Source: an uncultured bacterium (GTDB taxonomy: Bacteria > RBG-13-66-14). From it: a DNA stretch of 64,000 nucleotides. Location of the stretch: positions 7,459 to 71,458 of the forward strand of contig CAZOOP010000004.1 in the NCBI GenBank assembly GCA_964581465.1. The letters are read 5' to 3'. Positions 1 to 64,000 of the stretch are shown piece after piece. The notes under the pieces are model-generated. The model was given only the letters and a program-made list of their open reading frames with translations, searched no databases and was not told where the DNA came from. Both the position numbers and the translations under genes were made by a program. How positions within the stretch are numbered: the first letter of the stretch is position 1; each line of letters opens with the position of its first letter.

Positions 1-188
1 GAATAACCATGGTTCCTTCTCCTCCCCTCGGTTTGAAGCTGAGCGGCAAGGCAAAAAGAAGCTTGAGCATTTACCACTATTTGCCTATGCTGATAGAGTC
101 AAAGTTTGTATCGGAGCTTCGTGTCTTATGAAACAATCGAGCATGGGATTACGCAACGACATAACCTGACTTGGCTGGAGGTATGGCG

Positions 189-722
189 ATGGGCGAGAAC
201 CTCAAGGGTATTATTGTTATCGTCGCCCGGGAGTATTCGCGGAGCATTCTGGGTGAGAAGCGAACCAACGAGCTGCTCGAGGAGTGCGGTTTGGCCGGGC
301 AGACCTTCCTGGCCACCAAGGACTATCCCAACAAACTGGTGTTCAGCTTCATCACCCTGGTGGGACGCGAGCAGGGCATGAACATGCTCCAGGCCGTTCA
401 GGCCGGCGGGCGCTACTTCGCAAGCACCTACGGTCCGAAGAACTACCGGGCCTTCTTCCTGATCAACAACACCCCCAAGAAGGCCTTCGGCGGCTTCCAG
501 AAGCTGTTCTCCACGGCCACCGAGGGCCAGGAGGTCGGCAACTACGCGGCCATCACCACCAAGTGGGTCGATGACGACACCGTTCGCATCCGCTACGACT
601 CACCGCTGCAGAACACCGCCTACCCCAAGGGGCTGGCCGAGGGCCTGGGCGACTACTTCGGCCAGAAGCTGCGGATCCGCGATCTATCCAACATCGAGTT
701 CGAGGTGTCGCTTTCGGGTTGA
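189..722 (+). CDS. H-NOX-like small sensor-domain protein, paralog 1 of 4
   Basis: 177 codons. GGAGG lies 7 nt before ATG 189 (the track ORF opens at TTG 171). N-terminus is MGENLKGII. C-terminal IRYDSPLQNTAYPKGLAEGL parallels the H-NOX YxSxR / GLxEG region. Aligns over its full length with the next three genes. Confidence 0.8.
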   Translation: MGENLKGIIVIVAREYSRSILGEKRTNELLEECGLAGQTFLATKDYPNKLVFSFITLVGREQGMNMLQAVQAGGRYFASTYGPKNYRAFFLINNTPKKAFGGFQKLFSTATEGQEVGNYAAITTKWVDDDTVRIRYDSPLQNTAYPKGLAEGLGDYFGQKLRIRDLSNIEFEVSLSG

Positions 723-787
723 TCCGGTACCGTCTATTGATCGGCGTTCCGTTGGACTAAACCATTATCGCCAGATAGGAGAAGCAA

Positions 788-1321
788 TTGAGTGAAAACC
801 TGAAAGGGATCCTCATCATCGCCGCTCGGGAATACGCCCGGGAGGTTCTGGGTATGGAGAAAACCCGGCAACTACTTGATAAAAGCGGCCTGGGCGACAA
901 GACCATCCTGGCCACCAAGGACTACCCCAACCAATTGGGCTTCGCCTTCATCACCATGGTGGGTCAGGAAAAGGGCCTGAGCATGCTCGAGGCCGTCCAG
1001 GAGGGAGCGGCCTATTTCGCCAAAACCTACGCGCCCAAGAACTACCGCGCCTTCTACATCATCAACCGGGACTTGAAGAAGGCTTTGAACAACTTCCAGA
1101 AGATCTGCTCCATCGCACTGGAGGGTCAGGAGATCGGCAATTACGCCGCCATCGAGGTTCGCCGCACCGGCGACGACAGCTTTCGCATCCGCTACGACTC
1201 GCCGCTGCAGAACACCGCCTACCCCAAGGGGCTGGTTCAGGGTCTCAGTGAACACTATCAAACCCCGGTCCGTATTAGCGACATCTCGAACACCGAGTTC
1301 GAGGTCAAGCTGGCGGACTGA
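788..1321 (+). CDS. H-NOX-like small sensor-domain protein, paralog 2 of 4
   Basis: 177 codons. TTG start follows TAGGAGA. Shares the family motifs LKGI, DYPNQL, YAPKNYRAFY, NNFQK, EGQEIGNYAAI, RIRYDSP and GLVQGL. Confidence 0.8.
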   Translation: MSENLKGILIIAAREYAREVLGMEKTRQLLDKSGLGDKTILATKDYPNQLGFAFITMVGQEKGLSMLEAVQEGAAYFAKTYAPKNYRAFYIINRDLKKALNNFQKICSIALEGQEIGNYAAIEVRRTGDDSFRIRYDSPLQNTAYPKGLVQGLSEHYQTPVRISDISNTEFEVKLAD

Positions 1322-1472
1322 CATTCACCGAAGCGAAGCCCAAATCTCGACTGGCTGTCGCAACCGACCGTTGCTATACTATAGAGGAACCGCACAGCAA
1401 ACCCACCGACTGTGCGGTTTCGATTAACCAGCGCAGATCAGACACAAGCGAATGATAAGGAGCAAAGCATAG

Positions 1473-2006
1473 ATGGCCGAGACCCTCAAGGGCATGAGCC
1501 TGGTCGTTGCCCGGGAGTACTCCAAAGTGACACTGGGCGCGGAGAAAACACAACAGTTGCTGGAAGAATGCGGATTGGCCAGTAAGCCCATTATCGTTTC
1601 CAGGGACTACCCCAACCAGCTATTCTTCAGCCTGATAACCCTGATCGGCCGCGAGCAGGGTATCGATATGTTCGAGATCCTTCTTCGCGGCGGGCGCTTC
1701 TTCGCCGCCGACTACGCTCCCGAGAACTACAACTCCTTCTACGTGATCAATAACACCATCGGCAAGGCACTAAACAACTTCCAGCGTTTGTTCGCCCTGG
1801 CCACCGAGGGCCGGGAGATCGGCAACTACGCGGCCATCACTACCGAGTGGATCGATGACGACACCGTGCGCATCCGCTACGATTCACCGCTGCAGAACAC
1901 CTCCTATCCCAGAGGTCTGGCCGAGGGCCTGGGCGATTACTATGACAGAGCTCTGCAATTGCGAGAACTGAGCGAGATCGAGTTCTCCGTCCGGTTACGG
2001 AAGTGA
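1473..2006 (+). CDS. H-NOX-like small sensor-domain protein, paralog 3 of 4
   Basis: 177 codons. AAGGAG lies upstream of the ATG. Same motif set as paralogs 1 and 2. Confidence 0.8.
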   Translation: MAETLKGMSLVVAREYSKVTLGAEKTQQLLEECGLASKPIIVSRDYPNQLFFSLITLIGREQGIDMFEILLRGGRFFAADYAPENYNSFYVINNTIGKALNNFQRLFALATEGREIGNYAAITTEWIDDDTVRIRYDSPLQNTSYPRGLAEGLGDYYDRALQLRELSEIEFSVRLRK

Positions 2007-2063
2007 GATACGGCGGATCGCCGCCGGCGGTCCAGATTACCCTTAGCGAAAGGAATCGGGGAG

Positions 2064-2594
2064 ATGGGAGACCAACTCAAAGGCATCATTTTCATCGTGG
2101 CCCGCGAATACTCGAAACACACCTTGGGCGAAGAGCGCACCCGGGAGCTTCTCGCTCAGTGCGGTCTGGTTGACAAGTCCATCCTGGCCACCAAGGACTA
2201 TCCAAACAAGCTGCTGTTCGGCTTCATCGCCCTGCTCGGCAAGGATCACCAGATGAACCTGATGGAGGCCGTTGAGGAGGGCGGGCGTTACTTCGCCGCC
2301 ACCTATGCCCCGCAGAATTACCGCGCATTCTATATCGTCAACCGGAACATGAAAAAGGCGTTGAAGAACTTCTCCCGGATCTGCTCCATCGCCCTGGAGG
2401 GTCAGGAGATCGGCAACTACGCCGCCATCGAGGTGCGGCGGCGCGGCGAGAACACCTTCCGCGTCCACTACGAGTCACCCTTCGGCAGCACCGCTTATTC
2501 CAAGGGGCTTGTCGAGGGCCTGAGCGATTATTACCAGGCTCCGATCGAGATCAACGACATCTCCAGCAGCGAATTCGAGGTCAAGCTTCGCTGA
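2064..2594 (+). CDS. H-NOX-like small sensor-domain protein, paralog 4 of 4
   Basis: 176 codons. GGGGAG lies upstream of the ATG. Same motif set, with VHYESP in place of IRYDSP. Confidence 0.8.
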   Translation: MGDQLKGIIFIVAREYSKHTLGEERTRELLAQCGLVDKSILATKDYPNKLLFGFIALLGKDHQMNLMEAVEEGGRYFAATYAPQNYRAFYIVNRNMKKALKNFSRICSIALEGQEIGNYAAIEVRRRGENTFRVHYESPFGSTAYSKGLVEGLSDYYQAPIEINDISSSEFEVKLR

Positions 2595-2785
2595 TTGTCC
2601 GGCCGCCGCCGATGATCTCCCTCGAAAGAAGCTGCGCGGGACCGTTGGTGAATGGTTGATGTACGCGTAGGTGTTGTCGAGTATCTTGCACCTGGTTCAA
2701 TCCCATATCCCGACCGCGCTGGATGTGGGTCTCGCCGTTGAGGTTCTAGCCGGGTAGGGTTTCAATCCCCACTGCGGCGTTGATT

Positions 2786-3141
2786 GGGATTATCACTCGC
2801 ATAAGAACCGACTCATCCAGCTAATAGATTATCATTCAACGCTTTATAGCTCGTAGTCGTCGCCATTGTCATCCCGTTGCATTGTCATACCAATGTATGA
2901 CGGCGATATACCGGGGCTTCCCTTTAGTTCCGCTGGAAGCCTGAGGCTGTTGTTACCGCTCAGGATTCAACCAGGCTGTGGCTGAAGGATCTGTTGACGG
3001 CACTCCATTACCCGCTACAGAAGCTTCGAACGGTTATCCGTCTTCAATGGTTGACACCCCGCTGCGGCTAATCTCCGAGCACCATTCTCGAGGTGGCTTT
3101 CCTGGGTTGCGAATGTGTTGTTCATCTTCTGTGATGATCCC
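2786..3141. mobile_element. MITE-like non-autonomous element with IS1595-like terminal inverted repeats
   Basis: Starts GGGATTATCACTCG and ends TTCATCTTCTGTGATGATCCC. These are the same termini as the IS1595-like remnants at 4070 and 34020. It contains no ORF. Confidence 0.6.
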
Positions 3142-3184
3142 TTGTTTTGAGATTGCTAGCGGAAACGGGATTTATGCGATCCAG

Positions 3185-3508
3185 GGGATCGAATACCCTA
3201 TCCGGACCGAATCGTGCTTGTAATCTGCTGATAATTCTAGGATGATTCTCTGAGGCTCGTCACAGAACGGGCAGTTGAAAAGTGGCGGCATTAAAAGAGC
3301 GTTATCAGTCGAAAATCATGTTATCCGCGGGCTTGTTTTTTTCTCCGACAGCAAAGGGCTATTGACTCTTAGGTGTTGGAATAACAGGCAATAAGAGCAC
3401 GCTAAATGTATGCTGGGTCAAAAACCGAGCATTTCCGGGAAGTGAATACCAGCCCAACAAGGGTATCCCAATCAGCCTGATTAAGTCCGATCACGTACCA
3501 TGATGCCT
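3185..3508 (+). repeat. Repeat family B, copy 1 (related to 31165-32236 and 41881-42516)
   Basis: Shares three blocks with the other copies: GGGATCGAATACCC..ATCGTG.TTGTAATCTGCTGATAAT, ACGGGCAGTTGAAAAGTGGCG, and CCCAATCAGCCTGATT..GTCCGA.CACGT.CCATGATG. Confidence 0.6.
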
Positions 3509-3680
3509 GTAGATTATCTGCATATCAGCTCCAGTTCAGGCATTCCGGAGACTGCTCGATCACCCGTCCTTTACCATTAGCCCCGCCGGGGAATGGCTGA
3601 CCTAAGGGCACATGAAAACGGGCGGCCCCGGCGGGACCACCCGTTGCTTGTTTATGGCGGGGGCTTTGTTCCAGCCCCCG

Positions 3681-3757
3681 TGGTGGCGGAGAAGGGACTT
3701 GAACCCTTGACGCCACGGATATGAGCCGTGTGCTCTGACCGACTGAGCTACTCCGCC
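3681..3757 (-). tRNA. tRNA-Met (anticodon CAT). Elongator-type acceptor. An Ile2-type lysidine tRNA cannot be excluded.
   Basis: Reverse complement reads GGCGGAG-TA-GCTCAGTCGGTCAGAGC-A-CACGG-CTCATAT-CCGTG-GCGTC-AAGGG-TTCAAGT-CCCTT-CTCCGCC-ACCA. This gives a full cloverleaf with an encoded CCA. Confidence 0.93.
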
Positions 3758-3823
3758 GCACCTCGATCGTCACGATTGATCGCGGAGGGGTATTATAGGC
3801 CAGCCGGGGCGGTTTTGGCAAGG

Positions 3824-4015
3824 CTAGTAGCTGTAGAAGTAGCCGAAATCGCCCATCGAGTTGTTGATGGTGTTCATGCAGTCGATGTGGTTCTGCATCA
3901 TCAGCCCGCTCATCGCCTCGTCGTACTCCGAGGAGGAACCGCCTTCAACAGAAGGACCATCAGGATCAGGACGACACGCTTCATTGTTTCTCCTTTGGGT
4001 AGTATTTGCCGTCAT
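3824..4015 (-). CDS. Hypothetical small protein (63 aa frame). The start and frame are uncertain.
   Basis: ORF ends GDFGYFYSY. The only good SD (AAAGGAG) serves an ATG at 3984 in another frame, encoding MKRVVLILMVLLLK... (24 codons). This suggests a frameshift or a mis-assembled small secreted protein. Confidence 0.3.
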   Translation of the reverse strand: MTANTTQRRNNEACRPDPDGPSVEGGSSSEYDEAMSGLMMQNHIDCMNTINNSMGDFGYFYSY

Positions 4016-4069
4016 TAACCTACAATGAAAAGCACGGGTGGTGCGAAAAGTGAAATCGGGCTTTTCTTT

Positions 4070-4607
4070 GGGATTATCACCTAATCATGAACAAGCGCGA
4101 AGTGTGTTCCTGAGGTAGTCGGGAGTGTTTTCGTCGTCGCGATGGTTGAATCGGAACGATTTTTCACGGATAAAGAGCCTGACGTTACGTTTGAAGCCAC
4201 CGTGATAGGCCTTTAGCACAGCCTCGGGAGCTCTCTGGGCCGTTGATATGCACTTTGATCGCACCGACCAGGTGCTTGCTGTCACAGCGCTTGGGGAGGA
4301 TGACGCGGACCGCCGGGAGGCCGAGTCGGAACAGACGGGCTATCTCACTGCGGTTTTCCGGCGGCGGCTCGTTGCGTCGCCCCCGGGGACGATGGCTGAA
4401 CAACTTGCCGCAACGCTTGCACTTACGGCGCCCGTCGGCGCAGCGGTAGTGATAGTGGTAGTCGCACCTGGGACACTTGACGTGCCGGTCCCTCGTTCTG
4501 CTCTCCCCTGCCACATTGACAACGTTTTGTTGGCAGGAAAAAAACTTGCTCACGCCGACATAAGTACCCAACTGCAATAGCTGATGTTCATCTTATGTGA
4601 TGATCCC
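4070..4607 (-). mobile_element. IS1595-family element remnant, internally deleted
   Basis: Termini are GGGATTATCAC and GTGATGATCCC. It carries fragments of a zinc-ribbon/DDE transposase. About 540 bp is too short for an intact copy. Confidence 0.7.
4085..4577 (-). pseudogene. IS1595-family transposase, fragmented (two frames)
   Basis: The N-terminal Zn ribbon is CPRCDYHYHYRCADGRRKCKRCGKLFS. The C-terminal AYHGGFKRNVRLFIREKSFRFNHRDDE lies in a second frame. The catalytic core is missing. Confidence 0.7.
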
Positions 4608-4798
4608 TTTTTTTATATGTGGGTCCAAGGTGTCTGTATCCAGTCCCGGTGAGTTTGCGGCAGAGGGTGGAGCCGGGCCGTATTGCGCTGGACTGAGCGC
4701 TGTGATACCATACATGGACCGTGAACACTCTATGAGATAGATTGGTCGTCTTTTCTCGTTTTACTTACTGAATAATTACCTTGTGGAGCGAACGCCTC

Positions 4799-6010
4799 AT
4801 GCAGCGCAGCATCCAGCAAGAAGTCGACGAATTGACCTTCGGTCTGGTGGATTGCCTGACCGCCGAGGAGCTGGCCGAGCGGCTGAAGGAGTGCCGCGAG
4901 AAGGGTCGGCCCTTCCGGCTCAAGTACGGCGCCGATCCCAGCGCCCCGGACATCCACCTGGGCCACTCCGTCCCGTTGCGCAAGATGCGCGCCTTCCAGG
5001 AGCTGGGCCACCGAGTGGACTTCGTCATCGGCGACTTCACCGGGATGATCGGCGACCCGACGGGGCGCTCGAAGACCCGGCCGCCGCTCTCCAAAGAAGA
5101 GGTCGCCGCCAACGCCCGAACCTACGAGGAGCAGGTCTTCAAGATCCTCGATCCCGAGCTGACCGACATCCGTTTCAACGCCGACTGGAACGACGCCCTG
5201 AGCTTCTCCGACGTCATCCGCCTGGCCGCCACCTACACCGTCGCCGGGATGCTCGAGCGCAACGACTACCGCCAGCGCTTCGAGGCCGAGAAACCCATCT
5301 ATATCCACGAGTTCCTCTACCCCCTGGCCCAGGCTTACGACTCGGTCCATCTTGAATCCGACGCCGAGATCGGCGGCACCGACCAGCTCTTCAACTTCGT
5401 CACCACCCGGGAGATCATGAAGCGCCACGGGCTGCGCCCGGAGATCGTGCTGACGGCGCCCCTGCTCGAGGGCACCGACGGGGTGGAGAAGATGTCGAAG
5501 TCGCTGGGCAACTACATCGGCATCAACGAGGCGCCGGAGCAGATCTACGGCAAGACGATGAGCATCCCCGATGAGCTCATCGTGCGCTACTACACCCTCT
5601 GCACCGATGTGGCCGCCGCCGAGGTGCGCCGACTGGAGGCCGATATGGCCGCCGGCGAGCTCAATCCCCGCGACGCCAAGGCGCGCTTGGCCCGGGAGCT
5701 GGTCCGGCTCTACCACGGCGACGCCGCCGTGACCGGCGCCGAGGAGCACTTCAACACCGTGGTGCGCCGCAAGGAACTGCCCGACGAGATCGCCGACTAC
5801 ACCGTCAAGCCTGACGAAAACTGGATCTGCGCCGTGATCAAAGACATCGGCTTTGCCAAGAGCAACGGCGAGGCCCGACGATTGATCAAGCAGGGTGCGG
5901 TGCGCCTTGACGGCGAGAAGATCGGCGACGTAGACCTGGAGCTGACCGCCGACAAGCACGGCGGACAGGTGCTCCAGGTGGGCAAGCGGCGCTTCCGGCG
6001 CTTGGCCTAA
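4799..6010 (+). CDS. tyrS: Tyrosine--tRNA ligase
   Basis: Carries the class I HIGH motif (DIHLGH), KMSKS, and a C-terminal S4-like segment ARRLIKQGAVRLDGEKI. ATG 4799 is preferred over the TTG at 4781. Confidence 0.93.
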   Translation: MQRSIQQEVDELTFGLVDCLTAEELAERLKECREKGRPFRLKYGADPSAPDIHLGHSVPLRKMRAFQELGHRVDFVIGDFTGMIGDPTGRSKTRPPLSKEEVAANARTYEEQVFKILDPELTDIRFNADWNDALSFSDVIRLAATYTVAGMLERNDYRQRFEAEKPIYIHEFLYPLAQAYDSVHLESDAEIGGTDQLFNFVTTREIMKRHGLRPEIVLTAPLLEGTDGVEKMSKSLGNYIGINEAPEQIYGKTMSIPDELIVRYYTLCTDVAAAEVRRLEADMAAGELNPRDAKARLARELVRLYHGDAAVTGAEEHFNTVVRRKELPDEIADYTVKPDENWICAVIKDIGFAKSNGEARRLIKQGAVRLDGEKIGDVDLELTADKHGGQVLQVGKRRFRRLA

Positions 6011-6103
6011 CCCTAGCCGGACCGCCCGCTGGTCAAGCTTATCGGTTTACGCGGGCAATCTTTTTTTCTTTTCCCACTCCGCCACACCACCCGAGGGGTG
6101 TAT

Positions 6104-6814
6104 ATGCAACGTCTCACCGCGATGCTTCTGCTGGCGTTGGTTCTAATCGTCACTACCTCCGGCGCCGATGAATTCTTCGACGAGCGCTACGTCCAGGTTG
6201 TCGCCGGGGCGAGCTTCTTCCCGACCGTGACCATGGTCGTGGTCGGTGATATCGGCTCGGAGATTCTGCCGACGATGGAGTTCATCCAGCGTCACGCTCT
6301 CGGCCCCACGATCCAGCTCGTCGCCCCGGTGCGCGAGTGGCTCAAGGTAGGCGCCGCTTTCAGTTGGGCCTATGACAGCTTCGCTTACGAGGAAGAGGGC
6401 CGGATGGAGAGCGAATTCAACCTGCAGATGACGGCCTACAGCCTGGCCATCCAGGCGCCCTTCTCCATCTTCCGCAGCGACTGGCTCGATGTCGATATCG
6501 TGCCCGGCTTCAACTACTATGGCGCCTCGCACCGGCCCGACAGCATCATCGCCCACGGCGAGACCTATTCAGACGTCGATTACCGGGGCAGCGCCGAGTG
6601 GACGGGCACCGGCTTCTCCGGCTTCCTCTCCACCACCCTCTACTTCGGCGACCTGCTGGTCAAGCTCGACGGTGGCTGGATCGTCGGTGGTGTCGATGTC
6701 GACCGCAAGCTGTTCATCGAGGGCGACGGCGACGAGGAAAGCGATATCTTCATCGATCCCGCCTCCACCCTGAGCAACTTCCAGGTCAACGTGGGCGTCG
6801 GTTACTTCCTCTAG
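6104..6814 (+). CDS. Hypothetical outer-membrane beta-barrel-like secreted protein
   Basis: Signal peptide MQRLTAMLLLALVLIVTTSGA. Alternating beta-strand pattern with an aromatic C-terminus VGVGYFL. Confidence 0.7.
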   Translation: MQRLTAMLLLALVLIVTTSGADEFFDERYVQVVAGASFFPTVTMVVVGDIGSEILPTMEFIQRHALGPTIQLVAPVREWLKVGAAFSWAYDSFAYEEEGRMESEFNLQMTAYSLAIQAPFSIFRSDWLDVDIVPGFNYYGASHRPDSIIAHGETYSDVDYRGSAEWTGTGFSGFLSTTLYFGDLLVKLDGGWIVGGVDVDRKLFIEGDGDEESDIFIDPASTLSNFQVNVGVGYFL

Positions 6815-6899
6815 CGTTTCAGGTCGCGATAGAATCGGGGGCCGCGGCAACGGATGTGAAGCATCCGTGGCGGCCCCTTTGCTGTGGAGTCCGGCCGGT

Positions 6900-7826
6900 T
6901 TAGTTGGTGGGGATCAGCAGCCGGGCTTTCTCCGGGGGGCGGTCGGTGTCGACGTACCATTCGTTGCAGAGGTTGCGGTGCCCCAAACGGTCGGGGCCGA
7001 TCCCCAGGGAGAGCAGGCGGCGGCCGCTGTCCGCGGCGACCTCGATCCAGGTCTCGAAGCGCCCCTCGTCGTCGCAGGCTACGGGGACCCAGTCGTAAGG
7101 CGAGCGATCGACCTGCAGACTGGCGTAGCCGTCATCGAGTTGGCGGCCTAGCACTCGAACCAGGTATGTTTCCTCTGTCGGACCTGGTTCCACGGTTATC
7201 TCATCGATCTCGAAGACCCGGGTGGCGAAGTTCTCGGTTATATGCAGGCCCAGGTCACCGTCCTGGTAGCCCTTGATCACCCCCAGGCCGATGTAATTGA
7301 AGTTCTCGCGCAGCAGGTTGTCGCGGTGGCTGGGCGAGGCCATCAACTTGGAATGGGCCAGCTCGACCAACCGGCGCCAGTCCGGACTCCCGCCGATGTA
7401 CAGGCGGGCCAGGTTCTCGCCGACCTCGGCTTCGGTGATTCCCGTTCCCGCTATGCGGTCGCGGCAGGTTTCCCGGCCCGGCAGGGGTGAAAAGTGGGAG
7501 AAGTAATCCAGGGCGATCATCTCGCGGGAGTGGCCGCGCGCGGCCCGACGCAGGTCCTCGTCCATCTTGAGGGGCTGGAGGCCGAAACGGCGGCGGTCCT
7601 GATTGATCAGCTTCAGCAGGTAGTCCTCGGCCTCGCGCTCCCCGGCGATGCCACCGTGCGGCGGACTGTACTCTCCCAGAACGGCGCTGGAGAGCTGCGC
7701 CGGCTCCAGCTCGGTGAGGAATCCGGCCTGGGTCGAGTCCAGCTCATCCCCGGCGCAGCCGGAGAGGAGCATTGCCAGAGCGCTGCCGATCAGGACGAAC
7801 AGAGTTGTTCTGCTGATTATGTGCAT
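6900..7826 (-). CDS. CAP/SCP (YkwD-like) domain lipoprotein
   Basis: Lipobox in MHIISRTTLFVLIGSALAMLLSGC. CAP-domain stretch GHSREMIALDYFSHFSP...ASPSHRDNLL. The start is set at the internal ATG 7826. Confidence 0.8.
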   Translation of the reverse strand: MHIISRTTLFVLIGSALAMLLSGCAGDELDSTQAGFLTELEPAQLSSAVLGEYSPPHGGIAGEREAEDYLLKLINQDRRRFGLQPLKMDEDLRRAARGHSREMIALDYFSHFSPLPGRETCRDRIAGTGITEAEVGENLARLYIGGSPDWRRLVELAHSKLMASPSHRDNLLRENFNYIGLGVIKGYQDGDLGLHITENFATRVFEIDEITVEPGPTEETYLVRVLGRQLDDGYASLQVDRSPYDWVPVACDDEGRFETWIEVAADSGRRLLSLGIGPDRLGHRNLCNEWYVDTDRPPEKARLLIPTN

Positions 7827-8840
7827 CTCGTGTCTTCCCGCTGTCGTCTTGTTGTCGGTAACGGGTCCGCTGTCTGGAAGGAGTCGGTCCTCTTCGGGCT
7901 GCCGGTAATTGATAGGCGTGTGTCTACCCTTACGGGAGCCCGGGGGATCAACACGGCATGCGAGAGCTTTAGCCAGGCGCCGGGCCATCACCCGGTGGGA
8001 TGATGCATTGAGTTGCGCCTTCGCCGGCGGACCTCGCGACTGTGACTCATTATGGGGGTGAGCACTCGTTCCCGGAGCGCATAGAGAGCTGGCAGATCGT
8101 CAGTCAATGCTTGATAGGGCAAACGAGTGTCATTGTCCACACTGCCGAACTGCTGATTTGCGGCAACGATCCCCACTTGGCCCGCGGGCTGCTGGAAGCC
8201 CGAGGATGTTGGTCTCAACCAAAGGCCATGAGGGTCATAGAGGTTATTGAGGTCATCGAAGCTATCAATAACGATACCCTGTGAGCGGTCTGACGATTGG
8301 TTTGGCGCCTGTCGCAGCCGGCCTTCTTCACAAGTTGAAGCCCTTGGCGGAGCAAGGATCGAGGACAACGCCCCGGTCATTCACAAGCTGCGTATGCCGA
8401 TCCGGTTGCCGTATTGATCCCCGTTCCGCTTCGCTGAGAGTCCAGGGCGGCTGCCGGGGCTTGCTCGTGACGACGCGGGAATCAAGTTGGAACAGACGAT
8501 GCCCGGATTCCGCCGCTATCATTGACTGTGAACCTTATCCGTCCGAGGCTTCCCGGGGTCAGGTCCGTAAGCCGTCGTTGAGCTGTCCGTGGGCCGATGG
8601 CAAGGTTGGAACACAGATGCGCCGCCTGGGTCGCACCTTCGGCGATGGTTGATATGCTGTACGTACCGGGAGTATTATCAAATCCAGCCGTTGCCTGTGG
8701 CCGTTGTCGCTGACCCGTGTCGTTGACCCGTGCCGTTGAGGTGAAGCCCACCTGAGCGCAACCCGGGCGAGTTTCTTTGTATCACCTAGAATAGAGTCTT
8801 TATCGTCTCACGTCAATCCGTTCCTGCCGAGGAGGCCGCC

Positions 8841-9674
8841 TTGCTTCAGCGCCTTGATCCCGCCGAGCACCGCCGTGTCGAACCGCTGATCCCCCCCGAC
8901 GATCCGCTGACCACCGGTTTGCACTACAGCCTCTTCAGCCGCTCCGCCGAGCCGGGCCTGCCCGGCGTGGACTGCTTCGTCGACGACCCCGCCGCGCCCT
9001 CCCTGGTGTTGACGCGGGACTGGGGGCTGATGTTCCACTCGCCCGAGCCCGGGAGCTTTCAGAAGGCCCTGGACTATCTGCTCTCGAAGGCCTATCTGGC
9101 GCAGCTCGAGGATGAGCTGCCGCCGGACATCGACGAGGAGGTCGGGCGCCACTACCGGGAGGTGCTGCACTTCTCGGCTTTGGAGAACGGCTGGTGCCGG
9201 ATGTTGACCGAGCGGCTGCCCATCGAGCGCGAGAACCGTTGTCTTGTCTATTACTGGGACGCCCCGCCGCCCCGGGAGCCGCGGTTGCCGCTGATCGATC
9301 TGGGTCCCGAGCACGCCGAACTCGTCGAGTCGTTCTGGCCCTACGGCGACGGCGGCGAGGGCTCGATCGGCTATATCCGCTGGTGCCTGAAGAGCGGCCC
9401 CGCCCCGGCCTGGCTCGACGAGAACGGCGAACCCGGCGCCTGGTGCATGACCCACGGCAACGGCTCGATGGGCAACATACACGTTCTCGAGCGCTACCGC
9501 CGCCGGGGTATCGCCAGCGAACTTACCAACGCCATGATCCGCTCCACCCTGGCCGAGGGGCGGCTGCCCTTCTGCCACATCGTGGAGACCAACGAGGCCT
9601 CGATCCGGATGAGCGAGAAGTCCGGCCTGAAGTACGCCGGCCGGGTCAGTTGGATCACGGCGCGTCGGCCGTGA
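8841..9674 (+). CDS. GNAT-family N-acetyltransferase
   Basis: C-terminal acetyl-CoA motif A is VLERYRRRGIASELTNAMI, followed by NEASIRMSEKSGL. Confidence 0.8.
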   Translation: MLQRLDPAEHRRVEPLIPPDDPLTTGLHYSLFSRSAEPGLPGVDCFVDDPAAPSLVLTRDWGLMFHSPEPGSFQKALDYLLSKAYLAQLEDELPPDIDEEVGRHYREVLHFSALENGWCRMLTERLPIERENRCLVYYWDAPPPREPRLPLIDLGPEHAELVESFWPYGDGGEGSIGYIRWCLKSGPAPAWLDENGEPGAWCMTHGNGSMGNIHVLERYRRRGIASELTNAMIRSTLAEGRLPFCHIVETNEASIRMSEKSGLKYAGRVSWITARRP

Positions 9675-10392
9675 GAATCAGTGCCAAGTCGCAATCTGCA
9701 CGGGGATCGTATGCCGAGGGCTTGGTGCAATCGGGGGATTTCGTCTTGCCCGATGGCGAGTGCAATCGTAGCGTTGAGTGCCGCTGTTTGAACACGCTAA
9801 GGGGGCAACTGTCTGTTCGCCGGGATCGACGCAGGAAAACGAACCAGCGCCGAGAATCCATGGAGCAGAACCCGTGGTACACAAGCCCTTGGAGCTGAGA
9901 AGGCAACGGCTCGATAAGGCGACTTGCGGACCGCATCCGCCGATGTTCACACAATACGGGCGCGTCACCTCCTTGCGCTCTTGCGCCCCTGTTCTCCTTA
10001 TCGGTATACAAGGCCGATCAGAAACCGCGCCCTCGTCTGTCGGCTCCATCCGAGTGCAATGGCGGCAGATAGAGCTTTCAGCCAGACCTTACTCACGCAG
10101 GGGCGGAAAACCGTATCGCCCGATTCTCCGCCTTCCGGTAACCGTCTCCGTGTGAAAAAACGAATCATCCTGATCTATCATTGTTTTCGCATGCGGTGGC
10201 GCTACTTACAAGTTCGTTGGTCAATTCCCGATGCCGAAGCTGGAAAGTGACCGTCTCGCTTTGCTATACTGGTTTTGTAATTTACTTTGCAGTGGTGCGG
10301 TTCCATCCAGCAGTCGTTGTCCGCTTGTTTGTGAATGATCAAACGCCGAGGACCCTTCCGTATCATCCACCACCCCCGTCCTAGGAACCACG

Positions 10393-10866
10393 ATGCCCAC
10401 TCCGGATCAGATCCGCGATGTGTTACTCTTCGCCGGTCTCGACGACCGCGAGCTACAGATCGTCGCCGACCAGCTCCAGACCGAGAAGCTAGCCGAGGAC
10501 CAGCCGATTTTCCACGAGGGCGACCCCGGCGACAAGTTCTACATCATCAACGAGGGGATGGTTTCCATCGCCCTGATCATCGAGGGCGTGGGCTCCGAGG
10601 AGCTGCTCTATCTTGAACCGCCGGCCTTCTTCGGCGAGATGGCCCTCATCGACGCCGAGCCGCGCTCGGCCTCGGCCATCTGCCGCCGGCCGACCACCCT
10701 GTTAAGCCTGGACAAGAATTCCTTCGAGCAGCTCATCGACAAGGACATCGACCTGGGCAACAAGCTGATGATCGGCCTGATCCGCACCTTCTGCACGCGT
10801 ATCCGCAAGTCCAACGAGAAGCTGCGCAACTACTACATGATCAACCGCGCCTTCCTGGGCGGTTAG
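10393..10866 (+). CDS. Cyclic-nucleotide-binding domain protein (stand-alone)
   Basis: Contains GDPGDKFYIINEG and the phosphate-binding cassette FFGEMALIDAEPRSASA. No DNA-binding or other output domain at 157 aa. Confidence 0.85.
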   Translation: MPTPDQIRDVLLFAGLDDRELQIVADQLQTEKLAEDQPIFHEGDPGDKFYIINEGMVSIALIIEGVGSEELLYLEPPAFFGEMALIDAEPRSASAICRRPTTLLSLDKNSFEQLIDKDIDLGNKLMIGLIRTFCTRIRKSNEKLRNYYMINRAFLGG

Positions 10867-10979
10867 CCCGACCCGGGAAAGTAAACCCGGCCGTCCCCGG
10901 CCCGATAACCGAAAAACACCCCGGACACCGGACAGGCGCCTTCCAAGCTCTACGATGCCCGACAGCCCAGGGAGCGAGT

Positions 10980-11447
10980 GTGGATATCCCGGATGTGCTC
11001 AAGAAGACCTACCTCTTCTACACCCTCAACAACGAGGAGCTGGCTCAACTGGCCGCCAAGGCCCGGTCGGAGAGCTTCGACAAGGGCCAGGTCATCTTCC
11101 GCGAGGGCGACGAGGGCGGCTCCCTCTACATCATCCGCAGCGGCAAGGTCAATGTGGAGAAGAACCTGAGCCAGGGCGTGGACGCCGTACTCGTCCAACT
11201 CGGCCAGTTCTTCTTCTTCGGCGAGATCTCCCTCTTCGACGGCGGCAAGCGCTCGGCCACCGTCTCAGCCGTCGAGCCCACCGAGTGCCTGATCCTCGAT
11301 AAAGCCGCCTTCTGGGCCGCCATGATGGCCAATCCCCAGTCCGCCCACAAAGTCTACCGAGCCATACTCAGCTTCCACTCCAACGCCATCCGCCGCGCCA
11401 ACGAACGCTTCCGCAACTTCCTGGGCCAGGCTCTGGACAACATCTGA
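10980..11447 (+). CDS. Cyclic-nucleotide-binding domain protein (stand-alone), paralog
   Basis: Contains GDEGGSLYIIRSG and FFGEISLFDGGKRSATV. 155 aa. Confidence 0.85.
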   Translation: MDIPDVLKKTYLFYTLNNEELAQLAAKARSESFDKGQVIFREGDEGGSLYIIRSGKVNVEKNLSQGVDAVLVQLGQFFFFGEISLFDGGKRSATVSAVEPTECLILDKAAFWAAMMANPQSAHKVYRAILSFHSNAIRRANERFRNFLGQALDNI

Positions 11448-11505
11448 GCGCAATGTTGCGCGACCTCCCGAATACGGGATCGCCCCTGGGCGGTCCCGCG
11501 TCGTA

Positions 11506-11691
11506 GGCGACCTCGGCGAAACACCTTCCGCAACGCCCTCCCGCCGGCACCGGCGTTGGCACGTTTCTTGCGGAAGACGCCGCGGCTTCGTCCAGGCGGC
11601 CGCCCCGCCCTGCTGCAAGAAACGTGCCAACGCCTCCCCGAAGAAACGTTCCAGCGGGTTCCCCGGCCGGGGCCGTTTTGCCGAGGTCGCC
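11506..11691. repeat. Compound palindromic repeat, copy 1 (inner core 11552-11634)
   Basis: Inner arms are GGCGTTGGCACGTTTCTTGC / GCAAGAAACGTGCCAACGCC. Outer arms are GGCGACCTCGGCGAAAC / GTTTTGCCGAGGTCGCC. Intergenic. Confidence 0.9.
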
Positions 11692-12257
11692 GCATAGCGG
11701 CCGGCCGTTGCGGGGGAGGGGCGCCGTCTGGTAATATCCCCGGGCGTTCCCGCCGCGGCATCCGAACAGGCTGTTGGATCGACTCGGTCTGGACTTAATC
11801 CCTGGCTGGTAGCTTGTTTCATTATAATCGGGTTTGGGGGTCAGGCGCCCCCGGACAGCCATGTATAAGCTAACAGCTTGTCAGATATGCTTTATCGCTC
11901 TATATGCTGTCATTTCCCGGTAGTCGATTTATGGTAACGTAGCGCATCTTGATAGTTACGCGGCAAGAAGCAGAAACGTCGGTCCCGCCGGTCAGGCGGA
12001 AGCTGCTGCAGCTATTGATGGGTAGCGGGTTATCAGCGGGCTGTCGTCTGGTTTCGCCCCGGCGTCAGCCGGACGCTGGAGCGAGTTGGTGGCATTTGCG
12101 AGCAGAAATCAAACACAACTCCCTCGCAGCAACTCTCAGTCACAACAGATGCTGATCCGGTTCATGGAGATGATCCCTGGTTTTGATAAGCGCAAGAAGC
12201 ACTATTCAACTTCTCCCGATTAATTTTCCAGGCGCATTGCCGATACTCCCGGTGAGG

Positions 12258-13190
12258 ATGATGAAGAATCGATTGTGGGCGCTACTGCTTCCCGTATTGC
12301 TGATCCCGGCCTGCGGGCGCGCCGACGCCGACGCCGAGGCCGATGCATCGGCGGAGGACGCCGAGCTGACCGCCCCGGTCCGCGTGCTGCTCGGCGTCGT
12401 CCGACCGGCGGAGCAGGCGGTTCACGACGAAGCCTGGCTTGAACTGTTGGAGGAGCTGCCCGGCCCCGACGGCGCCATGGGCGTCAGCTTCAGCGACGGC
12501 GACTGGGAACCGGAGTCGACGGGCCTGATTATCGAGCCGACGCCGGAACGGGCCGAGACGATCCATCCCAGGTCTCGGCGGCCGATGGTGACGACGGCGC
12601 TCTACGAACCGCTCTACCGGGAGTGGACCCACGATCTGGCCGAACGCCTGGGGATCGATCCCGACGAGCTGGTCGAGGTCGCGCCGGGCCACGCCCTGGA
12701 GGCGGTCACGCTGACCACGGGAACGGATTTCGACCACGCGGCCCTGCGGGTCTATCCGGACGGCCGCCCCCCGTCGATCGCTCCGACGGAGCTCATCGAG
12801 CGGGGCCACGGCGAGGGCACGGTGATCTACGTCGATCTCTCCGCGTTTACCGCCACCCTCTTCGTCGATGGAGAGATCATCAAGACCTGGACGGTGGCCA
12901 CGGGCAAGCCCTCGACACCGACGCCGCCGGGCGTCTACGAGATAGTGCGCCTGAAGGCCGATCCGATCTGGAGCTGGGAGGGTCGCCGCTACCCGGCCGG
13001 CGATCCGGAGAACGGTCTGGGCTCGCGCTGGATAGGCATCGACCTGCCGGCCTACGGCATGCACGGCACCAACGAGCCCGACTCGATCGGCACCGCGGCC
13101 AGCCACGGCTGCATCCGCTCGAGCAATGCGGACATCGAAGAGGTCTTCGAGTACCTGTCCATCGGGGATAAGATCATCTGGGCCGAATAG
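12258..13190 (+). CDS. L,D-transpeptidase (YkuD domain) lipoprotein
   Basis: Signal/lipobox MMKNRLWALLLPVLLIPAC. Catalytic motif HGTNEPDSIGTAASHGCIRS. GGTGAGG lies upstream of ATG 12258. Confidence 0.88.
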   Translation: MMKNRLWALLLPVLLIPACGRADADAEADASAEDAELTAPVRVLLGVVRPAEQAVHDEAWLELLEELPGPDGAMGVSFSDGDWEPESTGLIIEPTPERAETIHPRSRRPMVTTALYEPLYREWTHDLAERLGIDPDELVEVAPGHALEAVTLTTGTDFDHAALRVYPDGRPPSIAPTELIERGHGEGTVIYVDLSAFTATLFVDGEIIKTWTVATGKPSTPTPPGVYEIVRLKADPIWSWEGRRYPAGDPENGLGSRWIGIDLPAYGMHGTNEPDSIGTAASHGCIRSSNADIEEVFEYLSIGDKIIWAE

Positions 13191-13212
13191 CACGCCTTGG
13201 CAACAATAGAAA

Positions 13213-13234
13213 AAACGCCCCCGCGGGGGCGTTT
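13213..13234 (+). terminator. Putative intrinsic terminator hairpin
   Basis: AAACGCCCCCGCGGGGGCGTTT lies directly after the ldt stop. The T-tract is short. Confidence 0.5.
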
Positions 13235-13416
13235 GTCTAATCCAGGGCTGAGGTCGAGTTGCGATGCCCTCGTGCCCTCGGATCGGTTGATGGGTATCGG
13301 AAGCTGGTTGTGATATTGATGATCACGCGGAGCATACGTAAAGGAGAGGCTTATCCAGCCTCCGACTATGATTTCGAACCACTGATGGATCGTTGTGTTT
13401 TCGAGAAAACGTTCTG

Positions 13417-14382
13417 CTACGGCACATTGTGGAGGGAGTCGACGCTTTCCACGATGAGTTCCCGCGCGGCGGGGTCCCCGGCGGAACAGCTCCCGTCGAC
13501 CAGGTAGTAGCTCTTGCCGATCAGCGCTGCGGCGTCGTAGTGCCAGACGTCGCCGATGGTGTAGGCCTGGAAGGCGGCGGGGAAGGAATCCTCTTCGAAG
13601 CGCGCCGGACCGTCGAAATCGACGTCGTCGTGGAGCGCCCGGATCTCCCGGCGCAGCCCGGCGGCCAGATCGAAGGACTCACCGCCGCCGGTGTGGGGGT
13701 GGCGCTTGTAGAACAGAATCAGCGCCCCGCCGCGTTCGAGAAGGATTTCATTCTCGCCGCGGCGCGCGCTCCAGCCCGACCCGGCCGGGACCAGCGCCGG
13801 ACCGTCAAGGACGACGGCCTCACCGGCGGCCAGCTCCTCGCGGGGCGGCGGCGGAGCGATGACTAAAGAAGCTGTCAGAGCTTCGAGCTCGCCCTCGAGT
13901 CCGGCGAACTCCTCGATTGGCGCGGAGAGGGCGAAGACGAAGTAGCGGTCGTCGGTTTTGTAGAGGCGGATGTGGTTGCGGTAGCCGTCCGGGGTGGTGA
14001 ACTCCCGGGCGATCCAGGGACGGGGCTGGTCGCCGGAACCGGCGTCGACGAGGTCGGTGAGCTCGGGGTGGGTTTCCCTTATCCGGCCATCGAGCAGGAC
14101 GCCCGGCGGCGGGTCCTGCGGGGTGACGAAACCGGACTGGTGGCAGCGCGCCACGGCGTCGGCGATGTCCACGCCGCGCTTGAGGGTCAGCATCCCGGTG
14201 ATCTCCTCGTCGCGGTGCCAGAGGTCGTTGGGCCGGGTGAGCTCGAGTCGGCCCTCGGAGTAGGTTTCGGGCTCCTCGGAACAGGCGCCGAGGCCGAGCA
14301 GGAGGAGCGGCAGGATCGTAAGCGCGACGCCGCCGTATAGGCGGTGTGAGCGGACGCTTCGCTTATCGGCGTTTAGTCGCAT
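13417..14382 (-). CDS. Hypothetical lipoprotein (DcrB/PsbP-like, secreted Cys-motif family)
   Basis: Lipobox LLLLGLGAC. The C-terminal YYLVDGSCSAGDPAARELIVESVDSL matches the C-terminal pattern of the three upstream genes. Confidence 0.75.
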   Translation of the reverse strand: MRLNADKRSVRSHRLYGGVALTILPLLLLGLGACSEEPETYSEGRLELTRPNDLWHRDEEITGMLTLKRGVDIADAVARCHQSGFVTPQDPPPGVLLDGRIRETHPELTDLVDAGSGDQPRPWIAREFTTPDGYRNHIRLYKTDDRYFVFALSAPIEEFAGLEGELEALTASLVIAPPPPREELAAGEAVVLDGPALVPAGSGWSARRGENEILLERGGALILFYKRHPHTGGGESFDLAAGLRREIRALHDDVDFDGPARFEEDSFPAAFQAYTIGDVWHYDAAALIGKSYYLVDGSCSAGDPAARELIVESVDSLHNVP

Positions 14383-14475
14383 CGGTTGAGGTTGTTGGCC
14401 GCTAAGCGGGTTAAAGCTGTAGCGGCGTTTTCGATGGTTAAGCTCGCAGCCGGAAAAACCGGTCCGCCGGAGGAC

Positions 14476-15045
14476 TCACCAGCCTTGCGGAGCGTTGAAG
14501 GAGACCTCGCCCAGCAGGGTGTCAAGCTCGTCCTCGACCAGTCGCTGCTCACCCAGTTCGCAGGAGAGGCGCAGCAGGTAGAGGCCGCCGGCGGGCGGCG
14601 CGTAGATGACGGCGCGGATGTGATCGCCGTCCGCGGCGAAGCTGAGCTGGACGGCGGGAACGGCGCCGCCGGAGTCGAAACGCCGCAGGTGATCGGCGTC
14701 GCCGTAGAGCTCCCGGCAGACCTCGGCGAGGAAACGGGCCAGCTCCTCGATCAATCCCGTGGGGTCTTGGCGCTCGTCCAGGGCCTTCGTCAGACCGGCG
14801 TCGGGAGCGACCAGCTCCAGGGAGCCCACCACGAAGCCCGGCTCGCGTCGGTCGCCACCGTAGAGCACCAACGCTTGGGGGCCGCTGTTGATCGTCCAGT
14901 CGTCGGCGGGCATTACCAGAGCGGCCCCACGCCAGACCACGACCTCGCCCCGGGTGGTCAAACGAGCCCCGGCGGGGACCCGGGTGCAGACAACCAGCAA
15001 GAGCAGCAGGATCATAACCGGATAGAAGCGTTTGGTCAGGACCAT
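14476..15045 (-). CDS. Hypothetical secreted protein (Cys-motif family)
   Basis: Signal MVLTKRFYPVMILLLLLVV. GDHIRAVIYAPPAGGLYLLRLSCELGEQRLVEDELDTLLGEVSF aligns with the next gene. Confidence 0.75.
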   Translation of the reverse strand: MVLTKRFYPVMILLLLLVVCTRVPAGARLTTRGEVVVWRGAALVMPADDWTINSGPQALVLYGGDRREPGFVVGSLELVAPDAGLTKALDERQDPTGLIEELARFLAEVCRELYGDADHLRRFDSGGAVPAVQLSFAADGDHIRAVIYAPPAGGLYLLRLSCELGEQRLVEDELDTLLGEVSFNAPQGW

Positions 15046-15548
15046 CGGAAACCGGCCAGCAGGGCGTCGAGAACCCCGGAGAGGGTCCGGGACAGGGATT
15101 GACGGCACCAGAGGGTCAGGTTATAGAGCCTCGGCGGGTCCCAGATCAGGTGCTCGCGGATGTGGCGGTCGCCGCTGCGGAACTCCAGCGAGAGCACCAG
15201 CGGACCGTCGTCGCCGAAGTAGTAGGGACCGGCGGGCTCGGCGACCTCAGTGTAACTCTCCTGGACCACCAGGGCCAGGTAGTCGCTGAGCACGTCGGCC
15301 TGGGCGGCGCGGCCCTCGACGAAACCGAGCTCAGCGGGCGGAGTCAGCCGCAACGCTCGGGCGCCGGCCCGGGGTCCGCCCAGGTCGGCCGAGTAGAGCT
15401 CCGGCCCGTTCTCATCGGCTCGATCCTCCCAGTCGCCCCAATCGTTGGGAGCGGTGAGCCGCATCCCGGCGGCCTCGCTGACCAGGGTCTCGGTCGCGTT
15501 AATGGATAGAACCATCAGGCAGATCAGTGCTGTACCGCGGGCCAACAC
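15036..15548 (-). CDS. Hypothetical secreted protein (Cys-motif family)
   Basis: Signal MLARGTALICLMVLSINA, then GDRHIREHLIWDPPRLYNLTLWCRQSLSRTLSGVLDALLAGF. Confidence 0.75.
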   Translation of the reverse strand: MLARGTALICLMVLSINATETLVSEAAGMRLTAPNDWGDWEDRADENGPELYSADLGGPRAGARALRLTPPAELGFVEGRAAQADVLSDYLALVVQESYTEVAEPAGPYYFGDDGPLVLSLEFRSGDRHIREHLIWDPPRLYNLTLWCRQSLSRTLSGVLDALLAGFRWS

Positions 15549-15560
15549 GTCGTCACCCGC

Positions 15561-16286
15561 CTAGCCCTGTTCGGAGATGTACTCACGGCAGGCGGCGATG
15601 CCCTGGTGGAGCATACTCCAGATCTCGCTCTCCAGCTCTGGCCACCACTCGCCGTCGCACTCCACGCAGAAGTTGACGTAGCCCTGCTCGTCGGCCGGGA
15701 AGCCGATCTCGACGTAGTGGATTCCCCAGGAGTCCAGCTCGTAAAAAATGTAACCGTCGCCCTCGTAGGGGCCGCGGACGTTCTCGACCTCATCGTAGTA
15801 ATACTGGGTGATGCCGTAGAGCTCCTCGTCGATCTCGGTCCAGATATCACCCTCCAGATTGAAGACGGGCTCGGCGCGCTCCTCGACCGGCTCGGTCTTG
15901 TTGGTCAGGTGCGTGCCGCCACCGCCGCCCCAATCGCCCTCGTAATATAGATAGACCGAGTAGAGACGGGCGTTGTAGTAGTCCACAGCCGGGTCGGTAT
16001 CGGGAGCGTAGAACATCACGTCGACACCCTCGATTACCCAGTCTTCCAACGGCTCGATCCAGGGTGTGGAGTCGATGGCCGTCTCGAGGCCGCCGGCGCT
16101 GTACTCCTCCATGCCGCCGAGGTACTCCAGGAACTGCTCTTCGCTATCAAAATCACCGTACTCGGCGGTTTCATCCCCCTGGGCCGCGGCGAGAGCGCAG
16201 AAGAAAAGAATCAGGCAGAGCGGCAGGCGTCGGATAAGCACCAGTACCCCCTTGGTAAACGGATGTGGGCTGAACACTCGCATCAC
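15561..16286 (-). CDS. Hypothetical acidic secreted protein (Cys-motif family)
   Basis: Signal LPLCLILFFCALAAAQG. The C-terminus is YVNFCVECDGEWWPELESEIWSMLHQGI. First gene of a four-gene minus-strand operon. Confidence 0.75.
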   Translation of the reverse strand: MMRVFSPHPFTKGVLVLIRRLPLCLILFFCALAAAQGDETAEYGDFDSEEQFLEYLGGMEEYSAGGLETAIDSTPWIEPLEDWVIEGVDVMFYAPDTDPAVDYYNARLYSVYLYYEGDWGGGGGTHLTNKTEPVEERAEPVFNLEGDIWTEIDEELYGITQYYYDEVENVRGPYEGDGYIFYELDSWGIHYVEIGFPADEQGYVNFCVECDGEWWPELESEIWSMLHQGIAACREYISEQG

Positions 16287-16389
16287 TGACCTATTCTAAC
16301 CTCACCTCGGGATAAATGCGAGTGTTTTTGCCTCTCCAACACGGAGAGCCACGCAGCCACAGCCCCAAAAAGCGCCTGGAGCCCGGTTG

Positions 16390-16589
16390 CGCCCCCGCCA
16401 AAACGGCCTTACATCGCTCCGGTTTGACTTAACGGGGGCGGGGCGGCTTTGGCACGTTTCTTGCAGCAGAGCGGGGCGGCTGTCTGCCGGTTCCCGCATC
16501 GCTTTCCGCAAGAAACGTGCCAAAGCCGCCCCGCCGGGTATCCCGACTCGTTCCCGCCGCCGGTAGGGCCGTTTTGCCGGGGGTGGGCG
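16390..16589. repeat. Compound palindromic repeat, copy 2 (inner core 16445-16527)
   Basis: Inner arms are GGCTTTGGCACGTTTCTTGC / GCAAGAAACGTGCCAAAGCC. Outer arms are CGCCCCCGCCAAAACGGCC / GGCCGTTTTGCCGGGGG. It sits in the divergent region between 16286 (-) and lnt (+). Confidence 0.9.
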
Positions 16590-16757
16590 CCGCGGGTTCC
16601 GGCGGAGTTGACCGTTCGCGGCGGCTGTTCTAAACTGGTGCGGACCCGGAACCCGGAGTGGAAATCAGCCTTGAGTGCCGAGATCAGACCAGCCCGGGGT
16701 AAGCGGCTCGCGCCGCCGTACGGCGAGCTGCTCGATGAGCGTCGCCTGGACGGTCGG

Positions 16758-18467
16758 GTGGCCCTGCCGCCGCCCAACGTTTTCGTTCGTATCGCTTTGA
16801 TCGTCGGGGGCGCGGCCTTCTATATCTTGAGCTACCCCAAGTTCGGGCTTTACGGACTGGCCTGGTTCTGTCTGGCGCCGCTATTCGTGGCCACGCGCAA
16901 CCTCGCGCCGGCCCAGGCCTTCCGTCACTGGTTCGCCTTCATGTTTCTGGTCAACGTGGGCGGTTGCTACTGGCTGGCGCCGATCACGGTTCCCGGCTTC
17001 ATCGTCAGCAACCTGCTGATGTCGCTGTATACGGGTCTGGGCGGGATCGTCGCGGTAATCGTCTACCGCAAGGTGCCCCGGGTGCCCTGGTGGTTGGCGG
17101 CGTTTTTGGGCTTCGCGGCTTCCGAGTACTTGAAGAGCCTGGGTTTCTTCGCCTTCCCGTGGCTGGCCCTTGGTTACTCCCAGGCGCGCAACCTGGCCGG
17201 GGTGCAGTTCGCCGCCCTCTTCGGCGTTTATGGCGTCTCGGCGGCGATCATACTTTTCAACGCCTTGGCCGCCGAGGTCGTCGATCTGCTGCGCCGCCGC
17301 TCCTTCAAGCGGGCGCTGATCTACGGCAACATCGCCCTGTTGGGGGTGGTGCTGATTCACTTCGGCGGCATCCTGGCCCTGGACGAGCCTGAACCGACGG
17401 ACCCACCGGTGACCGCCGGGATCATCCAGGCAGGCATCGCTCAGGATCTCAAGTGGAACTACGATTTCCGGGCCACCGGTGAGACCTACCGGATCTACCA
17501 GCGCCAGGTCGAGAAGGTGCTCGATCAAGCCGCCGAGCCGCCGGACATCATCATCTGGCCCGAGTCCTCGGCCAGTTGCTATATGGAGAAGACGCCGCGT
17601 TGGCTGGAGCGTGTGCGGGGCATCGTCAACCTCTCGGGTTGCCGCCACCTGGTGGGTACCCAGGTCGAGGACTTCCTCGGCCCCGGTGGAACCGAGCGGC
17701 ACTTCAACGCCGCCCTGCTCTACGAGCCGGGCAATCCCGAACCCCTGGAGCGCTACTACAAGGTCCACCTGGTGCCCTTTTCCGAGACCATCCCCTTCGG
17801 CAAGGACATCCCGATCATCGCCGAGATGATCGAGCGGGCCAGCGACTTCGATGCCGGCTGGCGGATGCCGTTGTTCGAGGTGACCCCGGGACGCGGCGGC
17901 GAGCCCTGGCCGCCGTCGGGGGATCACACGGGCCCGCGCCGTTCCTGGATGCCGTCGGATCATGTCTCATACGATCCCCCCGAGGTCACCGATCGAAACC
18001 TCGTCGCGCCCGAGCTTCCCGACAAGCCTGTGATCGCCCGCCTGGGCCTGTTGATCTGCTTCGAGAGTATCTACCCGGAGATGGCCCTCGACTACACCCG
18101 GCGCGGCGCCGACGCCCTTGTTGTGACCACCAACGACGCCTGGTTCCGCCAGAGCGCAGCTCCCTTCCAGCATCTGGAGGTCGCCGCGCTGCGCGCCGTG
18201 GAGAGCCGGGTACCCGTACTGCGTGCGGCCAACGCCGGGGTGAGTTGCTGGATCGACCCCTGGGGGCGTTTCTACGACGAGACCCCCCTGGACGTCGAGG
18301 CCGCCGTCACCGTCCACCTGCCCAGGAAGGAAGGACCGACGCTCTACATGCGCATTGGCGATCTGCTGCCCCGCCTCGAGCTGGCCGCCTTCATCGCCTT
18401 GGGATTGCTGGCGGCCGTGCTGACCTACCTGGAGCGCCGCCGGCGGGGTCCACGGCGCCGCAAGTAA
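16758..18467 (+). CDS. lnt: Apolipoprotein N-acyltransferase
   Basis: Multi-TM N-terminus (LSYPKFGLYGLAWFCLAPLF) plus a CN-hydrolase domain with IIWPES and LLICFESIYPE. The start is set at in-frame GTG 16758, because the track ORF runs through the repeat. Confidence 0.85.
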   Translation: MALPPPNVFVRIALIVGGAAFYILSYPKFGLYGLAWFCLAPLFVATRNLAPAQAFRHWFAFMFLVNVGGCYWLAPITVPGFIVSNLLMSLYTGLGGIVAVIVYRKVPRVPWWLAAFLGFAASEYLKSLGFFAFPWLALGYSQARNLAGVQFAALFGVYGVSAAIILFNALAAEVVDLLRRRSFKRALIYGNIALLGVVLIHFGGILALDEPEPTDPPVTAGIIQAGIAQDLKWNYDFRATGETYRIYQRQVEKVLDQAAEPPDIIIWPESSASCYMEKTPRWLERVRGIVNLSGCRHLVGTQVEDFLGPGGTERHFNAALLYEPGNPEPLERYYKVHLVPFSETIPFGKDIPIIAEMIERASDFDAGWRMPLFEVTPGRGGEPWPPSGDHTGPRRSWMPSDHVSYDPPEVTDRNLVAPELPDKPVIARLGLLICFESIYPEMALDYTRRGADALVVTTNDAWFRQSAAPFQHLEVAALRAVESRVPVLRAANAGVSCWIDPWGRFYDETPLDVEAAVTVHLPRKEGPTLYMRIGDLLPRLELAAFIALGLLAAVLTYLERRRRGPRRRK

Positions 18468-18653
18468 GGCCGCGCTGTGGTATAATCAACAATCGCGGAC
18501 ATCCCCGGTCGCATTGTATAGGCCGCCTTCCGGAAACCAGCTCCGTGTCTAGTAGCCGCAGCATCCACGGTGTCTCTTTGTCCGCTTGTTTTCTCAAGTG
18601 CGTACACTACCAGCGCGATCCACCCCCCTAGTCGTCTGTCAACGGAGGTCGCC

Positions 18654-18983
18654 TTGAAGCGGAGTCGTCAACCAACCTCCACCGTCCTGTTCATCGTCCT
18701 CCTGCTCGGTCCGGCCGTGCTGCTCGGCGGCTGCGCCGAGGAGCTCGACGAGGACACCTACGTCCAGGTGATGATAGATCAGACCGAGCTGATGTTCAGC
18801 GAGGCCCTGGACCCCGAGGCCGCCTTGGAGCGCGCCGCCGAGGATAACGACACCAGCCTGGAGGCCGTCGAGGACTTCCGCACCGAGCTCGAAAAGGACC
18901 CGGACCTCCAGCGCTCGATCAACGACCGCATCAACTTGGCCTTGGACGAGGCGATCCAGCCCAGCCTGCTGCCCGGCCAGTAG
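18654..18983 (+). CDS. Small acidic lipoprotein, family member 1 of 5
   Basis: ACGGAGG lies 5 nt before TTG 18654. Lipobox LLGGC, then EELDEDTYVQVMIDQ...SLEAVEDFRTELEKDPD. Confidence 0.7.
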   Translation: MKRSRQPTSTVLFIVLLLGPAVLLGGCAEELDEDTYVQVMIDQTELMFSEALDPEAALERAAEDNDTSLEAVEDFRTELEKDPDLQRSINDRINLALDEAIQPSLLPGQ

Positions 18984-19077
18984 GGGGGTTACGATACCCG
19001 GCGCCCCCGATCGGATCCGGTCCGCCCGGGACCTCTTCCGGCGGCTCCGTAGTTCCGAGCGATCCCCTGAGGTGCAT

Positions 19078-19659
19078 ATGTCCACCAAGCGCCCGAACCA
19101 GTTCCGCGCCTTCCTCTTCGCCGTCCCGGCCGTCGCCGTCGTCCTGCTGACCGGTTGCGGCTCCAGCCTGGACGACGAGGGCTACATCGAGATCATCCTG
19201 GCCAAGACCGACTACATGCTCGAGGAGGGCCTGACCGCCGAGGAGGCGCTGACCCGAGCCGCCGAAGACAACGGAACCACCGCCGAGGACGTCCGCGACT
19301 TCGAGGAGGAGCTGGCCAACGACCCCGAGCGCCTGGCCGATATCGCCGAGCGGATCATGGAGGAATCGGCCCCGCTGCGCGAGCGCTACATCGAGGTCTA
19401 CCGGCAGACCCTGGACGAGGCCCCGCCGCCCCTCGAGGACGAGCCCACTCCCACACCGGCTCCGAACCCCGCCGGCGAGGATGAGACAACAGAGGAAGCC
19501 GCCGACGAGGGTGAGGGCGTTGAGGACACCGAGCAGGGCGAAGAAGCCGCCGAGGACGGTGAGACGGGAGAGACGATCGACGAGCCCGCCCCGGACGATG
19601 ACGAGGACGGCGGCGAGACCATCACCGAGCCCTTCCCGCCCGAAGAGGTCGCGAACTGA
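19078..19659 (+). CDS. Small acidic lipoprotein, family member 2 of 5 (Pro/Glu-rich tail)
   Basis: Lipobox LLTGC, then SLDDEGYIEIILAK...TAEDVRDFEEELANDPE, and an acidic low-complexity C-terminus. Confidence 0.75.
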   Translation: MSTKRPNQFRAFLFAVPAVAVVLLTGCGSSLDDEGYIEIILAKTDYMLEEGLTAEEALTRAAEDNGTTAEDVRDFEEELANDPERLADIAERIMEESAPLRERYIEVYRQTLDEAPPPLEDEPTPTPAPNPAGEDETTEEAADEGEGVEDTEQGEEAAEDGETGETIDEPAPDDDEDGGETITEPFPPEEVAN

Positions 19660-19733
19660 GCCGTACAAGCCACCATTTCCCGCCCTAGCCCCAGCGAAAG
19701 CAACAACTACGATTACGTCAAAGGAGTCGCATT

Positions 19734-20279
19734 ATGGCCCGCAGTCCATCCGTCCTGACCGCTCTCGCACTCAGCCTGGTTCTGCTGCTGACCGCCTGCG
19801 GCGGCGGTGACATCAGCGAAGAGGAGTATCAGGAGGTGATGCGCGCCCTCGAAGAGGCCCGCGCCATGGGCGATCCCGAGGCCGCCGTCTACGAGGAGTT
19901 CGGTGTAACCCCCGAGGAGCTGCGCGGCTTCGAGGCCGAGCGCAGCGATGAGGAGCTGGCCGAGCTGCGTGGTCTGGATACCGAGTTGGGCGGCGTCCCC
20001 GACGAGGCGGCCGATCAGGCGATGAACGAGGAGGACTACGTCGAGGTCTTCGTCTTCATCGGCGGCCTGCAGTCCATGGGCCTGACGCCCGAGGAGGTCG
20101 ACAGCCGGATGCAGAACAAGCTCGACGAGATGGGTTACAGCACGACCGATCTCCAGGACTTCTCCGACTACGTCCAGAACACCCCGGAAATCAAAGAGTG
20201 CGTCGACGCCGCCATCGAAGAGCGTATCGCCTCGGGCGAGCAGATTATGATCGTCGAGGAGCCCCTCGAGCAGGAATAG
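19734..20279 (+). CDS. Small acidic lipoprotein, family member 3 of 5 (two modules)
   Basis: AAAGGAG lies upstream. Lipobox LLTAC. The module EEEYQEVM...TPEELRGFEAE is repeated as EEDYVEVFV...TTDLQDFSDYVQNTPE. Confidence 0.8.
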   Translation: MARSPSVLTALALSLVLLLTACGGGDISEEEYQEVMRALEEARAMGDPEAAVYEEFGVTPEELRGFEAERSDEELAELRGLDTELGGVPDEAADQAMNEEDYVEVFVFIGGLQSMGLTPEEVDSRMQNKLDEMGYSTTDLQDFSDYVQNTPEIKECVDAAIEERIASGEQIMIVEEPLEQE

Positions 20280-20317
20280 TAACCACCAGACCTCAGCCCC
20301 CGACGGGGGAGTCGAGC

Positions 20318-20665
20318 ATGAAAAACCGCCCCGTGCTGATCGCCGTCCTCGCCGCCGCCGCCGTTGCCTTCCTATCCGGCTGCTCGGACGAAGTGAGCTC
20401 TGAGGAGTACGTCGCCGTCCTCGTCGCACAGCTCGAGGCCGCCGACGCCGGAGGCAACCCCGCCGCCGTCGTCGGGGATCACGGCCTTGACGCCGACGAG
20501 TTGGCCGCCTTCGAACTCGAAGTCTACACCGACGAGGCCCTGGCACGCGAGGTGACCGCGCTGCTGGTCAGCGATTACCCCCGGCAGGCTCGAACCTTCG
20601 GCCTGGGAGCCCCTGAGGAATCGGCCACGCATAACGCCACCATCAACGGCGCTTTCGGTGACTAG
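20318..20665 (+). CDS. Small acidic lipoprotein, family member 4 of 5
   Basis: GGGGGAG lies upstream of ATG 20318. Lipobox FLSGC, then SSEEYVAVLVAQ...DADELAAFELEVYTDE. Confidence 0.75.
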   Translation: MKNRPVLIAVLAAAAVAFLSGCSDEVSSEEYVAVLVAQLEAADAGGNPAAVVGDHGLDADELAAFELEVYTDEALAREVTALLVSDYPRQARTFGLGAPEESATHNATINGAFGD

Positions 20666-21050
20666 GATGCCCAGCCGCCAGCTGTCTCTGCTGATCCTGG
20701 TCGGTACGCTGACGATCGCCTGTTCACAAAGCGGTTTCGATGATGACGACTACGTCCGGCTGACCGTCGACATCTCCCTGATCGGCTCCTCCCGGCACCC
20801 CGGCGGTGGACCGCCGACCGATCCAGCCCAGCGCCGGGCTTGGCACCGCGAGGAGGTCGACGCCATCCTCGCCGAATACGGTATCACCGAGAACGACTAC
20901 CTGGAGTACTCCCGCGCCCTCCACGATGAGCCCGCCCGCTACAATGGGGTGCTCGACGAGATAGCCGAGGAGTTCCAGCGCCGCGACGAGGAGCTCGAGG
21001 ACACGGAGGCCCCCGAAGAGGTCAAGCCGCCTCCCGGCTCCTTCGGCTAG
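20658..21050 (+). CDS. Small acidic lipoprotein, family member 5 of 5
   Basis: Lipobox LTIAC, then FDDDDYVRLTVD...ITENDYLEYSRALHDEP. The start is GTG 20658 or ATG 20667. Confidence 0.7.
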   Translation: MTRMPSRQLSLLILVGTLTIACSQSGFDDDDYVRLTVDISLIGSSRHPGGGPPTDPAQRRAWHREEVDAILAEYGITENDYLEYSRALHDEPARYNGVLDEIAEEFQRRDEELEDTEAPEEVKPPPGSFG

Positions 21051-21054
21051 CAGA

Positions 21055-21078
21055 CAACGGCCCCCGCGGGGGCCGTTG
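21055..21078 (+). terminator. Putative terminator hairpin
   Basis: CAACGGCCCCCGCGGGGGCCGTTG lies right after the stop. It has no clear T-tract. Confidence 0.4.
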
Positions 21079-21207
21079 GTACAGGACCGGGGCCGGTGTT
21101 CTTCCCAGGCGGGAACTCGTCTGCACGGAAGAGCCGGAAGCACGTCGATTCCGACACACACCGTCATTCTTCGTCTGTGATCCCGACAAGACCCGCGAGG
21201 TCCGTTC

Positions 21208-22173
21208 TTGAGAACCGACACCGCCGCCCCTCCGGAAAGCAGCCGCGCCGATGAACCCCGCGTCGGCTTTCTCTGGGCCCTCACCAGCGTACTGATTCCC
21301 TCGGTGGTCTTTTACATCATCCCGGACCTGACCGGGCGGCTGGGTGTCTGGGGCACCAGCGCCGTCTGGTTCCCCTTGGCCGTCGGCTTCTACTTCCTGC
21401 TGGCCCTGTTGCTGGGCAAGCTGGATTGCCTGGTCATCCCCCGGGGGCAACGCCTCAAGGTGGTCCTGCTGGGGCTGATTCAAACCATCGGCACCGCGTG
21501 CTTCTTCTTCGCCCTGACCAACGCCGAGCCCGGCCTGGTCTCCTTCGTCAACAACCTGACCCCGGTGCTGGCTACCCTGGGCGGAATCCTGCTGCTCAAG
21601 GAGCGCTTCCGGCCCGCCCAGGCCCTGGGCGCCCTGCTGGTCGTGGCCGGCGCGATGATGCTGACCTACTACGACGAGAGCGGTTCGCTGACCGGCATCC
21701 TCTTCATGGCCGTCGGGTCGGTCTTCTACGCCGCCCACGGCTTGCTGGCCCGTCGGCTGACCGAGCACGTCGATCCCCTGGCCCTGGGTTTCTGGCGCAC
21801 CGGGTTGATGGCCCTGGCCTTCGTCGCCCTGGCCGCTGTCCAAGGGGAGCTGATCTGGCCCACCGCCGGCGGGGATTGGCTGCTGCTGGCCTTGGGCGGC
21901 CTGCTGGGTCCCGTGGGCAGCATCTTTCCCTACTACCTGGCCCTGGAGCGCTGGGGCGTGGGCAAGGTTACCCTGGTGCGCGGTACCATGCCGCTGTGGG
22001 TACTGGTCTGGGGCCTGGTGTTGACGGGCGGCCTGCCGGCGCCGCTTCAACTCGTCGGCGGGGGATTGACCCTGGTCGGCACCGTGTTGATCGTCGTCTT
22101 CCGGCGACGCGATAGAGAAAAACCGCCCGCGTCGGATCCATCGTCGCCGGAAGGCTTGATTGAAAACGGTTGA
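21208..22173 (+). CDS. EamA/DMT-family transporter
   Basis: About ten hydrophobic segments arranged as a duplicated EamA-like pattern. The exact start is uncertain (TTG 21208). Confidence 0.75.
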   Translation: MRTDTAAPPESSRADEPRVGFLWALTSVLIPSVVFYIIPDLTGRLGVWGTSAVWFPLAVGFYFLLALLLGKLDCLVIPRGQRLKVVLLGLIQTIGTACFFFALTNAEPGLVSFVNNLTPVLATLGGILLLKERFRPAQALGALLVVAGAMMLTYYDESGSLTGILFMAVGSVFYAAHGLLARRLTEHVDPLALGFWRTGLMALAFVALAAVQGELIWPTAGGDWLLLALGGLLGPVGSIFPYYLALERWGVGKVTLVRGTMPLWVLVWGLVLTGGLPAPLQLVGGGLTLVGTVLIVVFRRRDREKPPASDPSSPEGLIENG

Positions 22174-22688
22174 AGGGCGGCATCCCCAGCCGGGAGGAAA
22201 ACCGTCAATCACGGCGCGTCGAGGTGGCAAGGATCATTCTCGGGCTCATACCAAGAAACCGGAAAGCATCCATCACGCGGCAAGCCGCTCCGAGAAAGGG
22301 CCTTGACGATTGCCCGGAGCGGGGCGTCAATACGTGGAGATGGATAACGGTCATAAGCGCCAAAGCAGGCGATAGATCGCCGTCAACAGGTCCTCGACCC
22401 ACGGCTGGCTCGCCTCCTGGGCGGAACCGCCAATCTCGACTACTCTTCACGTGACGGATGTATCGCTCATCATCGGGCTAGTCGGCAGGCTGAAATTACG
22501 ATTCGATCCGGACAGGGTACGCGATACCCACGGGAATCGCCCTTCATCCACTTCTGGAGCTCCCAGCGCTACGACCATCATCTTCGAAAACCGAACGGCC
22601 AAAGCTGATCGAGAGAACCGGCAACCGTATCTCCATCCACTACCGTACGCCGTCGCGGACCAAGCCCTCAACCGCCGATCCGGCGCCG

Positions 22689-22879
22689 CCGGAGACCTTT
22701 GCCAAACAATCACTGGGCAAATGCGCCGTCGATAACTCCGAACGGGAGGCTGTGGCACGTTTCTTGCAGCAGGGCGGGGCCGCCGCCGGGACGTTCCAGC
22801 CGCGGACTCCGCAAGAAACGTGCCACAGCCGGGCGCGAAGGCAGGCGCCGCGTGTGCCGTGTTTGGCAAAGGTCTCCGG
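22689..22879. repeat. Compound palindromic repeat, copy 3 (inner core 22748-22830)
   Basis: Inner arms are GGCTGTGGCACGTTTCTTGC / GCAAGAAACGTGCCACAGCC. Outer arms are a perfect 20-bp pair, CCGGAGACCTTTGCCAAACA / TGTTTGGCAAAGGTCTCCGG. Confidence 0.9.
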
Positions 22880-22904
22880 ATATTGCTTCCGAAGGGAGAA
22901 GGCC

Positions 22905-23714
22905 GTGGATGATTACCTCGAGGCCAACCGCGCTCACTGGGACGAGATCGTCGCGCCGCACCGCGCCGGCGATTTCTATGACGTTGAGGGCTTCATCGCC
23001 GGCAAGCCCCGGCTGGACCCGCTGGTACGTGAAGCCCTGGGTGAGATCGAGGGCAGGAAGGTGCTGCACCTGCAGTGCCACTTCGGTCTGGACACCCTGG
23101 ACCTGTCCCGCCTGGGGGCGCTTCCAGTCGGGGTGGATTTCTCGTCTCGAGCAGTGGAGGCGGCCCGGGAGCTGGCCGCCGAGACGGGGTTGGAAGCCCG
23201 CTTCGTTCAGGCCGTCGTCGGCGAGGTTCAGGCGACGTTGCGGGAGACCTTCGAGTTGGTTTTCACCAGCTACGGGGTGTTGACATGGCTGCCCGAGCTG
23301 GCCTCCTGGGCCCGGGACATCGCGGCCTGTCTGGATCCCGGCGGCCGCGTGGTGGTAATCGACTCCCACCCGACGGCGATGGTCTTCGACGATGAAGTGG
23401 AGGATACCGAGCTACGTGTCCGCTATCCCTATTTCGAGGCGGCGGCGATGCGCTTCCGGGAACAGGCGACCTACGCGGTCGGCGGGCTGGCCCTCGAGCA
23501 CGACGTGACCTACGAATGGATGCACCCGATTGAAGAGATCGTGATGAGCCTGCTGGAGGCCGGTTTGCGCCTGACGGTGTTGCGCGAGTACCCCTTCGCG
23601 GCCTGGCGGATGTACCCCTGGCTGGAGCGGGGGGAGGACGGCTTTTGGCGGCTGCCCGGCGGACGCCGTGATATTCCCTTGCTGCTGCGCGTCGAGGCCG
23701 TCAAGCCGAAGTAG
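22905..23714 (+). CDS. Class I SAM-dependent methyltransferase
   Basis: GAAGGGAGAAGG lies before GTG 22905. Motif I-like VLHLQCHFGLDTLDL is followed by VGVDFSSRAVEAA. The track ORF start lies inside the repeat and is rejected. Confidence 0.8.
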   Translation: MDDYLEANRAHWDEIVAPHRAGDFYDVEGFIAGKPRLDPLVREALGEIEGRKVLHLQCHFGLDTLDLSRLGALPVGVDFSSRAVEAARELAAETGLEARFVQAVVGEVQATLRETFELVFTSYGVLTWLPELASWARDIAACLDPGGRVVVIDSHPTAMVFDDEVEDTELRVRYPYFEAAAMRFREQATYAVGGLALEHDVTYEWMHPIEEIVMSLLEAGLRLTVLREYPFAAWRMYPWLERGEDGFWRLPGGRRDIPLLLRVEAVKPK

Positions 23715-24178
23715 TGGGAGGCCGTGTGCGTTGGTGGAGCGTTGTCCTGATCGCCCTCGGGTCGATCGTCTTCCTGCACTCGGTGGTGTTGCGCGCCTGC
23801 GGCGTAGTGCTGGTCGCCCTGGACCTCCAGGCCGGGATGCTGCGCCTGTTCCAGCGGAAGCTGGCCCGCAAGCGCTACCGTGATGCGGCGGAGCTGATCA
23901 CACCGGTTCAAGCCTCGGCGACAGCGCGGCCCTTTGTCGACGGCGCTTTCGACGCCCTCTATCTGGTCTGCGCTCTGCACGAGATTCAGGATCGCGACGC
24001 ACCCCTGGCCGAGTTCCGCCGTGTTCCGCGCCCCGACGGTCTGCTGGCCGTGGTCGAGTTCCGCCCCGACCCCGATTACCGGTTGCGCGGCACGACACGG
24101 CGCGTTGTCGAGTCCCGGTGGTTCTCCCACGAGGTGACAGGCGGGTTGCTCTGGAGCTACACCGCCCGCTTCCGTTGA
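23714..24178 (+). CDS. Truncated methyltransferase-like protein with an N-terminal hydrophobic segment
   Basis: Start overlaps the upstream stop (TAGTG). It has post-I and later MTase motifs (ALDLQAGML, FDALYLVCALHEI, PDGLLAVVEF) but no Gly-rich motif I. Confidence 0.55.
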   Translation: MGGRVRWWSVVLIALGSIVFLHSVVLRACGVVLVALDLQAGMLRLFQRKLARKRYRDAAELITPVQASATARPFVDGAFDALYLVCALHEIQDRDAPLAEFRRVPRPDGLLAVVEFRPDPDYRLRGTTRRVVESRWFSHEVTGGLLWSYTARFR

Positions 24179-24465
24179 TTCGCCTAGCGTCGCGCTGTGC
24201 TCGTTCGCGTATGTGTTAATACGCCCCGCCGCTGGGAGTTTTTACCCCGTACGTCTTTGCGTTGACTGTTAATGAGCCGCCGATGGTCAGCGGCTTCCTC
24301 GCCCGAGTGCTTTATCCGGGTTAAACGGTCCGTAACCCTTGACGCTGGTACGTTTTTTGCATAGTTTAAGGATGAGCCTCTCCGAGTCTCACCACTTCAT
24401 TGTATCGTCACAGTATCGTCGTATCCCGCACCGCCGGTTCGGTGGTCGCCACTGATTGGCCGACA

Positions 24466-26418
24466 ATGAAAACCCTCCGCCGCCTCTGTTTCCCGACACT
24501 GTTGCTCCTGCTGCTCACAGCGGCAGCTTCGGCGGACGCCGAGGGCGAGCGTCCCGGCGACAGTCTGCGGGAGCTGGCCGAGCGGGCGGCGGGTTCCCTG
24601 GAGCTCGATTTCCTCCTCAGCGGCCTCGAGGCCGGAGCCGAGCCCCGCAGCGTCGCCGTGCCCCAGAGCGATTGGGCCAGGGTAAGCCTGACCCGGGGAC
24701 GGGTGATCCTCCTCGATGACGCGGGCGAGCGCCCCCTGCCCGACGACGCCGTGCTGACCACGGGGCAGATCGTGGGCACGGGCGAGGTCTCTTCGACGGT
24801 GCTGGCCGTTTCCTCGGCCCGAGTGACCCTGCAACCCGACAGCGCTCTGCGCCTGGATGCCCGCGTGGAAAGCGGCGGCGTCGGTCGCACCCTGTTGGAG
24901 CTCCTCTACGGCCGGGCCCGCGCCGTCATCGAAACGGTTCTGGACGACGGCGAGGAGTTCAGCATCAGCGGTCCAACGGCGGTGGCCCTGGTGCGCGGCA
25001 CCGATTTCGAGGTCGCCGTGCCCCGGCCAGGGGTGACCACGGTGGCGGTCCATCGCGGCGTCGTCGAGGTCATCCCCCACTTCGACGGACGTCCCCGGGG
25101 CGAGCCGATCCTGCTCGAGGCCGGCCGGGGGATCGTCGTCGGCGAGCATGATCAGGTGTTGCGCGAACTCAGCGAACCGCCGGAACCTCGTGGACCCGAA
25201 ACGGGCGAGGAGTTGGTCTTCGCCCCCGGCTCGCCGCGTCGAATCGAGCTCGCCTGGAGCGCCGCCGAGAACGTCGAGCGGGTGCGCTTGCAGTTGGCCG
25301 AGGACGCCGAGTTCAGCAGCCTCCTGCGTGATGAGATGCTACCGGCCGTCGCCCCCGTCCGCTTCGAGCTGCCCCCCGGTGAGTACCACTGGCGCCTGGC
25401 CGCCGAGGACGATGTCGGTTTGCTGGGACCCTTCGGCCCGGCGCGGAGCTTCAGCGTCGCCGTCGACGACGTGCCGCCGGAGCTGTACATCGAAGGCTGG
25501 GAGCTCGGTTCCGGAGGGCGCGCCATCGTCGTCTGGGGTCGGGCCGACGAGGCCGCCCACTTGGTCGTCGGCTCGCAACCCGTATCCCTGGACGGTGACG
25601 GCTCCTTCCGCGCCACTCTGCCCACCGAGCTCTACGACGGCGCCGTACCCCTGATCGTCCGCGATGAGGTCGGCAACTCAGCAGAGCACCGCCTGGTCTA
25701 CCATCTGCCGCGCCTGCCCCTGGGGCTGGCCGGTCCCGGCGGGGCCAGCGGTCTGACCAGCCTGCACTTCGCCCGCAGCCTGGAGGCCTGGGACCTCCGT
25801 GCCGGTCTGGGAGCCGAACTGAGTTATCCCGCCGCGGATTCCGTCGATCCCCACCGCCGCAGCCGGGCCGAGCTAAACCTGGCCCTGGGCCTGGGCGGCT
25901 GGGGCGAGCTGGCCGTCGAAACCCCCTACTCGGCCCTGGTCCACGGCGAGGCCCAAACCCTGGCCGGAATGGGCGATCTGCGCCTGACAGCCAAGGTCGG
26001 TCCGCCGTCGCCCGACGACTTCGCCTACGCCGTCTACTCCGAACTGGAGCTGCCCACCGCCGAGCTCAACGACAACGCCGACCTGGGTCCGGAGACTCCG
26101 AACGACCGGGCCGTGGTCACCTCCGGCGTCGCCCTCCAGGCTGACCTGGCTCCCTTCACCCTGCTGGGCAACCTGGACTATCTCTTCGGCGACGACGGCG
26201 GCTTCGGTTACGGCCTGGGCGCCGTCTGGGCCGCCGCCGACTGGCTCTCCCTCTCGACGGCCTTCAACGGCGAGCCCGGCGCCGATTTCAACTCCGACGC
26301 CCGGATCACTCCGGGGGTTCACTTCGGTCTGGGCGACCTCCAGCTCAACCTTCACGGCGCCCTCTACCTCGACGGCCGTACCGATCTGGGTCTGGACATC
26401 ATCCTGTTCCAGCTCTAA
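24466..26418 (+). CDS. Secreted FecR-like domain protein with a C-terminal beta-barrel-like region
   Basis: Signal MKTLRRLCFPTLLLLLLTAAASA. FecR-like VALVRGTDFEVAV...VAVHRGVVEV. The C-terminal strands end DLGLDIILFQL. Confidence 0.75.
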   Translation: MKTLRRLCFPTLLLLLLTAAASADAEGERPGDSLRELAERAAGSLELDFLLSGLEAGAEPRSVAVPQSDWARVSLTRGRVILLDDAGERPLPDDAVLTTGQIVGTGEVSSTVLAVSSARVTLQPDSALRLDARVESGGVGRTLLELLYGRARAVIETVLDDGEEFSISGPTAVALVRGTDFEVAVPRPGVTTVAVHRGVVEVIPHFDGRPRGEPILLEAGRGIVVGEHDQVLRELSEPPEPRGPETGEELVFAPGSPRRIELAWSAAENVERVRLQLAEDAEFSSLLRDEMLPAVAPVRFELPPGEYHWRLAAEDDVGLLGPFGPARSFSVAVDDVPPELYIEGWELGSGGRAIVVWGRADEAAHLVVGSQPVSLDGDGSFRATLPTELYDGAVPLIVRDEVGNSAEHRLVYHLPRLPLGLAGPGGASGLTSLHFARSLEAWDLRAGLGAELSYPAADSVDPHRRSRAELNLALGLGGWGELAVETPYSALVHGEAQTLAGMGDLRLTAKVGPPSPDDFAYAVYSELELPTAELNDNADLGPETPNDRAVVTSGVALQADLAPFTLLGNLDYLFGDDGGFGYGLGAVWAAADWLSLSTAFNGEPGADFNSDARITPGVHFGLGDLQLNLHGALYLDGRTDLGLDIILFQL

Positions 26419-26753
26419 CTAACCGTCGGGGGGTTTCGCCCCCCACGACCACCGGCTCGCTTTGTGTATCCGGTTGAAGCACACCAACCGGGGAGTCCGT
26501 AGCGTCGCCGAGTCGTCGCGGGAAACCCTATCTACTTGCGGATGCTCCAGTCGCAGGGCCGGAGAGTCGAGTGTTCGCATTTCTTTGCTCTTTTCACCGG
26601 CTTCCTTAATCGCTCTCACGGCATCTCACGCTCCGCGATGATTCCCCCGCCGGCGGCGCGCACCACCGCTGCCTCACCGCTGTATCATCCCTCGGATAGC
26701 ATCGACTGCGGTGTAGTGGCAAATCCGCCGTTGGAAGCAAACCAGCGCTAACG

Positions 26754-27224
26754 ATGACCAAAGTCTCCTCGCAAAGCTTCAGCATTCTCATTGTCCTGCT
26801 CGCGCTGCTGAACGCTCGCGGCGCCGAGGCCAACCTGCGCGCCCCCGGTCCCGCCGACGAGCCGGGTACCCCGGAGCACGCCCTGGCGAGCTTTCTCACC
26901 GCCCTCTTCGAGGATGACGCCGCCGCCGTCGCCGAGCTCTACGATACCTCGCCCACTTGGAACGGAGATTGGCGTGAGCTGACCGCCGACAACCGGCTTT
27001 TCCTCGCCGAGGCCCTCGAGCCCGATCTGGAGTACTCCTATACACCGCCGCGTCCCGTCGAAGACGCCTCGAATCTGGAAGAGCTTCTCGGGCCGGAGCG
27101 CGCCATCGTCGCCAGTGAGCTGATCCAGATCGTCGACGACGTGTGGATCAGCCGGACTTACCACTTCCTCCTGGAGAACCGGGAGGGGGATTGGAGGGTG
27201 ATCCTCTTCGATGAAGCCCCCTAA
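26754..27224 (+). CDS. Hypothetical secreted protein
   Basis: Signal SFSILIVLLALLNARGAEA. Coding-like third-position GC. Confidence 0.65.
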   Translation: MTKVSSQSFSILIVLLALLNARGAEANLRAPGPADEPGTPEHALASFLTALFEDDAAAVAELYDTSPTWNGDWRELTADNRLFLAEALEPDLEYSYTPPRPVEDASNLEELLGPERAIVASELIQIVDDVWISRTYHFLLENREGDWRVILFDEAP

Positions 27225-28050
27225 ACCAACCCTGATCATCGCTCTGGCCGTCCTGGCGGCCCCGGCCCTCGCCGCCACGGTGGCCGAGCTGGCCGCCGCA
27301 CCCGAGAGTACCGACTTCGCCGCCTCCGTATCAGCCATCGACGACGCGGACCTGCTGCGCGGTCTCGACGAAATCGCCGACGACGAATCCCTGGGCGAGG
27401 CCCGCCGGCTCGAACTCCTCGAACCCTTCGCCGACATCCCGAAGGGCGGCCGAGCACTGGCCCGCCTGGACTCCGATCTGGCCATCCTGGCCCTGGCCGC
27501 CGGGCTGCCCGACAACCTGCCCCTGCTGCTCCAGATCTACTCGGGCGAAGAGGAGATCGTCGGCGAGCGAATCACCGCCGCCCTCTACTTCGGACGGGAA
27601 CGGATCGAGGCTCTGCTCGAGGGTATCGCCGCCGGTGGCTCGGACAACGCTCCAGCCGCCGCCGCCGTCCTCTACGACACCTTCGGCCGAATCTTCATCG
27701 AACCCCTGATCGCCGCCCTGAACCTCGAGGGCCGCCCCCCCGTCGTCGCCGCCGTGGCCCTGCGCGAGGCCGAAGAAGCCGCTTACCAGGCCCTCCTCGA
27801 CGCCGTGCGCGCCGGTCGCGACGGCGCCATCGCCTTCGCCCCGCTGATCTTCGCCGCCGGGGGCCAGCCCGCCGTCACCTTCCTCGACGCCTATCTCGAA
27901 AGCCCGGACCTCGACGTGCGCCGCCTGGCCGTCACCGTCCTCAGCCGCCTCACCGGCAAGGACTACGGCTACATGATGGACTACGAGGCCGACGCCGACG
28001 ACTACCGCCGCGAGGGACTGCCCCTCCCCCCGGAACTCGAAGAAAACTAG
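27211..28050 (+). CDS. Hypothetical secreted HEAT-repeat-like protein
   Basis: Signal MKPPKPTLIIALAVLAAPALAA. Helical repeats and DLDVRRLAVTVLSRLTG. Confidence 0.65.
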   Translation: MKPPKPTLIIALAVLAAPALAATVAELAAAPESTDFAASVSAIDDADLLRGLDEIADDESLGEARRLELLEPFADIPKGGRALARLDSDLAILALAAGLPDNLPLLLQIYSGEEEIVGERITAALYFGRERIEALLEGIAAGGSDNAPAAAAVLYDTFGRIFIEPLIAALNLEGRPPVVAAVALREAEEAAYQALLDAVRAGRDGAIAFAPLIFAAGGQPAVTFLDAYLESPDLDVRRLAVTVLSRLTGKDYGYMMDYEADADDYRREGLPLPPELEEN

Positions 28051-28082
28051 CCGCGTTCACAATCCCAACCGCAGCAAGGACC

Positions 28083-28115
28083 CCCGCGGGGGTCCTTGCT
28101 TTATTAACGAACCGG
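28083..28115 (+). terminator. Intrinsic terminator
   Basis: AGCAAGGACCCCCGCGGGGGTCCTTGCT followed by TTATT. Confidence 0.6.
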
Positions 28116-28150
28116 TTCACACCGACGACGTATTGCGTTCCCGTCCCACC

Positions 28151-28336
28151 GCGCGACAGCGGCCGCGAATTGGCACCACCCGGTGGTTAACAGGTTATCC
28201 GGCCCCGGCTTTGGCACGTTTCTTGCGGAGTGGCGCGCGGGATCCGGCGATAGGCCGCCCCGCCCTGCTGCAAGAAACGTGCCAAAGCCGGGGCCGGGCG
28301 GTCGTGGAGGGTGGGGTTTGCGCGGCCGCGGTCGCG
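28151..28336. repeat. Compound palindromic repeat, copy 4 (inner core 28207-28289)
   Basis: The inner palindrome extends to CCGGCCCCGGCTTTGGCACGTTTCTTGC and its complement. Outer arms are GCGCGACAGCGGCCGCGAA / TTGCGCGGCCGCGGTCGCG. It lies between convergent genes and abuts the stop at 28338. Confidence 0.9.
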
Positions 28337-28337
28337 T

Positions 28338-31112
28338 TCAGTAATTCCAGCCGATGTAGAAGCCGAATTCGGCGTCGCGCTCGACGGAGTTGAAGTCGGT
28401 CAGCCAGGCCAGGTCGAAGCGCAGGGCCAGGTAGGGTCCCAGGCCGACACGGAATCCGACGCCGAAGTCGCCGACGGGATCGGGCACTGTCTCTTCGGCG
28501 TTCCAGGTGGCGCCGACGTCGAAGAACAGCGCTCCCTGGACCTCGTAGAAGGTCAGGTCGCCGACGGGCAGCCCCAGGGCGATGTAGTCGAGCAGGGGGA
28601 AGCGCCACTCGAGGTTGCCCATGTAGAGCCGGGTGCCGGAGAAGTGGCCGTAGGGGTAGCCGCGCATGGTCATGGCGCCGCCGAAGTAGGCCCGGCGGGC
28701 GTCGTCGCCTTCGGCGAGGCGGCCGACGGCGCGGGCGGCCAGGGTTGTGCGTCGGCTGGTTCGCAGGTAGTAGCGCAGGTCGCCCCAAAGGGTATAGTAG
28801 GAGCTGCGCCCGGCGGTCAGGTCGAAGGTCTGGCCGGCCTGGAGGTTGACCCGCATACCGTCGATGGGGCCGATCATGTCCCAGAGGGTGGTGTCGTAGA
28901 CGAAGCCCAGGTAGGCCGAGCCGAGGAAGCGGTTGGTCCAGAACTCGCCGATGTAGTCGTAGCGTTCGCTGCGACGCAGCACCAGGTTGCTTTCCAGGCG
29001 GGTGTAGCGGCTGAAGGGGTAGGAGACCACGCCGACGCCGCCGTATCGTCGCTCGAAGTAGGGCACTTGGGTGGAGTAGTCCAGGTAGTCGTCGACGTAG
29101 TGGAAGGCTCCGGTGCCCCAGTTGAGGCGGTTCTCGAGGTTGAGGTAGGTTGCGGCGACGTTGAAGTACTCGAAGAAGCTGGCCGTCGAGCTGCCGGCGG
29201 AGTAGAGCTGGAGGATGATCCGCTGGTCGCCGGTGAGGTCGGTCAACGCCAGGGCGGTGCCCAGACCGGCGCCGAACTCGGGATCGTAGGCGGTGTCGGC
29301 GCGAACGACGTCCAGGGTGAACTCGGTCCGGTACTCTTCGAGGGTGGTGTCGACGGTGCGCGGTGTGGAATCGACGAGGAGGGTCCCGGTGGTCTCGCCT
29401 TCGGTTTCAGCGCTGACGATCTCGGTGTTTTCAGGGAGTTCGTCGACCAGATAGACGGCGAAGTTATGTCCGATCAGACCCTCGCAAAGCAGCTCGCCCC
29501 GGGGGGTGAACTCGCCCCGGAAGGCTCCGGAGAACAGCGAGGTCAGTTGGACCAGCCCGCCGTCGTCTCCGAGACGGAAGAGGTCGCGGGCGCCGCCGCG
29601 ATCGGAGAAGAAGTGCAGTCGTCCCGCCGAGTCGTAGAAGGGCGCCCGGTCTCGTCGGGGACCTGTAGTTAGTTGTTCCGGCGCACCGCCGTCTGGATCG
29701 AGGCGCCAGAGGTTGAGCCGCTCGTCGTACTCGCCGGCGGCGCGGTTGGAGGCGAAGATGATCCCGCCGTCGGGGGTGAAGACCGGATCGGTCTCATAGA
29801 AGTAGTCATCGGTCAGGCGCTGGACCCGCCAGTCGGGCAGATCGACCAGGTAGAGATCGCTGCGGCCGGATTCGTCCAGCCCGACGACGACCAGACCCTC
29901 GGGACCCCAGCTCGGTGAGGACAGGCTGACCACGCCGGGTAGGCCGCGGCGTTCGAGGACCTCGTCGCTGTCCAGGTCGTAGATGATCAGCTCGTCGCCC
30001 TGGCCGGAGCGGGCGGAGAAGGCCACCCGGCCGGAGTCGTCGACGTCGAGGGCGCTGGTGAACATGTGCAGCGACTCGAGGCTGGGGTTGCGACCGGCGG
30101 TAAGCAACAGCTCACCGTCGTTATCACCGCGCAGGGGCGCCCAATAGAGGGCCTGATAGCCGTAGTAGTTGGAGAGATAGCAATAGCCGGGCTCACCGTC
30201 GCGTTCGGCGTAGGCCGGGGCCAGGGCGGTTTCCTCCTCCCGGGTCAGCCGAGCGCCGACCTCGTCCAGGCTGCGCCGCTCGACGATCTCGGGGAAGTAG
30301 CGCCGCTGGACCCAGCGTCGCCAGTCCTCGTCCAGTTGCTCGAAGGTGATCCCCAGCACGTCCTCGATGACGTCCTCGAAGTACTTGCTCTTGTAGCAGC
30401 CGCGCTGGAGCTCGACCAGGGCCGTCTCGCCGAAGCGCTCGGCGATGTAGAGGACGGCCGACTGGCCCTCCTTGTAGAGGATGAAGTAGGAGCCGAGGCC
30501 CACTAGGGAGCGCAGGGGGCGCAGGCGGTCCTCGAGGACTAGATCGCGCATGTAGACCGCCAGCTCCGCCGAGTCGCCGTCGGAGAAGTACTCGGCCAGA
30601 CCCTCGGAGAACCAGAGGTGGGGCTGGGTGAAGTTGCCCGTTCCCCGGGCGACGATCTCGTCGCGCATCATGTCGAAGGCGAAGACGTGGACCAGCTCGT
30701 GGGTCAGCGTCGAAGAGAAGACTGACAGATCGCCGTTGTTGGGCATCACCACGCGGCCCTTGCGGTACTCGGTGAAGCCGCCGACGGACTCGGGCAGCAT
30801 GATATCCACGGTGTTGGTCTGCTGGAAGCTGGGTCCGTTGGCGTAGAGGAATAGGGGGATGCGGCGGTGGATCACGTGGCCCAGGCGCAGCGAGAGCTCA
30901 TCGAAGGCGGCCTCGGCCAGGGCGGCGGTGCGCTCGGCCAGTTCCCGCTCCTCGGGGTAGAAGTGGATGTCGAAGTGCTCGCTGGCCAGCACCCGCCAGT
31001 CGAAGTCGCGGTAGGCGACCTTGTTCTTGCCGAAGGTGGAGAAACCCGCCGCGGGCAACGCGGGCAGCAGGAGAACGATGATGATCAGTCTGGCGGTGAG
31101 TTTCTGCCTCAT
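28338..31112 (-). CDS. Outer-membrane fusion protein: HExxH peptidase-like + PD40/TolB-like beta-propeller + Omp85 barrel
   Basis: Signal peptide, then LTHELVHVF. Repeated Tol-type blades (DPVFTPDGGIIFASNR). C-terminal Omp85 signature GGAMTMRGYPYG...FFDVGATW...FGFYIGWNY. Confidence 0.85.
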   Translation of the reverse strand: MRQKLTARLIIIVLLLPALPAAGFSTFGKNKVAYRDFDWRVLASEHFDIHFYPEERELAERTAALAEAAFDELSLRLGHVIHRRIPLFLYANGPSFQQTNTVDIMLPESVGGFTEYRKGRVVMPNNGDLSVFSSTLTHELVHVFAFDMMRDEIVARGTGNFTQPHLWFSEGLAEYFSDGDSAELAVYMRDLVLEDRLRPLRSLVGLGSYFILYKEGQSAVLYIAERFGETALVELQRGCYKSKYFEDVIEDVLGITFEQLDEDWRRWVQRRYFPEIVERRSLDEVGARLTREEETALAPAYAERDGEPGYCYLSNYYGYQALYWAPLRGDNDGELLLTAGRNPSLESLHMFTSALDVDDSGRVAFSARSGQGDELIIYDLDSDEVLERRGLPGVVSLSSPSWGPEGLVVVGLDESGRSDLYLVDLPDWRVQRLTDDYFYETDPVFTPDGGIIFASNRAAGEYDERLNLWRLDPDGGAPEQLTTGPRRDRAPFYDSAGRLHFFSDRGGARDLFRLGDDGGLVQLTSLFSGAFRGEFTPRGELLCEGLIGHNFAVYLVDELPENTEIVSAETEGETTGTLLVDSTPRTVDTTLEEYRTEFTLDVVRADTAYDPEFGAGLGTALALTDLTGDQRIILQLYSAGSSTASFFEYFNVAATYLNLENRLNWGTGAFHYVDDYLDYSTQVPYFERRYGGVGVVSYPFSRYTRLESNLVLRRSERYDYIGEFWTNRFLGSAYLGFVYDTTLWDMIGPIDGMRVNLQAGQTFDLTAGRSSYYTLWGDLRYYLRTSRRTTLAARAVGRLAEGDDARRAYFGGAMTMRGYPYGHFSGTRLYMGNLEWRFPLLDYIALGLPVGDLTFYEVQGALFFDVGATWNAEETVPDPVGDFGVGFRVGLGPYLALRFDLAWLTDFNSVERDAEFGFYIGWNY

Positions 31113-31164
31113 GGCTTCCGGGGGCGACTGTGACGGTTTTTATCCCGTGGGGGAGAGGATTTCG

Positions 31165-32236
31165 GGATGGCATCGTATACCCTCTTCGGACCCGACTATG
31201 ATTGTATTTTGTTGATAATAGGGGTGATGATTATCGGATACCTGTCACAAAGCGGGCAGTTGAAAAGTGTCAATTATTGCGGGACTGATCCTTGACGATC
31301 CTTTCTATCCTAGATATCAGCGGACTTGTAACTGCCCTGGCAGCAGATTGCCACAGAATCCTAAGTGTCATAATATCAATCAATAAGGGTTTGCCAAATG
31401 AGCGCTTGCTTCTAGAAGGCGTATTTCAGGGGGTCAATAACGGCCCGGCAGACCGATCCCAATCAGCCTGATTTGGTCCGAACACGTTCCATGATGACTA
31501 CGGGATTAACATAGCACGAAAAGCGTCGCCTGGCGAGGGACGGGGTGGATTTACGGACTTGTCGGCCGAATGTCCCGTGCAATGAGCTCAGAGAAGTGCG
31601 CTCAAGGCAGTCGGCAAGATCTCTACGACTGGGCGACGGCCGGGGGCCTCTGAGCTGAAAGCCCTCAACGCTGCCGATGTGCTACAACAGTGGACGGCGG
31701 GGTGGCGCATGGCGCCGCATACGCATCAGAGTTCGGCTTCTTGGCCGTGTAAAGCTGGTGTGAGCTGCTGTTGGGATGGCGCACTCGCCTGCGTTGAGTA
31801 ACGTTTCTTCAATCAGCATAGCTGGAAGGCGACTCTTCGCCAACTCGTACAAGCGCACGCCCCTCGGCCCCGAGGCAATCCAGCTTGGTTTTACCAACCG
31901 TTGATATCACAAGAAACTGGACCATTATTTGTAACCATGGATAGCTGCATCGAACAGGAGGCTCTGATAAATGCTCGGCGGGAATCGTCAACTCGTGAGG
32001 CTTATCAGTTGTTACCGGTTCTAAACCATTCAATAGCATACTTTTAGCATGTAACTCACTATCAGTTTCAAAAACCTTTGGGCGGGACCTACAGGCTCCA
32101 GCTTCATGCAACACTATGTACAAGGCGAGGTTGATTGCAATAAATCGGCGGTATGTTATTGGAGTCTAAGTATTCTATCAAGCATTGATTGACAATCTAT
32201 TAGCGAGTAGTGCCGGTCTACAACGAGTGATAATCC
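31165..32236 (+). mobile_element. Repeat family B, long copy carrying decayed minus-strand ORFs
   Basis: Begins with the family B blocks and ends CGAGTGATAATCC, the reverse complement of the GGATTATCACTCG end. About 650 nt of extra lower-GC DNA holds the frame-broken ORFs 31682-31897 and 31809-32123. Confidence 0.55.
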
Positions 32237-32423
32237 TTATCAACCAGTAACGGGTGTTGAAAAACAAGGTTACCGGTCTAATGAATGGCGGCGCACAAGC
32301 TTGATCAGGCTCTGCCAAACCTGTTAAGTGCTGGATTGTACAGTGGGCCGTTGTGCGGGGAGTGGGCGAGAATCCCGACCGGTGAGGTCGATAAAGAAAC
32401 GTCGGAAAGGCCCCGGCGGTTCC

Positions 32424-33695
32424 CTAGGCCTCCAATCGGCGCAGGGCCTCGGCGGGGGAGATCCGCGCCGCCCGCCTCGCCGGTAGAGCCGCCGCGCCCA
32501 CGGACACCAGCACCGCCAGCAGGGCCGAGCCGATCAGCAGCCACCAGGGCAGATGGAAGAAGGTCTCGGGTTTGAAGGTGAACTCGGGCAGGTACTCGAC
32601 CAGCAGATGATCGCCCAGGGTTCCCAGGCCCCAGCCCATAAGCGCCCCGACGACGCCGTTGGCCAGACCGACCACAGCCGCCTCTCCCAGGATCAGCGCG
32701 CGCACGTCGCCTCGGGTGCAGCCCACGCAGCGCAGCAGGCCGATCTCGGCGCCGCGCTCGGTGACGATCAGCGAGAAGTTGTTGAAGATACTGAAGGCGG
32801 CGATCAGCAGCATCAGCACCCCGACCACGGAGAGCACGGCGGTGACGGTGTCGATGGTCAGCCCGGCCTTCTCGACGGCCTCGCGGCTGGATTCGGTCTC
32901 GAAGCCGGCCTCCCGGGCGAAGGCGCCGACCTCGGCGGCGACGCGGGAGTCCTCGCAGACCAAGTAGGCCCGGGAGTAGCGCTCGACGGGAGAGCCCAGG
33001 GCTTTCTCGGCGGCGCGACGCAGCACCTCCAGGGGGATGGTCACCCCGATGACCATCGCCTTGGGCGAGAAGCCGACCACTCGGCCGGTGACCCGGGTCG
33101 AGGGCTTGGTCTCGAAGCTGGAGCGACCCAGGATCAGCCCGAAGCTGGTGCCCAGCACCTCCTCGGGGCTGAAGGTCGGCAGATCGTTGCCCGGCGCGAA
33201 GACATGGTTGTAGAAGTCCACCAGCTCCGTGGAAATCACCACGGGGACATCGTTGGGACCCAGCTCGACCGCGCGCTGTCCGGCCCGGGCCTCTTCGATC
33301 ATCGCCGCGTCCCAGCCTGCCACACCCAGGTCGGTGCCGAAACGGGACAGGTCGACGGGGCCGATGCTGATCCCTCGAAGCTGCGAGGGTATCGGCGACT
33401 CCAGCGCCGGGTGGACCGCCGTCACCCCGGGTCGGGAGCGCAGCAGCTCAAGGGCCGCATCGTCCAGGGGCTCGGAGGCGCGGATCAGCCCCGGCTTCTC
33501 GGTGACGATCAGCTCGTTGAGCGGCAGCTTGGCCAGGATGCCGTCGATGACCTCGCGGCGCACCCCCTGGCCCAGACCGACCAGGAAGACTAGGGCGGCG
33601 ATGCCCAGAGCGATGCCCAGGGAGCTGGTCACGCTGCGCCGGCGGTGGCGGCCCAGGTTGGCGCGGATGAGCTTCCAGGCGGCGGCGAACTTCAT
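32424..33695 (-). CDS. FtsX/MacB-type ABC transporter permease
   Basis: N-terminal TM, a large periplasmic domain, then three C-terminal TMs. Starts MKFAAAWKLIRANLGRHRRRSVTSSLGIALGIA. C-terminal FtsX-type LLRCVGCTRGDV. Confidence 0.85.
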   Translation of the reverse strand: MKFAAAWKLIRANLGRHRRRSVTSSLGIALGIAALVFLVGLGQGVRREVIDGILAKLPLNELIVTEKPGLIRASEPLDDAALELLRSRPGVTAVHPALESPIPSQLRGISIGPVDLSRFGTDLGVAGWDAAMIEEARAGQRAVELGPNDVPVVISTELVDFYNHVFAPGNDLPTFSPEEVLGTSFGLILGRSSFETKPSTRVTGRVVGFSPKAMVIGVTIPLEVLRRAAEKALGSPVERYSRAYLVCEDSRVAAEVGAFAREAGFETESSREAVEKAGLTIDTVTAVLSVVGVLMLLIAAFSIFNNFSLIVTERGAEIGLLRCVGCTRGDVRALILGEAAVVGLANGVVGALMGWGLGTLGDHLLVEYLPEFTFKPETFFHLPWWLLIGSALLAVLVSVGAAALPARRAARISPAEALRRLEA

Positions 33696-34019
33696 CGGTC
33701 ACCTCGCAAGATCACGAATACGGTGGGATCAGCGCGGAGGTCGCGGAGCGGTCGATTGGTGGATGGTCCAGCGGAGTCGAGGTGCTGACGGCATACCGCC
33801 CTCGCCGACAGTAGATCGTCTTCGGGCTGCTTACCTCTGGTCGTCGGCAGCGGCAGGTAGAACCAGCGGTCGTTTATTGCGTTTGGATAATCAGTTTTCG
33901 AATAGACCAGCCGAAAGGATTCTAAACGATCAAGCAAGATTAGATTCTACCAAGAGGTGCCGCTTAGCCCCTGCCTGATTGCGTGATCGGGACACCTGGC
34001 GTGTCGAACTTAACATATT

Positions 34020-34677
34020 GGATTATCACCTAATTATGAACAAACCTGAAGTATGCTCCCGAGGTAGTTCAGCGCGTCTTCGTCGTCTCGATGGTTGAAT
34101 CGTAATTCCATTTCACGGATACAGAGCCTGTCGTTGCGTATGAAGCCGCCGTGGTAGGCTTTTAGCCGGCGTTTGGCGTAGCCCCGGAAGCTCTCGATGC
34201 CGTTGATGTGAACCTTGCCATTGGCCAGGGTCTTGTCATGGATGATGCGTTTGTGGTGGATACCGTTGAGTGAGAGCCTGTTATAGTCCTTGTATCCATC
34301 GGAGTATACGATCAAGCCCAGCTCGACGTTCTCCAAGATCGCGCCCAGCAGGTGCTTGCCGTCACAGCGCTTGGGGAGGATGACCCGCGCCGCCGGGACG
34401 CCGAGCCGCAACAGACGCGCTATCTCACGGCGCTTTTCCGGCGGCGGCTCGTTGCGACGCCCCCGGGGACGAGGGTTGAACAACTTGCCGCAACGCTTGC
34501 GCTTACGACGCCCGTCGGCGCAGCGCTAGTTACACCTGGGACACTTGACGTGCCGGTCCCTCGTTCTGCTCCTCCCCGCCACATTGTCCCCTTTGCTTGT
34601 GGCAGGATAACAGACTTGCTCAAGCCGATATAAGCACCCAACTGCAATAGCTGATGTTCATCTTATGTGATGATCCC
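34020..34677 (-). mobile_element. IS1595-family element remnant
   Basis: Termini are GGATTATCAC and GTGATGATCCC. Flanking 8-mers are TAACATAT / TAACTTAT (7 of 8, boundary +/-1 nt). Confidence 0.75.
34034..34647 (-). pseudogene. IS1595-family transposase, frameshifted and truncated
   Basis: The DDE C-terminal part LIVYSDGYKDYNRL...VHINGIESFRGYAKRRLKAYHGGF...ELRFNHRDDE is in one frame. The N-terminus is in another frame and has lost its Zn-ribbon cysteines. Confidence 0.75.
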
Positions 34678-34768
34678 TAACTTATACTTACTATTTGCCC
34701 CTGTTCGCGATTGATAGCAGTCGGTAATACTCAAGTGCCGCTTTGGCCTGGATGGTGACCGGGCGTTC

Positions 34769-36094
34769 TCAGGCCCTCGCCGTGGGCAGCTCGCTCCAAC
34801 TGGTGGTGAAGCGGTGCGAGCAGTGACGCTGATTCATGTCCCAGACACGTCGTGTCCCGGTGGCGGCGTAGTGGACAGTGTCCGAGCCGAAGGCGTCATT
34901 GATGCGGTCCAGGGCGCCCATCAGTTTTTCGGTGCGCCGCCGGGGGTTGGTCTCGGGTTCGCTGGGCTCGCCCAGGGGGTCGAAGAGGCTGCGCTGCAGG
35001 GCGGCGGCGGGGCGGATGTGGGAGAGCAACACCCCGGCCTTCTTATAGGGGTAGCCGGGTTTGTAGATCCGGCGCAGTCCGTCCAGGGCGGCGTCGATGA
35101 GCTCCGGGGTCAGCGAGCTGGGCACGGGCAGCACCCGGGCGGCCGAGTTGTAGTACTTGGGTCCTCGGGCGAAGTGGCCGGTCATGATGAAGACGGTGAC
35201 CACCCCCGCGGCGGAGCCGCCCTCGCGCAGCTTCTCGGCGGCCCGGCTGGCGAACTCGGCCACGGACTCGGCCAGCTCGTCCCGGGTCTCCAAGGGGCGG
35301 CCGAAGGAGCGCGAGGTGCAGATGCCCTGCTTGGCCCGGGGCTGGTCCTCGATGGGCAGACAACTGCGCCCGCGCAGCTCGTAGACCATCCGCTGACCGA
35401 CCACGCCCAGCTTGCGAGTGATCCAGCGGTCGTCGGCGTCGCGGAGCTGGGCGGCGGTGAGGATGCCCGCCCGACGCAGACGCTTGGCCAGCCGTCCGGC
35501 CACGCCCCAGAGGTCCTCGAGGGGCAGCTCGGCCAGCACGGCGTCCAGCTCGGGACCCGGGGCGAGCTCCTTGACTCCGCCCCAGCGGGGCTGCTTCTTG
35601 GCCAGGCGACCGGCCACCTTGGCCAGCACTTTGCCGGGACCTAGTCCGATGGCCACGGGGATGCCCGTCCAGCGCTCGACGAGGTGCGCCAGCTCGCGGC
35701 AGTGACCGAGGGGGTCGGGGAGACCGGCCAGATCGAGGAAGGCCTCGTCGATGGAGTAGATCTCGAGGCTGGGGGTCCGCTCGGCCAGCGCCGCCATCAC
35801 CCGGCGGCTCATGTCGGCGTAGAGGGGGAAGTTGGCGGAGAAAACGGCGCAGCCGATGCGCTCCAGGCGCTCGCGCCACTGGAAGAAGGGCGCGCCCATC
35901 GGCACGCCCAGGGCCTTGACCTCGTTGGAACGGGCGATGACGCAGCCGTCGTTGTTGGATAGCACCACGACGGGGCGCGCGCCCAGGGCCGGCTGGAATA
36001 CCCGTTCGCAGGAAACGTAGAAGTTGTTGCAGTCGACCAGGGCGATCCGTCGACGCGTCGCGGATCGGACGCCGCTGGTCTTCGCCGGACCCAT
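34769..36094 (-). CDS. umuC: Y-family translesion DNA polymerase, UmuC-like
   Basis: [51 protein letters not shown] is the canonical UmuC N-terminus. It lies 10 nt downstream of the umuD-like gene. Confidence 0.9.
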
Positions 36095-36103
36095 CGCTTC
36101 ACC

Positions 36104-36547
36104 CTAGAGGGAGTGGATGACGTTGGTGACCACGCCCCAGACCTCGAACTCGCCGTCCTCGCCGGCGACGATGGGCGGGTAGCCCTCGCTCTCGGCCAGC
36201 AGCGCCCAGGCACCGTCGCGCTTGCGCAGCCGCTTGACCACCAGTTCGCCGTCGACCACCGCGATGACTACCTTGCCCTCGGCGGCCTCCAGGGAACGGT
36301 CGACGATCAGGATGTCCCCGTCGTTGATCCCGGCGCCGGTCATCGAATCGCCGGCGACGCGAACGAAGAAGGTCGCCGAGGGGTGAGGGATCAGGTGTTC
36401 GTTCAGGTCCAGCCGACGGGCGATGTAGTCGTCGGCGGGAGAGGGGAAGCCGGCGGGCACCTGACTCTCGGCCAGGGGCAGCTCGGGTCCCCTGCCGCTC
36501 TCGGGCAGAAAGAGCTCGTTGCGGTTCGCTTTCTTGCTCGGCGTCAT
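36104..36547 (-). CDS. umuD: UmuD-like S24 self-cleaving peptidase
   Basis: Contains FPSPADDY, ATFFVRVAGDSMTGAGINDGDILIVD (Ser nucleophile) and VVKRL (Lys). 147 aa with no HTH. Confidence 0.88.
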   Translation of the reverse strand: MTPSKKANRNELFLPESGRGPELPLAESQVPAGFPSPADDYIARRLDLNEHLIPHPSATFFVRVAGDSMTGAGINDGDILIVDRSLEAAEGKVVIAVVDGELVVKRLRKRDGAWALLAESEGYPPIVAGEDGEFEVWGVVTNVIHSL

Positions 36548-36956
36548 GAATGGGTCTCCGTAATGCGAGCGTGCCGGGGCGGAAGAAGGACCGCATCATT
36601 ATCAAGCGTCAAGGTTTCAGCGGCTATCCACACGTTCCTGAATCTTCGATAACTACCGCGTTCAATAAACAGCGGTTGAAACGAATGCCTTGGCTAATCT
36701 TTGCTAAGCAGGCCTGATGGCGTGCCAGCGAGCGCCCTGTGAGCGCTATCCAACCGGTGGGGTTATTGAAGCCGGTCAGCGGACCAAGGCGTCTCAGTTT
36801 GCCTTATCGCTCCCCGTGGTCGCAGATACGGTCGAGCTCCGCCGTAAAGACACCAATACACGAACATATTCCGTTCATCGGCGCCGACCAGCCCCCTCAG
36901 GGACACCTCAACCATACCACCATAGCCGGACGACGGTTCCTGGACAACAGCCGACG

Positions 36957-37137
36957 GCGACCTTCGCCAAACCCCGGCAGATCAACCTCGGCCCGGCCCG
37001 GCTTTGGCACGTTTTTTGCGGAGGCGGACGGGGCCTTTCCGGCAGGCCACCTGCGCGGGCGCAAAAAACGTGCCAAAGCCTCCCGGCGGATGATCGAGGG
37101 CGTCGATCGCGGGGACGGCGGGTTTGGCGAAGGTCGC
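36957..37137. repeat. Compound palindromic repeat, copy 5 (inner core 37000-37080)
   Basis: Inner arms are GGCTTTGGCACGTTTTTTGC / GCAAAAAACGTGCCAAAGCC, with the C-to-T change compensated. Outer arms are GCGACCTTCGCCAAACCC / GGGTTTGGCGAAGGTCGC. Confidence 0.9.
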
Positions 37138-37158
37138 GGGGTGCGCTCGGCGGTTGGT

Positions 37159-38727
37159 TTAGCTGGCGTAGCTGGTTGCGCGGTGCTCGCGGATGACGGT
37201 CACGCGGATCTTGCCCGGGTATTCCATCTCCTTCTCGATGCGTCGGGCCACGGCCAGGGACATCTCGTCGGCTTCGGTATCGGCGAGCTCTCCGGGGTCG
37301 ACGATGATGCGGATCTCGCGACCGGCCTGGATGGCGAAGGAGCGGTCGACGCCGGAGAAGGAGTTGGCGATTTCTTCGAGTTTGGTCAGGCGTTTGATGT
37401 AGAGGTCCAGGGTCTCGCGGCGGGCGCCGGGTCGGGCGGCGGAGAGGGCGTCGGCTGCCATGACCAGCACGGCCTCGGGGGTGGCCGGTTCGACCTTGCC
37501 GTGGTGGCACTCGATGGCGTTGACGACCAGGGGTTTCTCGCCGTAGCGTCGGGCCAGGTCGGCGCCGATTTGGGCGTGGGTTCCCTCGACCTCGTGATCG
37601 ACGGCCTTGCCGAGATCGTGGAGCAGGCCGGCGCGGCGGGCCAGGCGTTCGTCGAGGCCCAGGTCTGTGGCGATCATCCCGGCCAGGTAGGAGACTTCCT
37701 TGGAGTGCTGGAGTACGTTTTGGCCGAAGCTGGTGCGGTAGCGCAGGCGGCCGAGCAGGTTGACGACCTCTGGATGCAGCCCTTGGATGCCGGTGTCCAG
37801 GGCGGCCTGTTCGCCGGCCTCGCGCAGCGTCGTTTTCATCTTGGCCTGGGTTTTTGTGACGACGTCCTCGATGCGGCCCGGGTGGATGCGGCCGTCGAGG
37901 ACCAGCTTCTCCATGGTCTGACGGGCGACCTCGCGCTTGATGGGATCGAAGGCGGAGAGGATGACGGCCTCCGGGGTGTCGTCGACGACGACGTCGACGC
38001 CGGTGGCCATCTCGAAGGCGCGGATGTTGCGGCCCTCTCGGCCGATGATGCGGCCTTTCATCTCGTCGGAGGGCAGTTGGACGACGCTGACGGTGACCTC
38101 GGAGACCTGGTCGGCGGCCAGGCGCTGGACGGCGTTGGTGATGATCTTGCGGGCCTCGTCCTCGGCGCGGGCCACGGCCTCGTCGCGCATCTCTTTGATG
38201 ATACGCGAGGACTCGTGTTCAACCTCGGCGCGCAGGTTATCGAAGAGCAGCCGCTTGGCTTCGACGGCGCTCATCCCGGAGAGGGTCTCCAGGGTCTTGG
38301 TCTGCTCCTCGATGAGCTGGGCGGCCTGCTTCTCCTGTTGGACCAGGGTGTTCTCGCGGTCCTCGATCTTCTTGGAGCGGTTTTTAAGTTCCTCGTGGCG
38401 CTCGTCGAGTTCGTCGGAGCGTTTATCGAGGGTGGCCTCCTTGGATCCGAGCCATTTTTCGATACGCTGGAGCTCGTTGCGATGCTGCTGGGCCTGGCGT
38501 TCGGCCTCCTGTTTGATGCGCAGGGCTTCGTCCTTGGCCTCGAGCTTGGCTTCGCGCTGCAGGCTCTTGGCCTCCAGGCGTGCGTTTTTGATGATACTTT
38601 CGGCTAGTTTCTCGGCGGAGTTCAACCGTCGCGCGGAGAACCAACGGCGTAGTTGCCAGCCCAGGAATCCGCCGGCGATACCGCAGCCGATCAGGATCAG
38701 GATTCCGGGCAGGGATCCCAGTTGCAT
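37159..38727 (-). CDS. rny: Ribonuclease Y
   Basis: N-terminal TM, coiled coil, KH domain ([15 protein letters not shown]) and HD domain ([12 protein letters not shown]). Confidence 0.93.
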
Positions 38728-39814
38728 TTGTCAATCACCCCTCGAACCGCCGACGGGGCCGGTAGGCCCAACCGGGCGGCGGATCGGTTCAATTGTAAAC
38801 GCCAGCGGACGCGCCGCTTGAGAACGGCGAATCCGGGGCTCTTATAGTCAGTTACGCTGGAGGGTTCCGCGGCGTTTCAACGGCCGGGCGGCCGCCATTG
38901 CGCGGGGAGGGCGAGGTGATCGAGGCGGGCTTGGCGCGGATTGCGGATGTACGGCTAAGCGCGACTATCGAGTACTCTTACTGGGCGGTTGACCGGTTAT
39001 TCCGTGCTGGAAACGGGGCTTCGGGCAAACCGGGTTTTCTCTGATAGGGTCCTTGTTTGTCACAGTCCGGGTATATGATTGCCTCGTCTGCGGACTGATC
39101 GTCAAGGCTCAGAAAGGTGCTGATCGATACTTACCCTTGAGATCCGCCTGATAATAATCGCCGATGCCCAAATAAAACCGGGCGACGCCTTAGCCGGGTT
39201 AGTGGGGTCGGGGCATCCGGTGGCAAGAAACAACAGAGAAATGGTGTTCGCAAAGCATCATATGGTCGCCCCGAAGGCGTTGAGTTGTCGCTTCTCGACT
39301 TGACGATACGCCTGGCCGTATTTTGGGGCCGTTTGCGGTTACACCACGATTCGCGTAATCGTCGAGTCGGATCCGGCCGCAAGCCTGTTTCACGCGGTTG
39401 GGCCGCGCCCCACCGAGGTATGATCACCCTTCATCTCGCCGCCGCAATGCAAGGCTCGGTGCGGCATCTGTTTGGTCGGTATCGACTCCGCCGACCGAAC
39501 CGCAGCGGGGTGAACCCGGTGCTGTTCGAGGGCGCCCCGGATTGCAACATTGAGAAATGTACTACCTCACAGCGTGCATACGGTAGCATAAAAAGGGGTC
39601 GCAAGCAAGGTGTTTTTGCTCTATCGGCTTTATTCACAAGCTGTTGCGATAATGTTGAGTTTGTGGGTGTAAAATCCGGTCTCGGACCTATGTCAATTAT
39701 TGTATTCTATATTTGCCTGTGGTACGATTAATATAAATTGCATTCGGATAGGTGCATTATTCTTTCAGGATTGCATTTATTATTGTGCATAATATATTGC
39801 AGTGGGGGTTTGCC

Positions 39815-40459
39815 TTGATCAAGGCCGTCATCTTCGACATGGACGGGGTCATTGTCGATTCCGAGCCGCTTCAGTACGAAGCCTACAACGAGGTTTTCAC
39901 CGCCCACGGGGCCGCCATTACCAAGCGCGAGTTTATCGAGCTTTGGGTCGGGCGGGGTAGCAAGCTCCACGAGCACATCGCCAGGCACGGTCTCGGTGTT
40001 GGTTTGGAGGAGGTTCGGCTCTCAAAGAAAATGATCTACGATAGGTTGGTGCGGGAAAAGATGCAGCTGCGCTCCGGTGTGCTGGGGCTGATCAAGCGGT
40101 TGAGCCGTGAAATGAAAACGGCCCTGGCCTCCAGCGCCCATCCCGATTCCGTCGAGGTCGTGCTGGAACGCTTCGATCTGCGCGGGCTCTTCGATGTCAT
40201 CCTCACCGGCGGCGATGTCGAGCATAACAAACCCCACCCCGAGATCTACCTTAAGGCCGCCGAGCGGTTGAAGGTCAAACCCGCCGAATGCCTGGTTTTC
40301 GAAGATTCGGCCTCGGGGATCGCCGCGGCCAAGGACGCCGGGATGCGCGTGATAGCCCTGCCCCACGAGTATACGATCTCCCAGGACCTCTCCCGGGCCG
40401 ATCTGATCATCACCGATCTGCGCAACCTGCGGCTGCGGCTGAAGATCAACCGCGGCTGA
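39815..40459 (+). CDS. HAD-superfamily hydrolase, subfamily IA (beta-phosphoglucomutase-like)
   Basis: Motif I is IKAVIFDMDGVIVDSE. Later motifs are HNKPHPEIY and VFEDSASGIAAAKDAGM. TTG 39815 is preferred over GTG 39752. Confidence 0.85.
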   Translation: MIKAVIFDMDGVIVDSEPLQYEAYNEVFTAHGAAITKREFIELWVGRGSKLHEHIARHGLGVGLEEVRLSKKMIYDRLVREKMQLRSGVLGLIKRLSREMKTALASSAHPDSVEVVLERFDLRGLFDVILTGGDVEHNKPHPEIYLKAAERLKVKPAECLVFEDSASGIAAAKDAGMRVIALPHEYTISQDLSRADLIITDLRNLRLRLKINRG

Positions 40460-40661
40460 GGCGGCTGAATATCCGGACGCGACGGCGTAGCAGTGCGCTG
40501 AGGTTGATAGTTAGGGGGGTAAAAGCTATCGATTGGGCATTAGTCAAACTCAAAAGGTATCCCTGTGATGCCCAATGGAAACGAGCAACCGGTTCGGACC
40601 GGCTGCTCGTTTTGGAATCTCGAAGCCTAAAGTGTAGGTTGTATGGCGGCAAGGGGCGTAC

Positions 40662-41552
40662 TCAGCCGATTTTGATGTCCAGCTTGCGCAGGATCATCGC
40701 CAGGCCGAAGGCGACGACGCCCAGCAGGCCAGCGATGCCGGCGATGATCATGAAGATCCTCGGCAGGCCTACGGCCAAAAAGCCCAGACCGGTGAGGACG
40801 CCGACGGCGCTGACTCCCAGGAAGGCGGCGTAGGTCAGCAGGGAGTAGCAGGCCACCCGGAAGCTGATCTTCTCAAGGGGGTCGGCTTCGAAGTAGACGC
40901 TGTGGCGCTTGAGCATCAGCGCGACGAACACCTGGGTGGCGGCGATGAGCAGACAGAACACGGCCCAGATGAAGCGGCCTTCGATGAGGTGGCTGAGCAG
41001 CATCAGTACGCCGCCCAATCCCACACCGATGGTGATGAGGCTGATCCCCTGACCCGGGAACTCGGCCTCGAGCTGTTCGTTCTTGTTGCGCGCCATGAAG
41101 AAGGCTCCCGCGGCGATCAACACGGCCAGCACCGGCGGGGCGATGCCGTAGCTCATGGCCCGACCGGCCAGGCCGGCGGCGTATCCCAGAAGGTCGCCGA
41201 AGGATAGACCGGCGCCGCCGAGATAGGAGGCGCTGAACAGAGCCTCGCGGCCGAAGTTGAAGAAGGTGATGAATCCGGCGCCGACCAGGGCCGCCAGCAC
41301 CGTCAGGCGCAGCCAGGTCAGCGAGCCGAGCTTTTCATCAACAACGATGTCCCGCACGGTCGGCGGGGTTTTCCCGTCGGCTTCGGGGGCCATCGATTCG
41401 GGCGGGGCTTCTCCGGGAACGCCGGTTTCGGGCATCGGCGGGGCGGGTTTGGGCTCGGGACCGTCGGGCGTCTGCTCATCGAGCTTGCGCCCGCAACTCA
41501 GGCAGAACTTGGCGTCGTCGGGCAGCTCCCTGCCGCACTGTGGACAGAACAT
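40662..41552 (-). CDS. Zinc-ribbon domain membrane protein
   Basis: N-terminus MFCPQCGRELPDDAKFCLSCGRKL, then a Pro-rich linker and about 6 TM segments. Confidence 0.75.
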   Translation of the reverse strand: MFCPQCGRELPDDAKFCLSCGRKLDEQTPDGPEPKPAPPMPETGVPGEAPPESMAPEADGKTPPTVRDIVVDEKLGSLTWLRLTVLAALVGAGFITFFNFGREALFSASYLGGAGLSFGDLLGYAAGLAGRAMSYGIAPPVLAVLIAAGAFFMARNKNEQLEAEFPGQGISLITIGVGLGGVLMLLSHLIEGRFIWAVFCLLIAATQVFVALMLKRHSVYFEADPLEKISFRVACYSLLTYAAFLGVSAVGVLTGLGFLAVGLPRIFMIIAGIAGLLGVVAFGLAMILRKLDIKIG

Positions 41553-41880
41553 GGTTGCACGCTCCAAAGGCGTTGAAGACAAGGTGTTTGGGCAGAGGTC
41601 GCTCCAACTATGATAAGACCCTGCCGTGGTCGGCTCGGTTTCATCATACAGCGGGGAATCCGTGGATTCAACAGGTCATTCCGACCGGCGGTCGCTGGTT
41701 GTCTTTCATTCAGCCGGGCGGCGAGGATTTTTCAATCATGCCGGGATGCGACTTATTACCTGAACTTCCCTATAAACTCCATCAACATTCCGACTTGAAA
41801 AGCGGCTGGTTGTGGTGTTGAAGTGAATCAGGCGATCAACGCCGCTCTTTCATCGACGAGTGGTGCCTCCAAATAGTTTT

Positions 41881-42516
41881 GGATTATCACTCGTGTCTGG
41901 ATCAGATTAGATCGCTGATCGATTGTCAACAAATGCTTTGGCATCAGGGAACGTGTTCGGACCAAATCAGGCTGATTGGGAGGGGCTTGCCGGGCCGTTA
42001 TGCGCTACCCGGAAATGTCGAGATCCGCTACAGATTACGCTTGGCATCACACACGATCCCGGACCAGCCAACACAACTTCGAAACACCGATACACCTCGA
42101 AAAGCCGCTACAAGGCTATGCCGAATGATGCTTGGCCCGCAAACTTAAACCCTCACCGCCTTCGGTATATATGCTTGTTAATAGGACGCTTAGGGTCGAT
42201 ACTGCCTCGTCGAGACCAAGGACGTCAAGCAGTTGGTTTTAGTACGTCGTGACGTCACTACGGGCATCCTGGGAATGCGGGAATCCACGTACCTGCCACA
42301 AGCAGCTCGCTCGATGTGCGCATCTGATTGCCTGCCGGCTGCACGTATCAGAACGTTATCCAGTAACACCATGGTCCCTGACGGTTAAGTGATCCCTTAA
42401 GCTATTGTTAGTCGCCACTTTATAACCGCCCGTTTTGGGACAAGTATCTGATGTTCATCACGTCGATTATCAGCAGATTACAATCACGATCCGGTCCGGA
42501 CGGGGTATTCGATCCC
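41881..42516 (-). mobile_element. Repeat family B copy, reverse orientation, interrupted by a nested MITE
   Basis: Starts GGATTATCACTCG and ends GGTATTCGATCCC. It contains the family B blocks in reverse complement, split by the 354-bp element. Confidence 0.6.
42043..42396. mobile_element. 354-bp MITE (copy P) with GG(G/C)ATCAC / GTGATCCC terminal inverted repeats
   Basis: Alignable end to end with 61729-62084. Flanking 8-mers are TTACGCTT / TTAAGCTA. Confidence 0.7.
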
Positions 42517-42521
42517 ATGAT

Positions 42522-42624
<103 letters not shown>

Positions 42625-42775
42625 ACGCTGCGTCGCCGCGTTCACGGTGACGGGCTGGCATTATAGCAGAGTGACCCGGCGCCGACAAGGTCTTTTTGTC
42701 TGCAGCGACTTCACCCTGCCGTGTAGGAGGGGCTATCCCCTGGCCAGGGCAGGGAATCCTCACTTTTTGGTCCTT

Positions 42776-42804
42776 AACAAAACCGGGGCCGACAGGCCCC
42801 GGTT
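42776..42804 (-). terminator. Intrinsic terminator after the micro-ORF pair
   Basis: Minus strand reads AACCGGGGCCTGTCGGCCCCGGTT followed by TTGTT. Confidence 0.7.
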
Positions 42805-42828
42805 GGTGTTTACCGTTGCGCCCCGTGG

Positions 42829-42933
42829 TTACTGGGGCTGGTTGTGTTCCCGGCCGTCGTCGCGGCTGAGTTCGCGCAGCAGGCCTTCGAGTTCTACCTG
42901 ACGGACTAGGGAGAGTTCGTCGTAGCTGTACAT
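42829..42933 (-). CDS. Micro-ORF sD, 34 aa, acidic ([34 protein letters not shown])
   Basis: GAAGGAGG lies 5 nt before the ATG. A terminator follows directly. Not in the track because it is under 60 aa. Confidence 0.5.
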
Positions 42934-42981
42934 CCTGACCTCCTTCGTACCGCTATCTCCTCAGTGGAGGAGTAATCTTCG

Positions 42982-43059
42982 TTAGTTCTGTCGGGGGACG
43001 CGCAGCCCGTAGAGGCCGAGGGTCCGCAGATGGTTCTTGCGTTCGTTGAGCTTGAGCAT
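42982..43059 (-). CDS. Micro-ORF sC, 25 aa, basic (MLKLNERKNHLRTLGLYGLRVPRQN)
   Basis: AAAGGAGG lies 5 nt before the ATG. It sits 48 nt upstream of sD. Confidence 0.45.
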   Translation of the reverse strand: MLKLNERKNHLRTLGLYGLRVPRQN

Positions 43060-43694
43060 GACGACCTCCTTTCTGTTGTCGGCGCCGCCTGGGCGGCATG
43101 GTGGGGCGGATTAACACGGCTGAGAGCAGTCGGGCTCGTTGTGGTTTCGGGGTTGTCTTGCCCGCCCCTTACATATCTATAAGATACACGCATTTTCCCC
43201 GGGTTTCAGTTCCCGGTTTCTTTTTTTCGTTGTTTTCTCCAACCGGGCCGGTTGACGGTTTCCTCCCCTTGCCCTCTTGGAAGTCAGACACGGCGGCTGC
43301 AGAAGGGGGCTTTGATGCTTGGTCTTTCCGTTCCTTAGGGACCCGGTGTGCATGGTGGCGGTCATTGCTGGAGCGCCAGAGGTCCTTGGGGTTTTCTTAG
43401 TGCCACAGAGAGCGGTGGATGCTTTGCAGCTAAGGACCCTTGCGGTGACCGAACGTCAATCAGTCCGGCAAAGCAGTGGTGGGAGGAGTTGATATATGTC
43501 ATTGATCTGAAAGCGGTATGCTGTGGCGTACTCTCCACCGGTTTTCTTGGCACATTGTGATTGCCTGGAAGGCTCCAATGTCATCAGCGACTAACGAATA
43601 CCCCGTACGAAGCGGGAAGGAGTCCGGCGGCTTGGTTTGCTCCGTCCGGTGGGGTTCCTGGCTCCACCGGACGGCTGTTCTTTCATTCACGTTT

Positions 43695-44549
43695 CTACCC
43701 CGAGCGCTTGAGCTTGCCCGTGCGTTTGGCGTGGCGCTCGGCCAGGCCGAAGACCCACAGGCCCAGGGGGATCAGCACCACGCCCATCCCCAACAGGATC
43801 AGGATCTCGGGCCAGAGCTCGTTCAGACCGGCGCCCTCGAGCAGGGCCGCCCGGCTGGCGCGCAGGGTGTAGGTGGCCGGACTGACGTAGGACAGCGGCC
43901 GCAGCCAGGCCGGCAGGACGTCGATCTCGTAGTAGACCCCGGAGACCAACAGGATGATCGCCTGGATGATGTGCGTCGCCTGGGCTCCCTTCTCGGGGCT
44001 GATCAGCGGCAGCACGGCGGCGATGATCCCCAGCCCCATGAAGGCGAAGCTGGAGGAGGCCAGCACGACCATGAAGGCGCCGATGTTGGCCCCGGCCAGG
44101 GAGAGGTCGAAGAAGAGCACCACGGCTCCCAGGACGATGGCCGTGCGTAGCAGGCCGTAGAGGGCGGCGAAGAAGCAGGTGCCGCCAAGCCGGGTCAGCC
44201 GGCTCACCGGAGCCATGAAGGTGTACTCGATGGTCCCTTCCCAGCGTTCCCAGGCCACATCCTCGCTGACCACCTCGAAGAGCACCGAGAGGTAGCTCCA
44301 GAGCAGGGCGCCGACCACCAGGTAGAGCACCCGCTCCGGTCCGGCGTGACCCACGGCGATCAGGCCGATCGTCAGGGTGTTGACGATGGTGTAGGCCAGG
44401 AAGACGATCTCCCAGTTGATGTAGCGTTTGACGAGGTTGAAATTGCGCTCGACGAAGGCGTAGGAGGCCTTGGCCTCCCGCGCGAAGCTGTTGATGATGC
44501 GTGGACGCCGGCGGGGTCTTTCCAGCGTCGGGGTTTGCTTTTCGGACAT
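43695..44549 (-). CDS. ABC-2 type transporter permease
   Basis: Six TM segments, ABC-2 layout, downstream of the ATPase. Confidence 0.85.
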   Translation of the reverse strand: MSEKQTPTLERPRRRPRIINSFAREAKASYAFVERNFNLVKRYINWEIVFLAYTIVNTLTIGLIAVGHAGPERVLYLVVGALLWSYLSVLFEVVSEDVAWERWEGTIEYTFMAPVSRLTRLGGTCFFAALYGLLRTAIVLGAVVLFFDLSLAGANIGAFMVVLASSSFAFMGLGIIAAVLPLISPEKGAQATHIIQAIILLVSGVYYEIDVLPAWLRPLSYVSPATYTLRASRAALLEGAGLNELWPEILILLGMGVVLIPLGLWVFGLAERHAKRTGKLKRSG

Positions 44550-44642
44550 GGTGTCACCCCGTTTCGGGTTGAAAGGATTCGGCGCGCCGGCTCACCGGTG
44601 GCGGCCGGCGCGTTGGTGTTGTTGGTGGTTTATGGTTGGTTG

Positions 44643-45458
44643 CTATTCCTCCTCGGGTCGCCAGCCACGGCCGGCCACCTCGAGGAAGACCCGTTCCAGG
44701 GTCGGCAGGCTGCCGTTGGTGCGGTAGCGCTCCTTGAGTTCGGCGGCGGTGCCGGTCTCCAGGATGCGCCCGTCGTCCATGATGGCCAGCCGGTCGCAGA
44801 TGCGTTCGATCTCTTCCATGTCGTGGCTGGTCAACAGCACCGTGGCGTCGTGATCGCGACGCAGGCGTCGGACGAAGGCCTGCACCTGGAGCTTGCTCTT
44901 GGGGTCCAGCCCCGTGGTGGGCTCGTCGAGGAGCAGCAGAACGGGCGAGGTCAGCAGGGCGCGGGCGATGGCCACCTTCTGTTGCTGGCCCCGGGAGAGC
45001 TCCTGCATCGGCTCGTAGATCTTTTCCTCGGGAAAGTCCAGGCCCGTCAGGATGCGCTGGGCCTCCACCTTCACCGTGGACCGCCGGCCGCCGTAGAGCC
45101 GGGCGGCGTAGATCAGGTTCTCGTAGGGTGAGAGTTTCTTGAAGAAGGCCGCGTCGACGCTGACCCGGTTGATCAGCCGCTTCACCCGGGGGGCGTCGTC
45201 GATGACATCGATGCCGAAGACCTCCATCCTTCCTGCATCGGGGAACAGCAGGGTCGACAGGCAGCGCACCAAGGTGCTCTTGCCCGAGCCGTTGGGTCCG
45301 ATGATGCCGAAGATCTCGCCGCGACGAATCTCCAGACTGATCGAGTCCAGGGCGGTGATGGTCTTCTTGCCGCCGTTGGAGCGCCTGCGGGCGTTGGTTT
45401 TTCGGAACTGTTTCGCCAGGCCGGTGCATCGAACGGCGTATTCACTGTCGAGCTTCAT
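44643..45458 (-). CDS. ABC transporter ATP-binding protein (DrrA-like)
   Basis: Walker A GPNGSGKST, signature LSRGQQQKV, Walker B LLLLDEPTTGLD, H-loop TSHDM. Confidence 0.92.
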   Translation of the reverse strand: MKLDSEYAVRCTGLAKQFRKTNARRRSNGGKKTITALDSISLEIRRGEIFGIIGPNGSGKSTLVRCLSTLLFPDAGRMEVFGIDVIDDAPRVKRLINRVSVDAAFFKKLSPYENLIYAARLYGGRRSTVKVEAQRILTGLDFPEEKIYEPMQELSRGQQQKVAIARALLTSPVLLLLDEPTTGLDPKSKLQVQAFVRRLRRDHDATVLLTSHDMEEIERICDRLAIMDDGRILETGTAAELKERYRTNGSLPTLERVFLEVAGRGWRPEEE

Positions 45459-45530
45459 GGTTGCTCCTTGTCGGAGGGCTCGTCGCCGCTCCGGTTGTCG
45501 ATTCCCGCTCCCCGGCCGGGCGTCGTCGGT

Positions 45531-45668
45531 TTAGACAGCGCCTGGTCGGGGAAGGGTGGATTGGCTGGGTCGTCGGGGGCGCCGGATGACCAGGGCGCTT
45601 TCCCGGGGTCGGTTGATCAGACGCAGGCGCAGGTTGCGCTTGTCGTTGCGGATGACCCGTTTCATCAT
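45531..45668 (-). CDS. Micro-ORF sB, 45 aa, very basic (MMKRVIRNDKRNLRLRLINRPRESALVIRRPRRPSQSTLPRPGAV)
   Basis: GGAAGGAGG lies immediately upstream of the tandem ATGs. It sits between the GNAT and ATPase genes. Third-position GC is high in the first ~20 codons. Confidence 0.45.
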   Translation of the reverse strand: MMKRVIRNDKRNLRLRLINRPRESALVIRRPRRPSQSTLPRPGAV

Positions 45669-45730
45669 TCCTCCTTCCGGGTTGTTGCTTGGGTCGGTGT
45701 GGCTATAACGAAATCGTGGCTCGGTGGAAG

Positions 45731-46696
45731 TCAGATACCCAAACCCGCGAAGTCTTCGTTCCCCAGGCCGTAGAACAGCCAGGGCGGCCGGGGCTCGAAG
45801 CCCAGCTTGCGGTTGATGCTCAGGATGCCGTCGTTGCCCTGGGTGTTGACGGTGTAGATGGCGGTGACGCCGTTGGCCTTGGCCCAGTCGACGCTCAGGT
45901 ACTTCAGCGCCGTGGCTACGCTCCGGCCCCGGTATTCCCGCCGGGTGCCGGTGCAGTCTATCTCCGCCGGGGCCTGACGCCCGCCCTTGAAGGACAGCTC
46001 GGTCAGACCGATGAACTCGTCGCCGTCCAGGGCCACCAGGGTGGTGTCGATGTCCCGGGCCGGGCTTTGGGTCATCCGACGCCATTCCTTAAAACTGCGC
46101 CGTTGGTACTCGAGGCTGCCCGGCATATCCTCGCAGGATTCCTCGGTCAGCTCCCAGAGCCTGCGCTCTTTCTCGGGATCATTTATCCCGCCGTAGGTTT
46201 TCGTAATGAAGCCCTGGCTTCGAAAGCGCTCGAGCACCCGCTCGTAGTCCGCGGGCCGCTGGTAGTCTTCCAGTTCGAGGCGCGAGGTCAGCTCGGTGTC
46301 GTCGAGGGTGAAGCCCAGCCGCTCCAGCCAGTCCACCGCCACGCTGTTGTCGGCGAGGGCGCCGCCGAGGAGCCGCGTCCACCTCAGCCGGGCCAGTTGC
46401 TCGCTGGCGGCCTCCCAGAGTTGACCGGCGTACCCCTTCGAGCGGTGGTCCGGGTCGACGAGGATGTCCAGGATGAAGACGCCGGGGTCGGCGCACCAAC
46501 TGCATGAGTCGAGGTCGGCCTCGGCGACGATCCGTCCGTCGATCTCGCCGACGAGGTGATGACGGTAGTTCACGGCGGGGCGGCGGCGGTCCCAGTGGTC
46601 CAGCACCTCCGCGGTCCGCGGGTAGTCGGGCAGGCAGCGGTTGACAAGCCGGGTGCGCGTCGCGAGGTCCGTGAAATGATAATGTCGTATCTGCAT
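45731..46696 (-). CDS. Tandem-GNAT acetyltransferase (two GNAT domains)
   Basis: Two motif-A regions, VDPDHRSKGYAGQLWEAA and TRREYRGRSVATALKY. Confidence 0.85.
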   Translation of the reverse strand: MQIRHYHFTDLATRTRLVNRCLPDYPRTAEVLDHWDRRRPAVNYRHHLVGEIDGRIVAEADLDSCSWCADPGVFILDILVDPDHRSKGYAGQLWEAASEQLARLRWTRLLGGALADNSVAVDWLERLGFTLDDTELTSRLELEDYQRPADYERVLERFRSQGFITKTYGGINDPEKERRLWELTEESCEDMPGSLEYQRRSFKEWRRMTQSPARDIDTTLVALDGDEFIGLTELSFKGGRQAPAEIDCTGTRREYRGRSVATALKYLSVDWAKANGVTAIYTVNTQGNDGILSINRKLGFEPRPPWLFYGLGNEDFAGLGI

Positions 46697-46770
46697 CTTA
46701 ACTCCCGGGATGATCCGCTGAAGCGGTGGTTGTTAGTTCGTCCCGGCGACGGGAGATGAGAACCGACGAT

Positions 46771-46808
46771 GAAAAAACCGCCGCCGAGTTTTTCACTCGA
46801 CGGCGGCT
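46771..46808 (-). terminator. Strong intrinsic terminator
   Basis: Minus strand reads GCCGCCGTCGAGTGAAAAACTCGGCGGCGG followed by TTTTTT. Confidence 0.8.
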
Positions 46809-46830
46809 TGGTATTCATAGCCTTAGTATT

Positions 46831-46953
46831 CTAAGGTCCACTTCGCCGTCGAGGTACTGTGAGGGTGATGAAGTCACCGCCGAGGGGCGCGTTGAGACGC
46901 ACCCAGACACCGGCGCAGGCGTCGACGTACGGCCGGCGGGCCGCAGCGTTCAT
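46831..46953 (-). CDS. Micro-ORF sA, 40 aa (MNAAARRPYVDACAGVWVRLNAPLGGDFITLTVPRRRSGP)
   Basis: ACGGAGG lies 4 nt before the ATG. The first ~30 codons are GC3-rich. Its own terminator is at 46771-46808. Confidence 0.45.
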   Translation of the reverse strand: MNAAARRPYVDACAGVWVRLNAPLGGDFITLTVPRRRSGP

Positions 46954-46999
46954 CACGCCTCCGTGGCTGTCGCGATAACGATTCACTCCTACCTCGTTC

Positions 47000-47950
47000 G
47001 GCTGCCGGGGTAAAAAACACGGCATTTTAGTGTAGAATAATGGCGCTTGCTTCTTTTCCCATGTAACTGGAATAGGAATATAGTCTCCGCCGGGTGGGCT
47101 GTCAAGAACTTTTTACACGGCTACACACCTTTCTTGATGACCCGGGGGATAACATTCATAATTCGAGCGGATCCTAGCGGGCCGGATAGAAAGGCATACT
47201 TTTATTGAGCCAATATAGTATATAAAATCATTTATAATTGTATTATCATCCGAAACAAAACCAAAAATTCAAGACAATGAGCGGCAGTTAAAGCGGAAGT
47301 GCTAACGACTGCCTCACAAATACTCTAACTCGATAAAAAAAGTTGTCTTATCTGAAAAGGATTCTAATTATAAGCATGTAGCCTCCTTAAGCTCTGAATC
47401 CCGAGTTGTGTCAGCAGTCAAGTCTACTTGAAGCTCAGTGTCCTCTTCGAGCGAGTCTGGTTTTCTGAAACCAGGTAACACTCGGACAAAGACAGCTTGC
47501 ACAGCTAAAAGGCACGCAACAACAAACCATTAGCGATACATGCCTTTTCATGAACGTGTGATAATCTCTAACAATATGTATATCAGCCTATAGATCGAGG
47601 TAGATGTAAAACTATCGAGACGGCTTTATTAAGTAAGGATTTTATTGTTAACAAAAACACTTTATCATGACCAATTATCATTAGGAAAAAATGACAATAA
47701 TGCTATAGTTCTGGCTAATCGCCATACTTTTAATGGTCGATTGTGCGTAAAAGCCTTGACTTGCTATGGTGTTGCTAAAGGCTGTCGTTATTGACCTATG
47801 GTTCGATAGCCAGTATGGTTAAATTACACTGTATACTATTGCATACTTATCAGCTATAACAACCGCTTGCCTTATTGAGTTGAAGCATGGAAATGAGATG
47901 TGCAATATCGCTCTCATTGCTGTGAGATTATCAACGGGCAAGCCGGCGGA
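47000..47950. other. AT-rich ORF-free island
   Basis: No ORF of 60 aa or more in any frame between 47025 and 47819. The base composition is far more AT-rich than the flanks. A possible sigma-70 promoter, TTGACC-17-TATGGT near 47795-47825, faces tadA. Confidence 0.6.
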
Positions 47951-48052
47951 ACCTCTAACCAACTCCAATCTCGTCATCCACAGCTTTTCAGATTCCCTGG
48001 GAAAGAGTCCCCCACCTTGCCTCTCAGCGTCCGCTGGGCTAGAATCTTTCCC

Positions 48053-48511
48053 ATGCGCGCTGATGATCAAACCTGGATGGCCGAAGCCTTGGCCGAGGCC
48101 CGGGCGGCCGCCGCCGCAGGCGAGGCGCCCATCGGCGCCGTGGTGGTCTTCGAGAACTCCATAGTCGGCCGGGGACGCAACGCCGTCGAGGCCCGTCGCG
48201 ATCCCACCGCCCACGCCGAGATCCTGGCCCTGCGCGACGCCGCGCGGACCCTGAACCGCTGGCGGCTCTCCGGCTGCGCCCTCTACGTCACCCTCGAACC
48301 CTGCGCGATGTGCTTGGGCGCTTGCTACACCGCCCGCCTCGAGCGCTTGGTCTTCGGGGCCGGCTCACCCAAGTTCGGCGCCCTGGGCTCCGCCGTTTCG
48401 CTGACCGGCGTCGAGGGGCTCAACCATCGCCTCGAAACAACCGGCGGCGTCCTCGAAAGGGATTGCCGGGAACTGCTGAAGGTGTTCTTCGAAAGATTGC
48501 GCGAGAAGTAG
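48053..48511 (+). CDS. tadA: tRNA adenosine(34) deaminase
   Basis: Zinc motifs are HAEILALRDA and PCAMCLGA. About 150 aa from ATG 48053. Confidence 0.92.
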   Translation: MRADDQTWMAEALAEARAAAAAGEAPIGAVVVFENSIVGRGRNAVEARRDPTAHAEILALRDAARTLNRWRLSGCALYVTLEPCAMCLGACYTARLERLVFGAGSPKFGALGSAVSLTGVEGLNHRLETTGGVLERDCRELLKVFFERLREK

Positions 48512-49035
48512 TGCAAGGCAGCATGCAATCTGAGCGGAACGGCGGCTGTTGGGGAGCGGTTGGCCGGAGCGCAACGCCACCCGGGAAGTGCCCGCCCGTG
48601 GTAGAGCGCGCGCCGCGAACACCCTTGCTGACCGTCAGAAAGTCACTTACAGGCCAAGAAATGGTTGCCCTCAGGTATGGATCGAGGAATGCCGGTAGCG
48701 GACCATATCCCCCAGCTCGCGCTTCCCTTTCCCGCCACTTTTCCCTAACCGTTTCATGACAGACACCTGTCGTGCGGCAGGTGCATTAAAAGCGGGATAC
48801 GATAATGAAACGGCCCGAACGGGTTATGCGATGTCTCGTGCGCATCAGAAGTTCGGGGCTATCTCCGGCACCCCCGGAGAGCTCATCGAAGCTTGAACGG
48901 TGGGAGATACACCGGGAGCGACATTGCTGCGGCACCGCCCGCCTCGATGCGCCGGGGGACCGCTGTTGATCGCCGCCTGCAACCCTGACGAGGTCTTCGG
49001 TTAGTGAGGGGGATTATGTTCAATGGGAGGACCGT

Positions 49036-49812
49036 GTGGGACTGATCGAGACTAAGCCCGCCGCCCTGGCCCATCTGGGCGAGGTCTGGCGCGAGAGCTT
49101 CGTCATCAAATCCTGGGAGACCGACGCCCGGCGACGCACCCCGGCGCCCCACCTCTTCCGCCTGATGCAGGAGACCGCCTGGCGCCACGCCGAGTGGCTG
49201 CGCATGGGCACCAGCGACTTCACCCGCCAGGGCCTGGGCTGGATCCTCAGCCGCGCCCTCTTCCAGGCCGCCGAATACCCCCGCTGGCGGCAGACCGTCC
49301 ACGTCCATACCTGGATGACTGCCCGCGAGAAGCTGCTCTTCCATCGCGACTTCTGGCTCTGCCTGCCCGACGGAACCGAGGTCGCCCGAGCCTCCTCGGT
49401 CTGGTTCGCCATCGACGCCGCCCGTCGCCGGCCCCGGCGCACCGCCGACTACTCCTCCCACCTCGAGGTCCCCGAGTACCCCACCATCACCGGCCGCCGA
49501 CCCGCCAGGCTCGACCCCCCCGCCGCCGCCGAACCCGCCGCGCGCTTCCGCGTGCGCTACCACGACCTGGACTCCAACGGCCACCTCACCAGCACCCGCT
49601 ACCTGGACTTCCTCCTCGACGCCTTCCCCGCCGAGCTGCAACGGCGGTGCTCCCCGCGCGAGCTGACAATCAACTACCAGGCCGAGGCCCTGCTGGGTGA
49701 AGAGCTGGCCGTGGTGCTCGAGGATCTCGGCGAAGGCCGCCACCGCTGCGCATTGAAAAAACAGGCCCCCGCGAACACGGAGGCCTGTTTAGTTGAGCTG
49801 GAGTGGGGTTAG
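49036..49812 (+). CDS. Acyl-ACP thioesterase family protein
   Basis: Double hot-dog layout. N-terminal VWRESFVIKSWETDARRRTPAPHLFRLMQETAWRHAEWL, second-half VRYHDLDSNGHL. Confidence 0.8.
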   Translation: MGLIETKPAALAHLGEVWRESFVIKSWETDARRRTPAPHLFRLMQETAWRHAEWLRMGTSDFTRQGLGWILSRALFQAAEYPRWRQTVHVHTWMTAREKLLFHRDFWLCLPDGTEVARASSVWFAIDAARRRPRRTADYSSHLEVPEYPTITGRRPARLDPPAAAEPAARFRVRYHDLDSNGHLTSTRYLDFLLDAFPAELQRRCSPRELTINYQAEALLGEELAVVLEDLGEGRHRCALKKQAPANTEACLVELEWG

Positions 49813-50555
49813 GGAGTGAAAGCTAATTGTGCAGCATGATCTTCCAACGCTTGCGGCATCCCGCTGTAGGTCCGACCGTCGAGCAGGCGGCCGGACTTCT
49901 TTTTGCTCATACCGCCCCATTGCTTGAAGAAAAAGGCGGAGCCAGTTTGTTGGCACTTCTCACGAACCTGATAAACCCATTCCTTCCCCATTGGCCGCGA
50001 TCCGGGACCAGATTCGCCGCCAACAATCACCCAATCTATCTCGGTCAAATCAAGATTATCGACGGGGTCGAGCAGAGGTTCCAGGCTGAGGAAGCGTACC
50101 CGGGCCGGGATTTTCTTTAAATAGTCAGCGCGTTGACAGTACTCGTCGCCCTCGATAGTGACACCCATCCAGATGTTGTCGGTACAGTTCAATAACGGTA
50201 CAAGTTCGGCCATCCTCTTGGCTCGTTTCGTTAGTACTTGGAAGATATGACGCGGAGTCTGGTTCATCACCTGGAAAACACTCTTGATAAAAGCAAAAGG
50301 GACGTCCTCGTGGAAGAGATCGCCCATCGAACAGGTGAAGATGACATGGGGTTTCTTCCAGGCGCAGGGCCGGTTGAGCTCGTCCTGATGGACCGTCACC
50401 CGGAAGCCGTTACGATACTTTTCCTGCCCCATAGCCTGTAGGCGCTTGGCCAAGCGTTCGGCGTAGCAGTGCTCGCAGCCTCGGCTGATCCGGGTGCAGC
50501 CGGTTACCGGGTTCCAGGTGGCACTGGTCCACTCGATGTGTGAGTTTTCAGCCAT
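49809..50555 (-). CDS. Gp37/Gp68-family (DUF5131) three-Cys-motif protein
   Basis: Starts MAENSHIEWTSATWNPVTGCTRISRGCEHCYAE. Later motifs are FLSLEPLL and IDWVIVGGESG. Its ATG overlaps the upstream stop (TGATG). Confidence 0.85.
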   Translation of the reverse strand: MAENSHIEWTSATWNPVTGCTRISRGCEHCYAERLAKRLQAMGQEKYRNGFRVTVHQDELNRPCAWKKPHVIFTCSMGDLFHEDVPFAFIKSVFQVMNQTPRHIFQVLTKRAKRMAELVPLLNCTDNIWMGVTIEGDEYCQRADYLKKIPARVRFLSLEPLLDPVDNLDLTEIDWVIVGGESGPGSRPMGKEWVYQVREKCQQTGSAFFFKQWGGMSKKKSGRLLDGRTYSGMPQALEDHAAQLAFTP

Positions 50556-51367
50556 CAGTAACGCCTTTTCTTAAAGATATCTGTAATGATTTTGCCTGCA
50601 ACATCAACTGGAGAGGCAAAAAATAAGTAATAAATAACAGCTCCCCTACTATTAAGCATAGGTTTTGGGGATGGTACCTTTTTAAAACCAGCTATATTTT
50701 TTAATCTTTCGCGAAATTCTTTTACAATTACTTCCGTTTTCTTTTTAGTTTTATATTCATCAACAATAAATGTTTGTTGTGAAGTGTCATATAAAACATC
50801 AAGCCAGGTATCATCACCCCCGGCTCTATTCATTCTTTCTTTTTTGTCTTCGGGTAAACGGTTCGGATTAATCCATAATGCATTTCTATGAATATCCATC
50901 ACAGGAAAATGAATAAATAACTCTATTGCTTTTTGTTTTCCCGCTAACTCAATTACTTCCCATTCGATATCTAAGCCATACGGATCTAGTACACATAGTG
51001 CTCTGTGGCCTGAGTTATAATTTATTTTAGGAAATATTTCTTTTAAGATATCATTGCAGTTACCCTGTTTGATAACTACATCGTCTCGTATTCCTATAAT
51101 ATCTTGTAAATGATCAACCTTATCGCTTTTCAAATCTATGAATAAATAACGATCGAATGGAGGTACTATATCCAGTGCATGTAATGGACTGCCCTTAACA
51201 AAACTTCCATCGCTTCGTTTGATGTGCATACCAGCGCCAGCAAATGCGTCAATATAATACTTACTAAAGCCTTTTTTGTTTAGTATTGTTGTATATACAT
51301 GTGCATACTCTTTTATTATATCATGTTTTGTTATCGTCCAATTGCTAACTTCATCGAATTCTAGCAT
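50555..51367 (-). CDS. TcmP-like (three-Cys-motif partner) protein with a methyltransferase-like fold
   Basis: AGGAGGAGG lies before ATG 51367. Contains YIDAFAGAG (a DxFxGxG-like motif I) and VLDPYG. It is strongly AT-rich relative to the genome. Confidence 0.8.
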   Translation of the reverse strand: MLEFDEVSNWTITKHDIIKEYAHVYTTILNKKGFSKYYIDAFAGAGMHIKRSDGSFVKGSPLHALDIVPPFDRYLFIDLKSDKVDHLQDIIGIRDDVVIKQGNCNDILKEIFPKINYNSGHRALCVLDPYGLDIEWEVIELAGKQKAIELFIHFPVMDIHRNALWINPNRLPEDKKERMNRAGGDDTWLDVLYDTSQQTFIVDEYKTKKKTEVIVKEFRERLKNIAGFKKVPSPKPMLNSRGAVIYYLFFASPVDVAGKIITDIFKKRRY

Positions 51368-51406
51368 ATTCCTCCTCCTACTCAAGTCTATCTCGTCCCT
51401 ATGACA

Positions 51407-54259
51407 TCAAAACTCCCATGCAATTGAAAAGTGGAATTTGGCGTCCTCGAAGTCCCGGCCGTTCCACGGCCAGGCCCAGTCGAAGCGCAGCGGCAGCCCC
51501 AGCGAATCCCAGCGCAGACCCATCCCGATCGAGGCCTTGAGGTCGACGAAGTGGAAGTTGGGCTCGTTGGTCCAGAGTTGGAGGTTGGTGAAGTCGATCT
51601 CGCGGTCGATGTTGTCCCAGGCCAACCCGGCGTCGATGAAGCCCACGCCGCGGAAGTTCCCCAGGATGAAGCCGGGCAGGAAGCCGAAGTCGATGCGGTC
51701 GACCAGGGGCAGACGCAGCTCGAGGTTGGCGAAGGCGACGTTGTTGCCGACGAACTCGGTGTAGTCGTAGCCGCGCAGGTCGAGGGCGCCGCCGAGGTAG
51801 GTGTCGGGGTCGTAGGGGTCGCCCCCGAAGCCGAAGCCGGAGTAGACGCGCAGGGCGAAGCCGGCGGTGCTGTAGAGGTTGAGGTAGCCGCGGAAGTCCA
51901 GGGAGAGATAGTTGTACTCCCAGTCCGAGCCCATGAATGCGCTGGGGCGCTGGTAGCCCAGGTTGAGCCGGATGCCGCGCACGGGGAAGGTGTAGTACCA
52001 CTCGGTGCTGTCGAAGACCAGGCTGGCGCCGGGACCGATGACGCTGCGGTAATCGGCGAAGATCGAGCCGTCGTAGAAGTAGTATTGGCGGCCTTGCTCG
52101 TAGCCGGTGATGTTGGCGTCGACGCGCAGCTCCTCGGTGAAGGGGTAGCTGAAGGTCAGTTGGCCGCCGGAGAGGCGCTCCCAGAAGTAGCCGTCGGGGA
52201 AGAGGTAGTAGTCCTTCCAGGTGAAGGCCCGAGCGCCGTAGGTCGGCCGGTGCTTCATCCAGTAGTAGGCGACGTCGAGGTCGAGATCGTCCAGGCTGGA
52301 AACGCTGGTCAGGCCGAACTGGACGAAGAGGCGGTGGTCGCCCAGGGTGTCGGAGCCGATGATCAGGCCCAGGGCGCGGAAGGCGCCGCCGGTGGTGTAC
52401 TCGGCCTGGGCCATCCCGGCGTCTATCTCGAGGTCGTACTCCCAGGGCTCGAGGGTGCCGATCTTGGAGAGGTCGCCGACCTCGAAGCCGGTGCGGATGG
52501 GCGGGTCGTAGTAGCCCTCGAGGGCCAGGGAGTCCAGGGCGGCGTCGAAGGGTTCGTCGACGGCGAGGTCGAGGTCCATGATGTGGACCTGGTGGGTCAT
52601 CTGCTGGTAGGAGTTGAAGGCGATCTGCGTTCCGTCGGCGGCGACGTCGGGGTTGTAGACGTCGCGCAGGGAGTCGGTGAGCTGGACGATCGAGCCGTCG
52701 CGGCGGTCGAAACAGAAGATGTTCGAGGGGCCGACGCGGTCGGAGCTGAAGACGATGCGCTCGCCGTCGGGGTGGTAATCGGGGTAGCGGTCCTCGTTGG
52801 GTCCGGCGGTCAGCACAGTTGTTTCGCCGCTGTCGAGGTCGAGCTCGGCCAGGTGGACGCCGTCTTCCTCTTCGAGGGCGAAGGCCAGGCGTTCGCCGTC
52901 GGGGGAGGCCACGGGGTGGGCCTCGAGGTGGGGCGAGTCGGTCAGGCGTTCGAGGGCGCCGGTGCCGGTGTCCAGGCTGAAGATGTCCACGATGCCGGCG
53001 AGCTGGGCGGTCAGGTAGAGCTCTTCGCCGTCGGCGGAGAAGCAGAGGCCGTCGATGGTGTCCAGGTTCAGTTCGTCGAAGACCCGGTAGACCTCTCCGG
53101 TGACGACATCGATCAGGTAGATGCCCTGCCAGCGGTCGTCCTTGGCTATCACGGCCAGGGTGTCGCCGGCGGGGTCGAAGGCCACGCTGCGCGCCGAGGG
53201 ACTCAAGTAGTCGAAATCCCCCGTCGAGGTCAGTCGGGCGAACTGGCGTCCCTCCTTGGCGTCCAGCAGGTAGAGGTGGGCGCCGCGGTCCAGATTGGCG
53301 ATCACGGCCACCAAGTCCCCCGAGGGGGACAGACGTGGGCCGAGGAAGCTGTGGTACTCGTCGCCGCCGTCGGTGATTCGCCGGCTGAAATCCTCGGGGC
53401 GGCGGCCCTCGACCAGGTCGACCCAGAAGCGGCGCTTGAGGTGGATCGTCCACTCCTCGGTGAACTCGTCGAGGTCCTTGTCGATGACCTGCTCGAGGGC
53501 TTCGGAGACGCTGCGGCTGTCGGTGCGCGCGACGGCCCTGATCAGCTCGGGCAGCTTGTCCTCGCCGTAGCGCTCGACGAAGAAATCCACGGCGCTGTGG
53601 CCTTCCTTGTAGGCCAGGTAGAGCAGATAACCCGGGATGTAGGCGCCGTTGCGAAAGTACTCCAGCGGGACGATGTTGTCGGAGAGCACCGCGTCGCGCA
53701 GCACCATGCGGGCGTCGGTGTCCCACTGTCGGGCCTCGTGGGAGGGCAGGCCCTCCATGAACCAGAAGTCCGGCGTGCCGATCTGGTTGGAGAGCAGCTC
53801 GCCGGTGACGTCGCGGAAGAAGCTGTAGAAGTTGAAGACATGGGTCAGCTCGTGGACGATGACCTCGTACATCAAGGGCTGGGAGCCCTCGTAGGGGATG
53901 ACGATGCGGTTGCGCAGCGGTTCGGAGAAACCACCCACACCCTCGGGAAGGTAGCTAAGCGTGATGTTGGTCTGGCGGAAGTCGCGCTGGGAGTTGTAGA
54001 GGATGAAGGGGATCCGGTCGGTGGGCTCGTTGCCCAGGTCCTCGCGCAACTGCTTCCAGGCGGCCTCGGCCATCTCGGCCACCACGCCGACGACCTCCTC
54101 GCCGTCACCGTAGAAGTAGACGTCGAAGTGCTCCGTGGCCAGGATACGCCAGTGCATCTCGGTGTCGCGCACCTTGTTCGAGCCGAAGGCCCCGTACTGG
54201 GCGAGGGAGGCGACGGCTGGAATCATCAGCAGGATGACTGCGCGGTGTGTCGTTTTCAC
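51407..54259 (-). CDS. Outer-membrane fusion protein: HExxH peptidase-like + PD40/TolB-like beta-propeller + Omp85 barrel (paralog of 28338-31112)
   Basis: Signal MKTTHRAVILLMIPAVASLA, then VHELTHVF. PD40-like blades (YPDYHPDGERIVFSSDR). Omp85 C-terminus LRGYDY...FIDAGLAW...FHFSIAWEF. Confidence 0.85.
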   Translation of the reverse strand: MKTTHRAVILLMIPAVASLAQYGAFGSNKVRDTEMHWRILATEHFDVYFYGDGEEVVGVVAEMAEAAWKQLREDLGNEPTDRIPFILYNSQRDFRQTNITLSYLPEGVGGFSEPLRNRIVIPYEGSQPLMYEVIVHELTHVFNFYSFFRDVTGELLSNQIGTPDFWFMEGLPSHEARQWDTDARMVLRDAVLSDNIVPLEYFRNGAYIPGYLLYLAYKEGHSAVDFFVERYGEDKLPELIRAVARTDSRSVSEALEQVIDKDLDEFTEEWTIHLKRRFWVDLVEGRRPEDFSRRITDGGDEYHSFLGPRLSPSGDLVAVIANLDRGAHLYLLDAKEGRQFARLTSTGDFDYLSPSARSVAFDPAGDTLAVIAKDDRWQGIYLIDVVTGEVYRVFDELNLDTIDGLCFSADGEELYLTAQLAGIVDIFSLDTGTGALERLTDSPHLEAHPVASPDGERLAFALEEEDGVHLAELDLDSGETTVLTAGPNEDRYPDYHPDGERIVFSSDRVGPSNIFCFDRRDGSIVQLTDSLRDVYNPDVAADGTQIAFNSYQQMTHQVHIMDLDLAVDEPFDAALDSLALEGYYDPPIRTGFEVGDLSKIGTLEPWEYDLEIDAGMAQAEYTTGGAFRALGLIIGSDTLGDHRLFVQFGLTSVSSLDDLDLDVAYYWMKHRPTYGARAFTWKDYYLFPDGYFWERLSGGQLTFSYPFTEELRVDANITGYEQGRQYYFYDGSIFADYRSVIGPGASLVFDSTEWYYTFPVRGIRLNLGYQRPSAFMGSDWEYNYLSLDFRGYLNLYSTAGFALRVYSGFGFGGDPYDPDTYLGGALDLRGYDYTEFVGNNVAFANLELRLPLVDRIDFGFLPGFILGNFRGVGFIDAGLAWDNIDREIDFTNLQLWTNEPNFHFVDLKASIGMGLRWDSLGLPLRFDWAWPWNGRDFEDAKFHFSIAWEF

Positions 54260-54306
54260 TGCACCTCACCTCCCGGTGGGTCCCCCGCCGAGTTGTCGAT
54301 TATCGG

Positions 54307-54493
54307 GCGAGACCTCGGCAAAACAGCGTCATGGCAATCGAACCGATCGAACGTTCGAGCGGGTAGGCGTTGGCACGTTTCTTGCAGCGGGGCGCGGACG
54401 CCCGTCGCCGCAACCCACGGCTACTTCCGCAAGAAACGTGCCAACGCCGGGCTTCTTGGGGTTGTCTTCTTGCGGGTTTTGCCGAGGTCTCGC
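54307..54493. repeat. Compound palindromic repeat, copy 6 (inner core 54366-54448)
   Basis: Inner arms are GGCGTTGGCACGTTTCTTGC / GCAAGAAACGTGCCAACGCC. Outer arms are a perfect pair, GCGAGACCTCGGCAAAAC / GTTTTGCCGAGGTCTCGC. Confidence 0.9.
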
Positions 54494-54522
54494 GGTCCGT
54501 CGCCGGTGTGGCGAGACGGTCC

Positions 54523-55275
54523 TCAGGGGATGATGTAGCGGTACTCGGAGACCAGGTGAGGTTGGAGGCCGTTCTTGACGTCGAGGGCCACCTCGTCGAG
54601 GAGGTTGTTGAAGATGGAGAGCAGCTCGCCCCGTCCCGGCGGTGTGCGGCTGGTCTGCTCGCGTTCGAGCTCGACGCCGTTGTTGCGTTTCCAGACCTGC
54701 TCGCCGGTGGCGGTGTCGTAGCCGCGCAGGGTGACGTCGAGGACGAAGAGCTCGTCGGTCTGGCGATCCATGGCCTCGTCGGAGCGGCCGAAGAGCATCG
54801 AGGGGCTGTCCTGCTCGTCGACATCGTAGCTTTCGGCCAGACGCTCGTGGTATTCGAGGCTGCCGTAGCGGCTGAATTCGACTTCGCCGGTGACCAGTAG
54901 CTCGGCGCCGGTGAGCTCGCCCAAGCGGCGCTGATGGTCCGGGTCAAGGAAGTCGAAGCCCTCGATCTGCTCCAGGGCGGCGCGTGTGCGTTCGAGGGGG
55001 ACGACCTCGAAGGTGCCGACGGTTTCGATTTCTTCGCGCAGGCGCCGGGCGGTCAGTTCGCCCAGCTCGAGCTCGCCGCCGCGGTAGGCCAGATCGAGGA
55101 CGACCAGGGTGCCGTAACGTCCGGGGTCGATCTCGCTGTCGGCCTGATGGCTGACCAGGACCCGGCTGCTCCGGTAGCAGCCTACCGTGGCGAGGGTTAG
55201 GATGAGGGCCGGGATCAGCGGAACGCTGAGAGCGATGCGGGTCGGGTGGCTTCTTTTATTCCGAGGTGTCGTCAT
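54523..55275 (-). CDS. Hypothetical lipoprotein (LpoB/CsgG-like fold is only a guess)
   Basis: Lipobox LTLATVGC. The start is set at ATG 55275, overlapping the upstream gene end. The longer track ORF has no support. Confidence 0.7.
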   Translation of the reverse strand: MTTPRNKRSHPTRIALSVPLIPALILTLATVGCYRSSRVLVSHQADSEIDPGRYGTLVVLDLAYRGGELELGELTARRLREEIETVGTFEVVPLERTRAALEQIEGFDFLDPDHQRRLGELTGAELLVTGEVEFSRYGSLEYHERLAESYDVDEQDSPSMLFGRSDEAMDRQTDELFVLDVTLRGYDTATGEQVWKRNNGVELEREQTSRTPPGRGELLSIFNNLLDEVALDVKNGLQPHLVSEYRYIIP

Positions 55276-55666
55276 CGGTATCACCCCCGTCCCAGGTTGC
55301 AGGCTCGTCGGTGCCGGTTTCTTTATCATTGAAAGCGTCGCGGTGGGTTTTGCCAAAGTCGAGGAGGTTCTCGCGGATATCCTCGGACCCGGGGGCCGCC
55401 TCGGCGGCCCGCTGGTAGAGTTCACGTGCGCGCTCGTAGTCGCCGAGGGCCTCGCTGGCCACGGCGATGTTGTTGAGCAGTCCGGGGTCGCCCGGGGAGA
55501 GTTCGAGGGCCTGTTCCCAGCGCAGCCGGGCCTCGTTCCAGAGTCCGAGGCGGGCGGCCCGGGCGGCGAAGCCGCGCAGTTCGTCCTCACCGGCGCGCTT
55601 GGGGCAGCCGGTGAACAACAGTATAACGACGAGTAAGACGCCGATGATGCTGGATCTGGTTTTCAT
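55256..55666 (-). CDS. TPR-repeat lipoprotein
   Basis: Lipobox LLFTGC. TPR-like helices (WNEARLRWEQALELSPGDP, LGDYERARELYQRAAEAAP). Confidence 0.8.
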   Translation of the reverse strand: MKTRSSIIGVLLVVILLFTGCPKRAGEDELRGFAARAARLGLWNEARLRWEQALELSPGDPGLLNNIAVASEALGDYERARELYQRAAEAAPGSEDIRENLLDFGKTHRDAFNDKETGTDEPATWDGGDTDDDTSE

Positions 55667-56517
55667 TTCCGCTGCCCGTCCTTTGTGCCTTGGAGCCGGC
55701 TGATTTCATCGGCGGCGACGTCGATCAGCTCGCCGTCTTCGAGTTTTATCGATACGGCGTTCTTGAGCGGCTCGATGCGCACCAGCCGACCGCGGCGGCC
55801 GTCGCTGAGCTGTACGCGGCTGCCGCGCCGGGGCAGGTTGCGGCGCGCCTGGCGGTAGAACTCGTGTTCGTAGGCCAGGCAGCACATCAGCCGGCCGCAG
55901 AGTCCGGAGATGCGGTTGGGGTTGAGGACCAGGTCCTGCTGCTTGGCCATTTTGATGGTCACCGGTTCGAAGCCCCGCATCCAACTGCTGCAACACAGGG
56001 GCCGGCCGCAGGAGGCGTAACCGCCCAGGCGGCGGGCTTCGTCGCGCACACCGATCTGTTGCATCACAATGCGCGTGCCCAGTCGGCGGGCCAGCATGGC
56101 CACCAGGCGGCGATAGTCGACTTTCTTGGGCGTTGTGAAGAAGAAAGTGACCGCTTCACCATCCACGGCCGCGCTGATATCGACGAGTTTGAGCGGCAGG
56201 TCGCCGCGCAGCTCCAGGAACAGGCGCTTGGCCCGCCGCTCGAGATGGGCGGCGTGGGCCAGGCGGCAGTAGTCGTCACCCCGCGCCCGGCCGATTACCC
56301 GGCAGGGTAGGTGGTAGCGGGTTTTCTCGTCGATGGGGAAGTCCAGCCGGCTGACTTCGACGAAGTGCAGGGATCCGTCGTGGATCACCTTGTAGCATTG
56401 GCCCACGGCGGCGTCGGCGTCGGGGCAGCAGCCGACCAAACGCAGGTGCTCCTCGCGCAGGACGAACTCCAGGTAGCGGGGTCGACGCTCGTTATGGGTT
56501 GGGTCGGGTGTGTTCAT
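55663..56517 (-). CDS. PSP1 C-terminal domain protein (YaaT/RicT-like)
   Basis: Contains MQQIGVRDEARRLGGYASCGRPLCCSSWMRGFEPVTIKMAKQQDL and GLCGRLMCCLAYE. The start is set at ATG 56517. Confidence 0.88.
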   Translation of the reverse strand: MNTPDPTHNERRPRYLEFVLREEHLRLVGCCPDADAAVGQCYKVIHDGSLHFVEVSRLDFPIDEKTRYHLPCRVIGRARGDDYCRLAHAAHLERRAKRLFLELRGDLPLKLVDISAAVDGEAVTFFFTTPKKVDYRRLVAMLARRLGTRIVMQQIGVRDEARRLGGYASCGRPLCCSSWMRGFEPVTIKMAKQQDLVLNPNRISGLCGRLMCCLAYEHEFYRQARRNLPRRGSRVQLSDGRRGRLVRIEPLKNAVSIKLEDGELIDVAADEISRLQGTKDGQRK

Positions 56518-56737
56518 CTGCCTCGGTCGGCTGTCTGGCATTGCGGGTTGCTTTCGAACTGGATCAAGTAGAAGGCTATGATGGCGGGCGGCCGATCCTA
56601 AAGACCCGTGCAAGCTCCTGGTTTTCTGTTGTGGTCAACAGGCTCGAGCCCCGGACCGGCCTCGACCCCCGCAAATAATACACTGATTTTCCGGAGAATT
56701 AGTTTCATTCTTTTCAGGGTTTGAGCGTCGCGGCTGA

Positions 56738-57646
56738 TCAGCCTTCTCTGGAAGAGCTCAGGGTCAAGCCGCCCAGCACGGTCTCCAGGGTGAGTTGGAG
56801 GTGGGCGTTGGCGGCCACCAGCCGGGTGGCGCGGATCAACTCGGCGGCCGCCGCGGCGGACCAGTCGCCGTCCTCGTTACTGGCCAGCCGGGCCGTCTCC
56901 TCCAGCAGGCGTCGCGCGGATTCACGGTCCCGAACCTCGCCGCAGGCGGCGTAGACCCTGAGCAGTCTGCCCGCCCGGACCTGCTCCCAGATGGCGGCCG
57001 CCGCCGCCAGAGTCTGGTCGTCCTCGGCCAGCTCCCTGGCCCGGGTCAGAGAGCCCTCGGCCCGTTCGGCCGCCGTCGCGGCCCCTTCGGCGTCCAGGCC
57101 CTCGTCGACCAAGGCCGCCGTGATCTCCTCCCGGGAGAGCGCCCGGCAGGCGATGAGCTGGCAGCGGCTGGTGATCGTCTGCAGCAGGGACTCCGGGGAG
57201 TCCGTGGTCAGCAGCAGCACCGCGCCCGTCGGCGGGGCCTCGAGGGTTTTCAACAGCGCGTTTTGGGCCTGAGGGGTCAGGCGTTCCGCCCGGGGGATCA
57301 ACGCGATCTTTCCCAGACCCTCGACGGGCTTGCGCGACAGGGACTGGATCAGCCCACGCACCTCTTCGATTTTAAGATGCGCCTCGTCGGTCTCCAGGGC
57401 GAGGAAGTCGCCGTAGTTGCCCGAGTCGAAGCGTCGGCAGCTCGGGCAATCGCCGCAGCCCGTCCGTTCGGCGCAGGCCAGTGCGCGGGCGAAATCCCGC
57501 GCCAGGGCGGCCTTGCCCACACCAGCGGGGCCGTGGAGCAGGTAGGCGTGCCCCAGACGGTCGCCTGTCAGGATGCGCCCCAGCAAACGACGGGCCGTCG
57601 ATTGACCCCGGGCGCTGCTCTTGAAGGCTGTGTCCATGTGAATCAT
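56738..57646 (-). CDS. holB: DNA polymerase III subunit delta-prime
   Basis: Contains HAYLLHGPAGVGKAALARDFARALAC, a Zn module CGDCPSCRRF, and SRCQ. Confidence 0.9.
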   Translation of the reverse strand: MIHMDTAFKSSARGQSTARRLLGRILTGDRLGHAYLLHGPAGVGKAALARDFARALACAERTGCGDCPSCRRFDSGNYGDFLALETDEAHLKIEEVRGLIQSLSRKPVEGLGKIALIPRAERLTPQAQNALLKTLEAPPTGAVLLLTTDSPESLLQTITSRCQLIACRALSREEITAALVDEGLDAEGAATAAERAEGSLTRARELAEDDQTLAAAAAIWEQVRAGRLLRVYAACGEVRDRESARRLLEETARLASNEDGDWSAAAAAELIRATRLVAANAHLQLTLETVLGGLTLSSSREG

Positions 57647-57664
57647 ATCCTTGGGCTGTACCCT

Positions 57665-57843
57665 GCGGGACCTTTGCTTGACCGTTTCAGGCTCCTAACC
57701 CCGTCGGCCGTCGCGGGGGTGCGCGTTGGCACATTTCTTGCGCAATCCGACGCGCCCTGAACCAGGCGGCTTCCCGCCCCGCTGCAAGAAATGTGCCAAC
57801 GCCGGTCCGGTGCGGGCGCCTCGTCGATGAAGCAAAGGTCCCG
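57665..57843. repeat. Compound palindromic repeat, copy 7 (inner core 57723-57803)
   Basis: Inner arms are GCGTTGGCACATTTCTTGC / GCAAGAAATGTGCCAACGC, with the G-to-A change compensated. Outer arms are GCGGGACCTTTGCTT / AAGCAAAGGTCCCGC. Confidence 0.9.
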
Positions 57844-58412
57844 CTCGGGAGCCGACCAGACTGTGAGTATTCGATCTGCTGACGACGCTCCATTGCTCGC
57901 TTCAGCAGCTTCGACCGTTAGTTATCCGACGTAGCGGGTTGACCCCGAGCTGCGTATGGTTACCAGAACCTCAGATCAATGTGTTTTCACAAGTTGCGAA
58001 TACTTGGTTCAGTTTCAGCGGATGATCCCATCCGCAAATACCCCTCAGGGGCAATCAGATGACAAACTGCCGTGACGGGGCCTGGATTGCGTACTGCGCG
58101 CTGAAACAGGCCCTGTCATTTGCTTGCCGGAGGCTGTCCGGCGCTGTTATCGAAGCCCACGGGGCGGACCGCCGGGGAAGTGTTTGTTCAACGGGAGCCT
58201 TCCCGATTGCCGGGTGGGTTGGATGTACCGTATCCGATCGGTCGGCTTATGCCCCCGCACCCCACCCCGATTCCATCGGGTTGTTGGGCGATGCGCGCGA
58301 CGCGTCGGGATATCCCGGTCTGTAAAGCGGTGGATGTGCGGAAGCCCCGGTGCGGCGAGTCGGCCTCCACTTGATAGGATACGCTTGAGGAGCCGTTGGT
58401 TGCGTCCCGGCA

Positions 58413-59036
58413 TCAGCCGAGGCGTTCGACGACCAGGGCCGCGACTTCGTCGATCAGCTCTTCGAGGGGCCGGGCGCCGTCGAAGACCAGCCAGTGCTCT
58501 GGATTCTCCCGGGCCAGCTCCAGATAGCCTTCGCGGACGCGCCCGAGGAAGTCCTCGGCGCGTTCCTCGATGGCGTCGCGACGACCCCGGCTGTCCGAGC
58601 GGCTCAGCCCCAGCTCCGGGGTCACGTCGAGCAGGATGACCAAGCCCGGCTCCAGACCGTCGGTGGCGGCTCGGATGGCGGCCTCGACGGTTTCCCGGGG
58701 CAGACTCAGACCGCTCCCCTGGTAGGCCCGGGTGGAGTCGCAGAAGCGATCGCTGATCACCGTCCGCCCGGCCGCGAGGGCGGGACGTATCACCTCGGCC
58801 ATCAGCTCGGCCCGGGCGGCTTGGAAGAGCAGCAGCTCGGCGGCGGGGGCGCGCCGGAGCTCGGCGTCGAGGAGCAGCTCGCGCACCCGCTCGCCCAGGG
58901 GCGTTCCGCCGGGTTCGCGCAGGGCCAGTGGATCGCGGCCCCGAGCGCGCAGGCGCTCGAGCAGGCCGCGCAGCACGCTGCTCTTGCCCGAGCCGTCGAT
59001 GCCCTCGAAGGCGATCAGTGCCGGATGTCTCGCCAT
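58413..59036 (-). CDS. tmk: dTMP kinase
   Basis: P-loop is IAFEGIDGSGKSS. Also has the DR(F/Y) motif and the LID region. Confidence 0.92.
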   Translation of the reverse strand: MARHPALIAFEGIDGSGKSSVLRGLLERLRARGRDPLALREPGGTPLGERVRELLLDAELRRAPAAELLLFQAARAELMAEVIRPALAAGRTVISDRFCDSTRAYQGSGLSLPRETVEAAIRAATDGLEPGLVILLDVTPELGLSRSDSRGRRDAIEERAEDFLGRVREGYLELARENPEHWLVFDGARPLEELIDEVAALVVERLG

Positions 59037-59565
59037 GAAGCTCCGTCTTCGGAGGTGCTAAGGGAGGCTTGATTGTAGCACAGGGGTGGCGGGGTATTGA
59101 AGGCGCGGACCCCGCGGGGGTGCCCAGCGGATCACCTAGGGACGAAAGCGTCCGACCCGCTCCTTACCGCTGGAATTCAGCCGTCCTCCGTTCCACTGTT
59201 ATTGTACGATCGCCGGCGGCGGTGTCGGAACGACGGGCAGCGAGGCGTCTTAGGATGATTCAGGGTAGTCAGTATTAACCGCGAAGCCTCAATCCACCAT
59301 TGATTAAACGGTCGAGAGGAAAGAGCGGGCATCCACAGCCGAGCGGCAGCATCAACTGCCAAGACGAGCCTGATAGGCGAAGAGCGGTTGGAGGTGTTAA
59401 GGATATCAGGCATCGGTTCAATCGCATACGGGTCGTCCTATCCCCATGACTACAACGGTGAAAACCAGCTGATAGCCTACGATTTGGAGCACCGCACTCC
59501 ATTGACCGTCATCAGTCGCCTCGATACTCGGCGTGATGGTCCGGAATCTTGGGTGATGCCCTAAC

Positions 59566-60214
59566 CTAGAACAGGCCGAAGGCCCCCAGCTCGATATCGA
59601 CGAACTCCAGCCGGACCGGCTCGGTATCCACCCGGTGGTAGACGCCCTCAAGAAAGACTCCCAGCATGCCCAGGGCGCCGAACTGGATTCCGCCGCCGAT
59701 GTTGAAACCCCACCGTGCGCCGTCCTCGAGCCTCCCGGCATCGTAAGCGGCGTCGTAGGACGGGTAGCCGAGCAGGTACAGCCCACCGCCCAGGCAGAGG
59801 TAGGGCGACAGCGACGCCGGGTACATCACCCGGGCCTGGAGGTAGATCGGGGCGATGCTCAGCCCCGTTGTCTCGGCAAGACGTCTTCCTCGCCGGCGTA
59901 GTCAACGTCTTGCAGGGCGGGGGCGGCGTACACGACGTTGAGCGAGAGGTCGGCCGGGATGTCGATCACCCAGCCCAGGCGCAGACCGCCGGCGAGGTCG
60001 CCCCGGCTCTCGGCACCGTAATACCCAACCGGGGCGAGGTAGCCCAGCCGGGCTCCCAGGGTGAAGAAGGGCGGCTCGGTGAAGTCGCCGATATCGTAGG
60101 CCTGACGGCGGAGATTCCTATGATTCCTATGACGAGCAGGGTCAGCAGGGTTGCGAGTCCGAGACCCGGGCCGGGCAGTCTGCCGCAACGCTGGTGCATT
60201 TTGGCGGGTTGCAT
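59566..60214 (-). pseudogene. Small outer-membrane beta-barrel protein gene broken over three frames
   Basis: The signal peptide (frame of 59966-60214), central strands (59859-60275 frame) and C-terminal strands ending ELGAFGLF (59566-59829) are in different frames. This is either true decay or assembly indels. Confidence 0.5.
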
Positions 60215-60622
60215 CGTTTTTTCTCCGTAAAAAAGGGTTGAGGTAAAAATATATCCTTGCCAAGGGGGATTTCACTATCTAATATGATAACTGTAAAAGA
60301 AGGTGTGGGTTTTTTCGATACCCTCGTTATTACTCGTTGCTTATTGCCGCTCCTCGCTGTCACTCACTGACGCTCGCTGGATCACGGTTTGAAAACATCT
60401 TCTGAGCCTGCCGTCGGCGGGATCCGCCGAAATGAGCCAACGGAGCGCGATTCTGCGTTTAATCCAGCCCGTGATGACCAGACGAAGAAGACTGCCCGCC
60501 TTGATTACCCAGTGTAGCGCAGATTTTTTCCAGGGGCGGCCCGACAACGGATGAGAACCATCTTCGCAGAAGACGGCCCCGGCTCAGTGTTGATCAAACG
60601 ATCTAGATACCAAACGGGAGGT

Positions 60623-60955
60623 ATGGAGATGGCCAAGCCGATGGGCGCCACGATCGCCGAGGACTGCCGGTACTTGCTGGCCGTGCTGATCCAGCAGGGC
60701 TACACTCTGGACGAGATCGCCACGGGCTGCCGCGACAGCGTGGAACTGATCAAGGATATCTGGATGAGCACCGGATACGATGAGCGCGGCGAGCGCCTGT
60801 ATCTGGATCTCGAGTCCCTGGTCCGCCACAACAGCTTCCTGCCGAGGATGAAGAAGATGCTGCAGCAGGGGATGCATCTTCACGAGCGTATGGGCGATGA
60901 GGTCTGGAACGATCCCCAACGCCGCCGGCAGTGGCTCGAAGAGCATAGCGAATAA
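60623..60955 (+). CDS. Small HTH-like protein, CRY-motif family member A
   Basis: GGGAGG lies before the ATGs at 60623/60629. Motifs are EDCRYLLAVLIQQGYTLDEIA, IKDIWMSTGY and ERMGDEVWNDPQRRRQWLEEHS. Confidence 0.75.
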   Translation: MEMAKPMGATIAEDCRYLLAVLIQQGYTLDEIATGCRDSVELIKDIWMSTGYDERGERLYLDLESLVRHNSFLPRMKKMLQQGMHLHERMGDEVWNDPQRRRQWLEEHSE

Positions 60956-61195
60956 TCCACCGAACTGGAACACATATTCCGGGATGGGGTGGACATATCC
61001 CCGGCCAATCGACTTGCATTGTCAACTGTGGGTGGACTGGGTGGCTTGTCATTCCGCGGCCTTTATCTTATTCTAGTTGCACGGCGCGGCCGGTGAAGCG
61101 CATCCCGATATCCCGACCGGCCGACACGTAGCGGACTTCGACAACGACGATAACAACGGCCCGCACGCTCAAGGCGGGTTGAGGCAAGGAGGACC

Positions 61196-61522
61196 ATGGA
61201 GGTCGTCAATCGACCGACCAGCTCGCAGGAGTGTCGCTACTTCATCGCAGCGATGATGAAGCGCGGCTTCAGTCTTTCCCAGATCTCGCGGATGAGCGGC
61301 AACAGCAAGTCCGACGTGCGTTCGGTCTGGCGATCCAACGAGTACAGCCCCCAGGCCCACGAACTCAACATCGGCTTCAGCACCCTGGCCGACGGCGACG
61401 ACGAGCTGCCGACCTACGTCGCTCTCATCGAGGAGGGCAAGGAGCTGTCCGAGCAGATGGGTCGCGACAACTGGCTGACTTATCGCGTCCGCGAAAAGTG
61501 GATCGAGAAGCACAGCGATTAG
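61196..61522 (+). CDS. Small HTH-like protein, CRY-motif family member B
   Basis: AAGGAGG lies before the ATG. Motifs are QECRYFIAAMMKRGFSLSQIS, VRSVWRSNEY and EQMGRDNWLTYRVREKWIEKHS. Confidence 0.75.
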   Translation: MEVVNRPTSSQECRYFIAAMMKRGFSLSQISRMSGNSKSDVRSVWRSNEYSPQAHELNIGFSTLADGDDELPTYVALIEEGKELSEQMGRDNWLTYRVREKWIEKHSD

Positions 61523-61728
61523 GCGTTACGGGACCGATAAGTCGAACCGGTGGGCCGCCGTGGACAACGGCGGCTCTGTTTCCAGCCGTGTGATTCCCGA
61601 TTCGCCGGCGCCGAGGGCCGTTGGGATGGGCGACGTTCCGCCCCGCTTTTCTTATGTTGCCTTCGAATGTGTAACAAGCTGTTTGGGTTCGATTATCTCG
61701 TCACTTATAGCTCCAGTAATTAATCCTT

Positions 61729-62084
61729 GGGATCACACACGATCCCGGGCCAGACCACTCCAACTCGAAACGTCGATCCCCTCAGGAAAAGCGGCTGAGA
61801 CGAGGTTAAGCTGAATCAAGTTGAGCCTGCAACCTTATCCCTACGGTGCTCACTTATTAAATGCTTGTTAATAGATTGCTTGGGATAGATGCGTCGTCAT
61901 CGAGGCCAACGGCTTAAAGCAGTTTATTAGCGTGTAGTGACGTCACTACGGGCATCCCAAGCATATGGTCAACCACGTACCTGATACAAGCATCTCGCTC
62001 GATGTGTACTCCTGTTTATAAGCTAACAGCATTTATCCAAATGTTATCCAGTAATGCTGTGGCCCATTGCCGCTTAGTGATCCC
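61729..62084. mobile_element. 356-bp MITE (copy Q), homolog of 42043-42396
   Basis: Terminal inverted repeats GGGATCAC / GTGATCCC. Flanking 8-mers TAATCCTT / TTATCCTA. The internal block GTGACGTCACTACGGGCATCC is shared with copy P. Confidence 0.7.
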
Positions 62085-62492
62085 TTATCCTATTGATGTA
62101 ACACTAATCCAGAAAGAGGACACTGCTTGTTAGTACAAGTATCCAATCAATAGGATATTTCCTAGGCGCATATAATTATACCAAGACAAGTATTAATTAG
62201 AAACAGTACTCTTTACCAGTCGCCATCTTTTGTCGCTCCGTTTACGTACAGGCCAGGGTGGCGTTTCATCCATTCACACGGCGTGTTGAAGGTATTGGCT
62301 GGACACGACTGGATCCAGAATCGCTTTCTTTTACAGCCGGTGCAACCTCGCTGGCCTTTTTCGCCCGATAAGTAGTATTATCCAAGCTGGTTGACTCCGT
62401 CCCGGCGCCCGCCCTGGGCGATGAATCTCCGGGAGTTGGGTTTTACCCACTGACGCCGCCTTTTCGTGCCAGGCTTCTCGGAGGACGATACG

Positions 62493-62819
62493 ATGCCGCG
62501 GAAAAATATATACGATTCCAGCGAGCTGTGCCGCTACTACCTGGCGGCCCTGCTGGCCCGAGGATTCGACCTGAAAGCCATCGCCAAGGGATTGAGCTTC
62601 GGTCGCCGGGAGCTCAAACGCATTTGGATGGACACGGGCTATACCCCGCTGGCCTCCGACGCCACCAGCGAGCTGGGGCGCTTTATCGAGGCGCATCCGG
62701 GGCTGCCCGGACATAAGGACCTTCTCGAGGAGGGCGTGGGTCTGGAGGAGCGCATGGGAGCCGAGGTCTGGAACGATCCCCCGGCCCGTGACGCCTGGCT
62801 CGCCGAGAACGCCGCCTGA
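62493..62819 (+). CDS. Small HTH-like protein, CRY-motif family member C
   Basis: GGAGGA lies 7 nt before ATG 62493. Motifs are ELCRYYLAALLARGFDLKAIA, LKRIWMDTGY and ERMGAEVWNDPPARDAWLAENA. Confidence 0.75.
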   Translation: MPRKNIYDSSELCRYYLAALLARGFDLKAIAKGLSFGRRELKRIWMDTGYTPLASDATSELGRFIEAHPGLPGHKDLLEEGVGLEERMGAEVWNDPPARDAWLAENAA

Positions 62820-62896
62820 GTAAGCAACTGTCTGAACTGGCTTCGGGCTTGTCGCCGGAGCCGTTGTGCTAGCCCTTGTGCTAGGTCGAGGCCGCC

Positions 62897-64000
62897 TTGC
62901 TGATAATCGAAATCAGCGTCATCGCGGTGCTGCTGTTCTTCTCCGCTTTCTTCTCCAGCTCGGAGACGGCGTACTTCTCGCTGTCCTCGGGCCGGCGGGA
63001 GACCATGGAGTCCAGCTCCCGCGCCGGCGAGCGCCGGGCCGCCGGGTTGATCGCCCGCCCCACCGACCTGCTGGTGACCCTGTTGATGGGAAACCTGTTG
63101 GTCAACGTGGCCTCGAGCTCTTTGGCTACGGCGGTTCTGCTGCGCTACATGGACACCGGCGCTCTCGAGTACGCCACCTTGGGGATGACCTTCGTGCTGC
63201 TCATCCTGGGCGAGGTGACCCCCAAGAGCCTGGCCGCCTACCACCCGGTCCGCTGGGCCGTGCGCGCGGGCAGGCTGCTCAACTTCTTCCGGGTGGTCTT
63301 CACCCCGGCGCGCGTTCCGCTGACCCGGCTCTCCCGGCGTTTGATGCGCAAGCTGGCCGAACGCTCCGCCGACGGCGAGTCCCTGACCGTCGATGAGCTG
63401 CGCACCGCCCTCGAGATGGCCCGCGAGCACGGCGAGGTCGATGAGTTCGAGTCGATGATGCTGGGCCAGATCTTCGCACTGGAAGATAAGCGGGTGCGCC
63501 AGATCATGACCCCGGCCTCCGACATAGTCTCGTTGGAGTTGGGCGGGAAACCGGCCGCCGCCCTGGAGATCTTCCGCCGCCACCAGTTCGCCCGACTGCC
63601 CGTCTACCAGGACGAACCGGACAACTGGGTCGGGGTGGTGCGGGCCCAGGACGTCGGTCACGCCGTGCTCTCCGGTCCACCGGCCGACCTGCGTCCCCTG
63701 CTGCGTCCGATCGTTTTCATCCCGGAATCGGCCAGCGCCCTGACCCTGTTGCGACGCCTGCGCGCCGAGGGCTCCCACCTGGCCCTGGTCACCGACGAGT
63801 ACGGCGTGCTGGTCGGCCTGGTCACCCTGCAGGACATCTACGACGAGCTCTACGAGATCGGCGCCCAGCGGGGGAGCAAGCTGCGCCGACTGGGTCCGGA
63901 GCGCTGGGTCTGCGTCGGTTCCCTGGGCCTCGATGACTTCGGCCGGGGCACCGGCGTCGGGATCGCCGACGAGTACTACAGCTCCCTGGGCGGCCACCTG
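62897..64000 (+). CDS. CNNM/CorC-HlyC family transporter (DUF21 + CBS pair), 3' end outside the window
   Basis: My own translation from TTG 62897 gives LLIIEISVIAVLLFFSAFFSSSETAYFSL (DUF21), then the CBS region VRQIMTPASDIVSL...LALVTDEYGVLVGLVTLQDI. It is absent from the track because no stop lies in the window. The long minus ORF 62639-63997 is its shadow. Confidence 0.85.
   Translation, partial: MLIIEISVIAVLLFFSAFFSSSETAYFSLSSGRRETMESSSRAGERRAAGLIARPTDLLVTLLMGNLLVNVASSSLATAVLLRYMDTGALEYATLGMTFVLLILGEVTPKSLAAYHPVRWAVRAGRLLNFFRVVFTPARVPLTRLSRRLMRKLAERSADGESLTVDELRTALEMAREHGEVDEFESMMLGQIFALEDKRVRQIMTPASDIVSLELGGKPAAALEIFRRHQFARLPVYQDEPDNWVGVVRAQDVGHAVLSGPPADLRPLLRPIVFIPESASALTLLRRLRAEGSHLALVTDEYGVLVGLVTLQDIYDELYEIGAQRGSKLRRLGPERWVCVGSLGLDDFGRGTGVGIADEYYSSLGGHL

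Follow-up and report, generated by a model that had tools for sequence, protein, structure and literature searches.

The H-NOX domain is the textbook haem-based sensor of NO and O2. Its fold combines seven helices with a four-stranded antiparallel sheet; a proximal histidine on helix alpha-F (Tt His102, sGC beta1 His105) ligates the haem iron, the YxSxR motif binds the haem propionates, and Pro115 of Tt contacts and distorts the haem. In the zinc-site versions from Vibrio and Shewanella, four Cys/His zinc ligands lie in the C-terminal subdomain. Haem-less proteins with this fold are already known in principle, namely sGC alpha and DUF2378. The pseudo-H-NOX of sGC alpha has its haem residues missing and binds no haem (PMC8196705), the haem-free H-NOX of Vibrio cholerae acts as a Zn/Cys redox sensor (PMC7108781), and the sGC beta1 mutant H105F serves as a model of apo-sGC (PMC10522487). 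The H-NOX cavity mutant So H103G still holds haem (PDB 2kil). In the literature that we searched, a limited collection, we found no described prokaryotic clade of HNOB proteins without the histidine.

The proteins of the array described here are homologous over their full length to stand-alone bacterial H-NOX of ~175-190 aa (Shewanella oneidensis SO2144/HnoX, Nostoc Alr2278 and the Thermoanaerobacter Tar4H domain), with which they share the N-terminal (M/L)KG, the Tyr and Ser of YxSxR and the GLxxG helix. Unlike these, they lack the proximal His, the Pro-Pro pair, the Arg of YxSxR and the zinc-site Cys/His, have no adjacent kinase, diguanylate cyclase/phosphodiesterase or MCP, and occur as three or four tandem paralogs. 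In being modules without haem-ligating residues they recall sGC alpha, which pairs with a related H-NOX module (PMC8196705). However, sGC alpha contributes this domain to a multidomain eukaryotic heterodimeric cyclase, whereas the array proteins are stand-alone, prokaryotic and 177 aa long, and no haem-bearing partner is evident within the array. Further, the N-terminal extension of sGC alpha fills its pocket, whereas only four residues precede the (L)KG of the array proteins, and the array model matches sGC alpha poorly (6jt0_A, TM 0.45). DUF2378/TIGR02265 (Mxa) and V4R are likewise small, of similar size, H-NOX-related and without haem ligands, but the array proteins pass the threshold for HNOB alone. 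Finally, the V. cholerae mechanism depends on a zinc site rich in Cys. Paralogs 1 and 3 have a single Cys (Cys33) and not one His in the whole protein, so that a Zn/Cys redox site is absent from them; across the array proteins, neither Cys nor His occupies any invariant column.

Organization of the array and its surroundings

The window, by which we mean the whole stretch of 64,000 nucleotides analysed, and its left flank contain the following features.

Positions 1-188, plus strand: 3' end of an intergenic region of ~950 nt, with no ORF longer than 73 aa
Positions 189-722, plus strand: paralog 1, 177 aa, F-type (Phe107), HNOB E 2.1e-12, 47.7 bits
Positions 788-1321, plus strand: paralog 2, 177 aa, TTG start, C-type (Cys107), HNOB E 6.6e-13
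Positions 1473-2006, plus strand: paralog 3, 177 aa, F-type (Phe107), HNOB E 2.4e-10
Positions 2064-2594, plus strand: paralog 4, 176 aa, C-type (Cys107), HNOB E 1.4e-14, 54.8 bits
Positions 177-181 (GGAGG), 777-781 (AGGAG), 1457-1462 (AAGGAG) and 2049-2055 (AAAGGAA), plus strand: Shine-Dalgarno-like sites
Positions 1386-1421, plus strand: stable hairpin within the spacer of 151 nt that separates paralogs 2 and 3; fold of the spacer -39.7 kcal/mol, z -2.58 against shuffles
Positions 10393-10866 and 10980-11447: two cNMP-binding proteins (PF00027)
Contig C4, positions 6268-6696, outside the window, minus strand: orphan 142-aa gene, divergent from the array and ~950 nt upstream of it

The preliminary description of four tandem genes of 177, 177, 177 and 176 codons, each with its own Shine-Dalgarno site, was confirmed: the ORFs stand at these coordinates, separated by spacers of 65, 151 and 57 nt, and a purine-rich Shine-Dalgarno-like sequence can be read upstream of all four. 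The true start of paralog 1 is the ATG at 189, because the ATG at 183 reads GTG in two orthologous loci. A full-length alignment of the four paralogs has 62 invariant columns and pairwise identities of 48-64%, and every shared sequence block listed earlier was found in them. Along the array, the residue type at the column of the proximal His alternates in the order F, C, F, C. The GC3 of the array genes (0.79-0.88) is native to the genome, and a horizontal origin of the array was rejected on this ground. A PADLOC search for defence systems gave no meaningful match for the paralogs or the 142-aa neighbor.

An output domain, fused or adjacent, had not been seen at first inspection, and this held in all six loci examined: no histidine kinase, GGDEF/EAL, cyclase or MCP lies beside the array in the window, in its left flank or in the five other loci. 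The two cNMP-binding proteins noted 8 kb away are real but show no linkage to the array, and a connection was rejected since, in the other genus, the 14 kb surrounding the array contain no homolog of the pair. A minus-strand gene supposed to start at position 10 proved not to be credible, the ORFs there being at most 51 aa long. The orphan 142-aa gene is present in 3/3 genomes with the array, always adjacent and divergent, and in 0/22 others; among 5.8 billion proteins, no more than two clusters correspond to its product, which had no match in a Pfam search. Its assignment to the UvrC GIY-YIG domain was rejected, the match being sub-threshold (E 0.2) and the candidate catalytic Arg not conserved in the other genus.

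The ~950-nt intergenic region is AT-rich (46% GC vs 63% for the genome), unique in the genome rather than repeated, and kept within the genus only, not between genera. An Rfam search (E<=1) of the 1.1 kb upstream of the array returned no match, and with the region not conserved between genera, a riboswitch or leader RNA was discarded as a pointer to the ligand. Consensus promoters of the sigma-70 or sigma-54 type were not found upstream of the array. The hairpin at 1386-1421, which a scan for consensus terminators did not pick up, could possibly be an attenuator or an RNA-stabilizing element.

Family membership and predicted fold

The H-NOX layout proposed earlier is upheld by Pfam: all four paralogs match HNOB (PF07700) over their full length (profile positions 1-162 of 163), with E values of 1e-10 to 1e-14 and scores of 41-55 bits against a curated cut-off of 25.5, and a six-frame search of the genome also recovered the match to the array. 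The matches of the array proteins to DUF2378 (PF09536; 11.7 bits, cut-off 22.2) and TIGR02265 (12.8-14.3 bits, cut-off 25) were sub-threshold (E 0.03-0.2), and a Pfam scan of the same proteins gave no match to V4R (PF02830) at E<=10.

An AlphaFold model of paralog 4, built from an alignment dominated by canonical H-NOX, is confident (pLDDT 91.7, pTM 0.88). The 46 best-ranking PDB structures are all H-NOX or sGC beta (best E 1e-9), and the model superposes on solved H-NOX structures with TM scores of 0.80-0.84, so that no other fold is indicated, at a sequence identity of only 14-19% between the array proteins and these structures. An alignment restricted to the family yielded a model of pLDDT 61 in which the order of secondary-structure elements is unchanged, at low confidence. 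The array proteins are thus predicted to adopt the H-NOX fold.

Loss of the haem-holding residues

We aligned 18 array proteins with 85 canonical relatives and with the Tt and Nostoc H-NOX. In the column of the proximal His (Tt His102), which is His in 81/85 canonical relatives, all 18 array proteins have Cys (10/18) or Phe (8/18); of the four paralogs here, 1 and 3 have the Phe and 2 and 4 the Cys. The preliminary description had assigned this column to the Q or S of NF(Q/S)(K/R); MAFFT and the gap-free spacing from YxS instead place the F or C at residue 107 there, while one HMMER alignment puts the S or A at residue 108 in it. The loss of the proximal His stands despite this correction because paralogs 1 and 3 contain no His. 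In 18/18 array proteins Pro114-Pro115 (Tt numbering) is replaced by Tyr119-Ala120. The Arg of YxSxR (Tt Arg135), present in 79/85 canonical relatives, is found in 0/18 array proteins, having become Leu (13/18) or Phe (5/18), just as first read; the Tyr136 and Ser138 of this motif are invariant. Proper alignment exposed no hidden His or YxSxR in the array proteins. Hence, of the original suggestion of a heme-free ligand-binding variant in tandem, the lost ligands and the predicted H-NOX fold stand, whereas we infer the haem-free state itself from the lost ligands.

The pocket and its co-varying positions

Positions that we take to line the pocket of the Tt H-NOX structure, mapped onto the array proteins by alignment and not from the coordinates of the paralog model, are invariant in 12/19 cases as against 40/158 elsewhere (p=0.002; 18 array proteins); the invariant columns number 52 across the 18 sequences from two genera. 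The summed side-chain volume at the pocket is ~200 cubic angstroms under the canonical mean, and the cavity is therefore not filled by bulky residues. Invariant Ala occupies six pocket positions, Tyr119 and Tyr145 are invariant, and the distal Tyr140 of the O2-binding Tt H-NOX has a Tyr counterpart in the array proteins. Position 107 (F or C) co-varies with position 111 (T or L), one helical turn away, defining a Phe107/Thr111 and a Cys107/Leu111 class; such an exchange of residue sizes fits better with the Cys being a packing residue than a metal ligand. Conservation of pocket positions is also expected of a packed core.

Phylogenetic distribution and evolution

In a set of 1.84 billion representatives, the array clade amounts to a single cluster at 50% identity. 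It occurs in just two genera, both of the same Coatesbacteria family, and the genes invariably form an array of three or four tandem paralogs; a scan of metagenome contigs found no further arrays. It is united, with 100/99 support, with a small sister clade that is single-copy and has Tyr at the proximal-His column, and the long stem leading to the two fits one loss event. An exhaustive HMM search recovered canonical H-NOX with the His as the nearest relatives, indicating that this ligand loss is separate from, and more recent than, that of DUF2378/V4R. The array is a rare lineage-specific offshoot of the known H-NOX family.

Within the array, paralog 2 has as its ortholog in the three-gene arrays copy 3, with which it shares 77% identity. 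Paralog 3, which is missing from the three-gene arrays, is sister to paralog 1 (support 100/90) and is a genus-specific duplicate of the paralog-1 lineage. All four paralogs are under purifying selection, with orthologue dN/dS of 0.07-0.10 for paralog 1, 0.10-0.11 for paralog 2, 0.11-0.12 for paralog 3 and 0.26 for paralog 4.

Functional interpretation and alternatives

Our best reading is that the array proteins are haem-independent, or at least His-independent, ligand-binding modules, possibly hetero-oligomeric. In its fuller form, toward which we lean with slightly better than even confidence, they are haem-free H-NOX-fold modules with a non-haem ligand and an output via protein contacts, likely as mixed oligomers. 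Canonical haem H-NOX sensors would be the ancestors of these stand-alone cytoplasmic proteins. The proximal His, the Pro-Pro pair that contacts haem and the Arg that binds the propionates would have been lost in the common ancestor of the array and sister clades, and H-NOX-type haem holding would thereby have been abandoned. With the haem-holding residues lost, the paralogs probably bind something else: the old haem cavity, now lined by invariant Tyr, Phe and Ala residues, most likely takes another hydrophobic or aromatic small molecule, and its occupancy would be relayed by protein-protein contacts rather than by a fused or adjacent enzyme. As the paralogs are old, individually conserved, always co-located and of two classes, they probably work together, and the Phe107/Thr111 and Cys107/Leu111 classes may plausibly form mixed oligomers. 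The pseudo-H-NOX of sGC alpha provides a precedent for such proteins. We infer an absence of haem binding, a non-haem ligand, hetero-oligomerization and a signaling or carrier role. Counting against this reading are the haem still held by cavity mutants such as So H103G, the invariant Tyr119, Tyr136, Ser138 and Tyr145, and the Cys of 10/18 members.

A rather unlikely alternative is that they are non-canonical binders of haem or another tetrapyrrole, holding scavenged haem or porphyrin on Cys107, a Tyr (that of the sister-clade column, or Tyr119 or Tyr145) and the retained Tyr136/Ser138. In the cytoplasm they would then buffer haem, chaperone it or sense its availability, and the Phe-type paralogs would take part without binding, as alpha does beside beta in sGC. 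HemB, HemC and ferrochelatase are missing from the organism's genome, which is 100% complete, and the latter two from 24/25 genomes of the phylum, yet the genome encodes two multihaem c-type cytochrome-like proteins, so that the cell may contain scavenged haem. The invariance of Tyr136 and Ser138, the Cys in 10/18 members and the Tyr of the sister clade at the proximal column, the F, C, F, C alternation and the pocket devoid of bulky filling residues would all accord with this proposal. However, the Arg forming the propionate salt bridge and the haem-contact prolines are gone from all members, Cys107 tracks Leu111 like a packing residue, the Phe in 8/18 members is the same substitution that makes apo-sGC, and the neighborhood of the array has no haem-uptake genes or haem chaperones. 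Its most specific version, a multi-subunit cytoplasmic tetrapyrrole holder in a haem auxotroph, with Cys (paralogs 2 and 4) or Tyr ligation and Phe-type paralogs 1 and 3 non-binding, we consider decidedly improbable.

We also think it unlikely that these are ligand-free pseudo-H-NOX scaffolds with a collapsed pocket, hetero-oligomerizing with an unlinked partner or the orphan 142-aa neighbor. Here too sGC alpha is a precedent (PMC8196705), the six invariant pocket Ala could permit tighter helix packing, and the orphan gene accompanies the array (3/3 genomes with it vs 0/22 without). Nevertheless, the pocket positions are conserved above the rest, including several polar Tyr and Ser residues unneeded by a collapsed hydrophobic core, and the co-occurrence of the orphan gene spans two genera only and may reflect a shared island. 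That the paralogs are decaying, functionless relics of the haem H-NOX family is highly improbable: a canonical H-NOX elsewhere in the genome does have an internal deletion of ~40 residues and the array of one genome of the other genus contains a frameshifted hybrid copy, but three independent assemblies of the genus carry the four ORFs intact, and the dN/dS of 0.07-0.26, the 52 invariant columns and the native GC3 all speak against decay.

Implications

The array clade is very narrow, and the finding is useful more than surprising. It represents a selectively maintained natural offshoot of a family whose defining residues are almost universal, with the His kept by 81 of the 85 nearest relatives, and in it all three haem features were dropped and a fixed set of paralogs followed, in a phylum unable to make haem. 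Were the tetrapyrrole-holding alternative true, the array would parallel the sGC alpha/beta pairing with stand-alone prokaryotic proteins and bring a new ligation mode to the fold. In any event, it offers a small expressible set of proteins (~177 aa each) for the study of non-haem ligands, alternative ligation and hetero-oligomer signaling, and, as a natural experiment, a view of the capacities of the H-NOX cavity in the absence of His-bound haem.

A tandem array of HNOB-family genes

The window opens with four head-to-tail genes, whose lengths and spacers (65, 151, and 57 nt, in order) the preliminary description had read accurately:

189–722, plus strand: paralog 1 (ORF, 177 aa)
788–1321, plus strand: paralog 2 (ORF, 177 aa)
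1473–2006, plus strand: paralog 3 (ORF, 177 aa)
2064–2594, plus strand: paralog 4 (ORF, 176 aa)

A purine-rich Shine-Dalgarno-like site lies 5' of each ORF. Paralog 1 begins at the conserved ATG at 189 rather than at 183, because the latter position reads GTG in two orthologous loci. The four proteins align without internal gaps, with 62 invariant columns and pairwise identities of 48 to 64%. In the whole assembly (3.40 Mb, 83 contigs), tblastn recovers only these four array copies and one distant HNOB gene on another contig. The 151-nt spacer is unusually long, precedes the genus-specific paralog 3, and folds with a z of −2.6 relative to shuffles; it holds a stable hairpin, which may attenuate or stabilize the transcript ahead of paralog 3:

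1386–1421: hairpin with a 13-bp stem, between paralogs 2 and 3

All four paralogs match the Pfam HNOB model (PF07700) across its whole length (E, 1e-10 to 1e-14; 41 to 55 bits against a cut-off of 25.5). Of the other models that had been suggested for comparison, DUF2378/TIGR02265 gives only sub-threshold matches and V4R none in the Pfam scan. A profile built from the four paralogs recovers Shewanella H-NOX structures (E, ~6e-6). When AlphaFold was run with eight family sequences alone, pLDDT was 61, yet the order of helices and strands was as in H-NOX; an alignment of 95 sequences, including distant relatives, gave a model with pLDDT 91.7 and pTM 0.88, the confidence of which leans on the canonical homologues in that alignment. 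The only weak part of this model is residues 111 to 120, the signature loop of the clade. In Foldseek searches against the PDB, the significant matches are all to H-NOX and soluble guanylate cyclase (sGC) beta entries, including those of Nostoc (2o09, 3tfd), Shewanella (4u99), and Thermoanaerobacter (Tt; 1u4h), with TM scores of 0.80 to 0.84 at 14 to 19% identity. The model and these matches support an H-NOX fold over the different fold that the preliminary description had allowed for; by sequence and predicted fold, the array proteins belong to the HNOB family.

Loss of the haem-binding residues

We aligned 18 proteins of the array clade with Tt and Nostoc H-NOX and with 85 of their canonical relatives. 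The column of the proximal ligand, Tt His102, contains His in 81 of the 85 relatives and either Phe (8/18) or Cys (10/18) in the array proteins, with Phe107 in paralogs 1 and 3 and Cys107 in paralogs 2 and 4. The preliminary description had put this column at Q or S, three or four residues too far toward the N terminus, but its conclusion that the His is lost stands; in one HMMER alignment the column falls a residue later, on Ser/Ala108, which is still not His. Paralogs 1 and 3 are wholly devoid of histidine and have one Cys each. Tt Pro114-Pro115 is replaced by Tyr119-Ala120 in all 18 array proteins, and the Arg135 of YxSxR is Leu in 13 and Phe in 5, in agreement with the earlier reading, whereas Tyr131 and Ser133 of that motif are retained as invariant Tyr136 and Ser138. 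A His or YxSxR that might emerge on proper alignment was looked for, and neither the His nor the Arg appears in any of the 18. A further invariant residue, Tyr145, occupies the position of the distal Tyr140 of the O2-binding Tt protein. From these replacements, we infer that the array proteins do not hold haem in the canonical way.

Every paralog has an orthologue dN/dS between 0.07 and 0.26 and a GC3 typical of the genome, and by these measures they are functional native genes. The array proteins thus constitute a family with a predicted H-NOX fold, under purifying selection, that is devoid of the proximal His, the Pro-Pro pair, and the Arg of YxSxR.

Distribution and evolutionary history

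The array family is rare: a word-indexed search of 5.8 billion proteins recovered seven clusters only, and when 1.84 billion representatives at 50% identity were searched exhaustively with an HMM, the whole clade appeared as one cluster (343 bits); behind it come a 143-aa protein (75 bits) and, lower still, some 105 canonical stand-alone H-NOX proteins (35 to 64 bits). Across the 25 species genomes examined from the phylum, HNOB genes are confined to one family, with four copies in both genomes of the window's genus, further copies in a second genus (G023), and one canonical copy in a third. The array also occurs at 97% identity in a Candidatus Coatesbacteria MAG (WJMB01000305.1), and metagenome contigs add three-gene arrays (L003, L005) and a four-gene one (L006). 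No solitary intact member was seen among the genomes and contigs surveyed. The smallest array, that of G023, has one intact copy beside a frameshifted one and is missing the third. The frameshifted copy is a hybrid of the N-terminal part of one paralog type and the C-terminal part of another, produced either by unequal recombination between tandem paralogs or by assembly collapse:

G023 contig C11, 34600–35120 (locus L019, ~6598–7124, minus strand): frameshifted hybrid copy

Paralog 1 is orthologous to copy 1 of the three-gene arrays (68% identity), paralog 2 to copy 3 (77%), and paralog 4 to copy 2 (78%); paralog 3 is a duplicate from the paralog 1 lineage and specific to the genus. In the maximum-likelihood tree, the array clade and a small single-copy sister clade (G023:C42, P0009, P0121) group together on a long stem (support, 100/99). 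In the sister clade, Tyr occupies the His column and YxSxR is replaced by Y-x-T-x-L:

G023 contig C42, 6118–6636 (locus L020), and Logan contigs L007 and L008: sister-clade members, 172 aa or a 143-aa N-truncated form

This grouping fits a history in which the haem residues were lost once, ahead of the tandem expansion, with long-branch attraction as a possible source of the same topology. The sister clade is as rare as the array clade (two clusters in 5.8 billion proteins), and its neighbors (DUF2085, HEAT repeat, XhoI) are uninformative.

Genomic neighborhood

The absence of an adjacent output domain, noted earlier for the window, extends to every locus examined: no kinase, GGDEF/EAL protein, MCP, or other effector adjoins the array. 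Its conserved neighbors are an aldehyde dehydrogenase farther upstream and a divergent orphan gene of 140 to 153 aa:

contig C4, 6268–6696, minus strand, beyond the window and ~950 nt to the left of the array: orphan gene, 142 aa

The orphan product has no Pfam, PADLOC, or significant PDB match. It carries a GVY...YAG motif and resembles the UvrC GIY-YIG domain at a sub-threshold level (E, 0.2), but conservation does not extend to the candidate catalytic Arg. The gene forms only two clusters in 5.8 billion proteins; of the 25 genomes, the three that bear the array have it, always next to the array, and no others do. This co-occurrence is perfect but makes a weak argument, because only two genera carry the array. 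The 950-nt interval separating the orphan gene from the array is AT-rich (46% GC), unique in the genome, and contains no credible ORF, Rfam match, or consensus promoter.

On the 3' side, the context varies between genera. In the window, it comprises a tRNA and IS debris, followed by tyrS, and the stretch at 2600–4700 is gene-poor with a GC content below that of the rest of the window. Features to the right of the array include:

3684–3757, minus strand: tRNA (Rfam, 69 bits)
4185–4577, minus strand: zinc-ribbon transposase-like ORF, no Pfam match
10393–10866 and 10980–11447: side-by-side genes for two stand-alone cNMP-binding proteins (PF00027; E, 5e-22 and 1.5e-23), no output domain

The cNMP-binding pair, previously pointed out at a distance of 8 kb, is real, but we found no evidence tying it to the array, and the 14 kb surrounding the other genus's array contain no homologue of these proteins.

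Haem economy

The window's own genome (rated 100% complete, 0.4% contamination) has no HemB or cytochrome bd, and HemC and ferrochelatase are missing from 24 of the 25 phylum genomes, including all array-bearers; controls for these searches behaved as expected. In the exception, G005, both genes lie on one contig (C27) and could reflect contamination or transfer. The own genome nonetheless encodes two multihaem c-type cytochrome-like ORFs, with six (C60) and four (C50) CXXCH motifs. Absent synthesis genes alongside cytochrome-like ORFs suggest a haem auxotroph that may still use or import scavenged haem. The genome has a single canonical H-NOX:

contig C20, 36486–36923 (locus L002, 3487–3924), minus strand, outside the window: canonical H-NOX (HNOB E, 7e-29)

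It retains the His, PPRF, YxSxR, and MKGII start but lacks ~40 internal residues (about positions 8 to 48) relative to the intact 171-aa copy of a sister genus. An MFS transporter, and no effector, adjoins it.

Functional interpretation

At the positions taken as equivalents of the Tt haem pocket, 12 of 19 are invariant, against 40 of 158 elsewhere (p=0.002). Their summed side-chain volume is ~200 cubic angstroms under the canonical mean, with six invariant alanines, which indicates a pocket that is not plugged by bulky residues; with such small residues, an inward collapse of the helices is also conceivable. On balance, and with moderate confidence, we favor a role for the paralogs as haem-independent modules that would bind a small ligand, act together, possibly as mixed oligomers of the Phe and Cys types, and signal by protein contact.

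The main alternative, which we consider unlikely, is that the proteins bind haem or another tetrapyrrole in a non-canonical manner, via Cys or Tyr, in a haem auxotroph. It is sustained by the invariant residues Tyr119, Tyr136/Ser138, and Tyr145, by a pocket that is not filled, and by the cytochrome-like ORFs of the genome. However, the few positions that cleanly separate the two paralog types include 107 (F/C) and 111 (T/L), one helical turn apart, and this exchange of large for small residues resembles compensation in packing, evidence against a metal-ligand role for Cys107. A Zn/Cys redox site such as that of the haem-free Vibrio H-NOX (PMC7108781) is ruled out for paralogs 1 and 3, which have no histidine and a single Cys. 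A third reading, slightly less likely than tetrapyrrole binding, is a ligand-free scaffold, for which the "pseudo-H-NOX" of sGC alpha provides a precedent (PMC8196705). Non-functional relics are disfavored by the selection and conservation observed.

Compared with the functional definition of an H-NOX, none of the three features tested (the His that ligates haem, an intact YxSxR, and an effector partner) was found in these HNOB-family proteins, and we therefore classify them as a derived haem-ligand-less subfamily, distinct from the H-NOX sensors. Analogues already known include the pseudo-H-NOX of sGC alpha, an engineered apo-sGC with the H105F change (PMC10522487), and other haem-less families with the H-NOX fold, such as DUF2378. 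Our literature search found no description of an HNOB clade without the His in prokaryotes. The present case is distinguished by a loss from canonical H-NOX that is both recent and independent, and the clade is set apart by its combination of a fixed multi-paralog array, an orphan partner gene, and no effector, in a phylum without haem synthesis.

Follow-up and report, generated by a model that had tools for sequence, protein, structure and literature searches.

In the 64,000-nucleotide stretch of an uncultivated Coatesbacteria genome analysed here (the window), seven copies of a double hairpin repeat of about 185 bases lie among genes that include lnt, holB and two Omp85/PD40 paralogues. All seven are located between ORFs with coding-type third-position G+C and Pfam domains, which confirms the intergenic placement given in an initial annotation, whose element coordinates are within 6 nt of those re-derived here (Table 1). 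With up to three mismatches allowed, the window contains 15 occurrences of the 16-mer TTGGCACGTTTCTTGC compared with 0.37 expected (0 of 100 shuffles), and 14 of them form the seven inverted pairs at these places. The density is one copy per 9 kb. A related Coatesbacteria MAG contains at least 53 further copies among the matches listed (47 stretches), and hundreds of copies per genome are plausible.

Table 1. Coordinates (nt, window numbering) and surroundings of the seven repeat copies. Orthologue coordinates refer to the related sequence L031.
Copy	Position	Length	Strand	Outer arms	Inner arms	Centre	Context	Orthologue
1	11506-11691	186 nt	.	11506-11522 + 11675-11691; spacers 29 and 40 nt	11552-11571 + 11615-11634; B side right	11572-11614 (43 nt)	between two + strand genes: cNMP-binding (10339-10866), YkuD (12174-13190)	
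2	16392-16583	192 nt	.	16392-16408 + 16567-16583; CCCCCGCCAAAACGGCC type, one mismatch	16445-16464 + 16508-16527; B side left	16465-16507	divergent genes: 15561-16286 (- strand) and lnt (+ strand; LNT_N domain start near 16812)	
3	22689-22879	191 nt	.	22689-22708 + 22860-22879; perfect 20 bp	22748-22767 + 22811-22830; mirrored TGTGG/CCACA variant	22768-22810	right outer arm ends ~27 nt upstream of likely GTG start of methyltransferase gene	L031 5454-5644
4	28152-28336	185 nt	.	28152-28167 + 28321-28336; one uncompensated C-to-A change vs orthologue	28207-28226 + 28270-28289	28227-28269	convergent; end 1 nt from stop codon of Omp85/PD40 gene (28338-31139, - strand)	L031 289-474
5	36957-37137	181 nt	.	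36957-36974 + 37120-37137	37000-37019 + 37061-37080; mirrored TTTT/AAAA variant	37020-37060 (41 nt)	21 nt past RNase Y stop codon	
6	54307-54493	187 nt	.	54307-54324 + 54476-54493; GCGAGACCTCGGCAAAAC, perfect 18 bp	54366-54385 + 54429-54448	54386-54428	29 nt past stop codon of gene 54523-55662 (- strand); other side ~48 nt upstream of start of second Omp85/PD40 paralogue	
7	57665-57844	180 nt	.	57665-57681 + 57828-57844	57722-57741 + 57784-57803; mirrored CACA/TGTG variant, one outermost base unmatched	57742-57783 (42 nt)	19 nt upstream of holB start (57646, - strand); 568 nt past tmk stop	

Each copy consists of an outer stem, two spacers, a pair of 20-nt inner arms and a polar centre. The invariant inner arm, GGC(T/G)TTGGCACGTTTCTTGC, and its complement enclose a centre of 37-44 nt across copies; the 41-43 nt measured in the window agree with the approximately 43 nt initially described. 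The family and its anatomy are based on 60 copies from two genomes (seven from the window and 53 among the matches listed). Arm positions 6-11 and 17-20 did not vary in 120 arms, and within one genome all 20 positions are uniform, including the N4 spacer and five upstream bases. The polarity of the centre is real, since TTGC is followed by AGCAGGGCGGGGC on one side of the centre and by GGAGTCCG.CGCGG on the other. The two spacers (approximately 29 and 40 nt) are not complementary to each other. In both spacers and in the centre, changes have reached saturation; similarity is confined to the arms, with no likeness over the whole length. The outer stem (15-21 bp) lies 24-41 nt further out and varies in sequence from copy to copy, yet, as had been proposed, its arms are complementary within a copy (approximately 99%). 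Best complementarity scores had a median of 16 within copies versus 8 between copies and exceeded the 95th percentile of the between-copy scores in 45 of 52 copies.

Changes in the stems are matched. The mirrored changes previously pointed out in copies 3, 5 and 7 were all found, and in 60 of 60 copies the opposite arm mirrors the T/G choice at arm position 4. Changes on both sides affect 22 of the 42 stem pairs (157 cells), compared with 5 cells changed on one side only. Covariation in the alignment is strong and strictly Watson-Crick, with a stem score of 0.294; shuffled alignments gave 0.101 (0/500), and sliding the partners gave no more than 0.091. G·U pairs make up approximately 1% of stem cells and are no commoner than other mismatches, and the stem mismatches do not lean towards wobble pairs in the mRNA (2 sense, 4 antisense, 2 transversions). 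Strict Watson-Crick covariation without an excess of G·U points to a symmetry kept at the level of DNA rather than RNA; selection on RNA pairing, one of the options named in the initial annotation, is not favoured by these data.

In two orthologous pairs of copies, the inner arms showed 0 changes at 80 positions, compared with 4/73 in the outer arms, 12/86 in the centre, 24/139 in the spacers and 104/921 at fourfold-degenerate sites. With about 11-17% change at neutral sites, this means that the inner arms of these two pairs are under purifying selection at each locus. Three contigs of the same species (L131-L133) retain copy 5, including its variant. Its locus, between rny and an S24-peptidase gene, is without the element in a relative of 86% identity (L049) and in relatives of 76% (L128-L130), which is in line with the MITE-like propagation proposed before. 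In the 86%-identity relative a copy instead follows umuC, a place that is empty in the window, and relatives of 70-76% have no copies. In a sister family (L049, L072, L077) the arm reads GGAACTGGCACGGTTTTTGC and differs at 5 of 20 positions, the arms having changed in concert between sister lineages.

The inner arm contains an exact match to the -24/-12 core of sigma-54 promoters (GG-N10-GC within TGGCACG-N4-TTGC), as first noted from the window, and the B side reads TTGCA. All five differences of the sister family fall among the nine positions outside this core (126/15504 = 0.008), so that the core is retained there. The MAG encodes two NtrC-type activators with a GAFTGA motif; an rpoN gene was not seen in the approximately 378 kb sampled. 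The outer arm precedes TTGGCAC by about 47 or 58 nt, two distances that differ by about one helical turn. The inner arms are probably read by the sigma-54 holoenzyme. Scored with a matrix derived from 29 Salmonella sites with experimentally shown binding, the arms reach 12 bits, below all 29 training sites (minimum 16.4), and four non-repeat candidates of the same lineage score 19-22 bits. A canonical-looking non-repeat site at window position 24346 is conserved in L031. The sequence after the arms is G+C-rich (-11 to -9), unlike that of the lineage's own non-repeat sites. Uniformity extends to arm positions that sigma-54 does not read, and hence sigma-54 alone is insufficient to explain the conservation.

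Copies start 0-30 nt past a stop codon in 26 of 46 cases and in either orientation, which argues against ordinary promoters. The gene contexts were tandem in 36, convergent in 8 and divergent in 4 cases, and neither of the element's two asymmetries follows the direction of the genes. The distance to the downstream start is broad (>100 nt in 21 of 41), and the B-side promoter faces away from the upstream gene 15 times and towards it 11 times. A canonical terminator follows only 3 of the 26 stop-abutting copies. The copies do not act like promoters of the genes next to them.

We favour, with a little more than even confidence, a nested palindrome of the REP/MITE class with protein-binding arms, the most likely ligand being sigma-54 holoenzyme in stable, poorly firing complexes. 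The repeat would be a lineage-specific, non-autonomous member of the class of REP/BIME, Correia elements and MITEs, dispersed by some mobilisation mechanism and surviving mainly just past stop codons. Both stems may be held complementary by a DNA-level process, namely correction through hairpins or template switching, or the recognition of a hairpin in single-stranded DNA. The 20-nt inner arms would act as sequence-specific binding sites, so that each copy would present a pair of convergent -24/-12 docking sites separated by 43 nt. Because the sequence past -12 is G+C-rich and there is no consistent downstream gene, stable, poorly firing closed complexes are likelier than routine promoters; Eσ54 closed complexes are stable and require an activator (PMC3844500). 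The effect of such bound complexes could be interference or insulation at the local scale, or now and then transcription that depends on an activator. Against this reading stand the 12-bit score, the failure to see rpoN in the sampled sequence and the number of orthologous pairs, which is only two. Neither a transposase nor a target-site duplication nor an empty site with resolvable borders came to light. Moreover, arm uniformity beyond the needs of sigma-54, together with the concerted change, fits a dedicated enzyme co-evolving with its site.

Such an enzyme is the core of an explanation that we regard as unlikely, namely a selfish MITE/REPIN-like element whose inner arms, and the hairpin they form in single-stranded DNA, are read by a dedicated transposase or a REP-associated tyrosine transposase-like enzyme. 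The sigma-54 core would then be a relic of an inward-facing transposase promoter from the terminal repeat of the parent element, or a coincidence without present role. Uniform arms per genome, their concerted change in the sister lineage, presence or absence at different loci among related genomes and the lack of orientation relative to genes agree with this, as do the strict complementarity, as for a DNA hairpin substrate, and the inward-facing sites, like terminal repeats with a transposase promoter. However, unchanged arms next to spacers and a centre drifting at or above the neutral rate are unexpected for dead copies, and conservation is restricted to the arms of copies without whole-length similarity. 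A target-site duplication was not seen, and 378 kb contained neither a longer element with the same ends nor a repeated coding segment. By our estimate, the chance of TGGCAC-N5-TTGC in an arm of 20-26 nt is about 2e-5, and the sparing of the core in the sister family (p = 0.008) also speaks against this explanation.

The position past stop codons, where either orientation would serve, the long stems (15-21 and 20 bp) and the scarcity of canonical terminators, which would let the element itself form the 3′ end, could reflect a 3′-UTR or intercistronic element acting in RNA. REP and Correia elements act in this way. Co-transcribed with the upstream gene, the two stems would stop 3′ exonucleases, offer a site to RNase III or serve as a terminator without U-tract, with the arm read by an RNA-binding protein and the resemblance to sigma-54 sites incidental. 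We consider this improbable in view of the rarity of G·U pairs and single-side changes, the lack of wobble bias, the absence of a U run past the outer stem and of a conserved fold in the centre (covariation term 0.05), and the location of copies 2, 3 and 7 shortly before start codons or in the promoter regions of divergent genes; the sigma-54 core and its retention in the sister family would also be left unexplained. Finally, genuine bidirectional sigma-54 promoter cassettes, in which either half would combine the outer arm as activator site with a spacer and a -24/-12 element and drive the gene beyond the far side of the repeat, would suit the perfect core consensus with TTGCA on the B side, the outer arms near activator-site distances, copies 3 and 7 at 19-27 nt upstream of start codons and the activators of the lineage, but are very improbable given the eight copies between convergent genes, the majority that abut stop codons, the broad distances to downstream starts, the better (B-side) promoter pointing either way, the G+C-rich melting region and mirrored neutral changes unexpected of independent promoters.

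Compared with known sigma-54 sites, the arms share the exact -24/-12 core and a placement that is often not promoter-like. Many ChIP-mapped sites of Salmonella, E. coli and Vibrio are intragenic or between convergent genes and not placed to drive a gene, and interference, repression or antisense transcription has been suggested as their mode of action (PMC3844500). Known sites are single, diverse in sequence outside the core and number about 70 per genome, whereas those described here are paired in a palindrome, identical over 20 nt, G+C-rich at -11 to -9 and may reach hundreds. Face-to-face sigma-54-like pairs, with two cores inverted toward each other, were also found in viral contigs of low G+C with phage genes; to our knowledge, such pairs have not been described. 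They have a gap of 3-6 nt or form arrays, their N4 spacers are non-complementary (mean 1.17 of 4 positions) and they lack an outer stem, so that the core sequence is common to both and the hairpin is not.

The element is absent from Rfam, and no description of it was found in the literature searched, consistent with the initial annotation. Correia elements (CREE/NEMIS) of Neisseria are non-coding intergenic repeats of about 100-190 bp, present in hundreds of copies tight against genes, with inverted terminal arms of 20-26 nt that contain promoter-type sequences and allow a long hairpin, and with a polar centre. Size class, intergenic location tight against genes, inverted arms with promoter-type sequence and hairpin potential, and polar centre are shared with our repeat. 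In contrast, Correia arms carry sigma-70-type elements instead of a sigma-54 core, their centre has an IHF site, a TA target is duplicated (no duplication was seen here), whole copies are alike while our copies have diverged to saturation in spacers and centre, and there is no second, copy-specific outer stem. REP/BIME elements, including REPINs, in which REP doublets are mobilised by RAYT transposases, are extragenic, often a few nucleotides from stop codons, and consist of inverted pairs of 20-25-mers around a polar linker (BIME-1, Y-L-Z1), with compensated changes between arms and long vertical persistence. All these traits recur here, from stop-codon proximity to vertical persistence. Each REP unit, however, is an imperfect palindrome whose conserved 5′ end is of the GTAG type, whereas our arms are not self-complementary and lack such a motif, and the outer stem and sigma-54 core have no counterpart in REP/BIME. 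The repeat is a variant of the known intergenic palindromic repeats and not a set of ordinary promoters.

The 16-mer TTGGCACGTTTCTTGC, with up to three mismatches allowed, matched the window 15 times against 0.37 matches expected. Fourteen of these matches make up the seven inverted pairs located by the initial annotation (c1–c7), and the fifteenth, at 24345, is solitary and carries three mismatches. As had also been claimed, all seven copies lie between genes, with genes called by a composition heuristic and Pfam. The window is a housekeeping chromosomal stretch of about 63% G+C and encodes, among others, TyrRS, RNase Y, Lnt, HolB, Tmk, UmuDC and two Omp85/PD40 proteins. The latter are paralogues of about 940 aa with Peptidase_MA_2, PD40/beta-propeller and C-terminal Omp85 domains; c4 follows the stop codon of the first and c6 precedes the start of the second, and relatives keep one gene of this type beside rny and macB/ftsX.

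Species-representative genomes were scanned for the exact inner palindrome, which returned at least 47 stretches. All matches listed came from a single MAG, 'Candidatus Coatesbacteria bacterium Bin_537' (WJMB01), and together the window and the listed MAG stretches contain at least 60 repeat copies. Window positions 20118-28625 are syntenic with the MAG locus L031 at 89-93% identity, so the window comes from a close relative of this MAG.

Each copy consists of two outer arms, two spacers and two inner arms placed symmetrically around a centre. In the alignment of the seven window copies, invariance is limited to the 20-nt inner arms, GGC(T/G)TTGGCACGTTTCTTGC, and the conserved stretch of the repeat comprises only these arms and the adjacent 13 nt; spacers and mid-centre could not be aligned. 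The outer arms (15-21 nt) are copy-specific with the loose consensus GCGAGACCTYKGCMAAAC. Within a copy the spacers show no mutual complementarity, and they have two preferred lengths of about 29 and 40 nt; in these two classes a GACC motif lies about 47 and 58 nt from TTGGCAC. No IHF-type or other spacer motif was found beyond a weak cGGGGA adjoining the arm where the spacer is long and CC where it is short. The centre measures 37-44 nt (mode 43). It can be longer, since a variant copy in L020 has perfect inner arms (GGTTTTGGCACGTTTCTTGC) that are 74 nt apart instead of about 43.

The polarity ascribed to the element was borne out: the ends of the centre are conserved yet unlike each other, TTGC being followed by AGCAGGGCGGGGC on the B side and by GGAGTCCG.CGCGG on the A side. 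Centre polarity is independent of which side carries the long spacer (20 versus 26 copies), and neither the T/G allele at arm position 4 nor the length class of the centre correlates with either. Centre polarity and spacer asymmetry are therefore uncoupled, and the centre behaves as though it were flipping between inverted arms. Subfamily descent as the source of the mirrored T/G site was ruled out, as allele, centre polarity and centre length class are uncorrelated.

Two further non-coding repeats of lower G+C content were observed. One, unrelated to the palindromic repeat, is about 320-350 nt long with 70-80% identity between copies and has mutually inverted ends (GGCATCATGGAACGTGTTCGGACC ... 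GGTCCGAACAGGTTCCATGATCCC); in appearance it is either a classical MITE or a structured RNA with a long closing helix, and it matched nothing in Rfam. The other measures about 360-470 nt, and one of its copies lies directly upstream of a tRNA gene.

Positions of repeats and associated features in the window and in related loci (L numbers: MAG stretches, relatives, metagenome and viral contigs)
Feature	Strand	Window	Related loci
Repeat copies c1–c7		11506-11691; 16392-16583; 22689-22879; 28152-28336; 36957-37137; 54307-54493; 57665-57844	
Variant copy with long centre			L020 680-783
Second repeat		3170-3520; 31160-31510	L021 4230-4590; L036 3720-4075; L041 6095-6450; L044 3320-3670; L007 1-345; L025 1155-1500; L028 1300-1645; L035 2785-3120; L011 3355-3700; L034 3200-3530; L037 4465-4775; L002 270-590
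Third repeat		41940-42520; 61727-62084	L016 6135-6597 and 1-286; L001 3366-3825
tRNA gene next to third repeat		42551-42624	
Lone candidate sigma-54 promoter	+	24346-24360	L031 3968-3982
FecR-domain gene		24400-26418	
Gene ahead of intrinsic terminator	+	27202-28050	
Intrinsic terminator		28080-28112	
First Omp85/PD40 gene	-	28341-31139	
Second Omp85/PD40 gene	-	51410-54265	
Arrays and tight pairs of sigma-54-like sites			L122 1-480; L107 1600-1810; L074 6140-6620; L086 2010-2230
Long perfect palindrome			L096 1-160

Conservation in place was assessed on two copies, those that have an orthologue in L031. The inner arms showed no change (0/80 positions), compared with 4/73 in the outer arms, 24/139 in the spacers, 12/86 in the centre and 104/921 at fourfold-degenerate sites of the flanking genes. 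A neutral rate of 11-17% predicts 9-13 inner-arm changes, so purifying selection, or some equivalent process of correction, acts on these arms at each locus. Spacers and centre drift while the inner arms are held in place. Three contigs of the same species retain copy 5 together with the mirrored TTTT/AAAA change; this species, whose source is microbial mats, is present in ERZ922772/ERZ922773 and JGI 3300012009. Between related genomes, copies are present or absent at the rny-S24 and umuC loci. The relative L049, whose RNase Y is 86% identical, has a 148-nt rny-S24 spacer without a copy and carries one after umuC, where the window has none; the rny-S24 locus is also empty in three other relatives (L128-L130). 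Relatives at 70-76% identity showed no copies within 10-21 kb. The filled and empty rny-S24 sequences are too diverged for insertion borders to be defined from their alignment.

The gene context of the copies is tandem in 36 cases, convergent in 8 and divergent in 4. For 26 of 46 copies, a gene reading towards the element has its stop codon close by, the outer arm starting at -16 to +29 nt relative to it; 13 of these 26 lie within 6 nt. Both element polarities are about equally frequent behind stop codons, with no orientation bias. Distances to the start of the gene reading away are broad (up to 40 nt in 8 cases, 41-100 nt in 12, more than 100 nt in 21), c3 and c7 being 19-27 nt upstream of start codons. 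Stop-codon proximity and these broad distances indicate that most copies occupy 3' untranslated or intercistronic DNA and that their placement is not that of promoters. The outer stem has no T run behind it, so the repeat does not fit the definition of an intrinsic terminator, and a separate canonical terminator follows the copy in only 3 of the 26 cases; together these ruled out the terminator reading. One intrinsic terminator of canonical form, GCAAGGACCCCCGCGGGGGTCCTTGC with TTTATT behind it, serves the + strand gene 27202-28050 and is conserved in L031 with compensated loop changes, which shows that the lineage uses ordinary terminators. A bidirectional function of this hairpin was ruled out because its T run lies on the + strand only.

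The arm contains TGGCACG-N4-TTGC, the sigma-54 -24/-12 core (for bound sites see PMC3844500). The match reported in the initial annotation held throughout: TGGCAC-N5-TTGC, with GG and GC 10 nt apart, is present in 14 window arms and 106 listed MAG arms. We estimate the chance of this match on either strand of an arbitrary conserved 20-26-mer at about 2e-5. Among the 120 arms of the window family, positions 6-11 and 17-20 are invariant and positions 1-5, 12 and 16 vary. Both ends of L049 fall inside a sister element of the same architecture, which is complete in two metagenome contigs (L072 and L077). Its arm, GGAACTGGCACGGTTTTTGC, differs from that of the window family at 5 of 20 positions, all within the nine non-core positions (p = 126/15504 = 0.008). 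Genes for enhancer-binding activators, suggested earlier as a check, were found twice, in the MAG loci L003 and L036, both of the NtrC family with an ESELFGH...GAFTGA motif. In the reading that we hold most likely, at little better than even odds, selection keeps the arms as protein-binding sites with the sigma-54 holoenzyme as a reader, and each copy would offer two convergent docking sites that fire poorly.

Inverted sigma-54 core pairs recur outside this lineage. A metagenome scan for inverted cores 35-50 nt apart, which by design excluded the window family, gave 77 loci; as the core is present by construction in these matches and in the viral ones below, none of them is evidence for its conservation. 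Other perfect palindromes were found in L054, L063, L080, L096, L097/L098, L117 and L124. In L096 (71% G+C) the palindrome has 54-nt arms containing TGGCACGGCGGTTGC around a 49-nt centre that itself has a hairpin. Most loci consist of sigma-54-like sites arrayed in alternating orientation on contigs of low G+C, with up to 20 sites in 2.5 kb. Two array contigs, L074 and L086, carry phage genes (terminase, M15 peptidase, GP88, ThyX), and comparison of the phage-like contigs with annotated phages gave no useful similarity. In IMG/VR, tight face-to-face pairs (TTGGCAYG-N4-TTGC-N3-6-GCAA-N4-CRTGCCAA) were present in 78 viral contigs (L134-L211), with about 0.003 matches expected by chance according to our estimate, and a further 31 viral contigs have inverted core pairs 35-50 nt apart. 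Many contigs of marine and freshwater origin also have tight pairs and arrays. In the viral pairs the N4 spacers are non-complementary (mean 1.17 of 4 positions), so these pairs share the core sequence and not the hairpin; their loops are bounded by A or T. We know of no description of such viral face-to-face pairs.

The main rival explanation, which we hold to be rather unlikely, has the arms read solely by a dedicated mobilising enzyme. The repeat has the terminal inverted repeats of a MITE in two nested pairs (outer 15-21 nt, inner 20 nt), it is polymorphic between relatives, and all 20 arm positions are uniform within a genome, which exceeds what sigma-54 reads. On the other side, no recurrent direct repeat indicative of a target-site duplication was seen at the 26 junctions inspected, and copies are not similar over their whole length. 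Neither distant arm pairs, as expected of an autonomous partner or a longer element with the same ends, nor a repeated coding segment was found in 378 kb, only about a tenth of a genome. Insertion of a small element into an older hairpin was also considered and rejected, there being no convincing 'empty' outer modules without the inner module.

Arm pairing was quantified. The best score between outer arms had a median of 16 within copies versus 8 between copies, and the within-copy score exceeded the 95th percentile of between-copy scores in 45 of 52 copies. In 30 copies aligned on fixed anchors, 90.6% of cells were paired versus 79.9% in shuffles, a value reached by none of 500 shuffles. Compensated arm changes, as noted initially, were confirmed and are frequent, with both sides altered in 22 of 42 pairs (157 cells) and only 5 cells altered on a single side. 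The covariation score was 0.294; shuffling gave 0.101, and sliding the partners gave 0.091 at most. Covariation is strong, but selection on an RNA structure, one of the earlier proposals, is not favoured: G·U makes up about 1% of stem cells and is no commoner than mismatches of other kinds, wobble on the mRNA strand is not preferred among the few stem mismatches, and no conserved RNA fold was found in the centre. Strict Watson-Crick symmetry without wobble intermediates would fit a process at the DNA level and appears atypical of RNA helices under selection. Hairpin or template-switch correction might keep this symmetry, or the hairpin could be a single-stranded DNA substrate. An RNA-level 3' element, to which the position behind stop codons and the long stems would be suited, fits these data less well and is distinctly improbable.

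That the copies are true bidirectional sigma-54 promoters is highly improbable: besides the core match, they show G+C-rich sequence downstream of the arms, uniformity at 20 of 20 arm positions, no overall fit to bound sites, -11 and downstream bases included, on a Salmonella matrix, no placement upstream of and pointing to a gene or RNA (26 of 46 at stops, 8 convergent), and neither rpoN nor an RpoN-box motif was seen in the 378 kb sampled. On that matrix, built from 29 ChIP-bound sites, small and of a distant organism, the arms score 11.9-12.3 bits (c5 14.7), below the training range of 16.4-26.0, and the lineage's non-repeat candidates 19.4-22.5 bits. The latter resemble ordinary sigma-54 promoters, with variable N4, TTGCA and A+T-rich sequence downstream. 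The lone window candidate, CTGGTACGTTTTTTGCATAG (19.4 bits), is followed 40 nt downstream by a FecR-domain gene, and in L031 the sequence is unchanged over at least 60 nt.

If the arms do bind sigma-54, the sites would outnumber those of any mapped regulon (about 70 sites) several-fold, nearly all of them behind genes, and non-promoter roles such as titration, roadblock and interference would be testable with a defined 83-bp module. A bolder form of the docking-site reading, which we regard as unlikely, is that the repeats are domesticated, genome-wide paired docking sites holding hundreds of convergent closed complexes behind genes. The parked complexes might act as bidirectional transcription insulators or roadblocks; alternatively, a possibly promiscuous enhancer-binding activator might fire convergent transcription genome-wide as a switch. 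The palindrome would keep both sites identical, and the viral pairs would represent a related use. Should the arms serve a transposase alone, the uncultivated phylum would simply have a new repeat family, elegant but ordinary. Sigma-54 aside, it offers a clean case of arms selected in place while the rest drifts, and of symmetry without G·U intermediates, and so bears on how palindromic repeats are maintained.

At gathering scores, a search of Rfam, suggested earlier as a check, returned only two tRNAs in the window and nothing in 15 related loci, and a literature search on Coatesbacteria repeats or MITEs with RpoN promoters found nothing relevant. An integron attC site (R''/R' core sites RYYYAAC / GTTRRRY, one to a cassette, single orientation) was rejected since the outer arms end ...GCAAAAC / GTTTTGC... 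and do not fit its core; that several housekeeping genes on both strands separate the copies also counts against it. Like REP/BIME, REPIN, Correia and MITE elements, the repeat is small, has inverted arms with compensated changes forming an extragenic doublet near stop codons, and is gained and lost between relatives. Unlike REP elements, it has no self-palindromic unit with a GTAG-type 5' tetranucleotide, the arm GGCTTTGGCACGTTTCTTGC not being self-complementary, and unlike MITE and Correia elements it lacks a target duplication and whole-length similarity. The repeat is best filed with the bacterial intergenic palindromic repeats, though it fails the defining tests of each named family. What sets it apart is the second, copy-specific outer stem, a polar centre uncoupled from the spacer asymmetry, and arms that incorporate the sigma-54 core.

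Follow-up and report, generated by a model that had tools for sequence, protein, structure and literature searches.

Two overlapping genes in the window, by which we mean the whole 64,000-nucleotide stretch of DNA that was analyzed, are a further copy of a known two-gene module made up of a methyltransferase-like protein (TcmP) and an unusual radical-SAM enzyme (DUF5131), and comparison with related sequences indicates that the pair is an old resident of its chromosomal site and not a recent phage-derived insertion. The interpretation that we regard as reasonably probable is a vertically inherited PDC-M41-type operon in which an RlmJ-like methyltransferase and a radical-SAM protein resembling spore photoproduct lyase (SPL) act on nucleic acid. 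The TcmP/DUF5131 pair is widespread and listed as a defense candidate, and such an interpretation points experiments toward nucleic-acid substrates.

Organization of the locus

The tcmP gene occupies positions 50555-51367 on the minus strand and encodes 270 amino acids counted from its ATG, and the DUF5131 gene (Gp37/Gp68, three-Cys) follows on the same strand at 49809-50555 and encodes 248 amino acids. The stop codon of tcmP and the start codon of its partner overlap in the sequence TGATG (50553-50557, minus strand), with base 50555 common to both. Upstream lies a gene for a 950-aa Peptidase_MA/PD40/Omp85 fusion, whose stop codon is followed by a 39-nt spacer (51368-51406, minus strand) containing the ribosome-binding site AGGAGGAGG as the Shine-Dalgarno sequence of tcmP (51371-51379, minus strand); translation from a TTG at 51385 instead is unlikely. 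At its 3′ end, the DUF5131 gene overlaps the convergent acyl-ACP thioesterase (TE) gene by 4 nt (49809-49812). The coupling, the 39-nt spacing and the thioesterase overlap all lie where the sequence-only reading of this DNA had placed them.

A promoter scan found no usable site for an independent promoter upstream of the tcmP ATG, and the 39-nt spacer is too short for one. Downstream of the pair, RNA folding confirmed an intrinsic-terminator-like hairpin (49756-49790, minus strand) that had been overlooked by a simple terminator scan, with a 14-bp stem, a 4-nt GUUC loop (the stem closes around a UUCG sequence) and a U-run. The hairpin begins 19 nt past the DUF5131 stop codon, within the final codons of the thioesterase gene that converges on the pair, and its folding energy (ΔG of −26.7 kcal/mol, z = −4.3) was equaled by 0 of 200 shuffles. 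Both genes would probably be transcribed by read-through from the upstream gene and translationally coupled via TGATG, with the transcript ended by the strong hairpin. The other genes around the pair (RNase Y, tadA, holB and tmk) are housekeeping genes; no mobility, integrase, repeat or phage gene was found near it, the nearest tRNA is 7 kb away, and an Rfam search of 44-56 kb gave no match at E ≤ 0.1. The earlier suggestion of a defense module finds no echo in these surroundings, since no defense genes were found around the pair at the window locus.

The TcmP protein

The upstream product had been proposed to be a TcmP protein carrying a DAFAGAG motif, and an HMM search confirmed it as a member of TIGR04474 with a score of 192.6 bits (cutoff 53; E=1.1e-56) over residues 10-268 of 270; it also matches PADLOC PDC-M41A with E=1.1e-64. 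Motif I, D40-x-F-x-G-x-G46 (DAFAGAG), lies on invariant columns of the family and is followed by G59-S-P61, D78 and a variant motif IV, D128-P-Y-G131. The window protein keeps 46 of 46 invariant family columns and deviates at the near-invariant columns G8S, N153H, N160H and W183G. Tryptophan 183 is intact in the TcmP of the sister strain L103, and because W183G falls at a near-invariant site the window TcmP may be impaired. An identical-protein look-up of the window TcmP returned no gene on record.

A search of TcmP against Pfam, RlmJ family included, gave no match at E ≤ 0.01, its profile search of PDB sequences gave no match, and the corresponding PDB search with DUF5131 gave chance matches only; since these searches were uninformative, fold searches and hhalign were needed for finding relatives of the two proteins. 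The top Foldseek matches of an AF2 model of TcmP (pLDDT 88.5) were RlmJ (E=2e-7, TM 0.55), and hhalign against E. coli RlmJ gave a probability of 86% (E=5e-6, 107 columns), pairing YIDAFAGAG with YLDTHAGAG, GSPL with GSPL and LLDP-YG with LIDPPYE (TcmP/RlmJ). TcmP is not RlmJ/DUF519 by sequence family, and the similarity is at the profile level only. On the basis of fold and profile, TcmP is predicted to have a class I SAM-methyltransferase fold and to be a remote relative of RlmJ.

The DUF5131 protein

The assignment of the downstream product as a Gp37/Gp68 (DUF5131) three-Cys protein was upheld by HMM search, in which its match to PF07505 spans all 243 model positions and scores 333 bits (cutoff 28.9; E=1.4e-99); it also matches PDC-M41B (E=1.2e-117) and phrog_2045 (E=8e-94). 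The three-Cys site, C20-x6-C27-x2-C30, falls on invariant family columns, and the N-terminal signature IEWT..WNP..GC-x6-C-x2-C is complete, with I7, E8, W9, T10, W14, N15, P16, G19, C20, C27 and C30 all on invariant columns. A GGESG (GGE-type) motif lies at 179-183, of which G179-G180-E181 are invariant, as is C201. The score against TIGR04471 (radical SAM mobile pair protein A; E=5e-23, 81.7 bits) is far under the cutoff of 355 bits, and for this reason the protein is not a member of that family.

The canonical radical-SAM Cx3Cx2C is absent and the spacing is Cx6Cx2C instead; variant cluster spacings are known in accepted members of the radical SAM superfamily. Two radical-SAM features are present, namely a partial TIM-barrel fold in the Foldseek comparison and the GGE-type SAM motif. 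The top 6 Foldseek matches of an AF2 model (pLDDT 86.5) were all SPL (TM 0.50-0.56), followed by lipoyl synthase, and MiaB was also among the best matches. DUF5131 has been placed in the radical SAM superfamily in RadicalSAM.org Megacluster-5-2, next to SPL (PMC9477430). We take DUF5131 to be a putative variant radical-SAM enzyme whose predicted fold is closest to that of SPL, a DNA-repair enzyme.

History of the pair at its chromosomal site

How long has the pair occupied this site? Orthologs fill the same slot in L103, L104-L108 and L002. In L104-L107 (four samples), whose flanking proteins are 76% (Omp85) and 64% (TE) identical to those of the window, the slot is taken by a 72% identical DUF5131 that likewise overlaps TE by 4 nt and has a GC of 0.66 and a GC3 of 0.87. 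In L108, a 74% identical DUF5131 is preceded by an AT-rich tcmP ortholog (GC 0.33, GC3 0.28) that is 72.5% identical to the window gene in nucleotides and 72% in amino acids, both copies containing the clade-specific FIHFPV and RLPEDK. In L002 (Omp85 62% identical), a TcmP fragment directly follows the Omp85 stop codon (HMM E=1e-9). The tcmP orthology is read from the partial, frameshifted L108 copy (116 codons) and the 45-aa L002 fragment, each from a single metagenome contig. The 78 Omp85-fusion loci that are more distant contain neither gene. Between the window and L108, dN is 0.155 for tcmP and 0.174 for DUF5131, with 0.297 for TE and 0.16 for Omp85 (against L104) as comparison; tcmP has an omega of 0.17 at a pS of 0.52 (~0.5 synonymous differences per site), and the DUF5131 omega of 0.09-0.22 denotes purifying selection. 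The pair would have entered the Omp85-fusion/thioesterase slot in an ancestor of this Coatesbacteria-like clade and would have been inherited vertically since.

Within the clade, the two partners have been lost independently. In L104-L107, tcmP is absent and a 254-nt AT-rich gap stands in its place, in which no similarity to tcmP was found beyond the flanking gene ends; in L108, tcmP is frameshifted by a 2-nt deletion. In L103, which is 99.15% identical to the window without gaps, DUF5131 carries the nonsense codon S186* and tcmP is intact, differing from the window copy at 9 positions of which 5 change the amino acid. TcmP thus appears dispensable and repeatedly lost in the clade, and DUF5131 would persist alone, under purifying selection and as a native-looking chromosomal gene. 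In an addictive pair the protective partner is never lost alone; here tcmP has been lost from L104-L107 and DUF5131 is truncated in L103. These single losses of both partners indicate that neither gene is an obligate antidote for the other and argue against toxin/antidote logic.

Base composition

The tcmP gene has a GC of 0.335 and a GC3 of 0.247, compared with 0.548 and 0.663 for the DUF5131 gene of the window and with GC3 values of 0.78-0.93 for nine host genes in a host of ~0.65 GC. Its GC3 (0.25) lies 0.65 beneath that of the host, on a CAI-like measure it scores 0.15 where host genes score 0.51-0.78, and host-rare codons make up 44% of its codons. At this composition, 270 codons would be free of stops with a probability of 7e-11, and the remaining five frames over tcmP contain 9-31 stops, which indicates that the ORF is not accidental. 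The AT-richness seen by the sequence-only reading is real, but it does not signal recent arrival: it is an ancestral and persistent state and no remnant of a recent import, GC3 being unchanged between the window (0.25) and L108 (0.28). It is unusual for a protein-constrained gene to stay at GC3 0.25 through a long divergence when its neighbors are at 0.9, and the retention of ~0.25 through the whole divergence suggests that AT-richness is upheld by selection or by escape from the host GC3 drive. The locus cleanly illustrates that a gene can deviate strongly in composition without having been transferred recently, a lesson that matters for GC-based island and HGT callers.

Several accounts of this composition were considered. 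In viral loci, tcmP lies below its partner in GC in 21/21 and in GC3 in 16/21, with a median GC3 difference of 0.05; the proposition that tcmP is far more AT-rich than its partner family-wide was rejected because this gap is small across the 21 loci, and the extreme AT-richness here is consequently clade-specific. The proposition that the genome is AT-rich in its neutral DNA fits both the L104 gap and a stretch of 0.9 kb (47.0-47.9 kb), but it was not established, as the 525-nt spacer at 48512-49035 is 60-65% GC. For the DUF5131 gene of the window, whose GC3 of 0.66 compares with 0.84-0.87 in orthologs (dS 1.3-1.9), allele replacement from a lower-GC relative could be the explanation. It is quite unlikely, in our estimation, that the AT-richness of tcmP is itself selected, with rare codons throttling or gating the methyltransferase-like partner and the pair installing a new radical-SAM-dependent nucleic-acid modification. 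An example of how such selection might operate is a tcmP that is efficiently translated only when AT-adapted tRNAs or an infecting element alter the translation landscape.

Occurrence in other genomes and viruses

The co-occurrence of TcmP and DUF5131, which the sequence-only reading took as established, was borne out in that the two are adjacent in 21/21 viral loci and 6/6 bacterial contexts, and the same 1-nt stop/start overlap recurs in the unrelated pairs L112, L113, L114, L116, L117 and L118. The pair lies among housekeeping genes in six other contigs, three of which (L114, L116 and L118) have conserved it downstream of one and the same carboxyltransferase gene. In L117, TIR and STAND genes are found 3 kb away from it, and no defense genes were found near the pair in 5 of the 6 other contexts. 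Both genes are 10-25 GC3 points under their flanks in three other genomes. Within its set the window tcmP has diverged most, with 53% identity to the nearest homolog outside the clade, and the DUF5131 protein is 62-65% identical to that of other pairs. A protein collection contains at least 1158 TcmP clusters and at least 8000 DUF5131 clusters. PHROG has no family for TcmP, and 22 of 2.9 million viral contigs match its two most conserved peptide patterns, a count that covers these two patterns and is not a full census. DUF5131 has at least 597 viral-contig matches, and among the 80 best viral DUF5131 loci a TcmP-like ORF lies within 3 kb in 32, with ~60% lacking one.

Function of the pair and alternative explanations

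A literature search for DUF5131, TcmP, PF07505, TIGR04474, PDC-M41, Gp37 and Gp68 returned incidental mentions only, and the searched literature contained no biochemical or genetic data on either family; the earlier statement that the function is uncharacterized is consistent with this result and with the status of PDC-M41 as a PADLOC candidate. From the RlmJ-like and SPL-like folds we infer a nucleic-acid-modifying two-enzyme module as the best reading, with substrate and chemistry taken from fold neighbors at TM ~0.55 and 10-13% identity, and the nucleic-acid-directed activity suggested earlier is accordingly plausible. The catalytic core would be DUF5131, predicted to be a radical-SAM enzyme in which the cluster site is non-canonical (Cx6Cx2C) and the SAM motif is of the GGE type, and the closeness of its fold to SPL suggests that it probably uses a 5′-deoxyadenosyl radical on a flipped-out DNA or RNA nucleotide. 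TcmP appears to keep its SAM-binding motifs, DPYG being a likely variant of the DPPY amino-methyltransferase motif, and its probable role is to N-methylate, or to present, the nucleic-acid target on which DUF5131 acts.

Two alternatives concern the history of the window copy. The sequence-only reading favored a horizontally transferred compact cassette between core genes, plausibly of phage origin, and the compositional data summarized above (tcmP GC of 0.335 against ~0.65 for the host, low CAI-like score, 44% host-rare codons) are what such a cassette, if recently acquired, would show, as are the DUF5131 GC under that of the host, its PHROG family and at least 597 viral-contig matches, and the deficit of 10-25 GC3 points in both genes elsewhere. 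We nonetheless consider this highly unlikely, and synteny largely refutes it: in relatives whose flanking proteins are 62-76% identical the slot is filled by orthologs, the DUF5131 of these relatives is native in composition, the dN of both genes matches that of flanking core genes, and the AT-rich state of tcmP is common to the diverged lineages. Nor was evidence of a phage origin found, with no PHROG family for TcmP, few viral contigs matching its two most conserved peptide patterns, and no integrase, tRNA, repeat, mobility or phage gene nearby. Is the window copy instead a decaying, functionless relic, with AT-richness and falling GC3 arising from relaxed selection on the way to pseudogenization? 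This is doubtful, because both ORFs are intact (the 270-codon frame at 33% GC having the 7e-11 chance given above), the invariant family residues are all kept in both proteins, and over the long term omega has been 0.17 (tcmP) and 0.09-0.16 (DUF5131). Decay would nevertheless account for W183G, the 5 amino-acid changes among 9 TcmP differences from L103, S186* in that strain, the frameshifted (L108) or deleted (L104-L107) tcmP, and the lowered DUF5131 GC3 of the window.

The remaining alternatives concern function. We think it unlikely that the pair is an anti-phage system resembling restriction-modification (RM), in which TcmP would methylate self and DUF5131 would damage or modify unmarked DNA as an addictive module. 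Such a role is suggested by the strong PDC-M41A and PDC-M41B matches, given that PDCs were nominated from homologs embedded in BREX, DISARM, Hma or type I RM loci, by the layout typical of RM and toxin-antitoxin systems (a compact, coupled, sporadic, GC-poor pair among core genes), by the TIR and STAND genes of L117, and by a TcmP gene of S. meliloti that is regulated together with Hna, from which it is two genes away (PMC12445080). However, the 145 PDCs are phage defense candidates described as untested, of which PDC-M are the multi-gene “guilt-by-embedding” candidates (10.1101/2024.01.29.577857); a description of PDC-M as candidates from defense-island enrichment was rejected, since the papers describe “guilt-by-embedding”. 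Moreover, L104-L107 have long retained DUF5131 in the absence of tcmP, with native GC and under purifying selection, L103 keeps tcmP with a truncated DUF5131, and both single-loss states are incompatible with strict toxin/antidote dependence; defense genes are missing at the window locus and in 5/6 other contexts, and ~60% of the examined viral DUF5131 loci are without a TcmP-like neighbor. A housekeeping role, with DUF5131 as an SPL-like DNA-repair or rRNA/tRNA-modifying radical-SAM enzyme and TcmP as an optional RlmJ-like RNA methyltransferase partner, would suit the vertical descent, host codon usage and omega (0.09-0.22) of DUF5131, its core-gene surroundings next to tadA, the similar vertical retention downstream of the carboxyltransferase gene in another clade, and the identity of the closest structures, a DNA-repair enzyme and an rRNA methyltransferase. 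That role seems improbable for a pair that is patchy and missing at the locus in 78 more distant relatives, whose DUF5131 has a nonsense codon in a sister strain and is abundant on viral contigs, and whose two genes are GC-poor relative to their flanks elsewhere, as suits accessory genes.

Comparison with known systems

Both PADLOC PDC-M41 components (M41A and M41B) are present and adjacent at the window locus, and the pair resembles PDC-M41 (TcmP plus PF07505) in that the two genes are neighbors on one strand, tcmP leads, and stop and start overlap by 1 nt. It differs from other PDC-M41-type pairs in W183G and in a far larger GC3 gap, and the pair of this clade, unlike the PDC-M41 type, has been vertically inherited with independent loss of the partners. 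PDC-M30 is also similar, as DUF5131 matches PDC-M30B (6e-114) and TcmP weakly matches the longer PDC-M30A (1.5e-8), but the A component favors M41 over M30 (1e-64 versus 1.5e-8).

RlmJ, the E. coli 23S rRNA m6A2030 methyltransferase (DUF519; PDB 4blv and 6qdx), is the best structural match of TcmP, with which it shares motif I (hAGAG), GSPL after beta-2/3 and an acidic-Pro-aromatic motif IV at the end of beta-4. The two are 12-13% identical; TcmP is without the inserted helical subdomain (~35 residues) of RlmJ, and its motif IV is one proline shorter (DPYG versus DPPY). RlmJ acts alone, whereas TcmP is always paired with a radical-SAM protein. The radical SAM DNA-repair enzyme SPL (PDB 4fhc and related) is the top structural match of DUF5131, and both have a partial TIM-barrel radical-SAM core and belong to RadicalSAM.org Megacluster-5. 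They are 10-11% identical, DUF5131 is ~90 residues shorter, and the cluster site is Cx3Cx2C in SPL and Cx6Cx2C in DUF5131; the resemblance of DUF5131 to SPL is one of predicted fold and cluster placement, not of any demonstrated photoproduct repair.

A known gene pair among housekeeping genes

The tcmP gene (three-Cys-motif partner protein; 50555-51367, minus strand, 270 aa counted from ATG) and the DUF5131 gene (Gp37/Gp68; 49809-50555, minus strand, 248 aa) lie exactly where the sequence-only reading placed them, joined by the TGATG stop/start overlap that it described. Both of its family assignments are borne out, TcmP by NCBIfam TIGR04474 (score 192.6 bits, cutoff 53) and DUF5131 by Pfam PF07505 (E=1.4e-99 over the full model), and both proteins match PADLOC PDC-M41 (A, 1e-64; B, 1e-117). 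The locus belongs to an already known type of TcmP/DUF5131 pair, the candidate PDC-M41, and the pairing and its uncharacterised function stand as that reading had them. The PDC systems are 145 "phage defence candidates", put forward on the ground that homologs occur within Hma, BREX, DISARM or type I RM loci (10.1101/2024.01.29.577857).

The gene upstream of the pair (51407-54259, minus strand) encodes a 950-aa fusion in which a Peptidase_MA_2 domain and TolB/PD40-like beta-propeller repeats are combined with an Omp85 barrel at the C-terminus, an architecture kept at 24-33% identity in MAGs labelled Calditrichota, KSB1, Latescibacterota, Rhodothermales, Gemmatimonadota and several other phyla. 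Its stop is separated from tcmP by a 39-nt spacer that holds the ribosome-binding site AGGAGGAGG and in which a promoter scan found no promoter-like site, so that transcription of the pair is likely to occur by read-through from the Omp85-fusion gene. Downstream, the convergent acyl-ACP thioesterase (TE) gene overlaps the 3' end of the pair by 4 nt, as previously claimed, and the end of this gene contains a hairpin that begins 19 nt past the DUF5131 stop, with a 14-bp stem, a 4-nt GUUC loop and a U-run (dG -26.7, z -4.3).

The surrounding genes are housekeeping genes (RNase Y, HAD, ABC-2, GNAT, tadA-like deaminase, TE, Omp85 fusion, PSP1, holB and tmk), the closest tRNA is 7 kb from the pair, and a search of its neighbourhood in the window for mobility and defence genes returned none. 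Phage origin and a defence-island context find no support here: defence genes are absent from this neighbourhood, as are mobility genes, and a PHROG search gave no family for TcmP; DUF5131 corresponds to phrog_2045. In six other bacterial contexts, too, the pair is lodged between metabolic or housekeeping genes, and integrases are absent; TIR and STAND genes lie near it only in L117. Three of these loci, from three metagenomes of another clade (L114, L116 and L118; 8001-9667 in each), carry the pair directly 3' of one and the same gene, for an acetyl-CoA carboxylase carboxyltransferase, and differ in the genes downstream, so that vertical retention among core genes holds for that clade too.

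Occupancy of the slot in relatives

By its Omp85-fusion protein, the window can be assigned to a Candidatus Coatesbacteria-like clade; identity of this protein is 96% in L001 and 62% in L002 and L019. A sister strain (L103) has an identical arrangement, 99.15% identical to the window over 5187 nt without gaps; its DUF5131 gene carries TCG->TAG at codon 186, and its TcmP, different at five residues, retains W183, a near-invariant position at which the window has G. In loci from four JGI samples (L104-L107; flanks 76% for Omp85 and 64% for TE), a 72% identical DUF5131 gene (GC 0.66, GC3 0.87) lies in this slot and likewise overlaps TE by 4 nt, and tcmP is absent, its place taken by a 254-nt AT-rich (0.34) gap in which no similarity to tcmP was found. 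In L108 (TE flank 62%), the DUF5131 gene (74%, GC3 0.84) comes after a tcmP ortholog that is AT-rich (0.33) and 72.5% identical in nucleotides and 72% in amino acids to the window gene, shares clade-specific residues with it and carries a 2-nt deletion.

Further out, a 45-aa ORF in 25%-GC DNA straight after the Omp85 stop of L002 matches the TcmP profile (E=1e-9); within L002 9516-9868, the match to the TcmP frame ends after ~35 codons and the frame runs on in 25%-GC sequence. The L001 and L002 contigs, from related MAGs, stop at or just past the Omp85-fusion 3' end, where AT-rich DNA starts, and these ends may reflect assembly breaks at a sharp composition shift or strain variability. In L019 a different AT-rich gene (10135-10717, GC 0.32), encoding a SEC-C-motif protein (MSIESNLCNCGSGKKYEDCC...), directly follows the Omp85 fusion, and therefore the slot takes varied AT-rich cargo. 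In 78 Omp85-fusion loci at greater distance, neither tcmP nor DUF5131 is present. The deaminase and thioesterase genes, which overlap in L104 and L105, are separated in the window by a 525-nt GC-rich (0.60-0.65) spacer (48512-49035) without an Rfam match and with the highest SNP density against the sister strain (9 in 525 nt).

Protein divergence of the pair is congruent with that of neighbouring genes: dN between the window and L108 is 0.155 for tcmP, 0.174 for DUF5131 and 0.297 for TE, and dN between the window and L104 is 0.16 for Omp85; omega for tcmP is 0.17. Slot occupancy in relatives and this congruence indicate that the pair entered the slot in the clade ancestor and has descended vertically since. 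Recent acquisition, as implied by a horizontally acquired cassette, is not supported, since the slot was already filled in clade relatives and divergence matches neighbouring genes. DUF5131 is vertically conserved with native composition; tcmP is vertically conserved as well, and its composition is not native.

Composition of the pair

The AT-richness noticed from sequence is pronounced: tcmP has a GC of 0.335 and a GC3 of 0.247, against GC3 of 0.78-0.93 in nine host genes. Its CAI-like score is 0.15, where host genes reach 0.51-0.78, and 44% of its codons are host-rare, against 2% in the Omp85 gene. The probability that a 270-codon frame stays open by chance at this composition is 7e-11. Elsewhere, GC falls to 0.53-0.57 at 1-5000, 31001-32000, 39001-40000 and 60001-63000 (typical window value ~0.65), and ~0.9 kb of AT-rich DNA (47010-47900, GC 0.35-0.42), flanked by a GC-rich region on one side and the tadA-like deaminase gene on the other, yielded no ORFs of at least 60 aa, Rfam matches or repeats; an accessory gene that has decayed, or a regulatory/ncRNA region, may lie there.

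The window tcmP (GC3 0.25) and that of L108 (GC3 0.28) differ at 52% of synonymous sites, where pressure toward the neighbours' ~0.9 predicts a substantial rise, and no rise is seen; the comparison, covering 116 codons of one partial ortholog (L108) and the 45-aa fragment, points to an AT-rich state that is ancestral and at local equilibrium. Selection may keep tcmP AT-rich, for example if rare codons throttle expression, or the gene may escape the force that drives GC upward, for example if biased gene conversion is weaker on genes of variable presence. The window DUF5131 gene (GC 0.548) has fallen to a GC3 of 0.663, which may mark the start of such a relaxation or come from allele replacement. 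The effect on tcmP is mild outside the window clade: tcmP GC is below partner GC in 21/21 viral loci with a median GC3 difference of only 0.05, and GC3 of both genes runs 0.1-0.25 below that of the flanks in three bacterial genomes.

Predicted folds and comparison with known systems

Both proteins are strongly conserved. Among 43 TcmP homologs, D40-x-F-x-G-x-G46, G59-S-P61 and D128-P-Y-G131 are invariant, and D78 and the D103-C-N105 triad are nearly so, being conserved in at least 90% of sequences; among 32 DUF5131 homologs, C20, C27, C30, G179-G-E-S-G183 and C201 are invariant. A search of the PDB by sequence only gave no meaningful match for either protein. Confident AlphaFold models (pLDDT 88.5 for TcmP, 86.5 for DUF5131) relate TcmP to RlmJ, which methylates 23S rRNA (m6A2030), and to the DUF519 relative of this enzyme (E=2e-7, TM ~0.55), and the TcmP profile also matches E. 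coli RlmJ (probability 86%, E=5e-6), pairing YIDAFAGAG with YLDTHAGAG, GSPL with GSPL and LLDP-YG with LIDPPYE; the helical insertion of RlmJ is missing from TcmP. All six best structural matches of DUF5131 are spore photoproduct lyases (SPL; TM 0.50-0.56), followed by lipoyl synthase, and RadicalSAM.org places DUF5131 in Megacluster-5-2 beside SPL in 5-3 (PMC9477430). The models thus predict an RlmJ-like class I methyltransferase fold paired with an SPL-like variant radical-SAM enzyme. Because the nearest structural relatives of both proteins act on nucleic acids, a nucleic-acid-directed activity would be expected, and the modification role proposed from sequence stays plausible.

Natural single losses within the window clade argue against a strict toxin/antidote or R-M-type dependence between the partners, tcmP being gone in one case with DUF5131 retained under purifying selection and DUF5131 being truncated in another with tcmP intact, as does the presence of a TcmP-like ORF within 3 kb at only 32/80 of the best viral DUF5131 loci. 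Taken together, these findings suggest that DUF5131 is catalytic and acts autonomously, with TcmP in an accessory role.

To the known pair type, the analysis adds the RlmJ-like and SPL-like structural assignments, a long-lived AT-rich tcmP state under protein-level constraint, and evidence that each partner can be lost without the other. On viral contigs (L119-L198), many DUF5131 genes are directly followed by a convergent TcmP-like ORF of ~280-320 aa on the other strand, and others have a distant one of 380-430 aa that is probably PDC-M30A-like; both layouts are unlike the co-directional, overlapping pair of the window.
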